Shown here: positions 1 to 64,000 of the stretch, in pieces
Layout of the letters: each line of letters opens with the position of its first letter
Position numbering within the stretch: the first letter of the stretch is position 1
From: Andalucia godoyi And28
Lineage: Eukaryota; Protista; Jakobida
Length of the DNA stretch: 64,000 bases
Assembly: GCA_009859145.1 (NCBI GenBank)
Contig: VRVR01000050.1
Span: forward strand, 173,448 to 237,447
Direction: 5' to 3'
Made by a program: the position numbers and the translations under genes
Notes under the pieces: model-generated
What the model was told of the DNA's origin: nothing
Database searches by the model: none
Seen by the model: the letters and a program-made list of their open reading frames with translations, nothing else

Positions 1-8
1 CAATCGGA

Positions 9-3000
9 GTGCGGCCTGCGAAGGATTCCACGGTTGTCTTCGACAGGTTATTTCACCTTTCTTCTATGAATTGCTTCCTTGTGCTCATTGTGGTGAGACT
101 GACGTTTCCTCGCGCATATCTTCCTGTCTTGCGCAATCCGAACAGTGTTGATGCGGTGCCAAACATTCCGTTATACATATCCTCTGGCAAATGGGTGCCT
201 CTTACTGAAGGCGAGCACAAGGTTTATGAGAAGGTGCTGGATTTGTCCGAGAACGATGTTTTGGAATCCATTCCTCTTTCGCAGCGGTTTGTCAGTTCGG
301 CCATTGGGTTCTTCTCGTCCCTCAACGACCTGCTTCCTCCAGGACTGTATTTATGTGCCATTGTCACCAAGATGTCAGACCTTGGCGAGCAATTGATCCT
401 TGTTCGCGAGGATAACCGGACGATTCCACCTGTACTGAACGTTTCTGATCCCATAGCTGTTCCTGTTTCTGCTGACGAGTTTGTTGAAAGCAACATCGGG
501 CTTCTCAAGCAGCTTCAGGAGCAAATCGGCGTTCGCAGTCTTGGCAAGATTTCCGACGCATTTTTTGTGGACGAATTGAATACTATTGCTATGTACGTTG
601 GTGTGCAAATGGTCAAGGAAGCCTTTTCCGCCCCACCCGGGTTCGTGTTCGTTCCACTCGCACATGTTGAATCGCTGTCCCTGTGTGCATTCTACCGACG
701 AACCTATGATGCGTGGCTGTCTGCATATGCAAATGCCAAGCGTGCATTATTTGATGCGGGTCCGACTCCGGATGCAGTGGATCTGATCATGCAGCAGAAA
801 GTGACGGACGGCTCTTCGCTGGGGAAGTTGGTCGACTTGGAAAAGAAGCTTTACATATTAAGATGGATGCATCATATGATTTTCCGGCATTTCCGTGCGA
901 ATGCGGTTTCCCATCAGAAGGAATTACTGGAGGCTCGAGAGGCCATGCTCGAGGACATCAAGTCGGACAAACTCTCATGGGATGCGATATCAAAGAAGAT
1001 TGACAGCTGGGAGAAGAAGCATGATTCCATGACGAAGACAATGACAGGAAAACAGCCGTTTTCTGGTACCGATATTGAGCGTGAAATTGCTATTCGTCAG
1101 GAGCAGCAGGAGCAGTTTGCGCGCGATGAGCTCGATGCGGAAGAAAGGGAACGCCAGCAAGTGGATTCCGTTCCTATCGTGCAGTCGTCCTCCATTTCTC
1201 TCAACGATTTCGGGCGTCGAGACAAGGCATACATTCCTACTCTCGCTGATGACTGCGAAACGACGGTTCTCGAGATTGTGGAAGCTGCGTTGGTAATTGT
1301 CATTGATGAGAAGGAGCTGATTAGTATCGAAAACTTGATCGATGACATGGTGTTTGAAGTTGAAAAGTCCTCTGCTATGAGTGCATCAGAATCCATTCTA
1401 AGCGCGTTGAACAGAACATCTCGCCCTGTCAGTCAAACCGCAGAAGAAAAACAGCGCTTGATTTCGGAGTTGTCCAGGTGTCCCCATGCAAGTTTCGCGA
1501 GCAATCCGCGTATCGTTTCGGAGTCTCGTTTGCTCTGTTCTTACAGGCCACACATTTCCAAATCGATCGATGAATTCGGGGGCTTGCTGGAGTATGCTGA
1601 GAAACTGTCGTCCTGGATCGATCGCACCTCTTCGCTGACAGGTGTCATTCATGATGTTCAGGAATTGGAGAGAATGATGGCACGCTACAAGAAGCGCTCC
1701 ACAACAGCGGTGATCCAGTCAAGCCGTGATCCCAACCCGATCAATGCACAGGCGGCCGCCAAATCGTTGACAAAGATGGTGGCAAGAGCCGTTTCCGCCC
1801 GACGATTCCGCGAGAGTTCTGACCGCATGAAGGATGTCGAGGCTGTCCGTCGCTATCAGTCTGCGATCCGACCATCTCATTCTTCTGCCAGTGCATTGCA
1901 GTTGCAGACGCAGACGCAGACGCAGACGCAAGCATCGACTGCTGGACTGAACCCTCGTTCTCCGGGTCCGCGAATGAATCCAAGTGTCCGCAGGGCCATT
2001 GCAACTCTGCAAGCGCGGCAGGCGTTGTACAACAATACTTCCAGCTCGAGTTCTTCTCGGGCCTCTTCTGGTACTGTCAGTCGGGCTTCCCCAGTTCAGT
2101 CTCCTCGTTCCTCTCGACAGGCTATTGATGGCGCGTCCGATCACACTCTGTACGATACGGCCAGTTCAGCACGTTCTCCCAACGTCTCAGTTGCATCCCC
2201 GCGAGATCGAAACTCTCCAGCCACGAGCTCCAGTGCGCAGAGTCCTCAGATGAGTCTTCCTTCATCGTTTTTGGAACTGGTCTCGGATGAGGTTCCTGCA
2301 GGCGCGCCTCTCAAGCAACGGTTTTTCGTGCCGATTTCCTCGGCAGTTGAACGATCGGATACGCTTCGCAGAATTCCCCAGCGTGCTGTTCGGACCGCAT
2401 TCTCAAAGCCGATTTCCATCTCTGCTCCTTTAGATGCCGTCAGTGTCATTGCGCAGTACCTTACGCATGGACATGTAGTATTCTCCGACACGGAATGGGC
2501 TGCCGCATTGACGCCTCGCTCACTGTACAGTCTTGTTGAGTGTGCATCCGAGCTGGGTCTTCCCCACCTGTATCTTGCCTGTCTGGGACACATGTTCGGT
2601 GACCAGGACTCGCAACTTTTAGAAGCACTTGCTTCCTCATTTTTGGTGACACATTCGATTGCGGATCTTGCACAGTGGGATATTGACATGGCGCACTCAC
2701 CATATAACCGATATGTGGACGCGCTGTGGTTTGTTCGCTTTTTGGAAGAGTTTTCTCCATTGTTTGCTGCAGAGGACTTGGAGTCCCTTCCGATTCGAGA
2801 TTTCCAGGACGGAGCTGGGATGTGGAAGCGAATTTATGCGGAAACGCGCATCAGCGTGCTTGCGCGTGCAGGAGGGAAGTCCGTGATTTCGGATCCAGAC
2901 GAGCTTTCGTTATGGATGTTGTTTTCCGATGTTGTCAGTTGTTTATTCCTCGCGAGGTCCGTCTACGTCGACGATGAAGTTGTTGGGTCAGTTGTCGACT

Positions 3001-3098
3001 GCTGTCCTCACCTTGACAAGATCGATGTGCGCCAGACGGCTCTCACAACGAGAGGCCTCGATTCGCTTCTCCAGCGTGTCCCCCGTGTCGTCATTTGA
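9..3098 (+). CDS. Large protein with an Ser-rich linker, a BTB/SKP1-like domain and a C-terminal LRR/F-box-like region; may be 5'-truncated
   Basis: 1029-codon ORF whose frame is open from the window start. C-terminal segment (DAVSVIAQYLTHG...LVECASELGLPHLYLAC) resembles BTB/POZ, followed by LRR-like VVDCCPHLDKIDVRQTALTTRGLDSL. Confidence 0.6.
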   Translation: MRPAKDSTVVFDRLFHLSSMNCFLVLIVVRLTFPRAYLPVLRNPNSVDAVPNIPLYISSGKWVPLTEGEHKVYEKVLDLSENDVLESIPLSQRFVSSAIGFFSSLNDLLPPGLYLCAIVTKMSDLGEQLILVREDNRTIPPVLNVSDPIAVPVSADEFVESNIGLLKQLQEQIGVRSLGKISDAFFVDELNTIAMYVGVQMVKEAFSAPPGFVFVPLAHVESLSLCAFYRRTYDAWLSAYANAKRALFDAGPTPDAVDLIMQQKVTDGSSLGKLVDLEKKLYILRWMHHMIFRHFRANAVSHQKELLEAREAMLEDIKSDKLSWDAISKKIDSWEKKHDSMTKTMTGKQPFSGTDIEREIAIRQEQQEQFARDELDAEERERQQVDSVPIVQSSSISLNDFGRRDKAYIPTLADDCETTVLEIVEAALVIVIDEKELISIENLIDDMVFEVEKSSAMSASESILSALNRTSRPVSQTAEEKQRLISELSRCPHASFASNPRIVSESRLLCSYRPHISKSIDEFGGLLEYAEKLSSWIDRTSSLTGVIHDVQELERMMARYKKRSTTAVIQSSRDPNPINAQAAAKSLTKMVARAVSARRFRESSDRMKDVEAVRRYQSAIRPSHSSASALQLQTQTQTQTQASTAGLNPRSPGPRMNPSVRRAIATLQARQALYNNTSSSSSSRASSGTVSRASPVQSPRSSRQAIDGASDHTLYDTASSARSPNVSVASPRDRNSPATSSSAQSPQMSLPSSFLELVSDEVPAGAPLKQRFFVPISSAVERSDTLRRIPQRAVRTAFSKPISISAPLDAVSVIAQYLTHGHVVFSDTEWAAALTPRSLYSLVECASELGLPHLYLACLGHMFGDQDSQLLEALASSFLVTHSIADLAQWDIDMAHSPYNRYVDALWFVRFLEEFSPLFAAEDLESLPIRDFQDGAGMWKRIYAETRISVLARAGGKSVISDPDELSLWMLFSDVVSCLFLARSVYVDDEVVGSVVDCCPHLDKIDVRQTALTTRGLDSLLQRVPRVVI

Positions 3099-3300
3099 AA
3101 ACGACGAGCACACGCACACACAAACTTGTTCTTTGGCGGACCAAGTTTGACGATGCGGAAATCCAACGGTGTCAAAGGGGGTTTTCTTGTGCAAACAGCT
3201 GCAGAACGCTGATACACACGCACCTGCTTCTGGACAAAGGGGTTTTTTAAAAAATAATAATAATAAAAAATAATAAAAAAATAACAATAATAACATCATT

Positions 3301-5685
3301 TTACTGCAGACCAACCGGTGCAGATACGGAAGCGGTGCGAAGCGAGATGGAATCGAGTGCGCATTGCGAGATGCAAAGCTCACAGTCGCAGAAAGTTCCA
3401 AACAAGTATACGTGGTCCGCTTGTCTCCTAGCCCAGTCCTCGTGAAGTCCGTGAACAGGAATTCGACCAATGCTGATGGGGCTTCCCTCTGCAATATCAG
3501 ATTCCGCGACAAGGACCGCAGTGTCTCCGAAACAAATGAGCCTGGCATTCGGAGCGCAGGCATGACGTGCGGCAGAAAGCGTCATGAAGAGTGCGTAGCT
3601 GGAAGATGAAGGATAGTCGTCGGAGGAATGTGTGATTGGAAGTGCCACGCTTGCTTGTACGGAAATTGAACAGACGGATGCAAGAGCGGACACCGTCGCA
3701 ACAGAGTAGTCCGAGCAATTCTGTGGAGCGAGACGCAGCTGGATCTGTTGCAAAGCTGCAGTAGACGGAAGAACGGATGGAGACTGAGACACAGGGGTGC
3801 GAGCGATCACCATTCTTGAACAGGAGGCCGCAAGAAGAAGCGAGACGGAGATTGCGACGAACGCCGCAAGCACAGGTTTGCACAAGCGCCCGTCCTCCAT
3901 ACACAACGCAGTCTCTTCCACCATTCGGCAGAAATCATCGTGTGGAATCCACAGCTTCATTACATTTTCTGAGACGTTTGAGGCAGCTTCTCCTTTCCCA
4001 AGGGAATGCAGCAGCTCTGTCTTCAATGCTTCGAAGTCTCGTGCGCGAACGAGCTGCAGGATTCTCTTCTTCACCTCCATTTCCAAAGCAGTCCCATGTA
4101 CTTTTTCATGAAGTTCACGGGCTCGGCGATTTGCAACGACTTCAAAAGGCTCCAAGTTTCGAGCTGCCGCCGTCCTGCTGGCATCGTGGACGGTCTGTGA
4201 CTTTCGGTCAGCAAGACGAAGGTGCCCTTCATGCTGCACCGAAGCGACCAGCACGGAGGCTTGCGAACGTGTATGTGCACCGGCTGTTGCCGCATGGTAG
4301 TCGACAGGCCTCACGATCACAGCTGCATGTTCCACGGCGATGATGTGCCCTCGCGGAATCCTTGTGACTGCAACAAGCCCACGCTGATCAGAAACGGAAA
4401 CGCGATGAAGGACGCTCGGAGTCAGCAGCACGCCAGAGAACGAGGAGGCGGAGAAACTTTCCTTGCTCACACGCAATCTCAAACTGGCCAAGAGGGGTTC
4501 AGCTGGATACTCCGACTCGCTCGATCGAATTCGCAAGGCTTCGACGACTTGATGGAACGAAGCCGCATTGCGATCTGACTGCGGTGCACTAGCATCGCCC
4601 GAAGCAGGGACCTCGAATCCAGCCACCGGCAACACGTCACGCAGAATGGCAGAGCGGAGGCTGTCGTCTCCAAGAGCAAGAGCCGCTGTGGAGAGCCTCA
4701 TAAACGACTTGATCGAAGCAGAATCGAGGGCAAACGCCTCGGATGCATCCGCATACGCAAGCCCAAAGCATCGGAGATTCAGAAAGCACTGTGCGCGGTT
4801 GGACAGCAGTACGCTGTAGTTGGTCCACAGCGTAGGCGGCAGTTCAGCCACAGAATCTGCGTGCGTCGAAAACGTCTTCACTGCATCGATGGCCAGCGAG
4901 TACCACATCGCAGCGTCTCTGTACAAACCACTCGCATACAGCGCCATGTACGCCCGAACATGCAAGACCAGCGCACTCAGAAACTGCACAGACATGGCCA
5001 GGCTCTCCGTCTTTCCAGTCTCCATCAGCGCAGCCAGCTGCTTTCCCATTGCTGCAGGAACAGGGAACAGTGTTGACGCAGCATCTTTCCACGACAATCC
5101 AAGATGCGCAATCCTCGGATCGTAGCGGTAAAACACAGGCTGCAAGCTCGCCGGGTTCGCAACCGCAAGCACCCGAACACCGGCCTCCAGCACCGCCGCG
5201 CAGTACGGGTTCTCAAGGCATGCACACGACGCCCCACTCGCCCCAACACGCACGCCATGCACTGCTGAGGAGCCAGAACCTGGCGGTGGGCCCCCGTGCT
5301 TGTGTCCGTGTGGCGACAAATCGGGGTCCTTCATGCATGCGACGGACGGAGGCACAAAGGGCAGTAGCATAATGCATACCGCGCCCGTATGGTCCATTAC
5401 GGCCTGGAGCAGCGCGTGAGCAGGAGTGTACCGCGGCGGCCCAACAGCCCTCAGCGCCACAAACCGACGCGCATGCACTGTGCCGCCATCCATCTCCCGC
5501 ACAGAAACGCTCGTCCACTCGCCCGCTTCCTCGGGGGCATCTCCAACGGCTGTAGTACACCGCATTCGGCAAGCCTCAAGCGGATCCTCCGAGAGCGGGA
5601 TCGGCGCGCCCGTCACGCCGTCGGACGAATAATGCGATACAAGCACATCCAGCACTCGCAGCACCGTTGCTATTGGGACAGCCAT
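3301..5685 (-). CDS. TPR + SET domain protein (SMYD-like) with degenerate catalytic motifs
   Basis: TPR (LLSNRAQCFLNLRCFGLAYADASEAFALD); SET-N (RGLVAVTRIPRGHII); SET-C (ALFMTLSAARHACAPNA...DIAEGSPISIG); post-SET FCDCELC. Confidence 0.8.
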   Translation of the reverse strand: MAVPIATVLRVLDVLVSHYSSDGVTGAPIPLSEDPLEACRMRCTTAVGDAPEEAGEWTSVSVREMDGGTVHARRFVALRAVGPPRYTPAHALLQAVMDHTGAVCIMLLPFVPPSVACMKDPDLSPHGHKHGGPPPGSGSSAVHGVRVGASGASCACLENPYCAAVLEAGVRVLAVANPASLQPVFYRYDPRIAHLGLSWKDAASTLFPVPAAMGKQLAALMETGKTESLAMSVQFLSALVLHVRAYMALYASGLYRDAAMWYSLAIDAVKTFSTHADSVAELPPTLWTNYSVLLSNRAQCFLNLRCFGLAYADASEAFALDSASIKSFMRLSTAALALGDDSLRSAILRDVLPVAGFEVPASGDASAPQSDRNAASFHQVVEALRIRSSESEYPAEPLLASLRLRVSKESFSASSFSGVLLTPSVLHRVSVSDQRGLVAVTRIPRGHIIAVEHAAVIVRPVDYHAATAGAHTRSQASVLVASVQHEGHLRLADRKSQTVHDASRTAAARNLEPFEVVANRRARELHEKVHGTALEMEVKKRILQLVRARDFEALKTELLHSLGKGEAASNVSENVMKLWIPHDDFCRMVEETALCMEDGRLCKPVLAAFVAISVSLLLAASCSRMVIARTPVSQSPSVLPSTAALQQIQLRLAPQNCSDYSVATVSALASVCSISVQASVALPITHSSDDYPSSSSYALFMTLSAARHACAPNARLICFGDTAVLVAESDIAEGSPISIGRIPVHGLHEDWARRQADHVYLFGTFCDCELCISQCALDSISLRTASVSAPVGLQ

Positions 5686-5795
5686 CGTTCAGCACCAGAA
5701 ATAAAAAAACCTGAAACGGAAAGCGGACGGATGGAAAGAAATCTATAAATCCAAAAAAAATCCAAAAAGCAATTAATCAAACAAATAAGCCAAAA

Positions 5796-5922
5796 AACGC
5801 ACGTAATGTGTGTCTGTTGGGCCCCCGTTCTCATTTTTTACCTACGACGGGTAAAAGTGAAAAAGACTTTTTTTTTTGACTGCCGACTACAGGAAGCGGG
5901 TTCCTACTTCGGGCAGTCGTGT
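5796..5922 (+). mobile_element. Possible highly decayed Fanzor/TnpB 3' end with omegaRNA-like hairpins (relic C4)
   Basis: Codons 5796-5822 read NARNVCLLG, compared with HGARNVAILG in relic C2. They are followed by hairpins TTTTACCT/GGGTAAAA (5836-5856) and GACTGCC...GGCAGTC (5878-5918). The CAGTGY-N11-GTAA end motif is absent. Confidence 0.35.
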
Positions 5923-6115
5923 CTCGGATTTCGAAAAGCAGTCTCCTGCAGCATCGCATCGCTGGGATTAAGAGTCTTTTCTTATGGTGATCTGGTGAAT
6001 TCGCAAACGTTTACGGACCAGGCTCTTCTTGGATGGTGTTCTTTTGTTTTTTGTTTTTTTGTTTTGTTTTTGATTTCGATTTCCCTCACACACGTTTGTA
6101 TCGGTTAATCGGGTA

Positions 6116-7342
6116 CTATGCAGTTTCGTCAAAGAGGGTTCTTCCGATGAGCATTCTTCTGATTTCCGACGTTCCGGCACCAATCTCGTAGAGTTTGGCA
6201 TCGCGGACGATTCGCTCAACTGGATAGTCTCTTGTGTATCCGTTCCCGCCCAATGCCTGTACCGCATGGAGGGCGACTTGGGTGGCGTTTTCCGCGGCAA
6301 ACAAGATTGCGGCAGCGCAGTCCTTTCTGATTTCAATTGACTTTCTGCCGGAGTCGCAGGCACGGGCAACCGAGTAGACCAGGGCTCGCGATGCAGCGGT
6401 CAGTGTGTACATGTCTGCGATCTTTCCTTGCATCAGCTGGAAGGTTCCGATTGACTTTCCAAACTGGACGCGGTCATGGACGTAAGGAAGCACAACGTCC
6501 AGGCAAGCCTGCATCAGTCCTACCGGTCCCGCCGAGAGCACACATCGCTCGTAATCAAGCCCGCTCATGAGGACCTTGACACCCTCGCCCTCTTTTCCAA
6601 TCACATTTTCCTTTGGAATCTTCACATCCTTCAGCACAAGCTCGCAAGTGTTAGAGCCCCGCATGCCCATCTTGTCCATCTTTTGCGCGGTGCTGAACCC
6701 CTCCATTCCCTTTTCGAGAATAAACGCAGTGATTCCCTTTGCGCCAGCCGCAACATCCGTCTTTGCATACAGCACAATCACATCCGCATCCGGTCCGTTG
6801 GTGCACCACATCTTGTTTCCGTTCACAGTGTAGTAGTCGCCCGACGAGTGCTTCTCGGCACGTGTCGCCATCGATACCACATCCGAGCCTGCATTGGGCT
6901 CCGACATCGACAGCGCACCAATCGCCTCACCCGAAATAAGCCGAGCAAGGTACTTTTCCTTTTGGGCATCCGACGCAGTCCGGCAGAGTCTGTCCACACA
7001 CAAGTTCGAGTGCGCACCATACGACAGCGCAATCGAGCCCGATGCACGCGACAGCTCTTCCATCACAATGCAGTGCTCAAGGACCCCAAGCCCCAGCCCG
7101 CCGTACTCAGCCGGTGCAGTCAGCCCTAGGAACCCCATCGCGCCAAGCTGTGGCCACAGCGCATTCGGAAACTCATTCGAGCGATCAACTTCCGCAGCAA
7201 TCGGCGCAATATTCGTCGCCGCAAACCGCTGCACCGCATCTCGAAGCGCCACTTGCTCAGTCGAAAGCCCAAAAAGATCCGTCACTGGACCACCAGCAGA
7301 CGACGAAAACAATCGCGAAATACGAGATGCTGCTCGGAACAT
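6116..7342 (-). CDS. IVD: Isovaleryl-CoA dehydrogenase, mitochondrial
   Basis: Acyl-CoA dehydrogenase motifs ([52 protein letters not shown]) and the IVD-type SYGAHSNLC. Presequence-like start [14 protein letters not shown] at ATG 7342. Confidence 0.95.
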
Positions 7343-7674
7343 TTTCTCTTCTTTCCCAAAACCACACTGCGCAGTCACCAGGCCAATTGTAAATAATAAT
7401 AATAATCACAATAAAACAATATAAGAAAAGAAAAGACAAGAACAGAACAGAAACAGAGAGACAGTAAACTCTGCATGTAGAATGGAAGAGTTACGAGTGT
7501 GCAAGAGGACTGCGAGCATGGAGTCAAGTGATGCTGCAGTGGTCAGCGCGCAGTGTCTATTTTGACATTTGTGATAATTAATGATTATAATCGTTTTGTG
7601 ACTTGTATAGTTCATGCTGTAGCTTGTGAGGAAGAAAATAAGAATTCATTGGACTTGTGAGCTTTTAGCCAAGA

Positions 7675-8001
7675 ATGACTCGAGTGATGGACGGAGAAAA
7701 GGTGCTTGTTGACAGTCGGATGTATTCGATGGCGCACGCGATTGCAAAGACCTTAGTCCATTCGTCGGCGGTCTTTGTGTCTTCCGCCGTGTCGTTTGGA
7801 CTTGTGTTTCCGGCTGTCTTGTCCATCATTAGGCTCTACGCTCGGTTTTCAGGGCCTATGCGCACGTCGCAGTGGGCGGCAACGAGTGCGAAGATGGCTG
7901 CAGCAGCCGGAATCGCCGGAATCGGGCTGTGGATTGCAATCGCCACTCTGTGGAACGTCCTCGATGCGCGACCTCATCGCATCGTCATTGTCCGATCCTG
8001 A
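7675..8001 (+). CDS. Small hypothetical membrane protein (2 TM)
   Basis: 108-aa ATG-initiated ORF with two hydrophobic helices, flanked by A/T-rich spacers. Confidence 0.5.
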   Translation: MTRVMDGEKVLVDSRMYSMAHAIAKTLVHSSAVFVSSAVSFGLVFPAVLSIIRLYARFSGPMRTSQWAATSAKMAAAAGIAGIGLWIAIATLWNVLDARPHRIVIVRS

Positions 8002-8078
8002 CCTCGCTTGGAATTACTCTTATCTATGATTACTCTTGCTTTCTGCTCTTCTTGATTTCGACACTAGATAGCGATGGA

Positions 8079-8738
8079 TTAGGAAAGGGGCGGATAGGAG
8101 CGTGCAAGCGTCTCGAGGACGGCTGTTGCATCCAGGATGTTGCGCACGCAAACGGCACCTCCCAGCGGCTCGGAGGGTGCATGGCCCTGGATGACACGGT
8201 GCACGCGGTTCATGAGCGTGCTGACCTGTGCTGGAAGCGCCTGGAACTTCGCGACGTGGCTTGCAAGTGCCTCGTACCGTGCATAGTGGAACCGCGCACT
8301 TGCATCGAGGAACGACAGCGTAAGAGAGTCCGCAGACTGCAGCGTCGTCGGCTTACCGCACACATCCACCGTCCGCCCAATGTGCAAGTCCTCTGCGCAC
8401 AGTGCATTTCCTTTCCTGTCATACACCACAACTAAGTCCAATGTTCATTAGAATTACAACAATTGTTATTCTTGTCAGCGCACTCCCTCTTTCGAAAACA
8501 ACAGTAATCCGACCCACCATATGTTTAAGATAAAACAAAACAAAAACAAAACAAAACAAAAAAACACGAAAAGTGACGTACTGTCGATAGGCACGGATGC
8601 GTGAGGGATTGTGACGGAAAAGACGCAGGTTGCGGGCGTAAACACGAGAACCATCTTTTGCCACTCACGATTCTCTTTCCATCTGGACTCGAAATGAAGC
8701 GTCGCGGGAACCTCGGGCGCCAACTTGATCAACACCAT
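8079..8738 (-). CDS. Single DM10-like domain protein, 2 exons (8738-8582, 8431-8079)
   Basis: Splicing joins PID|IVVYDRKG in frame. LHFESRW...DLHIGRTVDVCGKPTTLQSADSLT resembles the DM10 domain of axonemal proteins (EFHC/NME7 type). Confidence 0.6.
8432..8581 (-). other. Spliceosomal intron (150 nt)
   Basis: GTACGT donor, T-rich body, CTAAT branch-like site and TTAG acceptor; restores the reading frame. Confidence 0.75.
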
Positions 8739-8876
8739 CCTCAGCACCACCACCAGTCGTCGTAATGCAGTACTCGGTATTTCCAACGACTGGCCGGCCT
8801 TTCTACGAAAAGGGGCTTTTTGTTTTTGACTTTGTTTTGTATGCTCCTTATTATTTTACAGCTGCTTTTTTTCATG

Positions 8877-8990
8877 TTACGCCTGCATTATACACTGAAC
8901 ATGCAAATCTACGAATAGATATGCATATTCAGTCTTGCATCCCGTCGCCGGGAAGGGGATAGGCACCCAACACGCCTCATGGCATTCTTC
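8877..8990 (-). ncRNA. Putative omegaRNA scaffold of relic C1
   Basis: Hairpins ATGCC/GGCGT, CCCG-GCGA-CGGG (GNRA loop) and CTGAATATGCA-T-ATCTA-TTCG-TAGAT-T-TGCATGTTCAG (UUCG loop); clearly homologous to 57041-57168. Confidence 0.65.
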
Positions 8991-9100
8991 AGATAGATGT
9001 TCCGCGCTCCGTTCTCAATCTCGATCAATCGGTGAGCCACTTTCTCAGCGTGACGCGTTGTTCCTGAGAAGGGTGCATTTGGATGCTGACGGTCCTAGCA
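8877..9100 (-). mobile_element. Internally deleted Fanzor2/TnpB relic C1: N-terminal HTH fused to the RuvC-III end plus an omegaRNA-like region
   Basis: RTVSIQMHPSQEQRVTLRKW (9096-9037; HTH_OrfB_IS605-like) runs directly into ATT GAT CGA GAT [TGAG] AAC GGA GCG CGG AAC ATC TAT CTG AAG = IDRDxNGARNIYLK with a 1-nt insertion (9029-8987). Ends in CAGTGT-N11-GTAA (8897-8877). Confidence 0.8.
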
Positions 9101-9656
9101 GCAGGCGCTTTCGTGTCGTCAGTTGCAGCGATTGATGCACCTGGAGATACGAGATCGTGTCTTGGAAGTTCGCCTCTTGGCAGTGCGCTGAACGAATGAT
9201 AGATGGCTACGCGTAAGCACGAATTCCTGTGAAACAAACGTGCTAGTGTCGGCCAGTATTGACCGTGTGTCTGTTTATGTGTACTTCCATCCGTATGCAT
9301 GACAATGACGTGTCATTATTCATCGGTATAACCCTCCACCCCAAAGGTCTGGTGGACGGCTTTGAATATCATCGGATAGTATGGCTGAAGGTGTGCAGGT
9401 CGAGGCCCAATGAGACGCTGTCGAATATTGAGAGCCGCATTCCTGTAATCGATGATGGCGCTGATACGGATTGTAAACGTCACTTTTTTACGCCAATAAA
9501 AACCTGTGTCTGAGGCGCAGCATCCGAGCCAAATGCTTGGGAAAAGAGGCTTTTGGGTTGGAGGGTATTACCTAATAATGAACGGACTATCAGCCAGCAG
9601 CAGTACGGGAGTTTTATTATTGATTAATGTTTTTTATCGATGCTTGTGTTGGAAGT

Positions 9657-10151
9657 CTAGTTTGCGGATTCGTCGAGGTTTGGAATGTTTGCGAGTCGGA
9701 CTGTGAGATGGGAGGAAGGATGGTGCTTCGTTCCGAATTTTCCTCGAGCGTGGAACTGGACTCTCTTGATATACTCTCCCTTGGTGACGTACGCCTCGAC
9801 GATCTTCAGGTCCTTCTTCTCCTTGTCCGCGCTGGCTGCGGAACGCGAGCCAGCATTAGAGACTGCAGACTGGATTGCAAGCGCCAATGTCTTTGCATGG
9901 CGCTTCGGCGAGTGGTCTAGCTGCGCAAGAGCACTCGGGACAGACATCCCACGAACCATCCGCGCAAGCAAGTTCAGCTTCTTTGGAGATGTCTTCACTC
10001 CGCGGAACACGGCCTGCGACACATACCCAGCAACCCCAGCCCCAGCAGCAGCAGCAGAAGAGGCACCTGACAAGGCCGCTGATGCAGACGACGAGCTTAC
10101 ATTCGACAGCACCGACGATAGCACATCAGACGAGAACAATCGACGAAACAT
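9657..10151 (-). CDS. MRPL22: Mitochondrial ribosomal protein uL22m
   Basis: Bacterial-type L22 motifs (SPKKLNLLARMVRGMSV, AIQSAVSNA, RVQFHARGKFG...SSHLTVRL) with a Ser/Ala-rich presequence. Confidence 0.9.
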   Translation of the reverse strand: MFRRLFSSDVLSSVLSNVSSSSASAALSGASSAAAAGAGVAGYVSQAVFRGVKTSPKKLNLLARMVRGMSVPSALAQLDHSPKRHAKTLALAIQSAVSNAGSRSAASADKEKKDLKIVEAYVTKGEYIKRVQFHARGKFGTKHHPSSHLTVRLANIPNLDESAN

Positions 10152-10425
10152 TCCTCTTTTTCCCTTCTCCTTGTGACCACTATTGCAACCACACCCTCTT
10201 CCTGATTAACTAACTTTTAAAAAATAATAAAAATTAAAAAGCCATAATAAAATGGAAAAAACCAAATTAAATCATATTTATAAAAATCCACTAAACATAC
10301 ACAGAAAGTCCTTTTATTAAATGAGGAATCATTCGAGCACACGTTTGAGAGAGCGAGAGGAAAGCCTTGAGAAAAGAGAGGCAGATGGAGAACAATAGAA
10401 AATGTTTCCGAGTGTATTCATCGAA

Positions 10426-10498
10426 GCCCCTGTAGCTTAGGCGGTAGAGCGCAACACTAGTAATGTTGAGGTCGTCGGTTCGATTCCGACCGGGGGCA
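10426..10498 (+). tRNA. tRNA-Thr(AGT)
   Basis: Cloverleaf: acceptor stem GCCCCTG/CGGGGGC, anticodon arm CAACA-CT-AGT-AA-TGTTG, T arm GTCGG-TTCGATT-CCGAC, discriminator A. Confidence 0.95.
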
Positions 10499-10500
10499 AA

Positions 10501-10507
10501 TTTTTTT
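10501..10507 (+). terminator. Pol III oligo-dT terminator of the tRNA
   Basis: T7 run 3 nt downstream of the tRNA. Confidence 0.7.
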
Positions 10508-10779
10508 CCTTTCCCGGCCCTGCCGCTTTCAACCCCACCTTCTGTAGTGACGAAAGGTCCTATTCTTTCCCGCTCTTTCCATTTATAATGATAATAATTT
10601 CCTCAACTCACAAGTAAGAAACGTTTTTTGTTTTTGCAGAAATAACAAAAATATCAATAGTAATGATATAATCATAATAATCAAAAATCATCATCATCAT
10701 AGTAGTAGTAGTAGTAGTAGTAGCAGTAGTAGTAGTAGTAGCAGTAAGAAATAACTATTTACAAGACAAACTGAGAGGC

Positions 10780-12915
10780 ATGGAGCAGCAGCCAGGAACA
10801 GCACCAGCGCCTGCAGCAGCACACGGAAAGTCGCAGAAGCGAGTCCAAACACGCGGAAGCATGGGCTCGATGATTGCGAAAGCTCGTGAAGCGCTGACTG
10901 CAGTTGCGAATACCGTTGGGATTGCGCTGAGTCCTGTGCCGTACGACCGTTTCTGCGAGCTTGCAGAGTCGGGCGATCCGTACCAGGAGCTGCGGATTTC
11001 GTTTCCTGTCTCGACCGACAATCTCGGGTCGTTTGTCCAGTTTCCACTCGCGGCAGATCGGCAGACACTTGCAATGCTCGACGTAGAGAAGTACTTTGGG
11101 CTCTCGAAAAACACCGGACTGCTCATCGAGTCGCCGGCCCCGCTGGCCCCCGTCCCCAACTCAGATGGCGATGGCGGCAATGGCGAGGACAGCAGCGTGC
11201 GGAAAAGGGCGAGTGTCGCGATTGTTGCGTACCAGTACCTGACACCCGGGTCCACGTACCTGCTCTTTGGGCGCCGGATCGTGGCGAAACCATCGGCGTC
11301 ATCGGTGTCATCGACGGCAGCGGCGGATGAGGAGGACGATGGGTTTGCGCAGAACAGGTGGATGGACGGAATGTGCGTGCAGCGGACCGGGTTTGTAAGC
11401 GACAAGGCAATGGCGCTGCATGCGGGTCCTTCGTATCATCCCGAGCGACCGGACCGCCTGAACTATGTGTTTCGGCATCTTGTGGACTCGGGATGTACGC
11501 AGCTGTTGTGGAGGATTGCGGCGCGGGAAGCATCGGTCGGAGAGCTGGTTGCGGTGCATGATGCTGCGTACGTTGACCAGTTTGTTCGGTCGTCGAAATC
11601 CGAGGGGCTTCTGCAGACGCTTGTGCAGCAGCTTGGATCGTCGGATCTGTATCTCAACAAGAGCTCTCTGCGTGCTGCGAAACTCGCAGCTGGGTGTGCA
11701 GTCCAGGCAGTCGACAGCGTGCTTCTTGGCTCTGTGAAAAATGCATTTGCACTTGTGCGGCCTCCGGGGCATCATGCTGGCAAGCGCACTCCGTCAGGGT
11801 TCTGCTGGTTCTGCAACTGCGCAGTTGCTGCACAGCATGCCTTGTCATGGAAGCCACCCTCTTCTTCGTCTTCTTCGCAGGGCACTGTCCATAGCCCATC
11901 GGTTGCGACTTCGCCCGACATATCTGCACTCAAGCTGACCGATGCATCCTCCAGCCCGCAGTCCAGCTGTACCCCCTCCGCACACGCATTTCCGGACACA
12001 CCAGAGGGCGCCAATATGAGCGTGTCTTCGGTGCAAACGGAGGCGAGCTCCTTGTGCAGCCCAGGATCGATTGGAGGGACTCCCTTGAAACCTGCTGTTG
12101 CGTCGGCGCCCGTGCAGCGCGTGCTCATCGTGGACTGGGACATCCACCACGGCAACGGCATTGAAGAGATTTTTTATGACCGCCGAGATGTAATGTACAT
12201 TTCTGTGCATCGGTACGACGATGGAGCGTTTTATCCAGGCACTGGACATGCGTCGTCGATTGGAGACGGTCCCGGCCGCGGTTTCAACATGAATATTCCG
12301 CTCGGCGGAACCGATATTTCGGATGCTGATTATCTTGCCGTATTCACGCATCTTATTTTGCCTGTTGGGCGTGAATTCGATCCAGATCTTGTGATTGTAG
12401 CAGCAGGATTCGACGCTGCCAAGGGAGACCCACTGGGCAAGTCGTCCGTCTCGCCAGCGTCCTTTGGCATATTCCTAAAGATGCTGATGGAACTCGCGGA
12501 TGGAAAAGTCGTTGCGGTCCTTGAGGGCGGGTACAATTGCAGTGTTGTGGCGCAGTGCGTGGAATCCTGCATCAAGACGCTGGCGGGCGCTGCTGACGGA
12601 ACCGCCTCGAGAACGCTATTGAGGCACGTTTCTCCTTTGCAGCAGTCCAACGGTGGGGATGGGAACGGCAGCGAAGATGGCTCGAGTGCCAAACCTCGGG
12701 TTTCGCAAGTCACGAAGCGTGCCATTCGCACGGTTGCCCAGTTGCTCTCTCCTTTCTGGCCCTGCTTGGATGTACTCTTGCCTCCCAACGACGAAGAAGA
12801 AGCTGCTGCTGCTGCTGATGATGATTCGCAGACAGATACACACGACCCAGCGTCTGGCTCCGAGGCGAGCGTCGATGATGCAGCGGCGAAGTTCGAAACA
12901 CTCTCGTTTCACTGA
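10780..12915 (+). CDS. Class II histone deacetylase (HDA1/HDAC6/10-like)
   Basis: HPERPDRL, RPPGHHA, GFCWFCN, IVDWDIHHGNG, ISVHRY, AGFDAAKGDPLG and LEGGYN motifs all present. Confidence 0.92.
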   Translation: MEQQPGTAPAPAAAHGKSQKRVQTRGSMGSMIAKAREALTAVANTVGIALSPVPYDRFCELAESGDPYQELRISFPVSTDNLGSFVQFPLAADRQTLAMLDVEKYFGLSKNTGLLIESPAPLAPVPNSDGDGGNGEDSSVRKRASVAIVAYQYLTPGSTYLLFGRRIVAKPSASSVSSTAAADEEDDGFAQNRWMDGMCVQRTGFVSDKAMALHAGPSYHPERPDRLNYVFRHLVDSGCTQLLWRIAAREASVGELVAVHDAAYVDQFVRSSKSEGLLQTLVQQLGSSDLYLNKSSLRAAKLAAGCAVQAVDSVLLGSVKNAFALVRPPGHHAGKRTPSGFCWFCNCAVAAQHALSWKPPSSSSSSQGTVHSPSVATSPDISALKLTDASSSPQSSCTPSAHAFPDTPEGANMSVSSVQTEASSLCSPGSIGGTPLKPAVASAPVQRVLIVDWDIHHGNGIEEIFYDRRDVMYISVHRYDDGAFYPGTGHASSIGDGPGRGFNMNIPLGGTDISDADYLAVFTHLILPVGREFDPDLVIVAAGFDAAKGDPLGKSSVSPASFGIFLKMLMELADGKVVAVLEGGYNCSVVAQCVESCIKTLAGAADGTASRTLLRHVSPLQQSNGGDGNGSEDGSSAKPRVSQVTKRAIRTVAQLLSPFWPCLDVLLPPNDEEEAAAAADDDSQTDTHDPASGSEASVDDAAAKFETLSFH

Positions 12916-13377
12916 AGCCCGAGAGGAGCACAAAAAGAAGTAGACCAAACACTGGCGTCCGGTGGAGTTGGTATCAGATCGATATTCGATACACTCTGGA
13001 CATTTTGTGCAGAGCGCAGTCCACGCGTCCGTGCTGCAAAAAAAGAAACAAAACCAAACAAACAAAAACGGGTCGAAGTGGTTTTGCGGCCAGTAACGTG
13101 CGCGGCGGACTCTGCTCTGCGCAGTGCCTCTCGAGCATTGTGTCGCCTGTGACACGGAATGCAACGTGTCGTGGATGCACTGCAGAAGGTCCCCACGGGG
13201 AACCCTCCTGCTGTAAACAACAAAAAACAATAACAATAAAAGCACAGCTAGCGTCAAGCGCAACATTCAAATTTTCAAAAGAACAACACCTTTCGTTTGG
13301 CTTGATGCTAACGAGTCGGGGAATAAGAAACAAACCAATACAACAAACAAAAGCAAAAACAAAAAGCAAAGGGATGA

Positions 13378-15063
13378 ATGGATGCGCGCCATAAAACAGA
13401 CAGTGCAAAAAATTCGGGTGGTTTCAGACCCATCAACAATTCCCGAATCGACCGTATGCATCCTGAATGGGACCGCGCGCTCCAGTCCCATCTCGACGGC
13501 CTCGTCGAAGAGTGCGATGACGAGAAGGAGCATGCGCAGCGGGTATCGGCTGCGCTGTCCTTTCTCCTCGCTGCCTCTTCCCCGTTTGTTTTCTCGTCGC
13601 TAGCATCAACTCCGAACCCGCGGCTAGCATCAATTCCCCTCGACAAGGACTGCGACGAGGACGACGGCGGCGCGGAGAGCGAGGCGCATGTGCACTACCT
13701 CGCGCACTGCTACACCCGCCGCGGCGCCTATCTGGTGCGCGCCCTTGCAGTCCTTCCTCGGGTGGCAGCAGCATCAAGTGATGCTACACGTGCACTGCTG
13801 GTGGATGCTTCTTCGATGATGTCGTGTCCCGGGCTGCCTGCTACTTTACAGTTTGCCCGTCTGTTTCATCCGCACGCAATGACTCTGCTGTACCACCCGT
13901 CCGCGGCCGATATTCTCATGGCTCTTGCGTCGCTCCTCGTGGCCCCTCCACCGCCGCTTCTCGCTCCTCTTGTGTCACCTGCGGCGTGGACGGTGGTGTG
14001 GATCGCGGCGACCGTGGACCGACACGTCTCGACGCATGCGCTGTCGCTGCATCCTGCATCGGCGTCGACGGAAGAAGCGGCTGGGGCTGGGGCTGGGGCT
14101 GGGGCGGGGGGTCGAGGGCGTGGACGGGCAATGGGGAAGGAGGGCGAGATGCTCTGGGTCGTGGGCGACTTGATGCCGTTTGCCCGTCGCGGAATGCCAA
14201 TGCTCGTTGTGCTTTCCACTCCGCTTTCCTCGGATCCGGTCTCGCTGACGCGTTCTTACAGCGATACCTGCTGCAATGACACGCGCAATTTCAATGACGC
14301 CGACAGCTACAACGCGCACAGCCAAGGTGGAGGTTTACGTGATGGCGCTGGCGGTAATGAAGATCGTGATGGGGGAGTGAGACGGACGAGAAGGAAAGAC
14401 GCAGAAGCAGCTGACGAGTGCTGCATGGTATGCATCCATGGCCCCGGCGATCTCTTTCCGGTCTTTCTGTCCAGTCCCTCACTCGCCCTCTCTCTCGTTC
14501 TCGATCCTCTTCACCACTCTTCTTCTACTCAATCCCAACCGCAGCACCGCAGACAGACGAAACGAGAGAGGGAGTCGCTCGAAGAAGTGCTCGAGGCCGA
14601 GCTTGAGCGTGTAGGCGCGTCGCTGGTGGTGCACTCTGAGCGCCACGTTTTAGACGCAGAGACGCAGGGCGTTGTTCGGGTGCTCCGTGGAGGCGGAACT
14701 GCATCCAGAGTGCTGTTGCGTGCGCTTTTCGCGGTGGCGTTTGCAAATGCTCATCGCGAACTGCGACGCTCCGTCATGCGGCTGCCGCATTCTCGATGGG
14801 GCATCACTGTCATTCACCATCACGATCCCACGTCCTCTTTCTCCTCCGCTACCACCGCTACCACCGTTATCTGCGCCTGCGCCTGCGCCTCCATCTCAAC
14901 ACCCGCCGCCACTACTTCCACGAGTTCTGCTAAGAGCAGGGGCAATGGTTCTTCGTTTTCGCTTGACGGGATGGAAAGGAAGCGATGGATCGAAGATCGA
15001 TTTGCGACGGCCGTTGATCTCGTGGTGGCCCACTTCCACGCGTCCGATCAGTTTGTCTTTTGA
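13378..15063 (+). CDS. Divergent SCAI-like protein
   Basis: LYHPSAADILMALASLL, GDLMPFARRGMPMLVV and GDLFPVFLSSPSLAL resemble three conserved SCAI blocks in the right order; low-complexity insertions between them. Confidence 0.5.
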   Translation: MDARHKTDSAKNSGGFRPINNSRIDRMHPEWDRALQSHLDGLVEECDDEKEHAQRVSAALSFLLAASSPFVFSSLASTPNPRLASIPLDKDCDEDDGGAESEAHVHYLAHCYTRRGAYLVRALAVLPRVAAASSDATRALLVDASSMMSCPGLPATLQFARLFHPHAMTLLYHPSAADILMALASLLVAPPPPLLAPLVSPAAWTVVWIAATVDRHVSTHALSLHPASASTEEAAGAGAGAGAGGRGRGRAMGKEGEMLWVVGDLMPFARRGMPMLVVLSTPLSSDPVSLTRSYSDTCCNDTRNFNDADSYNAHSQGGGLRDGAGGNEDRDGGVRRTRRKDAEAADECCMVCIHGPGDLFPVFLSSPSLALSLVLDPLHHSSSTQSQPQHRRQTKRERESLEEVLEAELERVGASLVVHSERHVLDAETQGVVRVLRGGGTASRVLLRALFAVAFANAHRELRRSVMRLPHSRWGITVIHHHDPTSSFSSATTATTVICACACASISTPAATTSTSSAKSRGNGSSFSLDGMERKRWIEDRFATAVDLVVAHFHASDQFVF

Positions 15064-15237
15064 CCCGGTTCCAAGCAAATCGAGCAAACGAAGCATGAAC
15101 GTAGACCGAGTTCATAGTGTTTATTGGTAAATTACTATTGTTCATTTTCATTTTTTGTTTTGTTTTGTTTTGCACTGTATACTTCATTGTCAGTACCTTG
15201 ACTGGCACTCAGAGCCCCCCCCCCCCCCAGATTGGGA

Positions 15238-15753
15238 TCAGTTGACGTCAAAGACAAAGAAGAGGAGAAGAAGGAGCAGGGACACAAGGTATATGGCGGA
15301 GAACACTGCCGAGGTTCTGCGGACCGGCGACGGCGAGCTGAGGCTGAGAAGAACGTTAACGGCTGCAATAGGCGGGAACAGAAATCCCGTACACAGCATA
15401 ATTAACGCAAGCTTACGTTCCTCCGCCGGCGAGCCATCCGTCACATCAAACACCCGAAATGGAAATGGCCCGTCGTCCGGAACCACCGACACTGTCCGAC
15501 GAGGCAGCTTGCGCGTCGTCGAGAGCATATGGCCCAGATCCTGCAGATCGTTCACGGGCATAAACCAAATGTCCCGATACACACTTGCTGTCGCCCGTAG
15601 TGGATGGCTTACACTCCGCTCCCGAACCGTCCCCAACGCCAACGACAACGATGACGATCCCGACCTTGACTCTGACTCTGTCGCTGACTCTGACGTCGAC
15701 GATGAGGACAGCAATGACACTCGTGCGCTGTCACGACTCGGATCCACATACAT
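15238..15753 (-). CDS. Hypothetical protein with a Ser-rich N-terminus and two C-terminal TM helices
   Basis: 171-aa ATG ORF; LIMLCTGFLFPPIAAVNVLL and AVFSAIYLVSLLLLLLFFVF hydrophobic segments. Confidence 0.55.
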   Translation of the reverse strand: MYVDPSRDSARVSLLSSSSTSESATESESRSGSSSLSLALGTVRERSVSHPLRATASVYRDIWFMPVNDLQDLGHMLSTTRKLPRRTVSVVPDDGPFPFRVFDVTDGSPAEERKLALIMLCTGFLFPPIAAVNVLLSLSSPSPVRRTSAVFSAIYLVSLLLLLLFFVFDVN

Positions 15754-15971
15754 TTTTCCCCCTCGTCTCTTTCCAACCCCGAACCTTCAACCTTTTTTCC
15801 TCGCTCCCCTCGACTCCACGCAAAACAATCCCTTTAGTGACCGTGCCAACCGATCACGCAAACCACCGCGAACAATCAAAAAACTAAATAGAAAAAGAGG
15901 ACCCAAAAAAGGAAATCTAGCATCATAGCATCAACTGCCTTCCATCCTCCCTCACCGAAAACGCTTGCATC

Positions 15972-16044
15972 ATGGATGGCGGATGGTGTTGGAACTTTCT
16001 GCTACGATCTCGTGTCTCCAGTGCTCCAACCATCCGTTATCCAT
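15972..16044. other. Long intergenic inverted repeat/hairpin (about 20-bp stem)
   Basis: ATGGAT-GGCGGATGG-TG-TTGGA pairs with TCCAA-CCATCCGTT-ATCCAT; inner TACGA/TCGTG stem. Confidence 0.6.
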
Positions 16045-16186
16045 TCTTTTTCTTTTTGCATTCTCTGCTTTGGTCTGTTCTTTGGAGTTTTTTTAGATAA
16101 TATTTATAAAAAAAGAAAAATAAAAACAAAAGGAAAAGTACAATAATCATTAAAGAAATGAAAAAAGGAAAAGTACTTTTTGAAAA

Positions 16187-18271
16187 ATGGTAAAGTTGGT
16201 GCTTGTGCGGTTGGTGGTACTTGTAGGAGTGCTTGCGTGTGTGGAGGGCGGGCTGGCTGTGTCGCAGGGTGATTTGCAGACGAGTGCGATGGCGGTGTGT
16301 GATGCACGTGGTCAAGCGGTGTCAGATCTTGTAGTTGCGTCCAACTCGTCGAATGTGCTTCGGTATGTGAAGTCCGTGTCGACGAATGGGACAATGACAA
16401 CGATCACGGTGACAGGGGCGAGTGGGCCTGCGTCTGCCGTGGTATGTGGGGACTTTCGGGCGCTTGGGTTCACAGACATTGCAGCGTACTTCCCGTCGAC
16501 TTCGTCCGTGTACATGATCAATGGCCTCACTTTTGCGGTGCTTGGGTCCATTGCACTGCCCAGCTCGTCGTTCAACTCCGCAGTGTCGATTGGTGCAGGC
16601 GATGTGAATGGCGATGGACTGATCGAGTTGGTTGTGGCGTCCGGTACTGCACATGTTGTGTCCGTCTACAATGGATCCAATTATGCGCTTCTGGACACGT
16701 ATTCTGTGTTTGGCGCACTTTCCGGAGGCCTCTCGCTCGATGTTGGCGACGTGAATGGCGATGCAGTGGCGGAAGTCATCGTTGGGCAAGTCTCTGGATT
16801 CGGAATCGAGGTGATGGTAGTCAATACCACGACTCATACAACTAGGCTGCTGGCGTCGACAACCGCGCAGTTCAAGTCAGGATCCGCCGCAACGGGTGTG
16901 CACGTCCGCGTGTGCGCGTCGCCAGCCAACACACCGGGATTTGTGGTTTACATGCCTTGGAACGCAGTAACCGCTGCAGATGTCGAGGTTCTCGGACGCA
17001 CGTTGCTGTTTTCTGCAGTTTCGACAGGCATCGCGTTTGCTGACCAGGTGTCCGTGCAAGTGAATGGAATCTCGCAGTTTCTTCGCTACCAACCATCATC
17101 TTCGCAGTTTCGGATCGTGATGGCTGCGTCGCAAATGTCATATGTCGAAGTGGCATCGACGGCGTTGGTGATTCCTCCGCCGGTTCTTCCTGCGTTTATC
17201 GCAGCGATTGAGAATATCGACGCGCTGTACGTGCGCTGCTCGGGGACAGAGACGACCCTCCTTGGGGGTGGTACATGGTACAGCGTCGTGCAGCCGCCGT
17301 GCATTGTGGCTCCTCAGCGCATCTACACATCACCGTACGTGCTGGCACTCCCGGACCTTGCGGCGGTGACGTTTGACTTTGCAGAGGGAGCACGCGGCAA
17401 CAAGAGCTTGTGGGGCTCCGTGCCATACTCGGATTGGTTCGTCCCGACAATTGTGGGGTCGTGGGGCCCGCAGCCGGCCGTGTTTTCGCCACCGGTGTCA
17501 ATTGCAGTCGTTTCCAAGAACACGACATGGATCCAAGAAAGGTACTTGGCCGTGATTTCGAGCCTTGTGGGATGGAATGTGTACCAGCACCACCACATAC
17601 CAGTGTGGGTGCCAAACTCGCAGGTGCACACATGGGCGGTTCCAGCGGTGCCGACGGGGGCCCACTTCTCGGGTCTCGACTGCTCGGACCTCACTTCCTG
17701 GGGATGGAACTATGGCTTTGGCCTCCACATGACTTCGCTGACTGCCGCCCAAGCTGCATTGCAGTCGGTTCCGTGTCCCTGGTGCACGACAAGCACTTCG
17801 AATGGGTCTGTGCTGTTCACGACCGTCGCGACTTCCGGCATTGCGTACTCGGATCTCGTAACCACGGTGCTCCAGCCGGGAGACATGCTGTACATCAAGG
17901 GCGAAGCCGCTGCAAGTGCACCCGTCACACACGTGCTATCATGGCTTGGAAACTACGCATCGTGCAAACGGCCGCAAGTCGTGGGCCCTTGTCCGCCGTT
18001 GATTCTCGATTCTCACGGACAGGTCGTCGTAGACTCGGTGGGAATCACAGTTCCTACTGGGCCGCACATCCGACCGTTTCTGGAGGATTCTTGGTACTTC
18101 CAATCGTTCAGCCATGCTGTGCGGCTCGTGGATGCCAACGGATTCACCATCAAGACCACTTCGCAGTCCAGCACCACATCCTCCAGCGCATTGTCGCCCA
18201 CCTCCACTCCCAATTCGTCCCTCCTGTTCCTCTTATTAGCACTCTTCATGTCGGCCGTCCTCTTCATATGA
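16187..18271 (+). CDS. Secreted, probably GPI-anchored FG-GAP-repeat + NlpC/P60-type cysteine peptidase
   Basis: Signal peptide; GDVNGDG repeats; YQHHHIPVW, GLDCSD (Cys 17681-17683), LQPGDMLY, VTHV (His 17930-17932); Ser/Thr spacer then a terminal hydrophobic tail. Confidence 0.75.
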   Translation: MVKLVLVRLVVLVGVLACVEGGLAVSQGDLQTSAMAVCDARGQAVSDLVVASNSSNVLRYVKSVSTNGTMTTITVTGASGPASAVVCGDFRALGFTDIAAYFPSTSSVYMINGLTFAVLGSIALPSSSFNSAVSIGAGDVNGDGLIELVVASGTAHVVSVYNGSNYALLDTYSVFGALSGGLSLDVGDVNGDAVAEVIVGQVSGFGIEVMVVNTTTHTTRLLASTTAQFKSGSAATGVHVRVCASPANTPGFVVYMPWNAVTAADVEVLGRTLLFSAVSTGIAFADQVSVQVNGISQFLRYQPSSSQFRIVMAASQMSYVEVASTALVIPPPVLPAFIAAIENIDALYVRCSGTETTLLGGGTWYSVVQPPCIVAPQRIYTSPYVLALPDLAAVTFDFAEGARGNKSLWGSVPYSDWFVPTIVGSWGPQPAVFSPPVSIAVVSKNTTWIQERYLAVISSLVGWNVYQHHHIPVWVPNSQVHTWAVPAVPTGAHFSGLDCSDLTSWGWNYGFGLHMTSLTAAQAALQSVPCPWCTTSTSNGSVLFTTVATSGIAYSDLVTTVLQPGDMLYIKGEAAASAPVTHVLSWLGNYASCKRPQVVGPCPPLILDSHGQVVVDSVGITVPTGPHIRPFLEDSWYFQSFSHAVRLVDANGFTIKTTSQSSTTSSSALSPTSTPNSSLLFLLLALFMSAVLFI

Positions 18272-18459
18272 GGTAAGCGACACTGTCCAATAAAAATAAG
18301 TAAATAAATGAGTACGGCACTGCACAGTGAGCAAAGATATTGGTCAATGCTGATTCATGACGTAAAACATACGCATTTCCACGATTTTCGTTTTCCATCT
18401 TTCCCGAAACCCCAACACACAATCCTCGTGTTTCTCAACAGCAAGAAAACAGCAGAAGA

Positions 18460-19566
18460 ATGACTCGGATACGCAGCCTTCCAGGAGGTCGCAAACCCGA
18501 CAAGAAGCGCCCTAGGAAGGCTTCCAGACCCTCCTTCCGACGTCGCTCGAACGGTGCCTTGGGTAGACATTGAGCGCAAAAGGTTGCTTGCGCAGCATCG
18601 ATCTCTGGGACGATGCGTATAACAACTGCGTCTTCCTTTACCAGAAACGCAATGTCCCTGCAAGATCCTGAAAGTTGGATCGACATGTTTTTCCGAACCC
18701 CGACTCCAGGCTGACGAAGAACACGAGACGTTGTCCGAAATGCTTCGTCGTGAAACCGCGAGACAAGCATTCCGATCATCGCAGCTTCAAGGTTCCCAAG
18801 AATGGTGGAAAACCTCCCGTCCAATTGTCGGTCGAGGAAGGTGCTGCTTTCTGGTCCACTTTCATTCCCGGAAGCACCATCAAATTGTGGAAATGAGGAA
18901 GGAAGGCGGAGCATGAAATTCGACGGCTACGTGAGAAACCCCAAGGTGGTAGTAGCGGCTCGGTTTTCAATGTCCTGCGCACGTGTTCCATTTCCTGTGT
19001 CCAAGGACGATGCTTTTCCGATTGTCCCAGTCGCGCGATCCATGGCACCACCCAAGGCGAAAACCGGAGACATGGTTGTCATGAACAGCTGCGATGGCGG
19101 AGGCCGTGTCTTCCAGACTGTTTATGATGGCTGTTGGAATTACAAGGAATATGAGTTCTCCGAGGGCGACCCTTGACGCTGATCAAACCCCAGAAACGCT
19201 ATCAGAAATTGCAATCGAAACGCGCCACCGAGACGACTTGCATGTCGAAAACGGCAAGACGGAATGCCCGGCGTAAGATGCGCAACATTTCGCACCGCAT
19301 TCAGAACATGCAACATGATGGGCATGTACGCACTGCCAAGGCGGTGTGCCAGAATGCGGATCATATCCTGTTCCCGCCATTGAACACCCAGAAGATGTGC
19401 CAGAAACAGAGTGAAGACGTCACAGTGTCCACACGCGGGATACACGTATTCGCAACCTCGTGACCAGCATGGTGCGAGAAACGTTGCGATCTTGGGTGTG
19501 GAGTGTATTGGAGACTCCATTGGAGTCTGCCAACACCCAAGCCCCTTTTCATCCTCCTCGCAATAA
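18460..19566 (+). pseudogene. Frameshifted Fanzor2 (IS607-TnpB-like) RNA-guided nuclease pseudogene, relic C2
   Basis: In order across frames: basic N-terminus (KPDKKRPRK); ERKRLLAQ/DAYNNCV; RuvC-I-like CDGGGRVFQTVYDG (Asp 19093); KLQSK...RRKMRNISHRIQNMQHDGHVRTAKAVCQNADHILFPPLNTQKM; then CPHAGY..PRDQHGARNVAILG (RuvC-III Asp 19462). The segment between RuvC-II and the last Zn-finger half is deleted. Confidence 0.85.
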
Positions 19567-19767
19567 GGGGGAGGTGTTTGCGTGGGACTGAAAACACCCA
19601 ACAACATACTTGTTATGGGAAGCCCTGAACCATTTTCATGGAAAAGGGAGCAGCTTCGCCACAACGTCTCCAGTTGGCGACTTTGAGACTGCAATTGGAC
19701 CCTCCGGTTTCCATGCGCAGTTTTGAAACTCGTTATCGTTGTTGATCAGTGCTTAACCAAGCGGTAA
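19490..19767 (+). ncRNA. Putative omegaRNA/right-end region of relic C2
   Basis: Consecutive hairpins (TTGGGTG...CACCCAA enclosing AGACTCC/GGAGTCT; CCTCCTC/GGGGAGG; CCCA-ACAA/TTGT-TGGG; TCGCCA/TGGCGA; ACTGC/GCAGT). Ends in CAGTGC-N11-GTAA (19747-19767). Confidence 0.55.
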
Positions 19768-20027
19768 AAACCATGTTTTATATCTTGCAGGTTCCTGCTG
19801 TAGTCCTGTCCGAAAACCTCTTGTCTCAACCCGTTGATGCTCCATTGCCATGTGGCAAAGAGCAATCGAATGAAAATTTTAGATAAGGGAAACCTCGAAC
19901 TCCGTTTCATTTAATGCGTATTTTTCCTTTCGTTCCTTCTGTCTTTCTTTTTTTGGTTTTTCTCCACCATCTTTTTTGGGGCGTTTTAGTCGATAAAGAA
20001 AAGGTTGTGGGATTTTCTTCCTTGCGA

Positions 20028-21209
20028 ATGAGCCCAGCAGCCGTGTCCGCGAGTCTTGCGGCTCCTGTTTTGTCCTTTGACACTCCTCATGAAGACATGA
20101 TCCACGATGCACAGCTGGATTTCCATGCAAGAAAGCTTGCGACGGCGTCTTCGGATCGATCCATCCGCATTTTTGACGTGCCTGCTGCGTCTTCATCAAG
20201 TGCAGCAGCCGCAGCAGCTCCAGGATCGCTTAGGCCCGTCGCTGAAATCAGACAGGCACATGATGGACCCGTCTGGGCTGTTGCTTGGGCACACCCGCGC
20301 TTTGGGACGCTGCTGGCTTCGTGCTCTTATGATCGAAAAGTCAAGGTCTGGACACCTTCTCAACAACCAATCAACCAAAACCGTATGTCCGTTTCTTATT
20401 TCTTTCCTTCTTTTTTCTCCTTTGTTTTGTTGGGGTTGCTGTTTCATATGGATTTCTTCTCACTCATTGGTTCTTATCATTGACGTTCACGGCTTGGTGG
20501 CGTGTGTCTAGAGGGATCGAGTGGTGGTGGAATGATGAGTAACTGGGTGTGTGTTGCCGAGTACACACACAATGCAAGTGCCAATGCGGTTGCATTTGCG
20601 CCCCCCGATGCGTTCGCCGGGCCGGCGCTTGCATCTGTCGGATCGGATGGGGTTCTTTCGCTGGTCATCGCGACGCCCTCGTCCAGCGCACCGGGAGGCT
20701 ATGCGTGGCCATCGGCTGGAATCACTGTCGACACGCGGCATTCGGCGGCAACGTGTGTTTCATGGGCTCCATTCTCGGCCGCTGCAGCATCTTCCACGTC
20801 ATCGTCGCCGAATTCGAATGCGGTCCGCAGAATTGCGACGGGTGGGTGTGATAATCGTGTTCGGCTGTTCAAGTTTGATGGGGCGTCGAACTCGTTTGTT
20901 CCTGAGCGAGATCTTGTGGCACACTCGGACTGGGTCCGAGATGTAGCATTTGCGCCGTTTGCATATGCGCCGAATCGAGAAACACTCGTCTCGGCATCGC
21001 AGGACAAGTCGGTCGTTGTGTGGTCAATCGAAGCGGGAAAGGACGTCGAGCAAAAGGTGATCAATCTGGGTGCGGTTGTTTGGCGAGTCAGCTGGGGTGG
21101 CGTCGGCGGCGTTGTGGCAGCTACTTGTGCCGATGGACGAGTCGTCTTGTTGAGAGAAAACGCTGCCGGAGAATGGGTCAAGGTCGTCGAACAGGATGCC
21201 CAGGAATAG
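20028..21209 (+). CDS. SEC13: COPII/nucleoporin WD40 protein Sec13, 2 exons (20028-20382, 20512-21209)
   Basis: HEDMIHDAQLD, LATASSDRSIRIF, HDGPVWAVAWAHPRFG, HSDWVRDVAFAP, VWRVSW. The intron joins the two ORFs in frame. Confidence 0.93.
20383..20511 (+). other. Spliceosomal intron (129 nt)
   Basis: GTATGT donor, T-rich body, TTGAC branch-like site, CTAG acceptor; phase 1. Confidence 0.85.
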
Positions 21210-21590
21210 CTCCCTGCGCAATCTCCATCCTCTTGTTCCACGCGACTCGTGAAATATCAGTGTTGCCTGGAAAGGTCGTATCGTAAAAATTCAGCATCAT
21301 GTTTTTCTTATTCTTTGGGTTTCCTCCTAAAGGCCTTCAACACAAAATGCAAAAGACACGAGTTTCACTGCACTGTAGTTAGATGGGCTGCAGAGACCAT
21401 CCACCTTCCCAAATGGTACTCAATTGATGTGATCGATTTCTTCTTGGTTTTCCTTTTTCTGAATTGATATTCCGAGTCTTTTTTTTGGAGTCTTAACGGA
21501 AATTTACATTTTCATATTAATTCATTTTTTCTTTTCTTTTTCAATACTAACAATAGTAATATTACCAGAAAAGAAAAGAGCAAGCAAAAC

Positions 21591-21632
<42 letters not shown>

Positions 21633-21762
21633 GGAGAGAAGCAACATGCTGCGAATTGGAGCACAGATACTATCGAATGTGCTTGAATCGTGGAAGCGAG
21701 AGGTTGACCATATATGCTTGTCGTTTGCACAGCGGCCCGAGTCTACTACGACTGCTCATTCG

Positions 21763-24700
21763 ATGAGTTCCGAGTCAGGCACAGGGGTCGGCGGAAGTGG
21801 CGGTATTTCGAGCGGGGGAACAGGCGGCATGTCTTTGTCGTCGTCGTCGTCGTCGTCTTCGTCATCTGCGTCGTCGTCGTTGCCGATGTCTTTGATCTTG
21901 CAAGTGTCAGAGGAGCAGCGGTCAGCGGAAGAGTACCTGGCGTGCGGCATATCGGCGTCCTTGCTACGGTATGTGTCTGCGATGAGCGCGGTTTCGCGAC
22001 ATCCAAACTGGGTCAATGTGATCCTCGACTCGATTTTCGCGTGTCCAAAGCCGCTAATTCCAGAGAGCTTGTCACAGAACATAGCGTCTTCGCATTCGAC
22101 GAATCCACACAATCTGAATCACGCGCAGGTTGCGCGGATCATGGCGAATCGGGCACAGGACATGTTTAATCTGGTTTGCATGCGGACAATCAGCGCTGTG
22201 CTTTCGGGGCTTGCAATTCCTCATTGCTCGACAGAGCTCTCGGACAGAGTGGTTGCGCACTGCATGGCACATATGGACTTGGATGATGCTTCGAGGTGCG
22301 TTGGATCGCTTGCAAACTCGTCGTCGGCACAGTTTGCAAAGATTGCAAACAAGTACCTCATTGAGCTGACACTGAAGAAACCGACGTTTATTTATGCACT
22401 GCGGTATTTGCAGGTCGCTCGGCTGGAGGATTCTGCAGTGTCGGAGTTCCTCAGCAAGCTTCATATCCATTTTGCAAGCGCCAAAAAGATGGACTTGAAG
22501 CACTTGTACTGCGAGTCGCTCGTGGCATTGTTTGGGTCCGTGCAAGGTCCCATCACCAATGACGCACACAAGGAGTACCTGATGCCATATGTCGTGAAGG
22601 CGGAAAAATGGAACAAGAAGTCCAAGCACCAACAGGCGACCGTCCCGCTGCTCATCGTACTGTACAGTTTGCTTGGAAACCGCCAGCGAGATGTGTTTAC
22701 GCTCTGTATGACTGCGAAGCGAGTCTTTTCCGACGTTGTACTGTCTCTGGATGAGATGAACCAGCTGTCGAGGGTCTTGCCCATCACAAAGGAGAATGTA
22801 TTCTATTTTGCGAGCCACCAACTGGACTTTGCAATCATGAAGGTAATTCTACCAAGTATGCATCTGGAGGTTGCGCTCTCCGCTCTGTACGACCTGCTGA
22901 CGACCAAGGCTGCAGATATGAAGAGCTATTGCCCTCCACTGCACAAACAGCTTCTGTCCATGTTGACTGCTCGACAACAGGTGTCTTTGGCGCTTCGCAT
23001 TTCAAGGCTCATGTTGCCTGTCTATCGCATACCGTCACCTCTGATAGTGTCGCTGATGGAGTACTGCAATGGCTCTCCTACTCTTCGAGAGGACATCTGG
23101 GCATACATCGACGTCTTGCCGAACCCTCCGCTGGACCTTGTGTTCTTCTGCTTGTCGTCAAAGGATGTCGAGCTAGTATTCCGATGCCTGCATGTTGTGA
23201 AGAAGTGCATTGGAGACATTTCCGAGGCGCAGGTCCAGCAGCTGGAAGCGTGTGCGGTGATCTTGTTGTGCGATTCAAACATCCGCATGAGAATTGCGGC
23301 GCTTACGATTCTGGATAATTTGGTCAGCGAGAATCTGCTGTCGAGTAATCCTGACTCCGCTTCTTCGGGCACTGCTGGCAATGGGACAGACTTTGAAACG
23401 GACGGCTGCTCTGCAAGCATGGACTCTACCACGACGACATCCACAACAGGTACAGCGGTGTCGCCCACTTCTGCCGCCTCTACACAGGGCACATTTTCCT
23501 CAGTTCGTGTTACGCACATTCTCCACGAATTCATCCCCAATATTCATCAAATTTCGTTGGCAGATCATGCTGGAAATGACGAGTGGAAGCAGACTCTGGC
23601 GAAAATGGGGTCTCTTCTGCGCGAGTACACTCCGGCGGTTTCCCAGTACATTCTCAAATACATTGACCTACACAAAATGCTGCATGTGGAGAAATCCACA
23701 GATCTTGAGCAATGGGAGAGGCTGTCTGTTCTTGTGTGTTGCTTCAATCAGCTGCGTGATGTGCTCTTGAGCGCGCCGACCATCCGTTATGCATTGTTCC
23801 CTCTTGGGTGCCTGCGCTCAGAGTCGCTGATGCGCCAAACGATTGATGCCGTGTCTGCCTTGAAGACGACGTCTCGCATCCGGAAGTACTACCTGTCCAA
23901 GTTGTATGCGTCGTGGGTTGCTGGGTGCTTCGCAGAGCGTGAGGCACACATCAAGTCGGTCCTGGAAGTCGGAAAGTATTTTTCAGACATTGCGATTCGC
24001 GAGGGAATGGTTCAGACGGTGCTGAAGCTTGCGCAAGCACATCTTTCGCAAGTGTACTCGTTTGAATCGAGATTTACGTTCCTGTCGTTCTTGATTGACA
24101 ACTTTACAGCGTCCTTTGGACCGACGCCTTCGTTTTCATTCGAATCGAACCCAGATGCGGCAATCTCCGTGTGTGTGATGACGGATAGTTCGAGCAGAAA
24201 GGTGGCTTTGGATGAAAAGATGTATCGCGCGTTTCAGCTATCGTGCCATCGACTGACGAAATCCGCCATGATTTCTCTGTGCGAGTGCGGTCCTGTGCAC
24301 GACGGGGTTCTTGAAAAGAAAGTGATTGCGTATGCCGAGCAGCAGCTGTCTTCTCTGGAAGACCGCCGGTCGCTGTTGAGTGTGTTTCTGCAGCACAATC
24401 GATCCTGGATTCCCCACGCGGTGAATCAGGTGTACAAGCCAATATCGCCCGCGCAGTTTGCCACCGTAGACCAGACTCTGCAGTATGCATACTATGAAGC
24501 TCTAGTGCATGTATTTGCTGCCGATCGAAGACCCCATGCAGAAGAAGCGCCAGTTGACATGCCGGTTATTTGCCTTGCGTTATACGCCATCGCGCGGTTT
24601 GGAGACGGCAAGCTTTTCCACCGGAGCACATCGGACATGGTGCAAACAGCAGGGTCTCTCGATTTCTCGCACATCGAAACTGCCATTCAGTGTTGTAGAA

Positions 24701-27354
24701 CGGTGGCAGTGTCGGAAAAGTATGATCGCCTGGACATTCTCAAAGAGTTTGTGTCTCGCTTATCCACAGAGTCTCTCGATTTTGTGACTCCAATCCTGTC
24801 CGAATGGGTGTCCAAGTTTCCGCTACATTCCAAGACATCAAAGGACGTTCTGAAGCTGTTGTTTTTTGACGTGTCTGTGTGCTTCCCGTCGACAGTCTCG
24901 AATGTGTGGGTATCTCTGTGCTCGAGGCCTGATTGGATTCCGTTTACCTTGAACTACTTCTTGCACATCAACTTTGAAGAGTTAGACCCCTTGTCGATTG
25001 ACATGGTGAAGCGCATTGTTGCAATCATCTCGCTTCTTGACGTTCCAGCGGTGCTGTCCTGTGTTGTGAATGCCATGGACGAATTCCATGTGTCCTCAAT
25101 CGTGGTTTCTTCGGAAATCTTGTTCTTGCTGCCGGTCCATGCACTCGCCCCGTATCTTCCGACGATCGCGTCGTTTTGCTTGCTCTCGCTGCAGAATGCA
25201 CCGATGTGGTCTCTGAAGTATCTGTATCTCTGCATGCAGCATCTGCTCTTCACATGTTCTGTGAAGCCGCTTGAGGCGTACATTTCCTTTCATCCAGATT
25301 CCTTCGAGGCCGTTGAGCAGCTCGATCGCTCCAAAACCCTGATCCACCATCTCCAGGCCATGGCTCTAGCAGTGCCTTCACCGAACACCTCTTCCGCCTC
25401 CGCATCCACGTTTACGTTCACTTCCAATCCAGCATCGGCATCGCCGCTTTCAGGATCGGCCACTGCAACGTTATCGTCGTCTCCGTCTCCAAAGGGAATT
25501 GCGGCGCTAACATTAGTCGAGTGGACTGCGGAAATATGCGAGTTGGTCAAGGACGTTGATCAGTTTGCGGCGGCCGTTTGCGACAAGTCTCTTGTGTGGG
25601 CAGTCGCATGTGCTGCTTCTGAAGTGCGCCGACAGCAATCTTTTGTGCCGGTGTGTTTGAGCATCTACCGCGGGACTATTTCAAAGAGCGCAGTGAACCC
25701 ATCGGTTGGCCAGCTGCACAAACTTATCGAACTGGGGTCTGCAATCTCAGAGGCTACGATGCTGTTGGAGGTGATGTCTGCGCTTACCAGTTTTATGGAG
25801 TCGCTGAGAGAATCCAATTACTTGTTGTTTCCGCAGCTGTGGTGGATGATTGTCGGTCTGCTCTATTCCCCAGACGAAAAAATATACGCCTCGGCACTCC
25901 GGCTGTGCGAAAAGTACTTTTACGCAGTTGATTTTGCCTCCGACACCGTGCAAACTGTCTTGTCCGCCGCCTTGCCTCCTTCTTTGTCCATGACGGGCAA
26001 CAGTGCTGATTCCGCTATGCAGTTCTTCGACGGTTTGGCACCACTGCTTCTTCGCGGGACCATTTCCCACCACTGCGAGGAGACGTCATACAAGCTGTTG
26101 ATCCATGCGCTGTCTTCTCACTGCTACTCGATTTTGGATCCGAGCCAGCGCTACTTTGGACAACTGATTGTCGTTCTGCTGCCGTACATTTGCTCCAAGT
26201 TGTTCGCAACGACATCCTTTGCCTCCCAACTGTCCAGCGTGAAGTCCGGGCAAGCATCGTCGGGGTTCGTCATCGCAGGAGATGCTCCGCTGAGCCCGCG
26301 CATTACAAGTCGGCAACGTGGCCAGTCTGTCACGAGGCTGCAGTCGACAAATGGAAAGTTGTCGTCCGTCATTGCTCCAACGCATGAGCCTACGTTCACC
26401 CCAGATACCATGGAGCGGGTATCCACCATCTTAACCGCTGAAGACGAAAAGGTACGCCGCACCAGGATATCGTTTCTGCTCAAGGAAGAAGGAGTGGAAG
26501 ACGTTACCACGGGCATTCGGGGGTCCGAAGCGTTGGGTGTCTTCTGTGAATCGTTGGGCGAGTCTCGCTTGAGCAAAGTGTTTGCCAAAGTCTCAAAATT
26601 AACGTATGCCAAAGAAGACCTGTTCTTTTCGGATCTGCGGAAACCGCTAATTGTACTACTTGAGAGCGAAGCATTGAAACAGCGGGAGAGGCGGAATTCA
26701 CTTGAAAAAGACGTTTCCCAAGTCGCGAATGACCCCTTGGCTCTTTGGCATGTAGGGTCTGCCACCTTGAACAATCTTTTGGACATTCTTTGCCGCATTC
26801 TCGGCCATGGCAATGCATCGCTTCGACCTCACGTGTTTGGTCTCCTGCGGATGTTCATGCTATCTGTGGATTTGGACAAGGTGACTCGCGCCGATTCGTT
26901 CATCGACGTTACTTCATCATTCTTGCGAGGTGCATTCCAGCAAGATGCAGAGCTCGTGCTCGATGCTGCTGCTCACAATCTGTCTCGGAAGCTCTCCGCC
27001 CAACAGTTTACAGAGGCAGCGGCGAAGATCAAGGAGCGCATGGGGCTTCCCTCGCAGTCGCAGTCGCAGTCGCAGTCGCAGTCCAAAGCGCATTTGTCCG
27101 CCAGGGATCCCTCCTTCTTCTCTTCCTCCGCTTCTTCTTCTTCTTCTTCTTCTTCTTCTTCTTCGGTGAGCCTGGCAGAGGATGGGTCATCGAGCGACCA
27201 TCTTGCTGCTGGTATCCAAGATTCCACGCAAGATCAGGCACAGAATGGTAGTGGCCATGCAGTTGCAGTGGATCCTGAGGCAGTTCGTTCCACTGTGCAT
27301 GCTCCGTCTCGCCACTTACTCATCTTGAAGGAGCTGCTTGCATCCACTCTTTGA
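21763..27354 (+). CDS. FRY: Furry/Tao3/Mor2-like HEAT-repeat morphogenesis scaffold
   Basis: About 1860-aa alpha-solenoid with MOR2-PAG1 C-terminal-like blocks (FPQLWWMIVGLLYS...IYASALRL; FDGLAPLLLRG). The ORF opens at 21646; 21763 is the likely ATG. Confidence 0.65.
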   Translation: MSSESGTGVGGSGGISSGGTGGMSLSSSSSSSSSSASSSLPMSLILQVSEEQRSAEEYLACGISASLLRYVSAMSAVSRHPNWVNVILDSIFACPKPLIPESLSQNIASSHSTNPHNLNHAQVARIMANRAQDMFNLVCMRTISAVLSGLAIPHCSTELSDRVVAHCMAHMDLDDASRCVGSLANSSSAQFAKIANKYLIELTLKKPTFIYALRYLQVARLEDSAVSEFLSKLHIHFASAKKMDLKHLYCESLVALFGSVQGPITNDAHKEYLMPYVVKAEKWNKKSKHQQATVPLLIVLYSLLGNRQRDVFTLCMTAKRVFSDVVLSLDEMNQLSRVLPITKENVFYFASHQLDFAIMKVILPSMHLEVALSALYDLLTTKAADMKSYCPPLHKQLLSMLTARQQVSLALRISRLMLPVYRIPSPLIVSLMEYCNGSPTLREDIWAYIDVLPNPPLDLVFFCLSSKDVELVFRCLHVVKKCIGDISEAQVQQLEACAVILLCDSNIRMRIAALTILDNLVSENLLSSNPDSASSGTAGNGTDFETDGCSASMDSTTTTSTTGTAVSPTSAASTQGTFSSVRVTHILHEFIPNIHQISLADHAGNDEWKQTLAKMGSLLREYTPAVSQYILKYIDLHKMLHVEKSTDLEQWERLSVLVCCFNQLRDVLLSAPTIRYALFPLGCLRSESLMRQTIDAVSALKTTSRIRKYYLSKLYASWVAGCFAEREAHIKSVLEVGKYFSDIAIREGMVQTVLKLAQAHLSQVYSFESRFTFLSFLIDNFTASFGPTPSFSFESNPDAAISVCVMTDSSSRKVALDEKMYRAFQLSCHRLTKSAMISLCECGPVHDGVLEKKVIAYAEQQLSSLEDRRSLLSVFLQHNRSWIPHAVNQVYKPISPAQFATVDQTLQYAYYEALVHVFAADRRPHAEEAPVDMPVICLALYAIARFGDGKLFHRSTSDMVQTAGSLDFSHIETAIQCCRTVAVSEKYDRLDILKEFVSRLSTESLDFVTPILSEWVSKFPLHSKTSKDVLKLLFFDVSVCFPSTVSNVWVSLCSRPDWIPFTLNYFLHINFEELDPLSIDMVKRIVAIISLLDVPAVLSCVVNAMDEFHVSSIVVSSEILFLLPVHALAPYLPTIASFCLLSLQNAPMWSLKYLYLCMQHLLFTCSVKPLEAYISFHPDSFEAVEQLDRSKTLIHHLQAMALAVPSPNTSSASASTFTFTSNPASASPLSGSATATLSSSPSPKGIAALTLVEWTAEICELVKDVDQFAAAVCDKSLVWAVACAASEVRRQQSFVPVCLSIYRGTISKSAVNPSVGQLHKLIELGSAISEATMLLEVMSALTSFMESLRESNYLLFPQLWWMIVGLLYSPDEKIYASALRLCEKYFYAVDFASDTVQTVLSAALPPSLSMTGNSADSAMQFFDGLAPLLLRGTISHHCEETSYKLLIHALSSHCYSILDPSQRYFGQLIVVLLPYICSKLFATTSFASQLSSVKSGQASSGFVIAGDAPLSPRITSRQRGQSVTRLQSTNGKLSSVIAPTHEPTFTPDTMERVSTILTAEDEKVRRTRISFLLKEEGVEDVTTGIRGSEALGVFCESLGESRLSKVFAKVSKLTYAKEDLFFSDLRKPLIVLLESEALKQRERRNSLEKDVSQVANDPLALWHVGSATLNNLLDILCRILGHGNASLRPHVFGLLRMFMLSVDLDKVTRADSFIDVTSSFLRGAFQQDAELVLDAAAHNLSRKLSAQQFTEAAAKIKERMGLPSQSQSQSQSQSKAHLSARDPSFFSSSASSSSSSSSSSSVSLAEDGSSSDHLAAGIQDSTQDQAQNGSGHAVAVDPEAVRSTVHAPSRHLLILKELLASTL

Positions 27355-27394
27355 GGAATAAACAGTTCTACCACACCAGCCGCTGTTTCACGAC

Positions 27395-29755
27395 TCACAG
27401 CATTCGTTGTTCATCTACAGAAAACACACGAATGGAGCCATCGGTGGAGCACGTTGCTAACGCAATACCGCCCGATTCCTCCAGCCGTTTCCATACGCAT
27501 TTTCGAACCGTTTCTGCGTGCATCTGAGCAGGAGACACATGGAACAGTGGGTTCAGCGTCCCTTCTCTATCCACCTTGTACACTGAGATCGAGCCCGTCT
27601 CCGAACCCGACGCAAGCACCGAGTCATGTTTGTCGTTCTTGAAGAACGAAACCGCGGTTTGCGGATCGGAGCACTGCAGTTTGGCCGCACACTGAATGGA
27701 GCACTTTCCGTTCATCTGAGAAAAGGTCCACAGCTTGATGCTCTTGTCTCGAGAACACGTTGCAAACATTGTCCCGTTTGCGTTCCACGAGCAAGACCAC
27801 AGGATCCGATCGTGTGCCTTGTCTTCGCGAGCGACACATGCGAACGGAGAAACCGTTTCATACACAAAGAAGGATCGATCGCGAGTCACGCAGAGCAGGT
27901 GCCGTCCGTCCGGGGAGAATTCCAGCTGAGTAACTGTAAACTGTGCTTCACCAGCAAATACGTGTTTCTTCGTGGACGTGGCGGTATCCCACAGAATCGG
28001 AGCAGCAAACGTCCCTTGTGCTGCTCTGCAGGAGCTGGCCATCAACTTCCCGTCTGGCGACACTGCAACGGCAACGATTTCGTTTGCATGGCCGTACAAC
28101 TTTGCAGTTTCTGGCCACAGCGTGTTCTGCAGCCTATGTTCTTCCAGCGGCGGCGCTTGCATGGCCATTGGTTCAAACGGCCGTGCAAATTCTGCGTCTG
28201 CCTCCAGGAAAGCACCGTTCTCCCCCAACTGCGTGATCGGTCTGTTAGTCAAACCGAGTTCAGGGACGGAGGCTCCAAGAGGCCGGTTCTCCAGCTCCAA
28301 TGAGGGCGATTTCACCCTGTAGTCCGTGAGATTTTGCAAACTGGTGATGAATGTCGCAGGTGCTTCAAAGATTCGCAGGACCTTCTCCTCTGCGCCCGAT
28401 ACGAACGAATGCGGCTTATGTGCGAGCAAGGATCCAATGCAGCACATGTTGTATCCGTGAATTTGCGGTCGCGAAATCTCCATCATGCGCTGCAAAGAAC
28501 AGCGGTCCGAGTCTGCAATCTTTGCCATTCGTGCAGAGTGCGCATTGAGAGAATCCCACAGCCGCGAGGTCTGGTCTGTCGATGTGGAGAGGAGATAGTG
28601 GTCATCCCAAGCAATATCCATCACTGCATCTGCATGTCCACCGACTGCCACAGTAGAAGGAACCTCTCGATCGTAGAGATGCAACGCACCGTTGAACGCA
28701 TACACAAAGTACGCACTTCCAAAGTAACCTTCCTGGTCGTCGGACACTGCTTGCGTGTCATCCCGAAGAACAACATACCGATCATTGCGAATATACGTTC
28801 CCCCAACGAATCCTTGCTGTCCGAAAATGCCGGCGGTGCCACCGAACTCTCCAACACGACGGTACACAGACCAGACGTCGTGGTCAACGCGCCAACGGAT
28901 GACGGACCGGTCTGCCGAGACCGACATGACTTCATCAAAGCAGCACACTCCTTCCATTTCCAGATAATGCGACTTGTTGAACGCCACTGCACAAACCGTA
29001 TTATCATGCGCGCTCATTACGGAGTCGCACGCAATCTTCACGCGAGCCGATGCATCTCGCGAAATCTTCCACAGCCGAACCTTTTGGTCCTGCGATCCCG
29101 AGACCATGTACACAAACTGCCTGAAATCCGACCGCGAGACACCGAGCTGTACGGACTGTACCCAGTTTTTGTGTCCCTTTGCTACGGCGTACGGCACGAA
29201 CTGGCCGTTCTCACCCCACTTGTACACATGCACCGAGTCGTCCGTTGCCGAGAATGCAAGCACATCTGCGCAGACTGCACACGCCAACCCAAGTCGCTTG
29301 TTGGGAACCTCGATCTTTTGGAACAGTGAACAGTCGCTCAAGTCCCAGACACAAACATCCGAGTTCGCCGAGACCGACACGAGCCACTTCTTCCCAGGGA
29401 CTTCTCCACAGTCTTTGACGGCGAAGGTCTGGTCGACCGCGACACACTCGACGGGATCGGCGGACGGGCATTTCAGAACGTTGATAATCGATCGAGAAGC
29501 CAGGTTGACCACCGAGACACTCGCGTCGTTGCATCCTGCGTACGCATATCCATTGTGCGCAGCGACCGTCGTCACAACCGGCCTGCGGCCACCAGCTGTA
29601 GTCGCCGCCTTGATGCTAGCGACCGTCCGGCCTGCATCAACTGAGAACAGCACCACAAAACAGCCGCCGCCGTATACGAGCGTTCGCGTCTTGTCGTCAT
29701 ACGCCATGCAGTGCGGCGTCCGGTTGGTCCCAATCCCGAGAAACTGCAACTCCAT
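27395..29755 (-). CDS. ELP2: Elongator complex protein 2 (WD40)
   Basis: EISRPQIHGYNM, FVSGAEEKVLRIFEAP, QNTLWPETAKLYGH and HDRILWSCSW are Elp2 signatures. Confidence 0.92.
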   Translation of the reverse strand: MELQFLGIGTNRTPHCMAYDDKTRTLVYGGGCFVVLFSVDAGRTVASIKAATTAGGRRPVVTTVAAHNGYAYAGCNDASVSVVNLASRSIINVLKCPSADPVECVAVDQTFAVKDCGEVPGKKWLVSVSANSDVCVWDLSDCSLFQKIEVPNKRLGLACAVCADVLAFSATDDSVHVYKWGENGQFVPYAVAKGHKNWVQSVQLGVSRSDFRQFVYMVSGSQDQKVRLWKISRDASARVKIACDSVMSAHDNTVCAVAFNKSHYLEMEGVCCFDEVMSVSADRSVIRWRVDHDVWSVYRRVGEFGGTAGIFGQQGFVGGTYIRNDRYVVLRDDTQAVSDDQEGYFGSAYFVYAFNGALHLYDREVPSTVAVGGHADAVMDIAWDDHYLLSTSTDQTSRLWDSLNAHSARMAKIADSDRCSLQRMMEISRPQIHGYNMCCIGSLLAHKPHSFVSGAEEKVLRIFEAPATFITSLQNLTDYRVKSPSLELENRPLGASVPELGLTNRPITQLGENGAFLEADAEFARPFEPMAMQAPPLEEHRLQNTLWPETAKLYGHANEIVAVAVSPDGKLMASSCRAAQGTFAAPILWDTATSTKKHVFAGEAQFTVTQLEFSPDGRHLLCVTRDRSFFVYETVSPFACVAREDKAHDRILWSCSWNANGTMFATCSRDKSIKLWTFSQMNGKCSIQCAAKLQCSDPQTAVSFFKNDKHDSVLASGSETGSISVYKVDREGTLNPLFHVSPAQMHAETVRKCVWKRLEESGGIALATCSTDGSIRVFSVDEQRML

Positions 29756-30046
29756 CCTTCTTTCGCAATGCAGCACACCAACACAACGCACTGATCAGTA
29801 ACACTACAGTACAATAAACAATGGTTGGGGAGGGGGGAAAATAATAATAAATAAAGATGAATGGCAAAGTAATCAAGTGCCGAGGCAAAACGAAAAGAGT
29901 CGCGGATAAGAGAGAAAGACGCAGCTTTAGCGTGCAATCGCTAGGATGCAATGATATTCGCGCTCTACCGAAAAACCGGCTCGCAGCCAAGTTCAGGATT
30001 CTATTTCTCTCCAATTAGCTGGTTGGCGTTTCTTGGAGTTGACAGC

Positions 30047-30988
30047 ATGTTTGGGTACTTTCGCTGCTGCCGCGCGTGTTTTGCGACCAATGTTGTGTCG
30101 CGCGAGTCTGCGGCTCCACGATTATTCATGCACAATAAGAAGCAAGGAGTGATTGTGGGCAATCCGAACCCGAACTTCGACGCGGCCTTGTCCCCGTCAC
30201 TGCCATCGCCATCCTCATTGTCATTGTCATTGTCATTGTTGTCGGGTGCGAGGAGCACAGAAAAAAAGAAGCCGCCGAGATCAAAAAAGGAGAAGAAGCC
30301 CTTTGAGTTTCTGCTGCCGCATTTGGAACGCATGCCGGGGCTTCCCGCAGGCTTGATGCCCGTTGGACGGCTGGATGCGAATTCGGAGGGACTGTTGCTG
30401 CTGACGACAGATGGAAAGTTGAAGCAGAGCATCGAGCGGTCGGATCTGCCGCGCGAATACAGAGTCAAGGTGCATGCTCTTGGAGTCAGTCATAAGGGCG
30501 GCGTGCTCCCAGATGCTTTGGCGCGTATGGAGAAGTATGCAAAAGCAGGCGTTCCTGCATTTTCTCCACGGCCATCACGGGCCAAGAAGGGTCGTTTAGC
30601 AAGCATCATCATTCCGCCGCAGCATCAAGACGCCAGCGTCAGCAGCGGTATCGGTGACTTTGGCGGAGTAGAAGAGGCGACGACAGCGAACGCAAACAAG
30701 AAGCAGCAACGGGAGAAAGAGGAGGGTTTGTTCTTATACAGACCGTTTGGGTTTCATGTGGAAAAAGCAGGGTCCGGAGCGACGAATGCATGGGTGCGAA
30801 TAACACTTGCAGAGGGACGCAATCGAGAAGTGCGGAACTTGTGCGAGAGAGCAGGGCTGGGCGTTGTGCGGCTCATCCGAGAAAAATTCGGACCGTACCG
30901 TCTTGGACAGTTGGAGAAGGGAGCCGTGTTTGAAGTGGACACCAAGCTGATGCTCCAGGCTCTCGCCAGAGAAAGCACCCCTTCCTAG
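30047..30988 (+). CDS. RsuA/RluB/E/F-family rRNA pseudouridine synthase, probably mitochondrial
   Basis: PVGRLDANSEGLLLLTTDG (catalytic Asp) and ITLAEGRNREVRNL...GLGVVRLIREKFGP; Arg-rich presequence-like start. Confidence 0.85.
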   Translation: MFGYFRCCRACFATNVVSRESAAPRLFMHNKKQGVIVGNPNPNFDAALSPSLPSPSSLSLSLSLLSGARSTEKKKPPRSKKEKKPFEFLLPHLERMPGLPAGLMPVGRLDANSEGLLLLTTDGKLKQSIERSDLPREYRVKVHALGVSHKGGVLPDALARMEKYAKAGVPAFSPRPSRAKKGRLASIIIPPQHQDASVSSGIGDFGGVEEATTANANKKQQREKEEGLFLYRPFGFHVEKAGSGATNAWVRITLAEGRNREVRNLCERAGLGVVRLIREKFGPYRLGQLEKGAVFEVDTKLMLQALARESTPS

Positions 30989-31137
30989 TAGATGCCACCG
31001 ACCGTAAAAACAAAATAATAATAAATAATAACTAAATGATTGTTCGTACTTTTCGTTCGCAAGTGCCCAGCTGGTCCCTCGACTAATTAACAAAGTAAGC
31101 ACTAAGCGGGCGCTGGCGAACTTTGTTGTTGAAGAAA

Positions 31138-31389
31138 ATGACTCGATATGTGTATCCAACAGCCGATCGTCCTCTGACCTCTCCGCTTCCTTCGGAAATG
31201 TACCCTCTCTTGACGTTTCTGCTGTTCGGTGGCGGTCTCGTGTTTGCTGTGTTTCTCTTCTTGTACATCATGACGGTTCCAAAGCGATCTCGAGACGTGT
31301 ATCGCGAACTCACTTTCGCAATTGTTTCCGCTATCCAGCTTGGCTTCGGAACTCTCTTTCTCTTGCTCTGGTGCGGCCTCTACGTCTGA
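31138..31389 (+). CDS. TMEM258: Oligosaccharyltransferase subunit OST5/TMEM258
   Basis: 83 aa, two TM helices, C-terminal LGFGTLFLLLWCGLYV signature. Confidence 0.88.
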   Translation: MTRYVYPTADRPLTSPLPSEMYPLLTFLLFGGGLVFAVFLFLYIMTVPKRSRDVYRELTFAIVSAIQLGFGTLFLLLWCGLYV

Positions 31390-31624
31390 GTCTCTTCGTG
31401 GGGACTCAGTTCGTCATCGACTGTAGTGTACCGTTAAAAACACCCATCAAAGAAACATTCTCTCGATTTCAGCGGCTGTAGTAGGAGTTCGTTATTTGAG
31501 TATCTTTTGAATTTCAATTCCATTCAATAAATCCATTCATTTCGTTTTGCATTGTTTTCTTCGATTGTTTTCCTCGCTTAGTTTGCTTAATCTGTCTGTC
31601 TGTCTGTCTGTCTGCCTGCGAGGG

Positions 31625-33565
31625 ATGATAGTGGAAGCGACGTCGGAGGCCGCTCGTGCGCGCCTGAACGAGCTTTTTCTCCAGTGGCTTTCGCTCAGCG
31701 ACACCCAGAAGCTGGTTTCTGCGCTGTCGGAACATCTTCGAAATGGCGATCTATCGTCGTTTCTGACGTCACTCAAGAAACACGAAGATGACTCTCCATC
31801 TGCTCTGCTTCATCACATGGAATCATCATCATCATCATCGTCGTCGTCATCATCATCATCATCATCATCATCATCGTCGTCGTCGTCGTCGTTTAATTCT
31901 AATTCGAACATGGCACAGCCGCCGCCAAGATCGCCGAAACAGCCACTGGGAGGAGCTGTTTCTCCAGAACAGGCTCCTCAAAGGTCTCCATCGCTGCTTC
32001 CGTCATCGGCTGCTTCCGGAGCATATGAAAAGACACCGACAGCAACAGTAGCAGCCGACACGAGAGCCAGGATACCGGCGCTACCACTTTCCAATCGACC
32101 GCTTTCGCAAACTGAAATTGCCGCAGAGGAGAATGCGTTGAGGGACCTTGCGTCGAAGTTCCCGACTCCTGGTTCGTGGAACTCGCTGAATATTCGAGAC
32201 TTTTGCGCATTCGCCAAGGCAAATCTGCACCTCCCGTACTTCCTCTCGGCGGTCCTGTACGATTCCGTGGTCAGAAAGGGGAAGCTGGCGGAGTTCTACA
32301 AGACGAATCTGGCGAATGCGTCACCGAAATCACGAATCTACAGATGCCTTGTGCATGCAAAGGAGCTGTCGGATCGACCGTGGGTGGCAAAGTACTCTGC
32401 ATTGCTCCAGTCCGAAAAGCAAGGCCTGAAGCGAGCGGAAAAACCCGAGGATTTGCTGTTTTTCCAGGATTTTAATACGTTTTTAAAGTGCCTTGTCGCC
32501 TTACATCCGGCTCTGGCGTTCTTGGAGTCGACCCCGGAGTTCCAGGAGCGATATGTAGAGACGGTCCGCATGCGACTCTTTTTGGCGTACAATGCACGCG
32601 GAGGAGTCATCTCCGAGCGTGAATTCTTAGCTGCGTCGTCATCACAAAATAGCAAGCCGTTTTCCTCGCTTCTAGGTTCCAAGTCTGCAAATGCAAGCAA
32701 CAGCATCGGCAGCGGCAACATTGGCAACGGCGTATCGAAACAAAAGACCGGGCAGATCTCGGCGGATTTCCCAGCATGGGTTGAGCAACTCGATGACTCT
32801 ACCGATCTGTCTGCGATGACTCAGGTCTTTTCTTACGAGAATTTTTACGTGATTTACTGCAAGTTTTGGGAGTTGGATGCTGACCATGACCTGGTCATCT
32901 CAAGGGAGGAGCTCTCTCGGTATGCTGGCTATTCTTTGTCGAATAAGGCGATTGAGCAGGTCATGCGACAGATTCATCTTTTGCGATGCGCCCGCAATTT
33001 GGAGTCTAGAAAAAGCACTGGCATTCCCGGGATGCGGTCGACGAACAACTCGAGTCTACCGTGGGATGTCATGACGTACGATGACTTTGTGTGGTTTTGC
33101 ATCTGCGAAGAGGACAAGGCTGGCAGTGCTGCCGCGCTTGAATTTTGGTTCCGAGTGATTGACTTGGATGGGGATGGCATCGTGACAGCGTTTGAGATGG
33201 AGCACTTCTTTGGAGAGCAACGCAAACGGATGGAGGCATTGAGCCAAGAGGTCATTTCCTTTGACGACATTTATTGCCAGTTGCTGGACATGGTCAAACC
33301 GCGCGTTCAATCATCAATTACGCTGGCCGATCTGAAGCGGTCAGGCGTCCTGGCCCCTCTTTTTATCAACACCTTGACCAATCTGAACAAGTTTCTGGCG
33401 TGGGAGCAGCGCGATCCGTTCGCAGCTGCCGCTTCTCAGCAAGGCGACAGCGTGCCGCTCACCGAGTGGGATCGCTGGGCTCGAACCGAGTATGACCGAA
33501 TGTGCACGGATGCTGATCCTGGCGACCAGCAAGTAGACGATGTGTTGTCGTCCTGGGGGCAGTGA
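31625..33565 (+). CDS. PPP2R3: PP2A regulatory subunit B'' (PR72 family, EF-hand)
   Basis: LNELFLQWLS, HPALAFLESTPEFQERY, FSYENFYVIYCKFWELDADHD, EFWFRVIDLDGDG, WDRWARTEY. Confidence 0.92.
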   Translation: MIVEATSEAARARLNELFLQWLSLSDTQKLVSALSEHLRNGDLSSFLTSLKKHEDDSPSALLHHMESSSSSSSSSSSSSSSSSSSSSSSFNSNSNMAQPPPRSPKQPLGGAVSPEQAPQRSPSLLPSSAASGAYEKTPTATVAADTRARIPALPLSNRPLSQTEIAAEENALRDLASKFPTPGSWNSLNIRDFCAFAKANLHLPYFLSAVLYDSVVRKGKLAEFYKTNLANASPKSRIYRCLVHAKELSDRPWVAKYSALLQSEKQGLKRAEKPEDLLFFQDFNTFLKCLVALHPALAFLESTPEFQERYVETVRMRLFLAYNARGGVISEREFLAASSSQNSKPFSSLLGSKSANASNSIGSGNIGNGVSKQKTGQISADFPAWVEQLDDSTDLSAMTQVFSYENFYVIYCKFWELDADHDLVISREELSRYAGYSLSNKAIEQVMRQIHLLRCARNLESRKSTGIPGMRSTNNSSLPWDVMTYDDFVWFCICEEDKAGSAAALEFWFRVIDLDGDGIVTAFEMEHFFGEQRKRMEALSQEVISFDDIYCQLLDMVKPRVQSSITLADLKRSGVLAPLFINTLTNLNKFLAWEQRDPFAAAASQQGDSVPLTEWDRWARTEYDRMCTDADPGDQQVDDVLSSWGQ

Positions 33566-33858
33566 ATCGCATGTTGTGCATTGCGGAAAGGGGGGGTACT
33601 TTTCGTGTCAGAGGCAATTTGGCATTGGAAATGCACGCGCGAAACAGAGGCGGGAAAAGAAGAAGAAGAAGAAGAAGAAGAAGAAGAAGAAGAACGGCCG
33701 AGTCACCAATGTTTGTACAAGTTTTACAGTATACAGCGTAGCAGCATACATACCAGTATATATGTATATGTATATGTATATATATTTGTTTCCCAAAAGA
33801 ACGGGGCTTCAATACGGAACAGAGTCCAACGACAGAAGAAAAAGAATGGCACCTCGCA

Positions 33859-36800
33859 TCACAAGAACGGGATTCTCTCGGCCGTCCATTTTGAGACGAG
33901 CGAAAGCAGGTCGTTCTTCTTGCACGGTTTCAAGACAAGTGCGTTGAAATCGTCAAAGGATCCAGAGTGATCCGCAGAAAATTTAAGGACCTTGCAGCGT
34001 TCCACAGAAAGGTGAGAGAATTGGGGGTTCGAGGAAAGGTACGTCTGAATCACCGGGAAGATCTCGTTCTCAAGAGCACGAATGGTTTGAACAACCGCAG
34101 TGCCGCCCATCAACGGCATATTTTGGTCCAAAAGAACCACATCTGCGCCAAAGAAGCGCCGGAGAGCGCGGCTTACAGATAATTCATAGTCCAGTAAATC
34201 GGACTGGCTCCCTGAAGACGCAAGGCCGCTGTTGAGAAACGATTCGGCAGCGTCCTTCTTAACGTCTGGAGTGATCTTTGTGCGGAACTTGGACAGAGCG
34301 CTCCATTTTGGCACAGCAATGTCTTCACTGGATAATGAAGAAACGCTACGAAGTCTTGAAAGGAGTGTTTGCAACATCTGTTCGAGGGTCGATTCCAATT
34401 CAACACCCTGCGCATCGGGAAGAACGCCGCACTTGCCAAGAATGTACAGGTTGGCAGCCGCAGACTGTGCCATCCATATCAGGGCATCCCACCCATCGAC
34501 CATCTCGTGGCAGGAAAAGGAGTCGCGTTTCAGCAACTGAGCAGTGACACGCCTGCTTATGCGATCGTCATCAGCAAGCAGCACAACAGCATGTTCCCCA
34601 ACGGTCACTTGTGAAGAAGAAGAGGCCTCGGAAGTCACAGAGCTGTGGCTGAGAGGAAAGTAGGCATCATGTCCGGTCAAGTCTGGATCCGAGGTAAACG
34701 TGTTTTGCGGTGACGTCGTAGACGAAGGGACCGCGGAATCGCGCCGCAGACTAAATCGGACAAGTTTTTCCTTCCTCCCGCCAAAATCACCACCACCATC
34801 ACCATCACCATAAGCATCACTCGTTCTCGAATCGCTGTCTGAACTCGTTTGGCAGAGCATTTCTTCATTCGAAACAGACAGCTGGATGGATTCCACAGAC
34901 AGTCGCCGAGGTGACGGCTCCTGAGTGGCTACAGCTCTTTCCTGGCATATTCGGACCGCACGATACACATCGCATCGGCGGACCGGAACACTCAGACGAA
35001 CGATAGCCGCCTCTTGACTCGTACCCAACGTCGTTCCATTGATTGCCAATGGGTCATAGGTCGTTCGGATCCTTCTCGAAACCGGAAGGAGCACCATGCA
35101 CGTCAGCGGAGAATATCGGAACAATGCAGGCGACATTGTCCGCAAGAATCTGTAGGAAGCATCTGAAACAATCAAGAATGTCGGAGGACAGTACGCGGTG
35201 CCGTGTGCATACGGAGCGGCAGAATTACTAGAGGCAGAGGCAGAGGCAGCAGAAGCAGCCGCAGACGCGGAGGTAAAAGTGGATGTAGTCAAAAGCGACA
35301 AAGTAGGGGACGACGAATCGCACAACTGCTTCCACAGAGAGACGCACAGGTCAGTACTGCTTGAATTCAGCAGACCGGCACCGACGTTGTGCTTCAGCTT
35401 CTCTCGAGAAAAGACGAAACACTCCACTTGCGGAAGTCCCAAATCCGCAAGGTACTCCGCGGCGTTGCGTTCGAATTCAATTAGCGGTCCCAGTTCTGCT
35501 TCCGTCTCATCCAGAAGCATGAACGAGCGAGGAGCCTTCTCCAACAAAATATGAACAGGGTCCTCCATCTGTGTTGGGGAGAAGACAGTGTCGAATTCCG
35601 GGTTTTCGACCGAGTCAATGTTCACAAATACTCGGAATGTAGACCCGACGCCAAGCTTGGATTCAATCTCCATGTAGCCATCCATGAGCCTTACGAGCGA
35701 GTTGCAGATGAACAGCCCCAGGCCGGAGCCAGCAGTGCGACTATCATGTTGGGCCTGGGTCGATGAGAACTGCGCCCACTTCTGGAAGCTATGCATTTCA
35801 TCCAGCCGATTCTGCGGAATTCCTATTCCGGTGTCAATGACCTCAATCACGATTTCATACTGTGTAGAGGTCTGGCTGTTCATTCCCGTGCGCGGCACCG
35901 CACGAGCAGCACAGCGGACGGAAATAGACCCATTCCGCTTTGTAAATTTGATGGCATTGGACAGCAGATTCCACACAATCTGCTTGACACGGATCGGGTC
36001 GCCACGAAGAACTTGCGGACACGAACGGGAAACAAACGACGTAATCGATACTGAATGCTCGAGGGCGTTGCTCTTGAGCATATCGACCGCGTCTTCAATT
36101 ACATTGCACAACTCAAAGTCCACGTGGGAAAGGGACAGATTGCCGGCTTCCAACTTGCCTCGATCCAGCAGATCATTGATGAGAACAAATAAGATGTTGG
36201 AGGATTTCAAGATCGTTTCCACTAGTTCGACATGGTCTGGATCCATCTTTTCCGCGTCGTGAACAAGCAATTCCGAAGACGCAATCACAGCCCAAAGCGG
36301 AGTTCGAAGTTCATGCGTCAAGGAGTGCACAAGATCACGCATAGCAGCCGACTTTGCCTTTTCGAACGCAATTTCGCGAGAGGCACGTTCGGCCTCCAGC
36401 AACATTGTTTGGTCTCGAACTGCCGTGAGAGACACAATCCTCTGCTGAAACCCCTTATCGATTCGAGCTGCATCCATTGTGTCGGGAGGACACAAGTATG
36501 GAATCTCACGTGATACAGACATCGCCACGAACCTTCGAGCAGAAGACTCGCCACCAGTTTGCGACGGGAATGCCGTGCAGTCTACTCGCAGCTCAACAGG
36601 CTCTGTCACGATCTCTCTTGACGAACGCACATCCCCTTTCTGCAGACGCACGTCATCATTGCTGCGGGACGATTCAGGGTCCAAACATTCCAGGTCGTTT
36701 CCGGCATGCTGCGTGCCGTTTGGAGACTCGAGGGTTGAGGACTTCGAACCGGGCTGTTCACGAGACGCGTCCAGCATGGACTCGAGGAGGGAAGAAAAGT

Positions 36801-37641
36801 CTGCGCTTTCCACGACGCCTTCCGAGGGAGAATCGCCTGCGCCTTTTGAAATCAGCGGTGACAAGTACTTGTTGATCGGGCAACCTTCTACATCTTCTCT
36901 GCGGACGTTGAACGTCCGAAGAAATGTGTCGTTCACACGGATGATCCGTCCCTCGAAATGCACAACCAAGGGATCCACGGACGCTTGGAACAGCGCATCA
37001 AAGTTCGATTTCTCTCGTAGCAACTGCTGTCTCTCCACGTACCGTAGACCAGAAAACCCAGTCAAGACGAGGGCAATGAGAAGAAGCAAGAACATCAGCG
37101 AGAGGGACGATTGGAAAAGCATCACGTTCGTCGCATAGAAGATAATGACTTCGAGTAAAATGATGGAAAATGTGCACCACAAACCTCTGCTTCCAAACAA
37201 GAAAGCACTCATGATCAATGGGAAAACAAATGTTCTGCTAACCTGCTCTTCTTCTCGCCTTCTCCAATAGTCGGAGGGGTAGTCGTTGTCCTGGGCATAC
37301 AAGGAAATGACAAACGAGGTAGGAATAAAGATCACGGACAGGACCCACAGGTACTCGGACGGCAGCACGTATCCCAGCTTCGAGATGAAAAACACGACAA
37401 CGTTGAGAACCGAAAACGCTGCGTACAACAAAACGGGGAGCAGACAACAGGAGAACCCGGCGGCCAGAATTCCGATCGCAACGAAGAGGATCGAAACGGT
37501 CATAACGGTCCGGCACTTCCGCCGAAGAAATGCATCATCCACATGCGACGCAGGTCTTGTTAGCCATTCAAAGAACTGAAAGGTTCTCCACAGAACAACA
37601 TGGCGACAACATCCCGCATCCGGCCAAGGTTTTGGTTTCAT
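33859..37641 (-). CDS. Membrane-bound hybrid histidine kinase (TM region, PAS-like, HisKA, HATPase, receiver); 5' end uncertain
   Basis: THELRTP (H box), NLLSNAIKFT (N), DTGIGI (G1), GSGLGL (G2); receiver LLADDD...VLLDQNMP...KP; several N-terminal TM helices. Confidence 0.9.
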   Translation of the reverse strand: MKPKPWPDAGCCRHVVLWRTFQFFEWLTRPASHVDDAFLRRKCRTVMTVSILFVAIGILAAGFSCCLLPVLLYAAFSVLNVVVFFISKLGYVLPSEYLWVLSVIFIPTSFVISLYAQDNDYPSDYWRRREEEQVSRTFVFPLIMSAFLFGSRGLWCTFSIILLEVIIFYATNVMLFQSSLSLMFLLLLIALVLTGFSGLRYVERQQLLREKSNFDALFQASVDPLVVHFEGRIIRVNDTFLRTFNVRREDVEGCPINKYLSPLISKGAGDSPSEGVVESADFSSLLESMLDASREQPGSKSSTLESPNGTQHAGNDLECLDPESSRSNDDVRLQKGDVRSSREIVTEPVELRVDCTAFPSQTGGESSARRFVAMSVSREIPYLCPPDTMDAARIDKGFQQRIVSLTAVRDQTMLLEAERASREIAFEKAKSAAMRDLVHSLTHELRTPLWAVIASSELLVHDAEKMDPDHVELVETILKSSNILFVLINDLLDRGKLEAGNLSLSHVDFELCNVIEDAVDMLKSNALEHSVSITSFVSRSCPQVLRGDPIRVKQIVWNLLSNAIKFTKRNGSISVRCAARAVPRTGMNSQTSTQYEIVIEVIDTGIGIPQNRLDEMHSFQKWAQFSSTQAQHDSRTAGSGLGLFICNSLVRLMDGYMEIESKLGVGSTFRVFVNIDSVENPEFDTVFSPTQMEDPVHILLEKAPRSFMLLDETEAELGPLIEFERNAAEYLADLGLPQVECFVFSREKLKHNVGAGLLNSSSTDLCVSLWKQLCDSSSPTLSLLTTSTFTSASAAASAASASASSNSAAPYAHGTAYCPPTFLIVSDASYRFLRTMSPALFRYSPLTCMVLLPVSRRIRTTYDPLAINGTTLGTSQEAAIVRLSVPVRRCDVYRAVRICQERAVATQEPSPRRLSVESIQLSVSNEEMLCQTSSDSDSRTSDAYGDGDGGGDFGGRKEKLVRFSLRRDSAVPSSTTSPQNTFTSDPDLTGHDAYFPLSHSSVTSEASSSSQVTVGEHAVVLLADDDRISRRVTAQLLKRDSFSCHEMVDGWDALIWMAQSAAANLYILGKCGVLPDAQGVELESTLEQMLQTLLSRLRSVSSLSSEDIAVPKWSALSKFRTKITPDVKKDAAESFLNSGLASSGSQSDLLDYELSVSRALRRFFGADVVLLDQNMPLMGGTAVVQTIRALENEIFPVIQTYLSSNPQFSHLSVERCKVLKFSADHSGSFDDFNALVLKPCKKNDLLSLVSKWTAERIPFL

Positions 37642-38431
37642 CCTACACGGAAACCACACGCTTACACACACCAAGAAACAGGCTTCTTTTTTTTATAGAA
37701 TAGGGAAGGGCTTTGGGTCTTTGACTTGGAGAATTCCGTACATTAAATCATGAACGAGATGCAAACGCCAGACCAATAGAAAACAAAACGAACCCTAAAA
37801 CCGAGAATTTGCAGCGCAATAAGGGAAAGAAACACACAACTTGGGGGGTTCCTCCTATATATCGAGCGAGAATGACGTATGTACTTGCCTGAGGATGGGC
37901 GACAAAAGGGGAGAGTCGTGGGTGAGAGAGGCTTATCCTTGAGAGAAGACGGGCAAAGGAACAGGCACGAAGGGTATCTTTCGATTGGCCGAGTGAGCGA
38001 CGGGACTGCTCTCCACAGCATTTTTTTCCTGGAAAGCAGGGAAAGGTTCTGCAAGTTGATCCTGTTCTGCCTGCACAGCATTTCGTGGACTTGCCATGCA
38101 AGGCACGGAGTGTCGACGTAAACGGATTTGCTGCGACGTCTCTATTTATGGGAACTTCCATAACTTGACAGATGCAAGCAAAATCTTCAGCCAACCTCCG
38201 CCGTAGAAGTGCTGTCAAAGCTGCTGCTTCCAGACACGTTGCGACAAAGGCTTGAAACATCGTGACATGACCACCAGCTGCCTCCGCTTGACGTCACTTC
38301 GTGCAGCGTACCAGGGTGGATGCATCCTGCGTTCTCCGAGTTTCTATAAAATGGAGGGTTGCGCGGGGAAGACTTCGGCAAGAACGGAGCGGTACGGGGG
38401 GGTCTGTTTGGCGGCGAAACGCTATTTAACG

Positions 38432-39277
38432 TCAAAAGAGGGGCACCTCGTGTCCTGCTGTTGTTGTCCTTGCTCTGGCTGCTGGTGTTTCGCCCACGAA
38501 TGGGGCACTCCTTCTTCTACTTTTTTCGACGCAGTTTCGCCATTGTAACTGTGTGTCCAGAGCTCGCAGAATGTGACCGCTTTGCATCCACCGCGCCCTC
38601 TTGCACTGGAAGCTGCGGACGCTGAAAGAAGGAAAGAAGCTGGAGAAGGCTTCTTCTTCTTTCTTCGTCTTCCTACTCCACCCATTCCCCCGTAATCCCC
38701 GGCGTCCACCGCGCACGCGCACAGTTTCGTGGCTGGAGAGACGGAGAGCTTGGGTGGGTTGGTTGGCACTGGAGGTCGCATTGAGAGCGGCCAGCGAGAT
38801 TTGGGATCTCGGAGATAAGTCCTCCAAGATGAATCTTTCTCCTAAACCAGATGAGAAACCGGAAATGCCTCTATTCGAGTTTCGCTTGTGCGATGGAACA
38901 CAAAACCCCCATCGCATCCCCGTGATGGACAAGTTGATTTCCTGTGCCGCTCCCTTGGGCACCGCTGTGGCTTTTTTTTGGTGGCAGTGCTTCCGCCAAA
39001 GTCCAAACGGGCGATGACAGGCTGTGCACTCGAACTTCCGACCGGACTTCAATGCTTCGACAAAAGCCCGGGGACAGATCCGCCATCCGTACCAAAAAAG
39101 AAACTTGACCGTGTGAGCTGACTGCACTCTGCGTCGCAGCACAGCCTCAGAAAAAACCGGGTCTCGCTGCACTCCAAGACTGCTTTTCCCTTCTCGTCTC
39201 TGTTGACCGGAGAGGTCTCCTCCCAGCCAAGAGAACGATCCATGTAGTCTCTCTCCTTCTCGCGCACCCGTTGTCAT
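38432..39277 (-). CDS. Uncharacterised ORF with a CxxC/His-rich motif; may be a decayed gene
   Basis: 281 codons from ATG 39277; FECTACHRPFGLWRKHCH is loosely FYVE-like. Overlapping frames look equally plausible downstream. Confidence 0.25.
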   Translation of the reverse strand: MTTGAREGERLHGSFSWLGGDLSGQQRREGKSSLGVQRDPVFSEAVLRRRVQSAHTVKFLFWYGWRICPRAFVEALKSGRKFECTACHRPFGLWRKHCHQKKATAVPKGAAQEINLSITGMRWGFCVPSHKRNSNRGISGFSSGLGERFILEDLSPRSQISLAALNATSSANQPTQALRLSSHETVRVRGGRRGLRGNGWSRKTKKEEEAFSSFFPSFSVRSFQCKRARWMQSGHILRALDTQLQWRNCVEKSRRRSAPFVGETPAARARTTTAGHEVPLF

Positions 39278-39480
39278 AGTCGCATTCCGCGTTGTGCGAC
39301 TGTCTGCGTGCAAAGCGGAAATAAACAAACAGTAACAGTAATTAAACATCCCCTCCTTTATTCTGTTTTTTCGCTTTCACAATCCCATGAGCACCCGAGC
39401 AGCGTGGTCAAGAACCCGTCTAATTAACCCCTGAAGTGACAATCCGAGATTGTGTATACATATATGTATATATCCGATTC

Positions 39481-39708
39481 AAATTTCATTGTCAAAACCC
39501 CAATATACTCGACCGGGCAACACAACGGTGCACACTCTGGAACCGCAAAGACCCGGGAAACGGGGGGTGGGTGCACACCAGCTCTTCAGAGAAGGGCTGT
39601 CGGTGCTCAGTGGAAGACGCTGAGCGCAGCGTCCGTGCGTTCCTGCAACCACGGACCTGTGACCCACTTCGGAAACGTCAAAAGAGTCAGTGTTTTGGCC
39701 GGCTGTAA
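39481..39708 (+). mobile_element. Decayed Fanzor/TnpB 3' end plus omegaRNA-like region, relic C5
   Basis: KFHCQNPNILDR, then a 1-nt shift to HNGA; K and GC fall at the same offsets (+9, +16/17) as in relic C1. Hairpins CCCG/CGGG, GGTG/CACC, CAGCTCTTC/GAAGGGCTG and GACGCTG/CAGCGTC. Ends in CAGTGT-N11-GTAA (39688-39708). Confidence 0.6.
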
Positions 39709-39801
39709 AAAAACAAAAAGAACAAAAAGCTTATGTTCGCTGTGTCACCTGTCAGTCCGAGTCATTGAAATGGCAAGCAGTGACATTTTATATTTCTGTT
39801 T

Positions 39802-40977
39802 ATGATAACGACGGGATACGTTGGGAGCAATTGCAGAGCAAGTACGGAGTGCCCACACATAGATAGATCGTACTGTGAAATGCTGGCGGTTGCATCGGAT
39901 GGAACGCGGGAGCGATCGGCGTCTCTTCGGCCCACGAATACGCAGGCGTGGATAACGATGCAGACGAACACGTTTTCTCGACGGGCAATGTCTGTGATGG
40001 CGTCTGCTCGATCGTCTACAGCCGATGGGGGTGGGTGTGAGGTTCGGTTTGATTTGCTTGCGAAGGATTCAGCGGCGGAGTCCTCTGAAATAGCATCGCA
40101 GCTTTACAGCCTGATTTACGCTGTGGGAGTTCGCGGCAATGCGGCATTCAGGCTCGTGGGCTGGCACAAGTCTCCAAAGTCGCATATGCAGCTCGTTGAG
40201 AATTTGAATATTGCAATGGGCGCCGTGAACGACTTTGCGAAGACGCTGGGAGCCAACGTGACGTTTTCGGCTCCGAATGTCTTAGAAAAGGACACGAAGC
40301 TCAATCTTGGCATGCTGTGGGTTCTGATTCGCAAGTACGGAAACTTGAACGATCGGGAGTTGCTAGAATGGTGCAGGACATCGTGCGGCCTGGACAGCGT
40401 AACGGATTTTGGCAAGTCTTGGAAAGACGGTAAAAACTTTGCGGCGATGATTGCGGTTCACGATCCGTCCGCACGGGAAGTGCTGGATGAGAAGGTTCGT
40501 GTGGCAGCTGACTCGATAGCCTCGTTGACCACCGTGCTTGATTTTGCACAGGAGAGGTATCACGTCCCCAAGCTGTTGGATCCAGACGAGATGCGAGCCA
40601 GTGACATGGTTGATGACAAGTCTATCATGACCTACATCTCTGCGTTGCGCGATGGACTAAAGAAGCATGTTAGCGGTCGTCTCATCGAGGTTCTTGGGGA
40701 CACAGCGCTCGATCGTGCAGCACTGCTGGCCAACATACGCGACTTTGATGCGTATCGATCGTGGACGAGCCAAAGGATCTTTGGTGCGGTGGATCGCGAG
40801 GAGTGCCAAGAGATTCTCGAGAACTACATGTCGTCAGTTGTTCGACGAGAAGCATTGGAATTCGCGTTCAAACTTGGGCCTGCGTTTTCAGAGGTCCGAA
40901 GCCGAATTATTGCCGACGAAGACTCGTGGATTATGCATCTTTCCGTGTTCGGAGACGGGATGAAGGCGGCGGTGTAA
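39802..40977 (+). CDS. Tandem calponin-homology (actinin-type actin-binding) domain protein
   Basis: KLNLGMLWVLIRKY, ELLEWC, DFGKSWKDGKNFAAMI, VPKLLDPDEM, DDKSIMTYIS. Start could be 39802, 39880 or 39958. Confidence 0.82.
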   Translation: MITTGYVGSNCRASTECPHIDRSYCEMLAVASDGTRERSASLRPTNTQAWITMQTNTFSRRAMSVMASARSSTADGGGCEVRFDLLAKDSAAESSEIASQLYSLIYAVGVRGNAAFRLVGWHKSPKSHMQLVENLNIAMGAVNDFAKTLGANVTFSAPNVLEKDTKLNLGMLWVLIRKYGNLNDRELLEWCRTSCGLDSVTDFGKSWKDGKNFAAMIAVHDPSAREVLDEKVRVAADSIASLTTVLDFAQERYHVPKLLDPDEMRASDMVDDKSIMTYISALRDGLKKHVSGRLIEVLGDTALDRAALLANIRDFDAYRSWTSQRIFGAVDREECQEILENYMSSVVRREALEFAFKLGPAFSEVRSRIIADEDSWIMHLSVFGDGMKAAV

Positions 40978-41129
40978 GCTATCTAGGTTGCAGGCTCTTC
41001 ATAATGTACATTCTTCCCTTGCCTAACAAGACGACGAATTATTGTTATGTTTTCTTCGTTTTTTCTCTCCCCGGTTCTTTATTTGAGAAGGAAAAAAAAA
41101 TTCGCCCTTCCACCCTACGGAATTGAATC

Positions 41130-41247
41130 CTAAACGTAGGGATTCTCCTCTTCCACGGGGGATGCATTCTTGGTGGACGATCCTGCAGGCAGGAATTCTT
41201 CGTACGGATTATGAGACGCCGATTTGGGGGCAGCAGCAGCAGCAACA

Positions 41248-41295
<48 letters not shown>

Positions 41296-44171
41296 GGAGG
41301 GGGACCAAGTGGGAGTGCGGGCGCCGACGGAGTCGTCTGCTTCTGTACGCTCAAAACAGGAGGTGGAGGAACCGGTCTCGTAGCACTGGTGGACCGAGAG
41401 CGATTCTCAAACACTTCTGCCTGCGTGGCGGCACTCGGGTCAGGTTTCGCGTACGGGTTGGACGGGGACAGATGCTGCTGGAGACTGGCTGCTGCGGGGG
41501 CAGTCGCAACTGAAGCCTCGGCTGGAGCGTTTTGCTTGCTGGACTGCGGATGTGGCGCCGCACTTGGCTGAGAAGGCATAGGAGGCGCAGAAGGAGATGT
41601 ACAGGGGGCTGACGAGCCGAGTTGCGTTTGGGGCGGCGGAACAGCCGGCGGCGACTGGCTGACCACTGGTTTTGCATAAGGATTCGAAGCGGACAAATTG
41701 CTCAGTGCTGGCGCACTTGGTGGCTGACCAGCGCCCGAGTCATAAGAGCCATGGACTGGCTGGTTATGCTGTCCATACTGCTGTTGACTGGGCGATTGCG
41801 GGTGCTGTTGGCCTGGTGCTTGTTGCTGCGGCTGCTGTTGCTGCGGCTTGTTACCGCGAACGCGACCCATGACGGAATTAAGTGCATTCTTTGCCGATGC
41901 AACCGATTTGTTGTAACTGGCGACAACGGACTGTTTGGTATTTGAAATTTTTTGCTGCATCTGTAGTCCCATTGTGGCAACTCGCTCTTTTAGAGCAGCA
42001 GATTGCGTAGGCGACTGGAAATTGAAAGTTATGACGTCAGATGTCAGCAAAGGTGGTTGATAAACGGACAGGCGGAAGTCTGTAAACGGACGAGTGTTCG
42101 GAGGATTTGCCGCCCGGAATTTCTGCAAACGCCGAGACTGAGAATAGTCCGAGTACGCAATGATTGTGGACAGGAACGCAATGATGCCAATAGCCAGTGT
42201 CGTGTACTGGACCCCAAGATAACCGTTATCGCTCTCGGTCGTCTGACGATACTGGCCCTGGTAGGCAAGAATAGTAAGCGCCGCGCGCAAGACGACGGCA
42301 GCAGAGACAAAATGGATTGAGCCACGGGCACAATGATCCGAGAACATAGGAGGTCGCATGTACAATCGAAGAAGATTGAATTTGTCAACAAAATAGCTGA
42401 TGGCGGCAGAAAAGAAGCAAGGGATGAAGACAAACGGAATAATGGAGCCAAAGGCCATGCAAATCAGGAAGGTCTTGATAACGTACGCATATCTTTCCGA
42501 CAGAGAATACTGCGGATACTCCGCAGCCAATTCAAGATCTTTTTGAAAATGGGCCATGGACATTTTCACACGACGGAGAATATGAAATGCAGGATACCAC
42601 AGAATTTCCAAGACAATGTCTCCTACAGCCTCGAGAAGCACAATAAGAGAAATCGTCGCCGCCGCGTCCTTGTAGAACGTTGATTTTGAAGGCGAGTGAA
42701 TGGCCAAGATCACACCAACAGAGTTGATGCATTGCGCAAAGACCGTCTTCCAAAGAAGCGTTCGTTGACGAAGGGACTTGAAATGATGCATTTCGAACTT
42801 GGACAGCATTTCCAAAACTTCTTTCAAAATGCGGTTCGTAACAAAAACAGCAATCGAGGACAGGACGTCGAGTCCAACATTGTTCGTACTTGTCTGGGCC
42901 GACTGCAGACCGTAAACAATTGCAAAGGAAATTAAAATAATTACAATTGAAATGAAAGCAGACGCGAGGAATCTCCAGAAGCGGGAAGCGCTCGAGACAG
43001 CCAAGTTTTCCCACACCACGTCGGAAGGTTCAGCAGGGATAGAGCACTTGACATACTTGTTCTGGAATTTGCGATGTGCTGTATTGGGGGCCAAATACGA
43101 AAGCGCGACGGCATGATTCAGGTCGGCGAGACAGGCGTCTCGTTGCTGCTCAGTCAGGAAGGTCACAAATGCTTGGCCGGTGCACTTGTACTTCTTCTGC
43201 TTCAACACGGCAATCTTCCGCCGCACCGACGACAGCTCCAACTCGTACTCGCACTGACCCTTCCACGTGCAGGGAACCATTTTTCCTTTTTGCTTAGCAG
43301 CTTCAAATCGATAAATCTGCATCTTGATCGCCTTTTCCTTTTCAATTTTCTCGCAAAGTGCAGAAAAGTTCAAAGAGATGGCAACCGTGACAACCTGACC
43401 GTACCGCGAGAAGAAGGATGCCAAGTCGACGGGATCCGTTGCAGTTGGCGGCAGGTTGGTAACGTGAACAGAATAGTCCGCAGTAGTGATTGCAGAGACA
43501 TCAATCTTCATCGCTGACATTTGCTGACGCTCACGATACCACAGCATCACGCAGAAGAACAGCACCGCGGAGCCCAAGTCTGCGACCGAAAGCCAGAGAG
43601 GCGGTCGCTCCGCTCCCAGGTTCCCCATGGAGAACTTTCCAAAGATGCTTTCTGTGGACATTGCTGTTCCTTTGGAGAAGATGACAATTGCTGGGATGGC
43701 AAGGACAAAGAAAAGCAACAGGATCCATGCAATAGCCTTGCAAAACCGTAAGAACAAGCCAATGCCCACTCCCAAGAACGACAAGTTCCGCGAAAACCCC
43801 CAATATCTCCATTCCTTCACTTTCATGTTCGCGTGATTTGCACTCTCCACAAACCGCATGCAATCCGCTTTGAATACTGCCACGCGTTTATTGCAGTTCA
43901 GATCAAACTCCGGCTCCGCAGTGTACGCAACCTGTGCAACCGACGGGTTTTCCTGAAGCGCCAAGTTCTCCGAAAGGTACGTAGGGGGCTGCAGCGTAGT
44001 CGAGGAGCGGTCATAGCAGTCCACATACACGCCATTTGCGCTGACCGACCCACTCTCCGCCGCATTGTCCACTGTCAGCATGTCGTTCGCATCCGATGCA
44101 GGAGACCTCGCTTCCTCTGATCTGCCTGCTGTCAATGTCCCATAATCCTGAGACGGAGAGGATGGAAGCAT
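41130..44171 (-). CDS. OSCA/TMEM63 (CSC1)-like cation channel with a long Pro/Ser/Gln-rich tail
   Basis: TADYSVHVTNLP, AFVTF, PAEPSDVVWENL, multiple TM helices, YFVDKFNLLRLY; ATG at 44171. Confidence 0.8.
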
Positions 44172-44189
44172 CTCTGAAGCGCGCAAATA

Positions 44190-44311
44190 CCCAAATCCAA
44201 ATCCAAATCCAAATCCAAATCCAAATCCAAATCCAAATCCAAATCCAAATCAAAATCCATAATCCAAATCCACAATCAAAATCCATAATCCAAATCCAAA
44301 TCAAAATCAAA
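44190..44311 (+). repeat. (CCAAAT)n degenerate hexamer microsatellite
   Basis: About 20 units with variants CAAAAT, CATAAT, CACAAT, directly upstream of the OSCA start. Confidence 0.9.
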
Positions 44312-44670
44312 AATGAGACACACAGCAGTAATACAAAAGACACATATTGTTGTATTAGCTACTTTTCTTGGGCACTGTCATCAGGACATGTCACTCTGAT
44401 GGGGATCGAATCCCTTTTCAAGACTCAAAGCCTCAAGGCCTCTTCTTGTGCTCAACAGCAGATTTGCAATGTGCTTGTCACTCTTGAGAATCAACTTTGA
44501 AAAAGCTCGTGTCTTGCATACGAATTTTCCTTGAAATAGGAGAACGTCGTCATTCCCCCTCAAGGTTTCCAGATCTTTCTTTCTTTTTCTTCTTTCTTCA
44601 TTTTTATCGACAACAAGCTTCATCACTCTGGCGATCGATCGAATCCAAACCTCCGATTGATCAAAAGCAG

Positions 44671-44671
44671 C

Positions 44672-44734
<63 letters not shown>

Positions 44735-44735
44735 T
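44671..44735 (+). repeat. (CAACAG)n microsatellite in the actin 5' leader
   Basis: About 10 direct tandem units. Confidence 0.9.
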
Positions 44736-44748
44736 AGCAACAACGAGA

Positions 44749-45870
44749 ATGTCAACGGACGTCACAGCGCTTGTGATCGACAATGGGTCTGGAATGACCA
44801 AGGCTGGCTTTGCGGGCGACGACGCGCCTCGTGCTGCGGTTCCGGCGATTGTAGGCCGTCCGCGCTTCCAGAATGCAATGCTTGGAACGGGACAGAAAAA
44901 GCTCTATGTCGGGGAAGAGGCGCAGGCCAAGCGAGGAATCTTGTCAATGACCTATCCCATTGCGCACGGAATCGTCACAAACTGGGACGACATGTGCTCT
45001 GTGTGGCACCACGTGTTCTACAACGAACTTCGTGTGGATCCTTCCGAGCACCCAATCATGCTTACCGAAGCGCCTTTGAATCCAAAGATCAATCGCGAGA
45101 AGATGACGCAAATCATGTTCGAAACATTCAATGCCCCAAAGTTCTACGTCGCAATTCAAGCAGTGTTAGCCCTCTACTCTGCAGGTCGCACAACGGGTGT
45201 GGTGTTCGATGCCGGAGACGGAGTGTCGCACACGGTTCCGATCTACGAAGGGTTTGCGCTGCCGCATGCAGTCCAGCGCATCAATCTTGCAGGCCGTGAT
45301 CTCACCTACCAGCTGCAGCGCTTGCTGACAGAAAGCGGAATATCACTGACAAACTCTGCCGAGCTGGAGATCGTGCGTGACATCAAGGAAAAACTGTGTT
45401 ATGCTGCCATCGACTACGACGCCGAAATGCAGCGCCCGATCAGCGAGATTGAGAAACAGTACGATCTTCCGGACGGCACGAAAATCACTGTAGGAACGGA
45501 GCGCTTCCGCTGTGCAGAGACGCTGTTCCAGCCGCAGTTTATGGGTCTTGAGCCGCCGGGTGTCCACGAAGCACTGCACAACTCGATCCAGATCTGCGAC
45601 ATCGACATCCGTCGCGATCTGTACTCGAACATTGTCCTGTCCGGTGGCACAACCATGATCAGGGGATTCGCGGACCGCATGCACAAGGAAATGGCTCGCC
45701 TGGCACCGCCGGCCGTGCACACCAAAGTCATCGCGCCGGATGAACGCAAGTTTGCAGTGTGGATCGGTGGCTCCATTCTTGCGTCTCTTCAGACATTCGA
45801 ATCCATGTGGATCACTCGCCAGGAGTACGAAGAAGTCGGTCCGCAGATCGTTCATCGGCGCTGCATTTAA
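44749..45870 (+). CDS. ACT: Actin, divergent isoform
   Basis: 373 aa; [70 protein letters not shown]. Confidence 0.92.
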
Positions 45871-46088
45871 CGATCCAGCTGGCCTTTTCCACATCTCCGC
45901 CTTCGTCGGGAACTCGGATATTTTTGTTGTTGTTGTCTCTCTCTCTTTTTTTTGTTTGTCTGTGTCAGCGTCTGTGCCTCTGCGTGCGTGTGTGCGCGCA
46001 TGTGTGATTGCATTTTGCGCATCTTTTCATCCAGCAAGGCGATATTTGTGAGAGTAAATGCACTTTGGACAAACCGTCATCCTCCCTG

Positions 46089-46568
46089 CTAGTTCTTCAT
46101 GGGTCTCTGTTCCGGAACAGAATCCCATGTCGGCAACATTCGTCTGCGCACCACTCTCGTTGCCGTCGCCATTTCCTGCAACTTTGCACACACATTTTCA
46201 AAGAGGCTCAGTGCCTCTGCAAGCCTCAGGTACTGGGAGCGGACGCCCGTTTTTGGCTTGCACACCAGTACAGAGTCGACTGCATCAAACCAGAAATTGC
46301 CAATGGGAAATGCCATCCGCAGTTCATGCTCGATTGCTCGATAGTCGTATCCAGCTTCCTCCAAGCACGCATCCACCATTGCAGAGAGCATCACGCGAAA
46401 TTCCCAGTCTGGAAGCACAAAGTAAAACAGCCCTTCAAACGCATCGCAAGAATGCCAAAAGCTCAGACGCTGGCCATGCAATGTATCCTCGAGAATCTCA
46501 CACACCTGCCCATCCTCGAAGTTTGCACGCAACTCTTGCAAATCCCATTCTATTTTCGGAACCTCCAT
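46089..46568 (-). CDS. Hypothetical protein (159 aa)
   Basis: ATG follows a (GA)n tract, as for other genes here; globular composition; no family recognised. Confidence 0.55.
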   Translation of the reverse strand: MEVPKIEWDLQELRANFEDGQVCEILEDTLHGQRLSFWHSCDAFEGLFYFVLPDWEFRVMLSAMVDACLEEAGYDYRAIEHELRMAFPIGNFWFDAVDSVLVCKPKTGVRSQYLRLAEALSLFENVCAKLQEMATATRVVRRRMLPTWDSVPEQRPMKN

Positions 46569-46599
<31 letters not shown>

Positions 46600-47039
46600 G
46601 TTGTTTCCCACACGCAGCAGCATGCACAAGAATAATCAGTGCTCTCATGCTGGGTTCCCGACTCGATTAAAAACATGCCCTCTCAATTAAATCTGGTCCA
46701 TGACTCCGCAAGCACCACCCCCTCCTCCCAGCATCACCTCGCAGCATCACAGCGCAAAAAGTCCGGCAGTCCGACGCGGGCTCGTCCCGAATCCTTTCCA
46801 TTTGCAGTTGGTCGAACTTGTACGTTCCACGTTCGGAAATTTCCCGACGTTCTTTCACTCATTCGGGTACCGTACAACCCGACTTCACAAAGAACCGAAA
46901 CACCCCGTCGAAGGGATGCTCCACACACACATACACACACCGCATGTTCAATGTATTTCCCCTTTCCACGCTCTTTGTTATTCTTGAAACCCTGAAAAAT
47001 TGCCCCTCACTGCGATTGCACATCCATTTTCAATAAAAT

Positions 47040-47393
47040 ATGGGAAAGGTGCACAAACGGTTTCTTCGAGGGCACTGCGTATATTCGTGTGCACGCTGTG
47101 GAACGCACTTGACGACCGTCGATTCTGTTGTGTCCAAGTCCTTTCAGGGCCGCACAGGGAAGGCCTTTCTGTTTTCCTCGGTTGTAAATGTCCATTCTGG
47201 CAGAGTTGAAGAAAGAATGCTCATGACGGGTCTTCACTCAGTGTGCGACGTCTACTGCGTGTGCTGCGGTACAATCGTGGGCTGGCTGTATGTCCATGCA
47301 TTTGAAGAGAGCCAGAAGTTCAAGGTCGGAAAATACATTCTGGAAATGGCCCTGGTCTCGGAAGACGCAGGCGGTGGGTCTGACGGAGAGTAA
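47040..47393 (+). CDS. Yippee-like (YPEL) zinc-binding protein
   Basis: YSCARCGTHL, SKSFQGRTGKAFLF, RMLMTGLHSVCDVYCVCCGTIVGWLY, QKFKVGKYILE. Confidence 0.93.
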   Translation: MGKVHKRFLRGHCVYSCARCGTHLTTVDSVVSKSFQGRTGKAFLFSSVVNVHSGRVEERMLMTGLHSVCDVYCVCCGTIVGWLYVHAFEESQKFKVGKYILEMALVSEDAGGGSDGE

Positions 47394-47811
47394 CCGCATC
47401 CAAATCCGCATCTCACTCTCTGTTCGCCTCGTTGTGGCATCTGTTCTGACTTTTTGCCCATAGTGGCATCTGCTCTGAGGGCCCCTTTCAAACTGTTTTT
47501 TTATTTTTATTTTTATTATTTTATTAAATTCAAATTTATTTCCCTTTTCCCTCACTGTCATACTGCGTACTGTGTGGCATCGTGTGCTTTGTTTGCATGT
47601 AAACAGTATCTGTCCCGACTTTCTCTGGATTGTTGATCGTTCACCCGCTGTACAGAATGGGGCATAATAGGGATTTGCTTCTGTGTGCGAGTGCAAGCAA
47701 CTCAAGTGCATACTTGCGTAGGCTTCAACTCCCGTGGAGTGCTCGCGCCAAGACTGCAGACCTCGTGCGCGGGCGATACGAATTTTTGGCGTTTTGGGGA
47801 GCGAGCGAGCG

Positions 47812-47814
47812 AGC

Positions 47815-47900
<86 letters not shown>
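47812..47900 (+). repeat. (GA)n microsatellite
   Basis: About 44 dinucleotide units ending immediately before the dynamin ATG. Confidence 0.95.
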
Positions 47901-47903
<3 letters not shown>

Positions 47904-50108
47904 TCTGTGCGGCGGCTGTTTGTTCGCCTCTCTGCACTGTGCTTTACCCCTCTCATTGGGCTGGCAACTGTAAAGCCGTCTTGTTTATCGGCAGAAGATT
48001 TGAGCGCGCCATCGTCGCTTTTGACGTCCAAATGGGCGCAGATGTCCCAGGCGCTGCGGAAAGTAGACTACGCTCCACCGTCTCCGCCAATGTTGGTCGT
48101 CGTTGGAGACCAGTCTTCGGGAAAGTCCAGTCTTTTGGAATCTCTTGTCGGCGAGCCGTTTCTGCCTACAGGCGATGGAACCGTCACAAAACGCCCGATC
48201 ATGATCACGCTGCAGCCGTCGTCCACAGCAGTATTGACCGCCGTCGCTGCTTCCTCGACTCCGCACAGGCTTTTATCGAATCTGGTAGGAAGCAGTTCCC
48301 CTCCTTCTGCCTTGGACTCTTCGCAGGCGGCAAGTGTTACCTATGCTATTCCGTCGCAGCAAATTATCACGACCGATGCAAGCCTGGTTGCGCGCACACT
48401 TGCCTCACTCAACATGGAATTTGATAAGACCCCCATTGATGTTGTGATTAGCGGTGCTCACTTGCCGTCTCTAATCCTTGTAGATTTGCCGGGGCTTGTG
48501 TCAGTCCCTCGGACTGATCAGCCTCGCGATCTGCGCACGACAATTCGCAGCTTGGTCGGTTCGTTTGCAGCCAATCCGAACGCGATCGTGGTGGCCATTG
48601 TACCTGCTACTTCCGACATTCAGACTTCCGAGGCGTTGCGCTTTGCCCAGCGTCATGACTCGGATGGATCGAGAACGGTAGTTGTGGTCACGAAGACCGA
48701 TCTCGTTCCTCTGGAATCCAGATCAGCGGTTTTGGACAATATTCGATCGCTCCAGGGCGGAAATGGAAGAAGACTGGGCAGGTGCTGGGCAGTTCGATGT
48801 CGCTCTCGCGCAGACGTCGACCAGGGTGTCTCAATGCGTGATGCACGAGCACGTGAGTTGGCACTGTTTCGGGATTGGCAAGTTGGATCCGAGGCGCTGT
48901 TTCCTGCTTGTGCAGTTTCGGGAGAGGTTTCTGAATTTGATGCTGACGGCATTGTAGGATTTGGTCTGCAGTCCCTGGCTCGCGGGCTGTCGAAGATGCT
49001 GGAAGCACGCGTGTCTGTGGCGCTCTCCGACATTGCGGTGTCAATGCGCCATGATCTCCAAAAGCTGCACAAGTATTTAGACGCACATCCTGCTGCTTCT
49101 TTTGGCAGTTCGTCTGGACTGTCCGATGTTCGGGTCGTTCAAAAGGCGATTCTTGTCAAGACTCGAGAAATCATGGGGGAAACGCTCTCTCCGCAGGTTT
49201 TCCTTGATTTGAAAGACGGCTTGTTGCGCGGCATCACCGCTTCTTTGCTGCGTGGCTGCGAACAGTACACTCTAGGGAGGCCTGGGTCCGGCGTCAACGA
49301 CAAACTCAATGTGAAGGTGGGAGAGGAGCAGGAAGATACCCAAAAAAATGCAAATAATGCACATCGACCTCGCACCGCCTCTCCAGTGAATGGTGATGCA
49401 GATTTCGAAGTTTGGAAGGCGCAAGTCCGCAGGATCTTTGCGTTTGTTGGAAATCACACTGTCCAAGCTGCATTGTCAGAGTCCTTGAGCAGTCTGCGCA
49501 GCGCATTTTTGGAGGCGACGGCAACCCGCAAAGACGATTTTCCGCAACTCACTTCCCTCTGTCGCCGGATTCTGATGGCGCATCTCGACGTAGAAGCAGA
49601 GAAGTTGGCCGCGAAGCTGCAGGACCTTGTGAGGCTGGAGCAAAATGTCACCATTCAGCGGGACACTCTTGCATCGAATCTGTTCCGTTTCAAAACTGCA
49701 AAAGAAGATCAGATCAAGTTGCTCAAGCAAGAGGCAGAAGCTGCGTCAACGAAGGAGGAACGAGCAGCATTCCTTGCTCAGCTCGGAGTCGCCAAGGCCG
49801 TGGCTGCTGCCAAGAATGTAGATCAGTATTCCAATCTGTACACAATGGGGCACTTGCTTGGTGTTTCAGAACGAGTGGCTGCCAACGTCTTCAATGCAGT
49901 CTGTGTCGACCTCTTGGAGGATTTGCGGGAGTCTGTTTGCGACATGGTCCTAGTCGAAGCGGCTGCGATGCCTCTGGATGAACGCCGCAAACTCGTTGAA
50001 GAGCGCCCAGAAGTTTTAGATCAACGCAGACGCTTTGCAGATCGAGCGCTGGTCATGCGCCAAGTTCTTGAAGAGCTTGAACGCCTCGCTCGATCCGCCG
50101 CTTCGTAA
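47901..50108 (+). CDS. Dynamin-related GTPase with a mitochondrial-presequence-like N-terminus
   Basis: G1 GDQSSGKS, G2 VTKRP, G3 DLPG, G4 TKTD; start MSVRRLFVRLSAL; helical stalk; no PH or PRD domain. Confidence 0.88.
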
Positions 50109-50346
50109 CGAACCAGCCATTTTTGAAGTGAAAGTTTCGGGAGAAACAACAACAACAACAGCAACAAACAAAAAGAAAAACAAAGAAACAAACAAAAAAC
50201 CACATGCTACATTAAGTCGACAACAACACCAGCCCTTTGTGACTATGTTTGTTTTCCTATCCATACGACGTCGGAACAATCGTGTCACTTTACAACTTAA
50301 AAAGAAGAAATGTATGTACATGGGCAGTCCAGGATGGGCGACGTAG

Positions 50347-50772
50347 CTATCTGTGCTTCGGACGCTTCGGTGCACGTTGCTCTGGAGATGCGAGTTCCGC
50401 GGACCCACCACCACCACCACTACCACTACCAGGAACAGCAGGGGCAACAACGATCTTCTTTTCTTTTGTGGCCTTAATTTTTGCAGCATACTGCCTTACG
50501 TTCCCAATGTCTGCCATCACTTGATCAACGGGTTCATCCTCCAACCTTTTCTGGATAAATCGCAATCCACTGACTGCAAATGCAAACGTAAATGCAAGCT
50601 CTGCTCGGTCGATGGGGTCCGACACATCCTTGATAATCTCCGGCCATGTTTGCTCATTGACACGCCCAAACAACGTCTCCAACACGGATACCGAATCAGA
50701 AATCTGCTTCAGATCCTCCAACGCTGTTGTCATTTCCACACCAAGTCCTGCAACGCTAGCAGTAGCAACCAT
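50347..50772 (-). CDS. C1D: C1D/Rrp47 (Sas10/Utp3/C1D family) exosome cofactor
   Basis: DPIDRAELAFTFAFAVSGLRFIQKRL...DIGNVRQYAAKIK with a basic C-terminal tail; alternative ATG at 50733. Confidence 0.7.
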   Translation of the reverse strand: MVATASVAGLGVEMTTALEDLKQISDSVSVLETLFGRVNEQTWPEIIKDVSDPIDRAELAFTFAFAVSGLRFIQKRLEDEPVDQVMADIGNVRQYAAKIKATKEKKIVVAPAVPGSGSGGGGGSAELASPEQRAPKRPKHR

Positions 50773-50896
50773 AACAGTAGCAGTACAAAGACGAATAATA
50801 ATAATAACAATAATGACAAATAAATAAAAGGAGACGCATAGCAAATCACCGATCAACGAAAACGATCCGCGGAAAAAAAAGGGGCCTGTGAGCCGT

Positions 50897-51598
50897 CTAC
50901 GACGGGCGAATTTTCAAGAGGGATCGCAGAGGAGCGCACCAGCACGGCTCGGAGTGAGGGGCGGCGACTTCCAACTTTTCCGCGACTCGGTCCAGCTTTC
51001 TGCTAGCAACAGCGTCGTGCAGTCCTGGAAAAAGCGAGTCAGCATCCAGTCCCTTGAGGCACTTCGCCAGCAGCGCGCAGTGCGGCAATCCGCAGTCGAA
51101 GAGAACTTGGAGAGCGCTTTCGTACTGCTCGGACGCACACAGCGCAGTGACCAAGAGCTCGGCCACAGAGTCGGTCACCTTTCCCCTGTCTAAATCACGA
51201 GTCAGCGACGAAAGCACTGCGATTCCCTTGGATGGCTCGCCGAGGTTTCGAATGCACACCGCCGCAAGCGACTGCAGAGTCGACCGTAGATGGCTCGGAT
51301 ACGGCCGTTCGAACGAGTGAATGCGTGCCTCGCATTTTTGGGCCACAATCGCGTACTGGCCATGTGCATACAGCAAATCAATCTCCATCGAGAGCCGCTT
51401 GTGCGCTGGAATGTCCAAGGCGCTCCATGACTCGTATCCATCTGCCGTATCCAAAACGCACAATGCCACACGGTTCGACGGGGCAGAAGCAACAGTCCTT
51501 CCAGTCGCAGTCCCGGCGTTCATGTCCGCCGGTCCCACGAACTCCGCAACATCACAAAAGAAATCGGACCCATCAAAGCTGCTGCAAGACATTTCCAT
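50897..51598 (-). CDS. Hypothetical helical (TPR-like) protein
   Basis: 233-aa ORF from ATG 51598; LYAHGQYAIVAQKC and ALCASEQYESALQVL look TPR-like. Confidence 0.6.
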   Translation of the reverse strand: MEMSCSSFDGSDFFCDVAEFVGPADMNAGTATGRTVASAPSNRVALCVLDTADGYESWSALDIPAHKRLSMEIDLLYAHGQYAIVAQKCEARIHSFERPYPSHLRSTLQSLAAVCIRNLGEPSKGIAVLSSLTRDLDRGKVTDSVAELLVTALCASEQYESALQVLFDCGLPHCALLAKCLKGLDADSLFPGLHDAVASRKLDRVAEKLEVAAPHSEPCWCAPLRSLLKIRPS

Positions 51599-51741
51599 CC
51601 TTACCAGCAAGCTAGTATACGCTGCAACAACGTACAAATGTTTCTCTTTTCGGTTTCCAAAAGAAAAAAAATTAAAAGTATCGCCGTCCAACGGATGGTG
51701 CTTTCCTCTACCTTCTACAGTACTTGACCCTCCTTTCCGCG

Positions 51742-51795
51742 GTTTCCGAGTTTTCCGAGTTTTCCGAGTTTTCCGAGTTTTCCGAGTTTTCCGAG
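51742..51795 (+). repeat. 9-bp tandem repeat (TTTTCCGAG) x6 in a divergent promoter
   Basis: Six near-perfect direct units with no spacers. Confidence 0.95.
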
Positions 51796-51881
51796 AATCG
51801 GGTTCTGAGCTCAGACAGCGAGTTCACGACGTTCATGTCTTTCGCTCATCGCTCTCCCTTCACCGTCTTTGTCATCGAGTC

Positions 51882-52979
51882 ATGTTGGCACCAGAGTCAG
51901 TAACGTCCGTTGGACTGAGAATATCGCAGCGTCTTGGGTTTCCGGTCGCTTCTCGCCGATGTTTCTTCTTGTTTTTCGGCGTGCTGCTGGCTGTGCTGTT
52001 CATTTCGGTTCTGCAATCCACAACCACCACCAATTCTCAGTCGCGCAGCCTCAATCTCAGTCGAGCGTTTCCAGCGCAAGCGTCGCTCAAAGGTAGAAAA
52101 CACGCATTCTTCACAATGATTTTCTCCGACGAGTATGCAGCCGGTGCTGCAACCTTGGGTCTTTCTCTGCGACGGCTGATTGCGGATGCCAGTCGTCTGC
52201 AAAATTCGTTCGTTTCTTATTCGAAAGCATCCTCGGAACGGAGCTTACCGCCTTGCCCGGATTGTTCAATGACGGAGCGAGGACTCATTGAGTATGAAAT
52301 GATGTGCATGGTTACCGGTGACGTCACGGTCGAGGCCAGAACACAGCTCTCTTCTCTCGGCTGGAAAATCGCGGTTGTCGATAACATTGAGAATCCATTC
52401 AAAGACCAAATTGCAGGAATGCTACGGAAGGAGTGGAAAAGTACGTACACAAAGCTTCACATGTGGAAATTCGAAATGTACCAGCACGCTGTGTTTCTGG
52501 ACGCCGATACGATGCTTGTTGGCGGCGGTACCAATTCCAGCAATAATCTGGATGTCCTGTCTCTTTTTTCGTACCCCGAGATTGCAATGGCTTCGGACTG
52601 CTGTGACAAATTCAATTCCGGAGTGATTGTGTTCTCACCGTCCGTCAAGACCTTTGATCGAATGCTGAAGTCTATGACCTCCACAGCTTTCAAGTCTTAT
52701 GATGGCGGTGATCAAGGGTTCCTCAATGAGTTTTTTAAAGGCGAGGTGTTCCGGCTACCGTTTCGATTTAATGCGGAGCAGCGGGTGCTTGTCGCAAATC
52801 CGCATGCTTTCGTTCCTGAAGATTTGCGAATCATCCACTTCACATACGACAAGCCTTGGAGGACACTCGCAGAAAAAGTTCCCCAGGCAGCCCGTCAATT
52901 TCACGACGCGTGGAAAGATCTGTATGCAGAAGTGTCGATCAAGGCGCCCATCTCTGCAGCAAATGTAAACCTGTTATGA
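51882..52979 (+). CDS. Type II membrane glycosyltransferase family 8 (glycogenin-like)
   Basis: N-terminal signal-anchor; YTKLHMW, FLDADT (DxD), FNSGVIVFSPS, GGDQGFLN, IIHFTYDKPW. Confidence 0.9.
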   Translation: MLAPESVTSVGLRISQRLGFPVASRRCFFLFFGVLLAVLFISVLQSTTTTNSQSRSLNLSRAFPAQASLKGRKHAFFTMIFSDEYAAGAATLGLSLRRLIADASRLQNSFVSYSKASSERSLPPCPDCSMTERGLIEYEMMCMVTGDVTVEARTQLSSLGWKIAVVDNIENPFKDQIAGMLRKEWKSTYTKLHMWKFEMYQHAVFLDADTMLVGGGTNSSNNLDVLSLFSYPEIAMASDCCDKFNSGVIVFSPSVKTFDRMLKSMTSTAFKSYDGGDQGFLNEFFKGEVFRLPFRFNAEQRVLVANPHAFVPEDLRIIHFTYDKPWRTLAEKVPQAARQFHDAWKDLYAEVSIKAPISAANVNLL

Positions 52980-53095
52980 CGATGATTGAGAAAAGTTTAT
53001 CGAATGGCTATTTTCCCCAGCTCTTGTTTCCCTTCCCCTCTGGTTTCTTTTCTTCTCTTTTTTCCTCTTCCACTTCCACTTCCTCTTCCACCTTT

Positions 53096-56000
53096 TTACC
53101 TCTTATATACAACGGACTGTTGGAATGACGTGAGCTGCGACGCGTCAACCGACTCGGCAATCAGGGTTCGAAACGCAGGCGTCGCAGTCAACGTCTCCTT
53201 GAACTGCGCACTCGGGAGCCGAAGGATGACATCGACGCATCGCGGCTTGCATTTTTCAAGACACTTCAGAAAACCGGTCCAGAGCGGCGGCTGCGTCCAG
53301 ATTTGTCGATCGATCAAACGAAACATGATGGAAAGACATACGTCCACCAGCGACGGGTACCGATCCAAGGCCATGATCATCGTTCGCATAAACAAAATCG
53401 GAATCCGAGGAAATTCTGCCATACGTTGCAAAGATGTTGCAATGGACTTCTCCGTAAAGAAGTTTCTAAATCCAAGACACCGATTCACAAAATCCATTTG
53501 CAGACGGACAATGCCATCTTCTGCAATACCCGAGTCCGGAAAATGAGACATGGAAAGGGAATGCCCAAGAACGAGGACGTCGGACGCATAGATGCCTGAA
53601 GAAGCAGACGCCAACACGCGCTGAACAGCCATTTCAAACGTTCCCGCCTTCATCAGCAGCAGTCGCGGCAGAGATTCTGTAACGACCGCCTTCGGAATCG
53701 CTGCATAGCCCAACACAGGTAGCAAAATATCTACACCGTACTTTCGATATGCGTAAGCATCCCGAACCGCTTCTGCGATCTTGTTCACCGATTCCACATC
53801 CGCGGCCATCACTGTGCACACAAGATCCAGCAAATGCAAAACAAGAGCCTCGGATCCAGGAAGAGGATCTCGAATGATCCGTACGAATTCTTGACTGCGT
53901 CCAATAACGGTCAATTTTTCTCTGCCGAGCGAATCAAGCCGAGCACGGAAAAATCCCTGAAACTTTGGCAAGGCTGAATAGATGTCAAAGAGTTCAGCCA
54001 ACAAAGAAAGTTGATGCACGAGTATTTCGAAAAACAGTCCTGACTGGCGGATGAAGATGTCTTCCAGGACCACAGGATCCTCCGCCTCTCCGGCGGACTC
54101 CGATGCAAGTCCGCGGAAACTTCGAGTGCCAAATTCTACGATAAAGCTGCGAAAGCGCGGATCTCCAAGCAATTCACGAATCAGAACCGCGATGAGTGTA
54201 TTTCTGTTCAGGAATGAGGAGGCCTCTTCCGCCGATCCCGAACAACAATACGTGAGCAGCCTTTCTATGATATCCAGGCGCAACGGCGTCCGCAAACGGG
54301 CCAACTCGCAGAAATGAAGAACACACATCTCGGAGATGTTCCTTTGCAAGACACATCGCATCAGAGAAGACAAAACGTCGGGCGAAAACCGAACCACCGA
54401 CGACGTAAACACAAACAGGGAGTTCACCCATTGCAGGACGGTCGCTTCCGGAGCGCCAGACAACTGCTTCAAGGCGTGCTCGACAATCGAGGACACGAAG
54501 AAGTCATACAGGCAGAGTCTGTTTCTATCCGAGAGCATTTGGTTTGCAGTGTAAATTGCCAAGCACAAGCTCGTAGCCTCCGTCGAATGGGATGGAAGTG
54601 CTTCTGCGATCAGACGAGAGATCTCAAAAATCCTATTCAACGGAGGGCACGCAACGCCCAGAGAACTCGCATCCGCAGGATCGTGGTACAGCGACCTCAA
54701 TTGAGCAATTTCCAGGTGAACATCGTGCTGCAAATGGACGGCGAGATCGCGTATTAGCACACGCAAAACCCAAACAAATAGTGTCTTCCGCTTGCCGCTT
54801 TTCTTGATCACGTCCTGCGCATCCGCAAATCGAAGCGTGAACTCCGACATCCACTGCTCGTAATGATTCATGCCAGATTCCGCGGAACCATCAATTTTAT
54901 CACCAGCCGAATCTGAAGACAGGTCGTCGGTGGCAATTTGGGCGTGCTGCGTCCGAGGAACATGGGCAGGCACCCGAGGCTTTTCCTCAATTCTACGACT
55001 CACAGATGCCTCATCTTTCATATCAAGAGGATCATCATCCATGACATCCAGAGGTACGGTTGTGGTGAACAACGGTTGCATATACGAAATACCAGAACTA
55101 CTAAACCCTGGGCTACTCATTTGGTTCGAAAGCCGCGGATCCAACGCGGAGTCAACGGTGGAGTTCGCCGACGATGCAGCACCTGCCGTGGGATAGAGCA
55201 TCGTAGATGGGGTGCCAACCGGCAGAGCAGGACAGTACGACGCAAGATTGGAAACAGCATTCACAAACTCCGCGAAAACAGACTGTCCACCGTCGCGCGA
55301 CTTCAAGTGAGACGGCAACGGCTTTAAAGTGGAAAACCGCGTCGTGCAATTCTTGACAACCCGCTCAGCAATCTGCATGGAAGAAAGGCTGCCAACGGGC
55401 GTCGCATACAGTTCTTGGGCGATACCCAGAGCCTGCAGGTGCCCCGGAACTTTTGGTCTCTTCGTGGATTCCCCCAGATGCTCACTTGCCCCCGAAGTAT
55501 CTCGTTTCCTACTCAAGGAAAAGGGATCCACGTCTTGCCGCGAGGAGTCTACGGTACCGGAAAACATGAACCGCCTGCGAATTGCTTGAAATTCATCTAC
55601 TGCATCGACGGCAGCAAACGAGTCTTTGAGGGTGATGAACAAGTTGGACGAAGCCGAAGACGTGATTTCAAAGACCCGCCCAACAACAGATATGAGTGCT
55701 GATCGTGTTGTGTGTCTCATTGATTCACTGGTTGACTTCAGAACGCTGGAATCCCCACCGGAGACAACGGCTACTGTGTAGTCCCGCACAGCGATCAAGC
55801 ACTGCAACACAAGCTCTGTGCTTTCCGTGCACAGCGAGTACGGCGAGCGCACAATCTTGGACAGGACATTCACAACGGCACAGCCAACTGTCACGGACGA
55901 AGGAGTGATCGCTATACCTGCACGCGTATTAATGAGCGTGAACAAGCCGTTCAGCGCGTGTCCGAATTTCGCCACAACCCGTTGTCTCAATGCGACTTCC

Positions 56001-56545
56001 AAATCAGCATCTGAATCTAGCATTGTGATGTTGAACTGAGAGGAGGAAAGAAGTGATTCAAGGAAGCGAATGGAGGACAGTACAAGGCTTTGTTGCTCGG
56101 AAGCAAGTCTCATGATCGACTCGTCAATGAAGACATCCAATGTTTCCAAAATTCCAATAATTCCAGTTCCTTCGGATAGGTGATCCAGAACAAACCTGTA
56201 GATAAACGGCACTATTGTCTGTGCATGAACCAAAACCGACCGAGACACGTGAAACGACGCATCCTTGAGAAACACAACCACCGCTGGCAACAGGTCAGTG
56301 GAAAGACGCGGAAACATTTGCAGCGCAGAAAATACAAGATCAACAACGCATTTTCGAACCGTAACAGATACATCCTGGGAGATTTCAAGAGCAACAAAAG
56401 GGAGAATCGCTGCCGCAGATGATTGAGAGACGGAGCCTGAGAATACGAGATCCCGAATTTGTGAAAGAAGAGCTACCCGTTGATCCTCTGATTGAGACCG
56501 GACTTGCTGAAGAGCGTCCACAAGTTGCTGTGCAGAAGTTTCCAT
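53096..56545 (-). CDS. SYMPK: Symplekin/Pta1 (3'-end processing scaffold)
   Basis: N-terminal HEAT domain; C-terminal PILFMRTMIMALDRYPSL...LIDRQIWTQPPLWTGFLKC...LRLPSAQF. Confidence 0.88.
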   Translation of the reverse strand: METSAQQLVDALQQVRSQSEDQRVALLSQIRDLVFSGSVSQSSAAAILPFVALEISQDVSVTVRKCVVDLVFSALQMFPRLSTDLLPAVVVFLKDASFHVSRSVLVHAQTIVPFIYRFVLDHLSEGTGIIGILETLDVFIDESIMRLASEQQSLVLSSIRFLESLLSSSQFNITMLDSDADLEVALRQRVVAKFGHALNGLFTLINTRAGIAITPSSVTVGCAVVNVLSKIVRSPYSLCTESTELVLQCLIAVRDYTVAVVSGGDSSVLKSTSESMRHTTRSALISVVGRVFEITSSASSNLFITLKDSFAAVDAVDEFQAIRRRFMFSGTVDSSRQDVDPFSLSRKRDTSGASEHLGESTKRPKVPGHLQALGIAQELYATPVGSLSSMQIAERVVKNCTTRFSTLKPLPSHLKSRDGGQSVFAEFVNAVSNLASYCPALPVGTPSTMLYPTAGAASSANSTVDSALDPRLSNQMSSPGFSSSGISYMQPLFTTTVPLDVMDDDPLDMKDEASVSRRIEEKPRVPAHVPRTQHAQIATDDLSSDSAGDKIDGSAESGMNHYEQWMSEFTLRFADAQDVIKKSGKRKTLFVWVLRVLIRDLAVHLQHDVHLEIAQLRSLYHDPADASSLGVACPPLNRIFEISRLIAEALPSHSTEATSLCLAIYTANQMLSDRNRLCLYDFFVSSIVEHALKQLSGAPEATVLQWVNSLFVFTSSVVRFSPDVLSSLMRCVLQRNISEMCVLHFCELARLRTPLRLDIIERLLTYCCSGSAEEASSFLNRNTLIAVLIRELLGDPRFRSFIVEFGTRSFRGLASESAGEAEDPVVLEDIFIRQSGLFFEILVHQLSLLAELFDIYSALPKFQGFFRARLDSLGREKLTVIGRSQEFVRIIRDPLPGSEALVLHLLDLVCTVMAADVESVNKIAEAVRDAYAYRKYGVDILLPVLGYAAIPKAVVTESLPRLLLMKAGTFEMAVQRVLASASSGIYASDVLVLGHSLSMSHFPDSGIAEDGIVRLQMDFVNRCLGFRNFFTEKSIATSLQRMAEFPRIPILFMRTMIMALDRYPSLVDVCLSIMFRLIDRQIWTQPPLWTGFLKCLEKCKPRCVDVILRLPSAQFKETLTATPAFRTLIAESVDASQLTSFQQSVVYKR

Positions 56546-56839
56546 TTCTCGATCCGAGGCTGCTTCGAAAACAAAATATGAAGAAATGGGGAAATCCGCA
56601 GTTGCTACCGGATTTTCTTTTTTAAATCAGGGATACTTTGTTTGCAAACAAAAGGAAGGACTCGAAGAAACATGAAAAAAGAGGAACGAAAACACAAAGC
56701 AAAAGGAAAAGAACGCGGAATGCGCCCTGCAAAAGAAAAGAAAAGAAGGAGGACCGTGCAGAGGTTACGGCAGGCGTACACGCAGTCGTTATGTTTGCTG
56801 CTGCTGTATGTTTGCTGTTGAATATGTTCGCTTAACAAC

Positions 56840-57168
56840 CCAGGGCTCGAGGCTGGTTAGGCGGAATGCCCCCAAAATTGTTCAGATGCTGGGCTGCCAC
56901 AGGGGCGCGTCCATTCCACAGTCTCGCGTCGTGCGGGGCAATCCATGCAAAAGCTCGGAGGAAACAAGGTGTCTGCATGTCCAGCGTGGGAACGCCGGAT
57001 TGATCGCGATTGGAACGGGTGCGCGCAACAACATTTATCTTAAGAACGCCCGCAAGGCGTGTTGGGGCCTACACCCCTTTCCCGTCCATGGCGATATGAC
57101 CGGGCTGCAACATTGAGTACGCATGACTAGCGACGGTTATGCATACTCAGTGTACAACGTAGACGTAA
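56840..57168 (+). mobile_element. Decayed Fanzor2 3' fragment plus omegaRNA-like region, relic C3
   Basis: Across frameshifts: VQMLGCHR, ASCGAIHAK-LGGNKVSACPA, RIDRDWNG-ARN-IYLKNA (Zn finger + RuvC-III). Ends in CAGTGT-N11-GTAA (57148-57168). Confidence 0.85.
57041..57168 (+). ncRNA. Putative omegaRNA scaffold of relic C3
   Basis: ACGCC/GGCGT, GGGG-CCTACA-CCCC, CCCG..GCGA..CGGG and ACATTGAGTA..TACTCAGTGT helices; homologous to C1 with compensatory changes. Confidence 0.65.
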
Positions 57169-57376
57169 AAAAAGAAACCAGCCACTACTACTACAACGAA
57201 AAGTTCTTCGTCCAGCAATTAACGGCGATATTCACCCTTGATTTGTTTACAATGCAGACGACAGAGATACTTTACACAAAGCCGACAAAAAGAGAAGCCA
57301 CACACACGCAAAATTTCCGAGAGTACTGAGCAAAAAAATTCAAAACCAATACAAAAAAACAACAGCGGAGACGGCA

Positions 57377-59233
57377 TCAAACGCGGTCTGGAGGCGGAGG
57401 GGTGGAAACTGGGGACGTAAATCGAACAGTCTCTCGCCTACCCGAAGACACCGGCGACAGAGCGGGAAGTGCATACGACTGCGACGGCGAAGACGAACTA
57501 GTCGCAGATGGAGAATTACCAGGTTGCGTCATAAATCGGCGTGCATCCACGGCCGCTAGAGGCGCCATGCCCAGATTCACAGATCTTCGCGTGGAAATGC
57601 GACCCAGGGCATGCTTCAATCGAACGGGATACCACGAAGACAGTAAGAGCTTGTTGTTTGTGAATTCGTGCATTGAAAGCAGCATGGACAGCATCGGAAC
57701 TGTCCGCGGAAGCAAAAAGAACACATGGAACAGCGGAGGAAAGATTGCAATGACGAAAAGAATGATCGCAACAAGCGGAAAATACAATGTGAACAGCTCG
57801 ACTGCGATGAATAGAAAAAACAACGAAAAATAAAAGCACATCAACAGTGTTGCAGTTTGCATCAAGATGATGTACAACATAGGGGAGCGGAAGAGGAAGA
57901 AATCAACCGAAGTCCTGCCACGCAAACATGAGTTTCGGATGTTCTGCAACAAGCCGTCTCCACGTTCAGAAAAGTTTCGGTCCTTTGCTATCTGAGTGAC
58001 GGACTTCAAATTCAGCAGAGCTTTCAAATCCGCACTAGAAGCCGGCGTTCGTGTTTGCTTCATCATATGAAGCGGGCACGAGCCGATGCTGTTTTGGAAA
58101 CCGAAAGAAAGCGATGCGATCCGAGCATGCAAGTCTTGGTTTTCTGTGCATTCACCAGACAAGCAAGTGACATATCTGCTGAAAGCAAGCCTCGTTGCTG
58201 CGTACATGAGGAAGGAAACCGCCATAAACGTGTAGCCGAATGCCAGGATGTAAAGCTCAAGAGCTGCTTCTTCTCCAGGAACAACATTGCCAGAAATTCC
58301 TCGCAAGAAATGCATGAAAAAGACTGCAATGATAAACATCCATGCATATGCAGAGATATGCAATACCTTGATCAGGGATGCGCGCATGGATTTCTTCAGG
58401 TACCGAGAAAAATCGAAAACAGACAAAACCCGATTGACAGAAGGGTTCGAAGTCAACGGCATCGCCCCCGGGTTTGTACATGGATCGCTTTCCAGAACAT
58501 CATGCAGATCTTTCACGATCGTGGCCATCTCAGAGGACAAGCCTGGAGACTCGGTGCATCCTCTTGCCATCGATTGCCGCAACGTCTTCCTATGATCCGC
58601 AATATTGAACTCGGGATCCAAAATTTCATCCCTCCGCATCGTTTCATCCACATGCCGGAGGCCCTGGAGAAACGTGACGAGCACGAGGTCCCGTTGACAG
58701 ATGAGAAAGTAGCCACGGACAAGAACCATACCGTACACATACCAAGAGTGGAGATACTTGTACCAGGAACGCTGAAAGGGGTACAAGACCCAGTGGTGTT
58801 TCGAAAATTGCTCCCGATACGATAACCACTCATGCTCCGCATCAGCCAGCGAGATCGACTGGGCTTGACCATAGATAGTTGTTCCACGCCGGCTGGTCAT
58901 GATGGAAACGATGAAAATCGTACACACGTAGAAAATGCCCAAAAAGAACAACGTGAGATGTGCAAATTCGATGACGTGGATATCGATCACGGAATTGCCT
59001 CCAGCAGCGTCGAATAAAACGAGACCAAATGAAACAATTCCGAGAATCATGATCTCTCGATATGTTTGCCCGACAAGCTCCTTCACATGCTTCGGCGCCT
59101 TGTGGTTGACCACGTGGTCGACCGAGTGAATCAAGAGCTCGAGAGCAATTGTGCAAAGAATCAATATCATGAAGAGAGCCGACGACAACACCGGATGGTC
59201 GTTGAGTTCATTTCCCAGATCAAACACGGACAT
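57377..59233 (-). CDS. MLO-like multi-pass membrane protein
   Basis: YREIMILGIVSFGL, EFAHLTLFFLGIFYV, FDFSRYLKKSM...LHISAYAW and HFFLFRSP-like blocks match MLO family motifs. Confidence 0.75.
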   Translation of the reverse strand: MSVFDLGNELNDHPVLSSALFMILILCTIALELLIHSVDHVVNHKAPKHVKELVGQTYREIMILGIVSFGLVLFDAAGGNSVIDIHVIEFAHLTLFFLGIFYVCTIFIVSIMTSRRGTTIYGQAQSISLADAEHEWLSYREQFSKHHWVLYPFQRSWYKYLHSWYVYGMVLVRGYFLICQRDLVLVTFLQGLRHVDETMRRDEILDPEFNIADHRKTLRQSMARGCTESPGLSSEMATIVKDLHDVLESDPCTNPGAMPLTSNPSVNRVLSVFDFSRYLKKSMRASLIKVLHISAYAWMFIIAVFFMHFLRGISGNVVPGEEAALELYILAFGYTFMAVSFLMYAATRLAFSRYVTCLSGECTENQDLHARIASLSFGFQNSIGSCPLHMMKQTRTPASSADLKALLNLKSVTQIAKDRNFSERGDGLLQNIRNSCLRGRTSVDFFLFRSPMLYIILMQTATLLMCFYFSLFFLFIAVELFTLYFPLVAIILFVIAIFPPLFHVFFLLPRTVPMLSMLLSMHEFTNNKLLLSSWYPVRLKHALGRISTRRSVNLGMAPLAAVDARRFMTQPGNSPSATSSSSPSQSYALPALSPVSSGRRETVRFTSPVSTPPPPDRV

Positions 59234-59837
59234 CGTCTCCGTAGCCCACAAAATCCAAACCAGCAGCACTTACCAGCTCTTTAGACTTACCCAAACTTAC
59301 TCAAACTGTTATCTGCTTCCCCTTCTTCCTTGTTGTTTTTTTTTATTAAAGAGAATAACTGCTTGAACAAGGAAAAAAAATAAAAAAAATAATAAAATGG
59401 AATGCAAAGCAGCTTGTTGGCAGCAAAGCGCTCGCGAACAGACATGCATAAACAAAAACCACATCTTTCCTTTACTCTACTTTGCTTCACTCACCCAGGA
59501 ATTTCAGACAGTGCTATTCCATTCGCCTTTTTTCATGCACACTTGTCCGTCGACATTTATTCCACCTCTTTCACCCCCAGCAAAATGTCCGCCACACTCT
59601 CGCACTTTCAAGAGTGGTTCTTTTCCTGCCGTAATTAAAACTGAAAAGCAGCAAAAACCAAGAGCAAAGCTGGGCTCTGGATGGGCGTACTTGCCAGTGC
59701 TCAAAGGTGTTTGCAGCAAATTTTCCTCATTGGTTTCTGCTTCCTTTTGTGTTTATGTATTTTCTCTTTGGTTTGATCGCTGCTGGTCTCCCGGTGAAGA
59801 AAGAAAGAGGGAAAAGGGTCTGAGAATCGAGATTCTT

Positions 59838-62507
59838 ATGCAGCCGAACATCAGCTTTTCGCAGCTTATCAAGGCCCACTCACTTGATACGACTGCTCAC
59901 GCCGCGTCTTTCTTGGACCGATCCGTCATTGGCTCGGCAGACATTGCGTCTTCTGCGTTTTCAAAGTCGAATGTGCAGGACATTCGGTATCCTCTTTCCG
60001 TGCAAACATTTTTGCACGGAAAGAGGGATGTTTCTCTTATTTGCACATCCAGTCCCGATCGGTCTCTTGTTGCGCTTTGCGCATTTGATTCCTTCACGAA
60101 TGGCATCAGTGCTACGCGAGTATTTGTTATGCGGCAAGAAAGCATGTCTGCAGAGAATCTGGTGCTCAAATCTGAGTTCTCCCTGCAAGTTTTCAAGCCA
60201 AGTTCTTCGCTGATGGCTGTTGTGAATTCGGGCGCGGTTTTCGTTGCGGATTCTTCGTCCTCGGTCATTTACCGGTGTTCCACGAATGCCAGCGGGGAAT
60301 CGGTTGTCAGTTCGCACGACATCGAAACGGGGATTTGCTCTCTTGCGGCACTCCCTTCTGAATCAGAACTGGAACATGACCGGCTTGTTTGTCTTTTTGC
60401 ATCCGGGAGTGTTGTGGTTGCGGATGTCGAGTCAGTTCGTCCACAAGCAAAGTTTCGCATTGGCGATTTTTCAGATGCAGATGACGGTGATTCCGAACCG
60501 GACCAACGGGAGACATCTATGAGCAGGTCGTTTCTCCAAACTTTTGCTTCGTTTTTTAGGAATCCCCCATCAACCGCTGCAAAACGTCGCCGGATTCGTT
60601 ATTTCGCGGATGAGTCACAGAAATTGCTCCTCAGATGCTGGAACAATGCGATTTGCATTGCAACCGCAAGCGAAGCCTTTCTGTTTCACTGGCATCCGAC
60701 ATCTGGTGATGTTGAACTCGTTGGATCTGCGAATGTTGCAGAAGTGTGCAAGGCAGCGCTTACTTGTTTACCAGATAATGCATCCGTACGAATTGAGTCG
60801 CTTTGCTATTGCGCAGATCGAAACTGTTTAGTGGTCCTTGCGTCGTACTCCAAAACCGATTTCCTCTTTTGCGTCTTGGAACTTGCGGATTTTGGTGTTA
60901 CTCGATTGAATTTTGCGCAGGAATTTCCGCCGGTGTTCTCAACGGATTTGGTGTTGGATCTTTTTTGGGATCCGAAATCCAGCGTGTTGTTCCTGTCATG
61001 TGATCGCGGATTTTCTGTTGTGTGGGGCCAATCGGTATTTGACGATACCGATTCCGAGTTTGCTGCACTCGGATATGTCTCCGCAGACTCTGTTGCGTGC
61101 TGCCCGTACGGGAGCACAGGCATTCTTGCCGTTTCATGGAGCAACATTGTGGTGTTCCATCCGAGTGGATCGAACACGGATTCCTCATCATCTTTTGGTT
61201 CTCACAAAGGGCGTGGGGTTTCCAGTAGTGAACCGCGGGGAAGCCTGATGGACGTATTTCTGCAATGGGAACGGGGGGCCAAGTTCGAGGCGGATCATAT
61301 CTCATCCGTATATCCCCGTCAAGAAGTCATGCAGCAAATTCGATCTTGCGTCTTTAGCATTTTGGATGAAGAGTTTTTAAACAAGAAGGAAAGCTCGGCG
61401 CTGATTTTGCATCGCGAAAACCCGAGATTTGTCAACTCTATCTTGATTCGCCGAACACGGTTGTTGTCTTCATTTTTAACCTTTGTAGGGTCTTGTTTAT
61501 CAGTCAAGCAGCTGGACCAAGATTTGATGCATGCTATTAGCTCGCTTGTTGCTTGCGTTAGTTTTCGACAGTGGCTGTTTTCTGACGCGTCCGAGTATCG
61601 TGCTCGATCCAATATGTGCCTGGAATCCGCTGCATTGTCTTTTCCGGAGATCGCTGATACTGTGGATGACTTGTGGATTCTTGATCGTGTATCATGCTTC
61701 CACGAAATTATTGCAAATGGTTTTCGATTGGTCAAGACGATTTGTGACAAGGGCCCACAGTCTGCAGAGGACTTCCGGCGGTTGCACGGACTCGTCGACT
61801 TCGTCGTGCAATGTACGGTGTTCTCTCCTAGCATCGAAGTTGCCGAAATCGCGCACTTAATGCAATCTGATTTGGTATCCAGTGGCTTAGAAAGCGTCTT
61901 CGATTCGGTGTTGATGCCGCAGATCTTGAGCGCCACAGTCTCGCTATGCAATCATCATCGACTGTTTCGCGGCGGAGACATTGTGCTGCTGACAAGTCTT
62001 TGGAGACTGATGCTGCATCTTGCTACAAATGGTTGTCTTTCGAAAGAGGCATTCCTGTCCGAGTCTGCAGCATTTACTGGCTATCTTCGTTCATCTCCGT
62101 CGAATGAACAGGATGTCATCTCTGTCGCTCTGTGCTGTGGGTGCTATCAGTTCGTTCTGGACTCAGCTTCGCCAGACACCTTGAGTTCGTCGGTCGATGC
62201 AAACAACGATTTTGCAGCATTCTTTTTTGACGCAAAGATTCGCGAGAATGATTTTTCTGCTGTTCTGGATACGAATGTGAGTTTCCACGAGTCCAGCATC
62301 CGTCGCGCTCTAAGTGCTGCTGGAAATGAGCGATTTGCATGGGCTTTGGATTTGCATCTTGGAAACGTCGACGCCGCTTTCACAGAGATCTCTTCGTTTT
62401 TAGCAGATACGAATTCTGAAGAATCAGTGTTTTTGGCTGCGGTCCACGCACTGCTTGCCCCGCCTTCCACGGAGTTACTTCCCGTCGTCAAACTGCTTCT
62501 CTCTTAG
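59838..62507 (+). CDS. Beta-propeller + alpha-solenoid protein, Nup133-like
   Basis: Propeller-like N-terminal half and helical C-terminal half; FAWALDLHLGNVDAAF resembles the Nup133 C-terminus. The ORF opens at 59397; 59838 is the likely ATG. Confidence 0.5.
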   Translation: MQPNISFSQLIKAHSLDTTAHAASFLDRSVIGSADIASSAFSKSNVQDIRYPLSVQTFLHGKRDVSLICTSSPDRSLVALCAFDSFTNGISATRVFVMRQESMSAENLVLKSEFSLQVFKPSSSLMAVVNSGAVFVADSSSSVIYRCSTNASGESVVSSHDIETGICSLAALPSESELEHDRLVCLFASGSVVVADVESVRPQAKFRIGDFSDADDGDSEPDQRETSMSRSFLQTFASFFRNPPSTAAKRRRIRYFADESQKLLLRCWNNAICIATASEAFLFHWHPTSGDVELVGSANVAEVCKAALTCLPDNASVRIESLCYCADRNCLVVLASYSKTDFLFCVLELADFGVTRLNFAQEFPPVFSTDLVLDLFWDPKSSVLFLSCDRGFSVVWGQSVFDDTDSEFAALGYVSADSVACCPYGSTGILAVSWSNIVVFHPSGSNTDSSSSFGSHKGRGVSSSEPRGSLMDVFLQWERGAKFEADHISSVYPRQEVMQQIRSCVFSILDEEFLNKKESSALILHRENPRFVNSILIRRTRLLSSFLTFVGSCLSVKQLDQDLMHAISSLVACVSFRQWLFSDASEYRARSNMCLESAALSFPEIADTVDDLWILDRVSCFHEIIANGFRLVKTICDKGPQSAEDFRRLHGLVDFVVQCTVFSPSIEVAEIAHLMQSDLVSSGLESVFDSVLMPQILSATVSLCNHHRLFRGGDIVLLTSLWRLMLHLATNGCLSKEAFLSESAAFTGYLRSSPSNEQDVISVALCCGCYQFVLDSASPDTLSSSVDANNDFAAFFFDAKIRENDFSAVLDTNVSFHESSIRRALSAAGNERFAWALDLHLGNVDAAFTEISSFLADTNSEESVFLAAVHALLAPPSTELLPVVKLLLS

Positions 62508-62651
62508 GACCGTCAGGTCACGCCGTTTCACGCGCATTGTTGACGGTTTTCATATTTTTATATTTTAAATTGCACAGCTGCATCGCCGGCGATATAATGC
62601 TCTGATTGATGCTATTGCAATGTTGCATAACCAATCCTGCTTGCTTCATCA

Positions 62652-63460
62652 ATGAATGAAGGTCATTTCATGCCACTGCCAGCGGTGAGTCCGTCCGTCT
62701 TTTAACTGTCGACCGTGGTGGTTCTTTCCCGAACAGTTGAAGAACGTTGAAGGGAAGATCTCGAAAGTCCAGGAGGACATTGATGCAGCTGCCGCACGAA
62801 TAACCGAGACTGAAAATCAGACTCACATCGTCGAAGGCAAGATTGACCAAGCAAAGGCGCAGCACCTTGGTGCCCAAACAGAGGACGACCGCAAGTTTGG
62901 GGGTCAGGAGCTGAATTACTTGCCTGAAAAGGAAAACAAGCTGCATGACGAGAAACTTCTGATGCTGCAGCGCGAAGGAACGCCGCTGCATCTGCCATTG
63001 CTAGAAGGCTGGATCCGGTTTTGTGAAGCCCTGTCGTTTGCTTCGAGGACCGCCCATGGATGGGCGTGGGCAGTGTGTCACTGGTCTTCCACCCGGGGGT
63101 CTCATGGGGCGGAGAAGAGGCGCTCGAAGGGCGATTGGCTGTGCGGTATGCATTACGAGTTCCTACGACCATGAAACTGAAACATCAGATTCTAGCTGCG
63201 TCGTCCACCAGGCACTCGCTTGTTACAAAAAACAGTTCATCTGTTGCCCGCTGTTTGTCGCATCGCATCCGTCGTGTAAGGGAGATATGTTTTATTCTTG
63301 CGGCTGTACCGTCGGGTGCTCTCGAATGGGAAAAATGGCATGTCGTGCGGCTCCTATGTTTCCGACATCGCGCCAATGCGGTGGACATCCTCTAGTCCTC
63401 TTATCCTGTCGTGCCAACAGAGGAGGAAAGACGACGCTCAAAGGTCCCGGAAGCTGTTGA
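62652..63460 (+). pseudogene. Decayed coiled-coil + P-loop (Crinkler/CR-like) gene
   Basis: Exon 62652-62684, intron 62685-62736 (GTGAGT...CAG), coiled coil KNVEGKISKVQEDI...EKENKLHDEK. After frame breaks comes PLVLLSCRANRGGKTTLK (63389-63442). Confidence 0.45.
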
Positions 63461-63606
63461 GCAGTGAATCTTCATGAAGCAGTCGTTTCCATCTTCGGGA
63501 AAAGCAGTAGCTTTGTCCACATGGTGGGGGCGAGAGGGCAATCAACCCCGGGAGAAACCACGTGACAATGAACAATGCGATCTCAACAGTGTTTCGACCA
63601 GTGTAG

Positions 63607-64000
63607 GTCCCAGTCGTTGGAGGACATGCAGAAGGTGCTCTTGAAGATGGATCCGGGATCCGGGAAGACAAGAGCGAACTAGCGAGCAGCGCCTTTGATG
63701 CTGCAAAAAAAGAGGCACTGGCAGCCGCGGCGCGTCTCGCCAAAGTAGTGAGGGGCATTGCGTTGGAGCATGTACAACTGCAGAACGCGCAGCAGGCAGT
63801 TGAGAATGCCACGAGCGAGGAGACGAGGCGGAAGGCGGAGGCTCGAGTGCAGGAATTGAAATTGAAAATTCAGATTGCAGAAATTGAGAAGGCAGCAGCG
63901 GTGGACGACAAGGAAGTAGCAGAAAGGGAAAAAGAAAGTGCAGAACTGGCAGTTGCTGAGTCGAAGTTGGCAGTTGCGAAAGCGGAGTTGGCAGTTGCTG
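63607..64000 (+). CDS. Partial coiled-coil ORF with ELAVA-type repeats, running off the window
   Basis: Frame open from 63607 to the end (AAKKEALAAAARLAKV...ELAVAESKLAVAKAELAVA); no in-frame ATG seen. Confidence 0.5.

Follow-up and report, generated by a model that had tools for sequence, protein, structure and literature searches.

Probable remnants of two decaying Fanzor2 lineages in a 64-kb window of the Andalucia godoyi genome

The Fanzor2, or IS607-type TnpB, nucleases of giant viruses and eukaryotes have a structural reference in mimivirus ApmFz2 (PDB 9B0L; PMC11832414). In Fanzor2 and IS607 biology, the guide is taken from the right flank of the element (PMC11832414; bioRxiv 2023.08.09.552727). 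IS607 right ends carry CGG, and in the element ISXfa1 the first flank nucleotide is fixed and forms part of the scaffold (bioRxiv 2023.08.09.552727). Trans-acting guide loci and stand-alone omegaRNA copies are not a new concept, being already known elsewhere; Chlamydomonas, for example, has 20 extra stand-alone fRNA copies (Jiang et al., PMC10530073).

The window analysed here is the last 64 kb of a contig of the jakobid Andalucia godoyi, and the analysis of A. godoyi DNA was confined to these 64 kb. An earlier note on this DNA had described four loci, C1, C2, C5, and C3, as a single dispersed class of Fanzor2-derived, omegaRNA-like loci with an exactly spaced end motif, CAGTGY-N11-GTAA. The motif was found exactly four times, against 0.13 expected, where that note had placed it: 8877-8897(-) in C1, 19747-19767(+) in C2, 39688-39708(+) in C5, and 57148-57168(+) in C3. 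The placement of all four loci in intergenic DNA of a compact eukaryotic genome was also borne out. The single class was not: there are two Fanzor2 lineages, C1/C3 and C2, with C5 standing apart, and the motif is not conserved in the relatives. We consider it probable that the window contains the decaying remnants of two Fanzor2 (IS607-type TnpB) lineages and that ordinary transposon decay is responsible. No serine-recombinase TnpA adjoins the relics. Their neighbours are host genes (FG-GAP, WD40, L22, symplekin, Mlo-like), which leave no space for tnpA, and TnpA is also missing from many eukaryotic Fanzor2 elements (PMC3627910).

A search of 1,887 window pieces with a viral Fanzor2 profile placed pieces of C2, C3, and C1 in ranks one to four, with best E=3.6e-14, 2.1e-4, and 6.3e-3, respectively. 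RuvC-III-type remnants had been read at all four loci; tblastn and the viral profile matched them to TnpB/Fanzor at C2, C3, and C1, and C5 was unmatched, with no protein remnant. The Fanzor2 derivation held for the same three loci, for whose two lineages the best structure match is mimivirus Fanzor2 9B0L and Fanzor1 gives no match, with C5 left unassigned. As judged by the best PDB match, the assignment is to Fanzor2 over Fanzor1. CMe-1A of Cyanidioschyzon merolae, a Fanzor1, was rejected as a source, the host genome being that of A. godoyi. No intact Fanzor was found in the 64-kb window or among the annotated proteins searched.

C1 and C3 are homologous to each other, and each preserves about 240 nt from the 3' end of a canonical Fanzor2 of the giant-virus type ('DRDWNGARNIYLKN'). 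C1 (8880..9094, minus strand) was identified by the viral HMM, by tblastn (16-18 matches per bin against a background of 1-5), and by its homology to C3. C3 (56861..57165, plus strand) was identified by the same HMM and by its zinc-ribbon and RuvC-III codons, with 25 tblastn matches (best E=0.003). The only Pfam match of C3 is PF07282, at 12.1 bits compared to a gathering score of 26.3; the window pieces of both C2 and C3 score below the Pfam cut-off, as fragments would be expected to. Of the Fanzor2 core, just the zinc-ribbon and RuvC-III end survives in C1 and C3, with a stop and frameshifts within the last 25 codons. C1 reads 'IDRD*' (D codon at 9026, minus strand) and, after a frameshift, 'ENGARNIYLKNA', while C3 reads 'ACPAWERRIDRDWNG' (D codon at 57002, plus strand) and, after a frameshift, 'ARNNIYLKNA'. 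The peptide 'DRDxNGARNI' was found in 104 viral stretches, and 'DRDWNGARNIYLKSFL*' is an example of their C-termini, from L042, a C1/C3-type viral protein that matches 9B0L (ApmFz2) best in the PDB (E=9e-38) and leaves Fanzor1 unmatched. The distance from DRD to the end is 147 nt in C1, 164 nt in C3, and 145-158 nt in viral elements. The nearest relatives found for this type are in giant-virus metagenome bins, a data point for the virus-to-host spread of RNA-guided nucleases.

The 64-kb window holds no more C1/C3 copies. A candidate second relic at 9418-9576(-), 'IR*YPPTQKPLFPSIWLG', was rejected, with a tblastn E of about 3 and no support from the family HMM. Directly upstream of the C-terminal remnant of C1, a possible N-terminal Fanzor2 core motif, 'RTVSIQMHPSQEQRVTLRKWL', lies at 9034..9213(-). 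It was matched by 24 distinct viral queries (best E=0.009) and ranked 4 of 1,887 pieces with the family HMM (E=0.16). If this motif is real, C1 would be an internally deleted copy, a reading that we regard as marginal.

The coding remnants are followed by hairpins. C1 has a CCCG...CGGG hairpin at 8941-8952(-), a 17-bp terminal hairpin at 8894-8933(-), and the tail GTATAATGCAGGCG, which ends at 8880; C3 has its CCCG...CGGG hairpin from 57078(+), a terminal hairpin at 57110-57153(+), and the tail ACAACGTAGACG, which ends at 57165. In the relatives, multi-copy viral elements end in ...GTAGCGG|, ...GTAACGG|, or ...CATCGG|, with unrelated flanks after each, and some viral right ends read ...CTG|. 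The conserved terminus of about 100 viral Fanzor2 loci is ...(T)AGCGG. The termini of C1 (…GCAGGCG) and C3 (…GTAGACG) are mutated, with GGCG and GACG for GCGG, and C3 has the 7-mer AACGTAG in common with the viral right end ...AACGTAGCGG. The motif is thus a composite: CAGTG is the 3' strand of the C1/C3 terminal hairpin, and the 11-nt spacer is the right-end tail (AAYGYAGRC, from viral AACGTAGC). The G of GTAA is the last base of the element and TAA is host flank. The motif had been taken to mark the right end of each element; it does lie there in C1, C3, and C2, with its last bases reaching into the flank.

It had also been proposed that the ORFs are dead and the RNA ends kept. The ORFs of C1, C2, and C3 are indeed dead, but the ends do not bear out the second part: identity between C1 and C3 is 74% over the dead coding part, 64% over the RNA-only part, and 69% overall, and the termini of both are mutated. 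With the RNA-only part the more diverged of the two, retention by selection is not indicated. Strong structure was confirmed at all four loci, which are in the top 2% of 2,556 windows by GC-adjusted folding stability (C5 second, the C2 ORF end fourth, C1 17th, and C3 50th; 150-nt stretches were ranked). All 31 of the 31 pairs are kept between C1 and C3, and the terminal hairpin has three double (compensatory) and eight wobble-compatible changes, a result that comes from two sequences and was reached by 47 of 500 shuffles. The structure-transfer test gave P=0.013 and 0.084. The kept pairing is compatible with RNA selection and may equally date from the active period of the source elements. Covariation is seen in the first hairpin of the viral right-end module. 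Searches with a covariance model of 12 such modules recovered neither C1 and C3 nor other window loci; the case for homology to viral omegaRNAs at the RNA level is thus made by layout, spacing, and the 7-mer, and not by a significant score. The C1/C3 hairpin regions probably once encoded omegaRNAs, and the loci would now be inert.

Another possible explanation is that C1 and C3, perhaps together with C5, are omegaRNA elements that lack an ORF, non-autonomous and loaded in trans by an intact Fanzor2 elsewhere in the genome. The kept piece of about 240 nt is of omegaRNA size (247 nt in ApmFz2; PMC11832414), its pairing is preserved, and C1 may fuse the N-terminal motif directly to the C-terminal end. 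Bacterial PATEs and the Chlamydomonas fRNA copies are precedents, and the genome paper mentions omitted transposon- and viral-like scaffolds, a possible subtelomeric home of an intact Fanzor2. We regard this explanation as improbable, since there are only two copies, 69% identical, with no further ones in the window, and no intact Fanzor was seen there or among the annotated proteins searched. Moreover, the C1/C3 termini are mutated at scaffold-pseudoknot positions of ApmFz2 (G-3, C-2; PMC11832414), and the RNA-only part is the less conserved. PATE-like elements have many conserved copies, sharp boundaries, and a better conserved RNA part, whereas here there are two copies with 64% versus 74%. 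It is very unlikely that C1, C3, and possibly C5 are functional guide-RNA-only loci, loaded in trans by a giant-virus-type Fanzor2 that is hidden in subtelomeric DNA or supplied by an infecting giant virus. If this were true, the common G|TAAAAA junction would reflect a shared target. The pattern is accounted for by transposon copies that were truncated or suffered internal deletions; C1 and C3 would both be 5'-truncated, with C1 possibly internally deleted.

C2 (18460..19566, plus strand) is a full-length pseudogene of a divergent Fanzor2-type nuclease of an 'RDQH' lineage. Its start at ATG 18460, as previously called, is exact, and the N-terminus ('MTRIRS...') can be read; the stop is at 19564-19566, and the ORF is broken by at least five frame changes plus in-frame stops. 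C2 matched the intact homologue P0001 with a tblastn E of 7.6e-33 (phmmer E=6e-14 for the piece 19155-19460) and is 64-67% identical to P0008 in segments. Its pieces are colinear with viral Fanzor2 profile positions 107-514 and P0001 residues 184-641. C2 also matched guided_TnpB (E=6.7e-4), and a piece scored 17.6 bits with OrfB_IS605, compared to a gathering score of 30.5. Among the intact relatives, P0001 and P0004 score 38-42 bits with PF07282 (TNB zinc ribbon), above the gathering score of 26.3. Intact relatives keep D413, E585, C592/C595/C610/C614, and D621, corresponding to the RuvC-I D, RuvC-II E, C4 zinc ribbon, and RuvC-III D. The C2-family profile matched 9B0L (ApmFz2) best in the PDB (E=4e-17) and did not match SpuFz1 (Fanzor1). 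The family has three intact environmental members, found on environmental contigs, where the neighbouring genes are mostly ORFans. A protein homologue search added one distant member, and no further loci were found in metagenome and viral contigs. With three intact members and a conserved right-end box, the 'RDQH' lineage is a small new Fanzor2 subgroup.

The 3' non-coding region of C2 (19567..19764, plus strand), the expected omegaRNA scaffold, ends in the box TTGA-N14-AGCGG at 19742-19764(+). C2 and its relatives L001, L002, and L003 each carry a single copy of the box, which lies on the gene strand 147-202 nt past the stop. C2 conforms here to an IS607-type right end (CGG or ...AGCGG beside a stem-loop), and 19401-19650 is among the most structured regions of the window. 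The right flank, TAAAAACCATGTTTTATATC at 19765..19784(+), has its boundary set by comparison with the relatives and would be the position from which a guide would come. 'GTAA' at C2 consists of the final G of the element and the first three bases of this flank, which differs from the flanks of the intact relatives. No GGG, the TAM expected directly beside the left end of an IS607-type element, is present between 18272 and 18460, and the left boundary of C2 is not fixed. Terminal inverted repeats and a target-site duplication were rejected, the repeats being weak and at chance level, and the pair GTAAAAC at 18362 and GTAAAAAC at 19764 was not significant. Loose matches to a subterminal repeat, 'TTGATCAGTG', occur at background, about one per 2 kb. 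Unlike these, an exact 10-mer common to the right end of C2 and the left end of L003 is notable. A pseudoknot partner of AGCGG about 190 nt upstream was sought by eye in four family members, and no conserved CCGCU was seen.

Homology among the four loci is restricted to the C1-C3 pair (pairwise blastn E=8e-20). The C1/C3 DNA profile matched C2 and C5 only at the motif itself (E about 50-60). Beyond the 10 motif positions, no similarity linking C1/C3, C2, and C5 was detected by pairwise blastn, nhmmer profiles in both directions, 21-mer scores, or the covariance model. One shared RNA family was rejected on these grounds, with no link from blastn, the C1/C3 and C2-family nhmmer profiles, or the viral covariance model. 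When all 21 nt of the C1/C3 end are compared, the C2 site agrees at 15/21 positions, which 10 other window sites equal or beat, and the C5 site at 13/21, as do about 220 window sites. C2 and C5 are therefore at background, and the motif is a subset of positions that agree by happenstance. CAGTGY-N11-GTAA is absent from the three intact C2 relatives and from about 100 viral Fanzor2 loci, and in 899 kb of Fanzor2-bearing viral DNA it was found twice versus 1.8 expected, neither time at a gene end. The four-way motif is mostly C1-C3 kinship plus chance and no family feature. C2 matches because its own right-end box happens to hold CAGTG at equal spacing; the match at C5 may be due to chance or to a reason not known. 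Even an exact and statistically rare gapped motif, when shared by a handful of loci chosen by hand, need not be a family feature, and it was relatives from elsewhere that settled the real end of the element (...AGCGG).

Four exact matches versus 0.13 expected, strong structure at each of them, and a GTAAAAA extension at three of the four could also indicate a domesticated class of host non-coding RNA ending in this motif. That is scarcely credible, since C1/C3, C2, and C5 are alike in the motif only, by sequence or model, the motif spans the boundary between element and flank, C2 is plainly a whole pseudogene, and no Rfam family was matched. The Rfam search of the window gave tRNA alone at gathering thresholds. 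The extension itself is not explained by chance alone: GTAA continues as AAA in C2, C3, and C5, and in just 10 of 181 GTAA sites. A somewhat doubtful, though real, possibility is that nothing in the elements underlies the motif, or at any rate its G-TAAAAA stretch, which would instead stem from a host signal or from a preference for inserting into A-rich intergenic or poly(A)-site-like DNA. TAA lies outside the right end as set by the relatives, the flanks of the viral copies are mutually unrelated and those of the intact C2 relatives differ, and A-rich runs are frequent in A. godoyi intergenic DNA; against this, the argument draws on three independent sites, without empty sites for comparison.

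C5 (39520..39708, plus strand, motif at 39688-39708), which lies in a divergent promoter region, is an element of several hairpins that folds very stably: its fold z is -3.2, and among 150-nt stretches of the window it ranks second for structure. A CH-domain gene lies nearby at 39802. No protein remnant was found with Pfam, NCBIfam, 43 tblastn queries, or the family HMM, and there was no Rfam match at E<=10 and no DNA-profile or covariance-model match. H/ACA or C/D snoRNA and Sm-site RNA were dropped by eye, as no pocket, boxes, or proper Sm site was seen. C5 could be an omegaRNA relic as well, the fourth in the window, representing a third Fanzor2 lineage and with its coding part eroded past detection. 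Its fold would fit, as would a CCCG-GGAAA-CGGG hairpin resembling that of C1, the motif and A-rich flank at its 3' end, and the ...CTG| terminus known from some viral right ends. This is unlikely given the empty protein, DNA-profile, and covariance-model searches, an agreement with the C1/C3 end no better than that of the many sites counted above, and the absence of DRD codons at the expected 145-165 nt upstream. C5 is not demonstrably of Fanzor origin.

Under ordinary decay, two Fanzor2 lineages would once have invaded the A. godoyi nuclear genome. C2 is a complete element of one, its nuclease gene ruined by frameshifts and stops and its right-end box still present. C1 and C3 each preserve roughly the final 240 nt of the other, consisting of the final zinc-ribbon and RuvC-III codons, then hairpins (which would make up the 3' part of the omegaRNA scaffold if the element were active), and then a mutated right end. 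The relics place two Fanzor2 lineages in the nuclear DNA of a jakobid, one of the deep-branching protists; our literature search found no paper linking jakobids with Fanzor.

Compared to known systems, the relics share with the IS607 TnpB element ISXfa1 a CGG-flanked right end and a stem-loop beside the guide (Yoon et al., NAR 2023; bioRxiv 2023.08.09.552727). ISXfa1, however, is bacterial and active, has TnpA, and has an experimentally defined TAM and guide, whereas the relics are known from sequence alone. PATEs are ORF-less with the guide-RNA end kept, as C1 and C3 appear to be (Meers et al., bioRxiv 2023.03.14.532601), but PATEs and fRNA copies are numerous and highly conserved, while C1 and C3 make only a pair, have diverged from each other, and have damaged ends, and no partner nuclease is apparent. 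CMe-1A of C. merolae resembles our loci in its dispersed, diverged Fanzor copies in intergenic DNA of a small, intron-poor genome (Bao & Jurka 2013, PMC3627910); it differs in being a Fanzor1 of about 3 kb with about 150 copies, some still intact (PMC3627910). With respect to Fanzor2/IS607-type TnpB itself, the A. godoyi copies in the window are all dead, have no adjoining serine recombinase, and, in C1 and C3, have mutated termini. The C2 lineage further differs in its RuvC-III sequence, RDQH[GS][AS]R versus RDxN[AG]AxNI, and in its longer 3' region. The protein remnants nevertheless match this clade, represented by ApmFz2 (9B0L), best. They share with it a non-coding 3' hairpin region that extends from the RuvC-III codons as far as a right end in ...AGCGG or CGG, and G(-3) and C(-2) of the C2 box agree with the ApmFz2 scaffold end (PMC11832414).

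The motif CAGTGY-N11-GTAA, proposed in an earlier note as the common right end of four Fanzor2-derived omegaRNA-like loci (C1, C2, C3 and C5), was found exactly at the four places claimed, and the window contains exactly four occurrences compared to 0.13 expected from shuffles. All four loci are intergenic, between host genes. The window forms the final 64 kb of VRVR01000050.1 (237,447 nt) and has a GC content of ~52%, with long ORFs crowded on both strands and eukaryotic products. Its host genes encode histone deacetylase, symplekin, a CH-domain protein, a WD40 protein, acyl-CoA dehydrogenase and ribosomal L22. The sole RNA gene detected by Rfam and ARAGORN was a tRNA-Thr (AGU) at 10426-10498 on the plus strand, ~1.3 kb from C1, and the Rfam search of the window returned no other family. 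VRVR00000000 is the accession of Andalucia godoyi (PMC7050145), whose assembly omits subtelomeric scaffolds with abundant transposon/viral-like sequence (A. godoyi genome paper). The density of three relics per 64 kb at this contig end may reflect proximity to such a transposon/viral-like subtelomeric region.

The proposal that the four loci form one family did not hold, since only C1 and C3 are homologous. These two share ~190 nt by blastn (E=8e-20), and a MAFFT alignment extends the homology to ~240 nt with a core identity of 77%. No significant blastn match was seen for C2 and C5, either to C1/C3 or to each other. A C1/C3 DNA profile found no additional copy in the window and met C2 and C5 at the motif only (E ~50-60). 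When all window 21-mers were scored against the complete C1/C3 end, the C2 site matched at 15/21 positions, which 10 other window sites equaled or exceeded, and the C5 site at 13/21, as did ~220 window sites. At such crowded scores, the motif is therefore a set of positions agreeing by happenstance among loci chosen beforehand. Overall, the original observation was confirmed in part and its interpretation supported in part.

C1 (minus strand, ~8880-9094) and C3 (plus strand, 56861-57165) were compared with viral proteins. The C1 translation reads IDRD and a stop, then, after a frameshift, ENGARNIYLKNA; that of C3 reads ACPAWERRIDRDWNG and, after a frameshift, ARNNIYLKNA. DNA encoding DRDxNGARNI was found in 104 stretches of IMG/VR, chiefly in giant-virus MAGs. 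The ORFs at these stretches are 450-680 aa long, with C-termini such as DRDWNGARNIYLKSFL (L042) and DRDVNGARNIYLKNIGLDESL (L020), each followed by a stop, and the L042 protein matched the Fanzor2 ApmFz2 with E=9e-38. Forty-three viral proteins of this type were used as tblastn queries, and matches were counted per bin of the window (background median 1, 95th percentile 5). The counts were 16 and 18 for C1, up to 32 for C2 and 25 for C3 (best E=0.003), far above background, and the C5 bins were at background. In addition, each of the 1,887 stop-free pieces in the window was scored with a profile HMM of 42 viral Fanzor2 sequences. The first rank went to a C2 piece (19155-19460, E=3.6e-14), the second to a C3 piece running from the zinc ribbon to RD (56861-57040, E=2.1e-4), and the third and fourth to C1 pieces containing RuvC-III (8912-9094, E=6.3e-3) and the N-terminal IxxxPxxxQxxxLxxW motif (9028-9312, E=0.16). 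All other pieces had E-values of at least 0.9, and no C5 piece was among the matches. The Fanzor/TnpB affinity suggested for all four loci was thus borne out for C1, C2 and C3 and failed for C5. The C1/C3 DNA profile matched viral loci only in the coding-derived part, exactly at the DRD codons. These matches identify C1 and C3 as Fanzor2 3' ends.

Directly adjoining the C1 C-terminal remnant is the peptide RTVSIQMHPSQEQRVTLRKWL (9034-9096, minus strand), which resembles the N-terminal core motif of viral Fanzor2 and was matched by 24 queries. C1 may have arisen by internal deletion and not by 5' truncation. Upstream of C1, IR-stop-YPPTQKPLFPSIWLG and IDYRNAALNIRQ (9418-9576, minus strand) were considered as N-terminal Fanzor remnants and rejected; with tblastn E ~3 and no HMM support, they are probably chance matches.

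C2 (plus strand, 18460-19764) belongs to a different lineage. Its stop-free piece at 19155-19460 matched NCBIfam guided_TnpB (E=6.7e-4) and Pfam OrfB_IS605 (E=4.7e-3). Exhaustive phmmer searching with this piece recovered P0001 (645 aa, E=6e-14) and P0004 (559 aa), intact homologues that both exceed the gathering score of the Pfam TnpB/Cas12f TNB zinc ribbon, and a word-index search added another intact homologue, P0008 (655 aa). Two of the seven phmmer matches, P0002 and P0005, were discarded as false positives: they are long, internally repetitive, low-complexity proteins matched through a basic RRNARRKMRN stretch. In tblastn, P0001 matched the window across 18603-19454 (E=7.6e-33) and again at 19426-19524, segments of P0008 were 64-67% identical to C2, and C2 was the sole locus in the window matched by these queries. 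As the earlier note had placed it, the ORF starts exactly at ATG 18460, where its N-terminus (MTRIRS...) resembles that of P0008 (MTRKRT...); at least five frame changes precede the stop at 19564-19566. The best solved relative of a profile from the three intact proteins was mimivirus L79 (PDB 9B0L, E=4e-17), which is ApmFz2 (PMC11832414), and the Fanzor1 SpuFz1 was not among its solved-structure matches. The Fanzor2 label was therefore right for C2, which, judged by its sequence, is a Fanzor2 pseudogene. The intact relatives have RDQH[GS]SR at RuvC-III, not RDxN[AG]AxNI, along with lysine-rich N-termini and a conserved right-end box, and appear to be a divergent "RDQH" Fanzor2 subgroup. The genes around them (L001-L003, environmental loci) are mostly ORFans, plus NADAR and TraB/PrgY-like genes.

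The intact relatives also bear on the right end of C2. As a conserved element end, the CAGTGY motif did not survive this comparison: it was missing from all three relatives' loci, and TTGA-N14-AGCGG was present instead, with one copy on the gene strand 147-202 nt past the stop in each of the 4/4 family members. The relatives have CGATG, TAAGA or TCACA at the position of CAGTG, and GCTA, GTGA or GAAG at that of GTAA. In IS607-type elements, recombination takes place at GG, the right end is CGG and the scaffold fold includes the first nucleotide of the flank (bioRxiv 2023.08.09.552727); in ApmFz2, G(-3) and C(-2) lie within the scaffold pseudoknot (PMC11832414). Because the AGCGG terminus agrees with both, the C2 element end was set at 19764, and GTAA there is therefore the final G of the element plus three flank bases. 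An exact 10-mer, TTGATCAGTG, occurs both at the C2 right end (19742-19751) and upstream of the intact P0004 gene (L003 44-53), where a second near-copy, TTGGTCAGTA, follows. Comparable units are arranged in tandem upstream of both C2 (TTGGTCAATG, CTGATTCATG) and L001. These units may be subterminal recombinase-binding repeats at both ends of the lineage; loose matches to the repeat occur at background level.

Viral right ends were set from MAGs with several copies of one element. The alignment between copies breaks off 114-150 nt beyond the DRD codons, at ends reading ...CTAGTAGCGG, ...CACGTAGCGG, ...ATGTAACGG, ...GCATCGG, ...GGATCGG and ...CATCTG, after which the flanks are unrelated. One common module consists of TTTCCCCGTGGAGCTACACACGGG-TTAAAGG-(variable hairpin)-GACTAACGTAGCGG, with a covarying first hairpin and 145-158 nt from DRD to the end. 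C1 and C3 share its layout and its spacing, and the 7-mer AACGTAG of C3 matches it as well. C1 reads CTTCCCGGCGACGGG-ATGCAAG-(17-bp hairpin)-GTATAATGCAGGCG/TAA, the slash marking the element end, with 147 nt from DRD to the end; C3 reads TTTCCCG...CGGG-CTGCAAC-(hairpin)-ACAACGTAGACG/TAA, with 164 nt, of which 16 nt are insertions. In both loci, the motif begins with the 3' strand of the terminal hairpin (CAGTG), continues through the right-end tail (11 nt) to the final base of the element (G) and closes with flank sequence (TAA). A covariance model from 12 viral modules, all AT-rich, recovered none of C1, C2, C3 and C5 in the window; its best matches had E-values of at least 4 and were AT-rich noise. 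RNA-level homology of C1 and C3 to the viral modules is therefore plausible but gave no significant score. Some giant-virus Fanzor2 loci (L017 4252-4357, L056 99-201, L106 192-299) have a very short 3' region, with a single perfect hairpin and then ...AAAAAGCGG only 40-50 nt past the stop, compared to a module of 85-115 nt in other groups.

Stable folds were found at all four loci. By GC-adjusted MFE, C5 ranked second among 2,556 folding windows, C2 (19451-19600) fourth, C1 17th and C3 50th; the most stable 150-nt fold, at 59901-60100 on the minus strand (z=-4.2), lies opposite a 1,036-aa ORF (59397-62507). In the C1/C3 consensus structure, 31/31 pairs hold in both, with three compensatory and eight wobble-compatible changes, a result from two sequences only that 47/500 shuffles matched. 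When the structure predicted from one was laid on the other and compared with random substitutions, P was 0.013 one way and 0.084 the other way. The signal is modest and can go back to when the two source elements were still active. Three findings count against the idea that RNA ends were kept after ORF death: C1 and C3 are 64% identical in the RNA-only part versus 74% in the dead coding part, GCGG is mutated at both termini, and the window holds no additional copy. The pattern is explained by transposon copies that were truncated or that lost internal sequence.

C5 (plus strand, 39520-39708) was not matched by protein, profile, Rfam or covariance-model searches. Its fold, three hairpins within a closing stem, lies 94 nt upstream of the ATG of the CH-domain gene. 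C5 was left unassigned, and it is unlikely to be a Fanzor relic of a third lineage. GTAA is followed by AAA (G/TAAAAA) in C2 (19764-19772), C3 (57165-57174) and C5 (39704-39714), a continuation seen at only 10/181 GTAA sites in the window. Because TAA falls outside the element, either a preference for A-rich insertion sites or the composition of intergenic DNA could account for this.

Our literature search found no paper linking Andalucia godoyi with Fanzor. The relics place two Fanzor2 lineages in a jakobid, both dead within the 64-kb window, and for one of them, the divergent "RDQH" subgroup, intact relatives are present in environmental DNA. That Fanzor2 elements have conserved and structured non-coding 3' regions is already established (PMC10530073, PMC11832414, NAR 2023), ORF-less omegaRNA-bearing elements are known in bacteria as PATEs (bioRxiv 2023.03.14.532601), and 20 stand-alone fRNA copies have been reported in Chlamydomonas. 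The finding is therefore a further instance of known Fanzor2 elements.

Follow-up and report, generated by a model that had tools for sequence, protein, structure and literature searches.

How a gene resembling those for bacterial wall-cutting enzymes came to lie in the genome of the jakobid Andalucia godoyi And28, and what its product would do there, is the question raised by one locus of contig VRVR01000050.1, studied here in a stretch of 64,000 nucleotides (the window). The first-pass annotation, made from the letters alone, had read the locus as an intronless gene for a cell-surface NlpC/P60 peptidase with FG-GAP repeats, a candidate for derivation from bacteria. We found at 16187..18271 (+ strand, as are all features given below in window positions) a single ORF of 694 aa that runs from ATG to TGA with no interruption. 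It represents a complete single-exon CDS, residues 33-648 of which are colinear with a bacterial homologue, and since this lone ORF spans the entire homologous architecture, no introns are required, in agreement with the initial reading. By sequence reading, the 5' flank (16100..16186) is A-rich, with the eukaryote-like start context AAAAATGG and without a Shine-Dalgarno sequence, and two AATAAA hexamers (18289..18308), possible polyadenylation signals, lie 18-32 nt past the stop codon.

Family and fold of the peptidase domain

On its own, the window protein falls below threshold in Pfam: it matches NLPC_P60 with 11.8 bits (cut-off 23; E = 0.24) over residues 491-588. Single- and two-sequence profile searches of the PDB gave no NlpC/P60 match for the catalytic half, and NCBIfam scans gave nothing useful. 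Because the single-sequence Pfam score lies under the cut-off, assignment to NlpC/P60 needed a family profile and the predicted fold. An exhaustive HMMER profile search collected a family of 267 sequences at E <= 1e-3, with 34 matches at E <= 1e-30, which together with a homologue at E = 3e-130 exclude chance similarity. When a 40-sequence family profile was compared to the PDB, it matched NlpC/P60 chains, Spr/MepS among them, in alignments that superpose both the catalytic Cys and the catalytic His. Most scanned homologues (34 of 42) match Pfam NLPC_P60 themselves at E <= 0.01, some above the cut-off, and the bacterial members bear the source name ‘NlpC/P60 family protein’, with precomputed PF00877 matches on nearly all those listed. 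The AlphaFold (AF2) model of the catalytic domain (pLDDT 86.7, pTM 0.88) was searched against the PDB with Foldseek: the top 26 matches are all NlpC/P60 proteins, including Trichomonas NlpC1/2, with target-normalised TM-scores up to 0.73 at 11-16% identity to the solved structures. Profile search and structure prediction, which the first-pass annotation had proposed as checks, thus both place the catalytic domain in NlpC/P60, even though the single-sequence Pfam search fails. We conclude from the profile and the model that the C-terminal domain, with its core predicted at residues 496-657 (17672..18157), is a papain-like peptidase of the NlpC/P60 superfamily with an apparently intact triad. 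The permuted LRAT/YaeF-type branch was considered and ruled out because Cys499 comes before His582.

Predicted catalytic residues and the YQHHH extension

Conservation was counted over 65 family members. The predicted nucleophile, Cys499 (G-L-D-C-S; codon 17681..17683), is kept in 60 of the 65, aligns on GIDCSGF of Spr and stands at the N-terminus of helix 499-511, and the predicted general base, His582 (T-H-V-L-S-W-L-G; codon 17930..17932), is present in all 65, aligns on HVGIYIG of Spr and lies in strand 580-586. We infer that Asp608 (L-I-L-D-S-H-G; codon 18008..18010; 63 of 65) is the third triad residue from its place in strand 605-610, which follows the His strand in the model; His610, unlike Asp608, is variable. 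The ‘DCS’ Cys and ‘THV’ His, first noticed as intact motifs, are residues of 498-500 and 581-583, and both motifs fall on columns conserved family-wide. With Cys at a helix N-terminus and His and Asp in successive strands, the AF2 model has an arrangement like that of the catalytic Cys and strand residues in NlpC_A1 (PMC6299479).

Ahead of the core lies a subfamily-specific N-terminal extension (residues 378-495; 17318..17671), modelled mostly with confidence, whose signature columns (Y380-x-S-P-Y384, W426-G-P428, R452 and Y466-Q-H-H-H470) are kept in 52-65 of the 65 members and in 4/4 of the eukaryote-type members described below. In the family alignment the triplet His468-His469-His470 (17588..17596) is nearly invariant, and our guess is that it might bind metal or substrate. 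The catalytic domain belongs to an extended NlpC/P60 subfamily of ~280 aa whose N-terminal extension, which bears the YQHHH motif, is conserved; PDB and literature searches found no characterised member of this subfamily.

As predicted from sequence and model, the Cys499-His582-Asp608 papain-like triad would cut an amide bond, and the extension probably shapes the substrate groove. The likeliest substrate would be the stem peptide of peptidoglycan, cut at the gamma-D-Glu-diamino acid or the MurNAc-L-Ala bond, in bacteria that the cell encounters, because characterised NlpC/P60 enzymes, although distant relatives at 11-16% identity, act on peptidoglycan. By this analogy we infer that the enzyme would cleave peptidoglycan and act against bacteria. 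An NlpC/P60-fold enzyme with some other specificity (poly-gamma-glutamate or gamma-glutamyl amides, acyl or lipid groups, or a peptide amidase), which would define a new specificity class common to bacteria and this eukaryote, would be in keeping with a subfamily about twice the size of the canonical NlpC/P60 domain, with an invariant three-histidine extension that has no counterpart in characterised enzymes, and with the low identity to solved structures. It would also be in keeping with the biochemical diversity of the superfamily, as given where Anantharaman and Aravind 2003 is cited in PMC4967989, and with the neighbourhoods of 80 bacterial loci, in which the gene alone recurred, apart from shadow ORFs in high-GC DNA, with no conserved cell-wall genes and no functional hint. 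We regard this reading as unlikely, since the top structural matches are all peptidoglycan or murein-peptide peptidases, the order of Cys before His rules out the permuted LRAT/YaeF acyltransferase branches, and all the bacterial hosts make peptidoglycan.

The FG-GAP propeller and the linker

The N-terminal half contains an FG-GAP beta-propeller region (residues ~32-257; 16280..16957), for which both Pfam FG-GAP_3 (39.5 bits; cut-off 26.9) and Pfam FG-GAP (22.6 bits; cut-off 22.1) score above their cut-offs. The AF2 strand pattern comprises four well-modelled 4-stranded blades (residues 32-225) and a weaker fifth; a sequence search of the PDB matched the region to integrin alpha-V, and Foldseek returned propellers including integrin alpha and ITFG2, with 230-385 columns aligned. 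The motif GDVNGD occurs twice, at residues 138 and 187, in both cases fitting the integrin-type Ca-loop D-x-N-x-D-[GA]-x-x-E. The first Ca-binding-loop-like motif, DVNGDGLIE (residues 139-147; 16601..16627), aligns on ‘DFNGDGIDD’ of integrin alpha-V, and the second, DVNGDAVAE (residues 188-196; 16748..16774), on its ‘DINGDDYAD’. As a sequence pattern only, D-x-[DN]-x-[DN]-G-x-x-[DE] fits at residue 139 and, with Ala for Gly, at residue 188. The GDVNGDG repeats from which FG-GAP repeats had originally been proposed are therefore confirmed by Pfam, by the two GDVNGD loops and by the predicted propeller fold, and a propeller with two such loops might bind a ligand.

A poorly modelled linker (residues 258-377; 16958..17317; pLDDT < 50) follows, which is conserved with the metagenomic proteins P0002 and P0027 and colinear with a Paludisphaera protein. 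It may hold further degenerate blades, and a Cys351/Cys372 pair within it is common to the window protein and P0002. A match to Pfam TcdB_toxin_midN (13.5 bits; cut-off 24.8) was discarded as noise, being sub-threshold and a typical companion of FG-GAP/VCBS repeats in bacterial matches. In a word-indexed protein search, the full protein was flooded with FG-GAP matches and the C-terminal pair returned P0002 only.

Termini and a probable cell-surface location

The N-terminus, MVKLVLVRLVVLVGVLACVEGGLA, has a Kyte-Doolittle mean of 2.63 across residues 1-19, and residues 1-27 have pLDDT < 50 in the AlphaFold model; both features are compatible with a cleavable signal peptide, predicted at residues 1 to ~24 (16187..16258). 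At the other end the protein reads TSQSSTTSSSALSPTSTPNSS, then LLFLLLALFMSAVLFI-stop, with nothing beyond the hydrophobic stretch. Residues 658-678 (18158..18220) form a Ser/Thr-rich stalk, predicted to be disordered (pLDDT < 50 at 659-678), with candidate omega-site small residues, and are followed by the 16-residue hydrophobic tail (18221..18268; hydrophobicity 2.28; modelled helix 676-693), which resembles a GPI-attachment signal: the layout read from the sequence is ...SSSALSPTSTPNSS + LLFLLLALFMSAVLFI-stop. Tails resembling it are present in P0002 and P0027 and absent from the bacterial relatives, in which the Ser/Thr stalk is also missing, and a further relative, P0036, has a Cys-rich C-terminus in place of the hydrophobic tail. 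The signal peptide and GPI-signal-like tail of the first-pass annotation are compatible with hydrophobicity and model alike, and suggest a protein that is secreted and probably lipid-anchored through the GPI-like tail, which could alternatively be a plain C-terminal membrane anchor.

Taken together with the domain predictions, these termini suggest a route to the surface. The signal peptide would direct entry into the ER, where the extra cysteines could pair as disulfides and glycans could be added at up to eight N-x-S/T sequons; the hydrophobic tail would be exchanged for a GPI anchor, or else serve as a membrane anchor; and the enzyme would stand on its Ser/Thr-rich stalk at the cell surface or line the lumen of the phagosome. 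A more specific version of this proposal, in which the window protein and three metagenomic relatives form a small eukaryotic clade of GPI-tethered ‘capture-and-cut’ enzymes that dock bacterial envelopes by a Ca-dependent integrin-like propeller and cut the wall by an extended NlpC/P60 domain of undescribed bond specificity or regulation, is put forward as a tentative idea that is at present doubtful.

The same features would suit an enzyme that, instead of acting on bacterial peptidoglycan, remodels or sheds parts of the cell's own covering, be it a wall, scales, a matrix or a glycoprotein coat, or that serves cell-cell or cell-substrate adhesion through its integrin-like propeller. Walls and surface coats classically contain GPI-anchored proteins raised on a Ser/Thr stalk, integrins use FG-GAP propellers for adhesion, and bacterial NlpC/P60 enzymes mostly remodel their own wall, with several bacterial members of this family looking lipoprotein-type or periplasmic by their N-termini. 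Set against this, we know of no gamma-glutamyl or D-amino-acid amide bond that would offer a self-substrate in a free-living protist. An unchanged substrate is also suggested by the catalytic domain and the groove extension, whose conserved residues agree one by one with those of the bacterial enzymes. Furthermore, the documented precedents, which are laterally acquired and surface-located NlpC/P60 peptidoglycan hydrolases of protists, target bacteria (PMC6299479, PMC4967989). We therefore consider an own-surface role, too, to be improbable, and retain bacterial peptidoglycan as the favored substrate.

Bacterial relatives and shared architecture

Planctomycetota, Verrucomicrobiota and Melainabacteria commonly have the extended peptidase domain, and a search of GTDB with a 7-sequence alignment as query found 164 bacterial loci carrying it. 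Among these relatives are single-domain ‘NlpC/P60 family proteins’ of ~280-300 aa from Planctomycetota, Verrucomicrobiota (Chthoniobacterales, Prosthecobacter), Melainabacteria/Obscuribacterales, Xenobia and Desulfovibrio sp. DV. They share the extended domain with the window protein at 29-40% identity over >90% of its length, with all signature residues, but lack the propeller and are secreted or lipoprotein-type in the bacterial manner.

The closest named architecture is that of Paludisphaera borealis WP_076349249.1, a 684 aa ‘FG-GAP repeat domain-containing protein’ that is colinear with the window protein over residues 33-648 (E = 7e-37). The two have the same N-to-C architecture, near-equal length and the same catalytic and extension residues, yet are only 27% identical, and proteins of the Paludisphaera type have a planctomycete-type ‘LE-x-LE-x-R’ N-terminus and end with the catalytic domain, without the stalk, the tail or the clade-specific cysteines. 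Fusions of FG-GAP and peptidase were also found in Chelatococcus and several metagenomic proteins. Judging from these sequences, the FG-GAP + NlpC/P60 fusion is not a eukaryotic invention and pre-exists in bacteria. The first-pass remark that the architecture was unfamiliar from eukaryotes accordingly stands in part: it is new among the protist cases, but not new to biology.

The eukaryote-type clade and its probable lateral origin

Close relatives in the databases searched number only three, the metagenomic P0002, P0027 and P0036. With the window protein they make four eukaryote-type members that are 36-60% identical overall, and the signature catalytic and groove residues are intact in all of them. 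Among surface proteins gained by lateral transfer, pseudo-enzymes are frequent, and the window protein is under the Pfam NLPC_P60 cut-off; still, a catalytically dead adhesin that keeps the peptidase domain as a binding module only is very improbable when Cys499, His582, Asp608 and the conserved groove residues have stayed intact in 4/4 members at that divergence.

In a neighbor-joining tree, the sole tree method used, the four-member clade, itself moderately supported (136/200), lies inside bacterial diversity, with no one bacterial group resolved as its sister. Four eukaryote-type sequences compared to 164 bacterial GTDB loci represent a sparse eukaryotic distribution in the databases searched, and no further eukaryote-type relative came to light when metagenomes were scanned. 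One candidate, a 52% segment at locus L091, was set aside as probably bacterial, its contig being frameshifted and of 67% GC, and an apparent split of the P0027 gene in L002 turned out to be a 1-nt frameshift and not an intron. Relative to the bacterial homologues, the eukaryote-type additions are a predicted signal peptide, extra cysteines, a Ser/Thr stalk and a hydrophobic tail. Because the relatives are overwhelmingly bacterial, lateral acquisition from bacteria is the parsimonious reading of these sequences, in line with the bacterial derivation first proposed, and the phylogeny that had been suggested as a check, run here by neighbor joining, nests the clade among bacterial sequences.

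The flanking genes are eukaryotic (HDAC, MOR2/PAG1, WD40, actin, dynamin and symplekin are among the neighbors), the next gene contains a 129-nt GT-AG intron, and EukProt contains 7 of the 9 window proteins looked up by exact match, all 7 being singletons at 90% identity and one of them being also in NCBI, while the other 2 were absent from the collection. The GC3 of the peptidase gene (0.649) is the highest among 14 genes compared, and its codon usage, as RSCU correlation, falls inside the range of its neighbors. Scans for Rfam families and tRNAs identified one tRNA-Thr in the window. Bacterial contamination or a chimeric assembly, for which the bacterial nearest named relatives and a GC3 a little above that of the neighbors might speak, is extremely unlikely, as the first-pass annotation had also judged, given the eukaryotic genes within 1-2 kb on either side (one with the GT-AG intron), the ordinary codon usage, the A-rich start context and AATAAA hexamers, the GPI-like tail, Ser/Thr stalk and extra cysteines not found in bacterial homologues, and an identity to any bacterial protein of at most about 39%.

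On balance, we favor with moderate confidence a genuine eukaryotic gene whose propeller-linker-peptidase ectodomain was acquired whole from a bacterium, with the targeting features added later, and whose product would be a surface enzyme with bacterial peptidoglycan as its likeliest substrate. Planctomycete-type proteins are the closest named architecture to the ectodomain that would have been acquired.

Comparison with known systems

Protists are increasingly recognised to use laterally gained bacterial wall hydrolases in feeding on bacteria or competing with them, as in Trichomonas and Trepomonas, and the window protein would add a new architecture to the known protist borrowings of bacterial wall-cutting enzymes. 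What was transferred would be not a lone catalytic domain but an entire bacterial surface protein of two modules, propeller and peptidase together, to which the eukaryotic copies appear to have added a ‘domestication kit’ of signal peptide, disulfide cysteines, Ser/Thr stalk and GPI-like tail. The peptidase subfamily is widespread: its members in Planctomycetota, Verrucomicrobiota and Melainabacteria run into the hundreds, and our searches found none of them to be characterised. Work on this enzyme would therefore tell what a large bacterial family does, and whether membrane-tethered bacteriolysis occurs outside the parabasalids.

With the propellers of integrin alpha subunits and ITFG-type proteins, the window protein shares FG-GAP repeats, D-x-N-x-D-G-x-x-[DE] loops and matches in both sequence and fold. 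It differs in having only 4-5 confident blades and in that the nearest sequence relatives of its repeats are bacterial, and, in contrast to integrin alpha, there is no sign of a beta-subunit partner. With E. coli MepS/Spr and the YkfC / dipeptidyl-peptidase VI-type gamma-D-Glu-diamino-acid endopeptidases (PDB 2k1g, 8xud, 3h41 and 4r0k), it shares the core fold and the Cys and His motifs, PDB 3h41 being the best structural match of the catalytic domain. These enzymes, at 11-16% identity, have SH3b accessory domains or none, use His as the third residue and are without the ~115-residue YQHHH extension.

The nearest parallel among protists is the pair of DL-endopeptidases NlpC_A1/A2 of Trichomonas vaginalis (PDB 6biq and 6bim; PMC6299479), which are surface-associated, as is proposed for the window protein, and are likewise products of eukaryotic genes of bacterial origin. 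Their layout is the one predicted for the window protein: after a signal peptide come an accessory binding domain and, at the C-terminus, an NlpC/P60 domain with a papain-like triad and Cys at a helix N-terminus. Their structures rank 8 and 23 in the Foldseek search with the catalytic-domain model. The accessory module is an FG-GAP propeller in the window protein and two SH3b domains in NlpC_A1/A2, and the peptidase belongs here to a different, extended subfamily (~280 aa, with the YQHHH extension). The third triad residue is predicted to be Asp in the window protein and is His in the T. vaginalis enzymes, which also do not have the GPI-like tail and Ser/Thr stalk. Finally, activity has been demonstrated for NlpC_A1/A2, whereas that of the window protein is predicted from its sequence and fold.

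Domain organization and identity of the C-terminal half

The protein is encoded by a single unbroken ORF of 694 codons at 16187..18271 (+), as confirmed by re-checking the coordinates, and the sequence features listed in the first-pass annotation are all in place: a strongly hydrophobic N-terminal segment (MVKLVLVRLVVLVGVLACVEGGLA, Kyte-Doolittle mean 2.63), GDVNGD motifs, DCS and THV motifs with Cys499 and His582 present, and a hydrophobic tail, where a Ser/Thr-rich stretch (residues 658-678) leads into LLFLLLALFMSAVLFI and the stop codon. Both Pfam FG-GAP_3 (39.5 bits against a cut-off of 26.9) and FG-GAP (22.6 against 22.1) match the protein, and its two GDVNGD motifs (residues 138 and 187) conform to the Ca-loop pattern of integrins and align on the integrin alpha-V repeats. 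In the full-length model (pLDDT 71.5), four regular four-stranded propeller blades (residues 32-225) are followed by a fifth, weaker one (238-257) and a segment of low confidence (260-377). The catalytic domain (380-657) is confidently modelled, and beyond it come a disordered stalk and a terminal helix (676-693). The structures that Foldseek aligned with the N-terminal portion are beta-propellers, among them integrin alpha subunits and ITFG2, an FG-GAP protein.

The NlpC/P60 label given earlier to the C-terminal half failed when compared directly with Pfam NLPC_P60 (11.8 bits, E = 0.24, well under the cut-off of 23), and no NlpC/P60 structure in the PDB was matched by the sequence alone or by a profile of two sequences. 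Word-indexed searches of 5.8 billion proteins returned only one relative of this half, P0002, a metagenomic fragment 56% identical to the window protein and with a hydrophobic C-terminal tail of its own. An exhaustive HMMER search seeded with this pair found 267 proteins at E <= 1e-3 (34 at E <= 1e-30), with a common domain of ~280 residues corresponding to residues ~370-655 of the window protein. Pfam NLPC_P60 individually matched 34 of 42 scanned members (the window protein's domain segment plus the 41 top matches; best E = 2e-8), and the bacterial members, ~280-300 aa long, carry the source names ‘NlpC/P60 family protein’ or ‘cell wall-associated NlpC family hydrolase’. A 40-sequence family profile matched Spr/MepS, C. 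difficile autolysins, YkfC-like 3h41 and SagA in the PDB, aligning the family G-x-D-C-S with the Spr catalytic GIDCSGF and H-V-x-x-W-x-G with HVGIYIG. For residues 370-664, AlphaFold2 gave a confident model (pLDDT 86.7, pTM 0.88); each of its best 26 Foldseek matches in the PDB is an NlpC/P60 enzyme, Trichomonas NlpC1/NlpC2 among them.

Among aligned full-length domains, Cys499 is kept in 60 of 65, His582 in all 65 and Asp608 in 63 of 65; His610, the other candidate for third triad residue, varies across the family. Cys499 is modelled at the start of helix 499-511, with His582 and Asp608 in successive strands, the same layout as in NlpC_A1 (PMC6299479). Permuted LRAT/YaeF-like branches were ruled out since Cys precedes His, an order that places the domain in the canonical branches. 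Despite the failed direct Pfam test, the intermediates, motifs and predicted fold together establish membership of the NlpC/P60 superfamily.

A distinct extended subfamily

The family domain is about twice the size of the canonical NlpC/P60 domain and has an N-terminal extension (residues 378-495) with near-invariant Y-x-S-P-Y, W-G-P, Arg452 and Y-Q-H-H-H. No model in Pfam or NCBIfam covers this extension, it occurs in no solved structure among PDB profile and Foldseek matches, and a literature search found no published link between NlpC and FG-GAP. The domain is a distinct, uncharacterised subfamily. We confirmed 164 loci in GTDB species representatives, mainly Planctomycetota, Verrucomicrobiota, Melainabacteria/Obscuribacterales and Xenobia, with scattered occurrences in Desulfovibrio, Chitinophaga and others; no conserved gene neighbourhood was found across 80 bacterial loci. 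One metagenomic bacterial member (P0054, 825 aa) combines a Spi-type inhibitor prodomain, a streptopain-like Peptidase C10 and the extended domain, and thus holds two different cysteine peptidases in one chain.

A bacterial architecture with eukaryotic trimmings

FG-GAP repeats accompany the same catalytic subfamily in at least seven further proteins, with typically bacterial modules such as PKD, DUF4214, SdrD_B and the pro-kumamolisin activation domain. Two fusions have named bacterial hosts: WP_076349249.1 (684 aa) belongs to Paludisphaera borealis and WP_110376316.1 to Chelatococcus asaccharovorans. Residues 33-648 of the window protein align colinearly with 39-682 of the Paludisphaera protein in a single alignment (E = 7e-37); from this sequence comparison, propeller, linker and peptidase were therefore probably inherited as a unit. 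In a neighbor-joining tree of 145 domains, the window protein groups with P0002 (199/200 bootstraps) and the metagenomic P0027 and P0036 (136/200 for the four-member clade), among bacterial sequences and adjoining multi-domain FG-GAP proteins, with the exact sister weakly supported. No further close relatives were found in a metagenome scan. The true family of the window protein consists of FG-GAP/extended-NlpC-P60 proteins from Planctomycetota and allied groups; our searches found no experimental data on them.

These bacterial proteins have planctomycete-type ‘LE-x-LE-x-R’ N-termini and end with the catalytic domain, whereas predicted eukaryote-style signal sequences occur in P0036 and the window protein, and hydrophobic C-terminal tails in P0002, P0027 and the window protein. 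All four clade members share a Cys-containing insertion (Cys593/Cys602), and their Cys and N-x-S/T densities are roughly twice those of bacterial members. The architecture is bacterial; the added trimmings are eukaryotic. P0036 (2862-4991 of Logan contig L003, DRR438522) has degenerate FG-GAP repeats and a Cys-rich C-terminal module of ~60 residues instead of a hydrophobic tail, so anchoring varies within the clade. The P0027 gene is longer than called (3141-5235 of Logan contig L002, SRR15116022): an upstream ORF homologous to the window protein N-terminus joins it through a 1-nt frameshift at ~3440, either an assembly error or a pseudogene. This contig ends in a (GA)n microsatellite.

Proposed function

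The window protein starts with a secretory-type segment, followed by a propeller that bears two Ca-loop-like motifs. Its papain-like Cys-His-Asp centre, with Asp as the predicted third residue, is intact and lies in a predicted NlpC/P60 fold; a Ser/Thr stalk then leads to the hydrophobic tail. The protein is very probably a laterally acquired, secreted FG-GAP/NlpC-P60 enzyme. It would enter the ER, be glycosylated, disulfide-bonded and GPI-anchored, and reach the plasma membrane or phagosomes for display, where the propeller would bind a ligand and the peptidase would cut an amide bond in the stem peptide of peptidoglycan. Characterised NlpC/P60 enzymes cleave this bond (PMC6299479, PMC4967989), and by analogy we lean towards peptidoglycan as the substrate; a putative role in prey capture or lysis is less probable than that. 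A non-peptidoglycan specificity of the extended subfamily appears unlikely, as does action on the organism's own surface. That the protein is an inactive adhesin is highly improbable, since the triad and every conserved extension residue are intact in all four clade members at only 36-60% identity, which argues for active enzymes under constraint.

Genomic setting

The target, single-copy within the window, lies among genes for a histone deacetylase, MOR2/PAG1 (Furry), WD40 proteins, acyl-CoA dehydrogenase, actin, dynamin, symplekin, a CH-domain protein, an anoctamin/TMEM63-like channel and a hybrid histidine kinase. The next gene downstream, a Sec13/Seh1-like WD40 gene (19914-21209, +), has a 129-nt GT-AG intron (20383-20511, GTATGT donor) whose removal restores one 388-aa ORF; introns seem rare here, as most genes are long single ORFs. 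The target GC3 of 0.649, highest of 14 genes compared (others 0.48-0.62), may be a remnant of foreign origin or reflect a bias linked to expression. This value and the bacterial identity of the nearest named relatives speak in favor of contamination, which we consider highly improbable given these neighbours and intron, the A-rich AAAAATGG start context, two AATAAA hexamers 3' of the stop codon, and codon usage (r = 0.71 against pooled neighbours) inside the neighbours' own range of 0.61-0.91. The target is a eukaryotic gene, as the first-pass annotation had judged likely.

Of nine window proteins looked up, seven occur in EukProt, one of them also in NCBI, and each of the seven is a singleton at 90% identity, indicating a sparsely sampled lineage. 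The actin (44749-45870, +; Pfam Actin, E = 1e-133) clusters with nothing else at 90% identity in a collection of 15 billion proteins; this is uncommon for an actin and suggests that the lineage is divergent as well as sparsely sampled. In-frame sequence upstream of it encodes a (Thr-Ala)n repeat. The 1271-aa kinase (33859-37674, -; HisKA, HATPase_c and response-regulator receiver) is a sensor of the two-component type, found here among eukaryotic genes. A tRNA-Thr (AGT) at 10426-10498 (+) is the sole Rfam or ARAGORN match in the window. Within ORFs 31547-33565 (+) and 13378-15063 (+) there are long homopolymeric tracts or tracts of low complexity (poly-Ser, Gly-Ala repeats). Pfam matches nothing in the 561-aa ORF immediately 5' of the target.

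Comparison with Trichomonas NlpC_A enzymes

Like the Trichomonas NlpC_A enzymes, the window protein combines bacterial origin, a signal peptide, an accessory binding module and a surface location, with signal peptide and location predicted here. It falls outside their group because it belongs to a different subfamily, carries FG-GAP rather than SH3b as accessory module, has a predicted Asp instead of His as third triad residue, and bears a GPI-like tail. The architecture that the first-pass annotation found unfamiliar in eukaryotes is bacterial, as in Paludisphaera and Chelatococcus, but is new among documented protist acquisitions. Acquisition of NlpC/P60 hydrolases by protists is already documented; the FG-GAP architecture, the extended subfamily and the predicted tethering have no such precedent.
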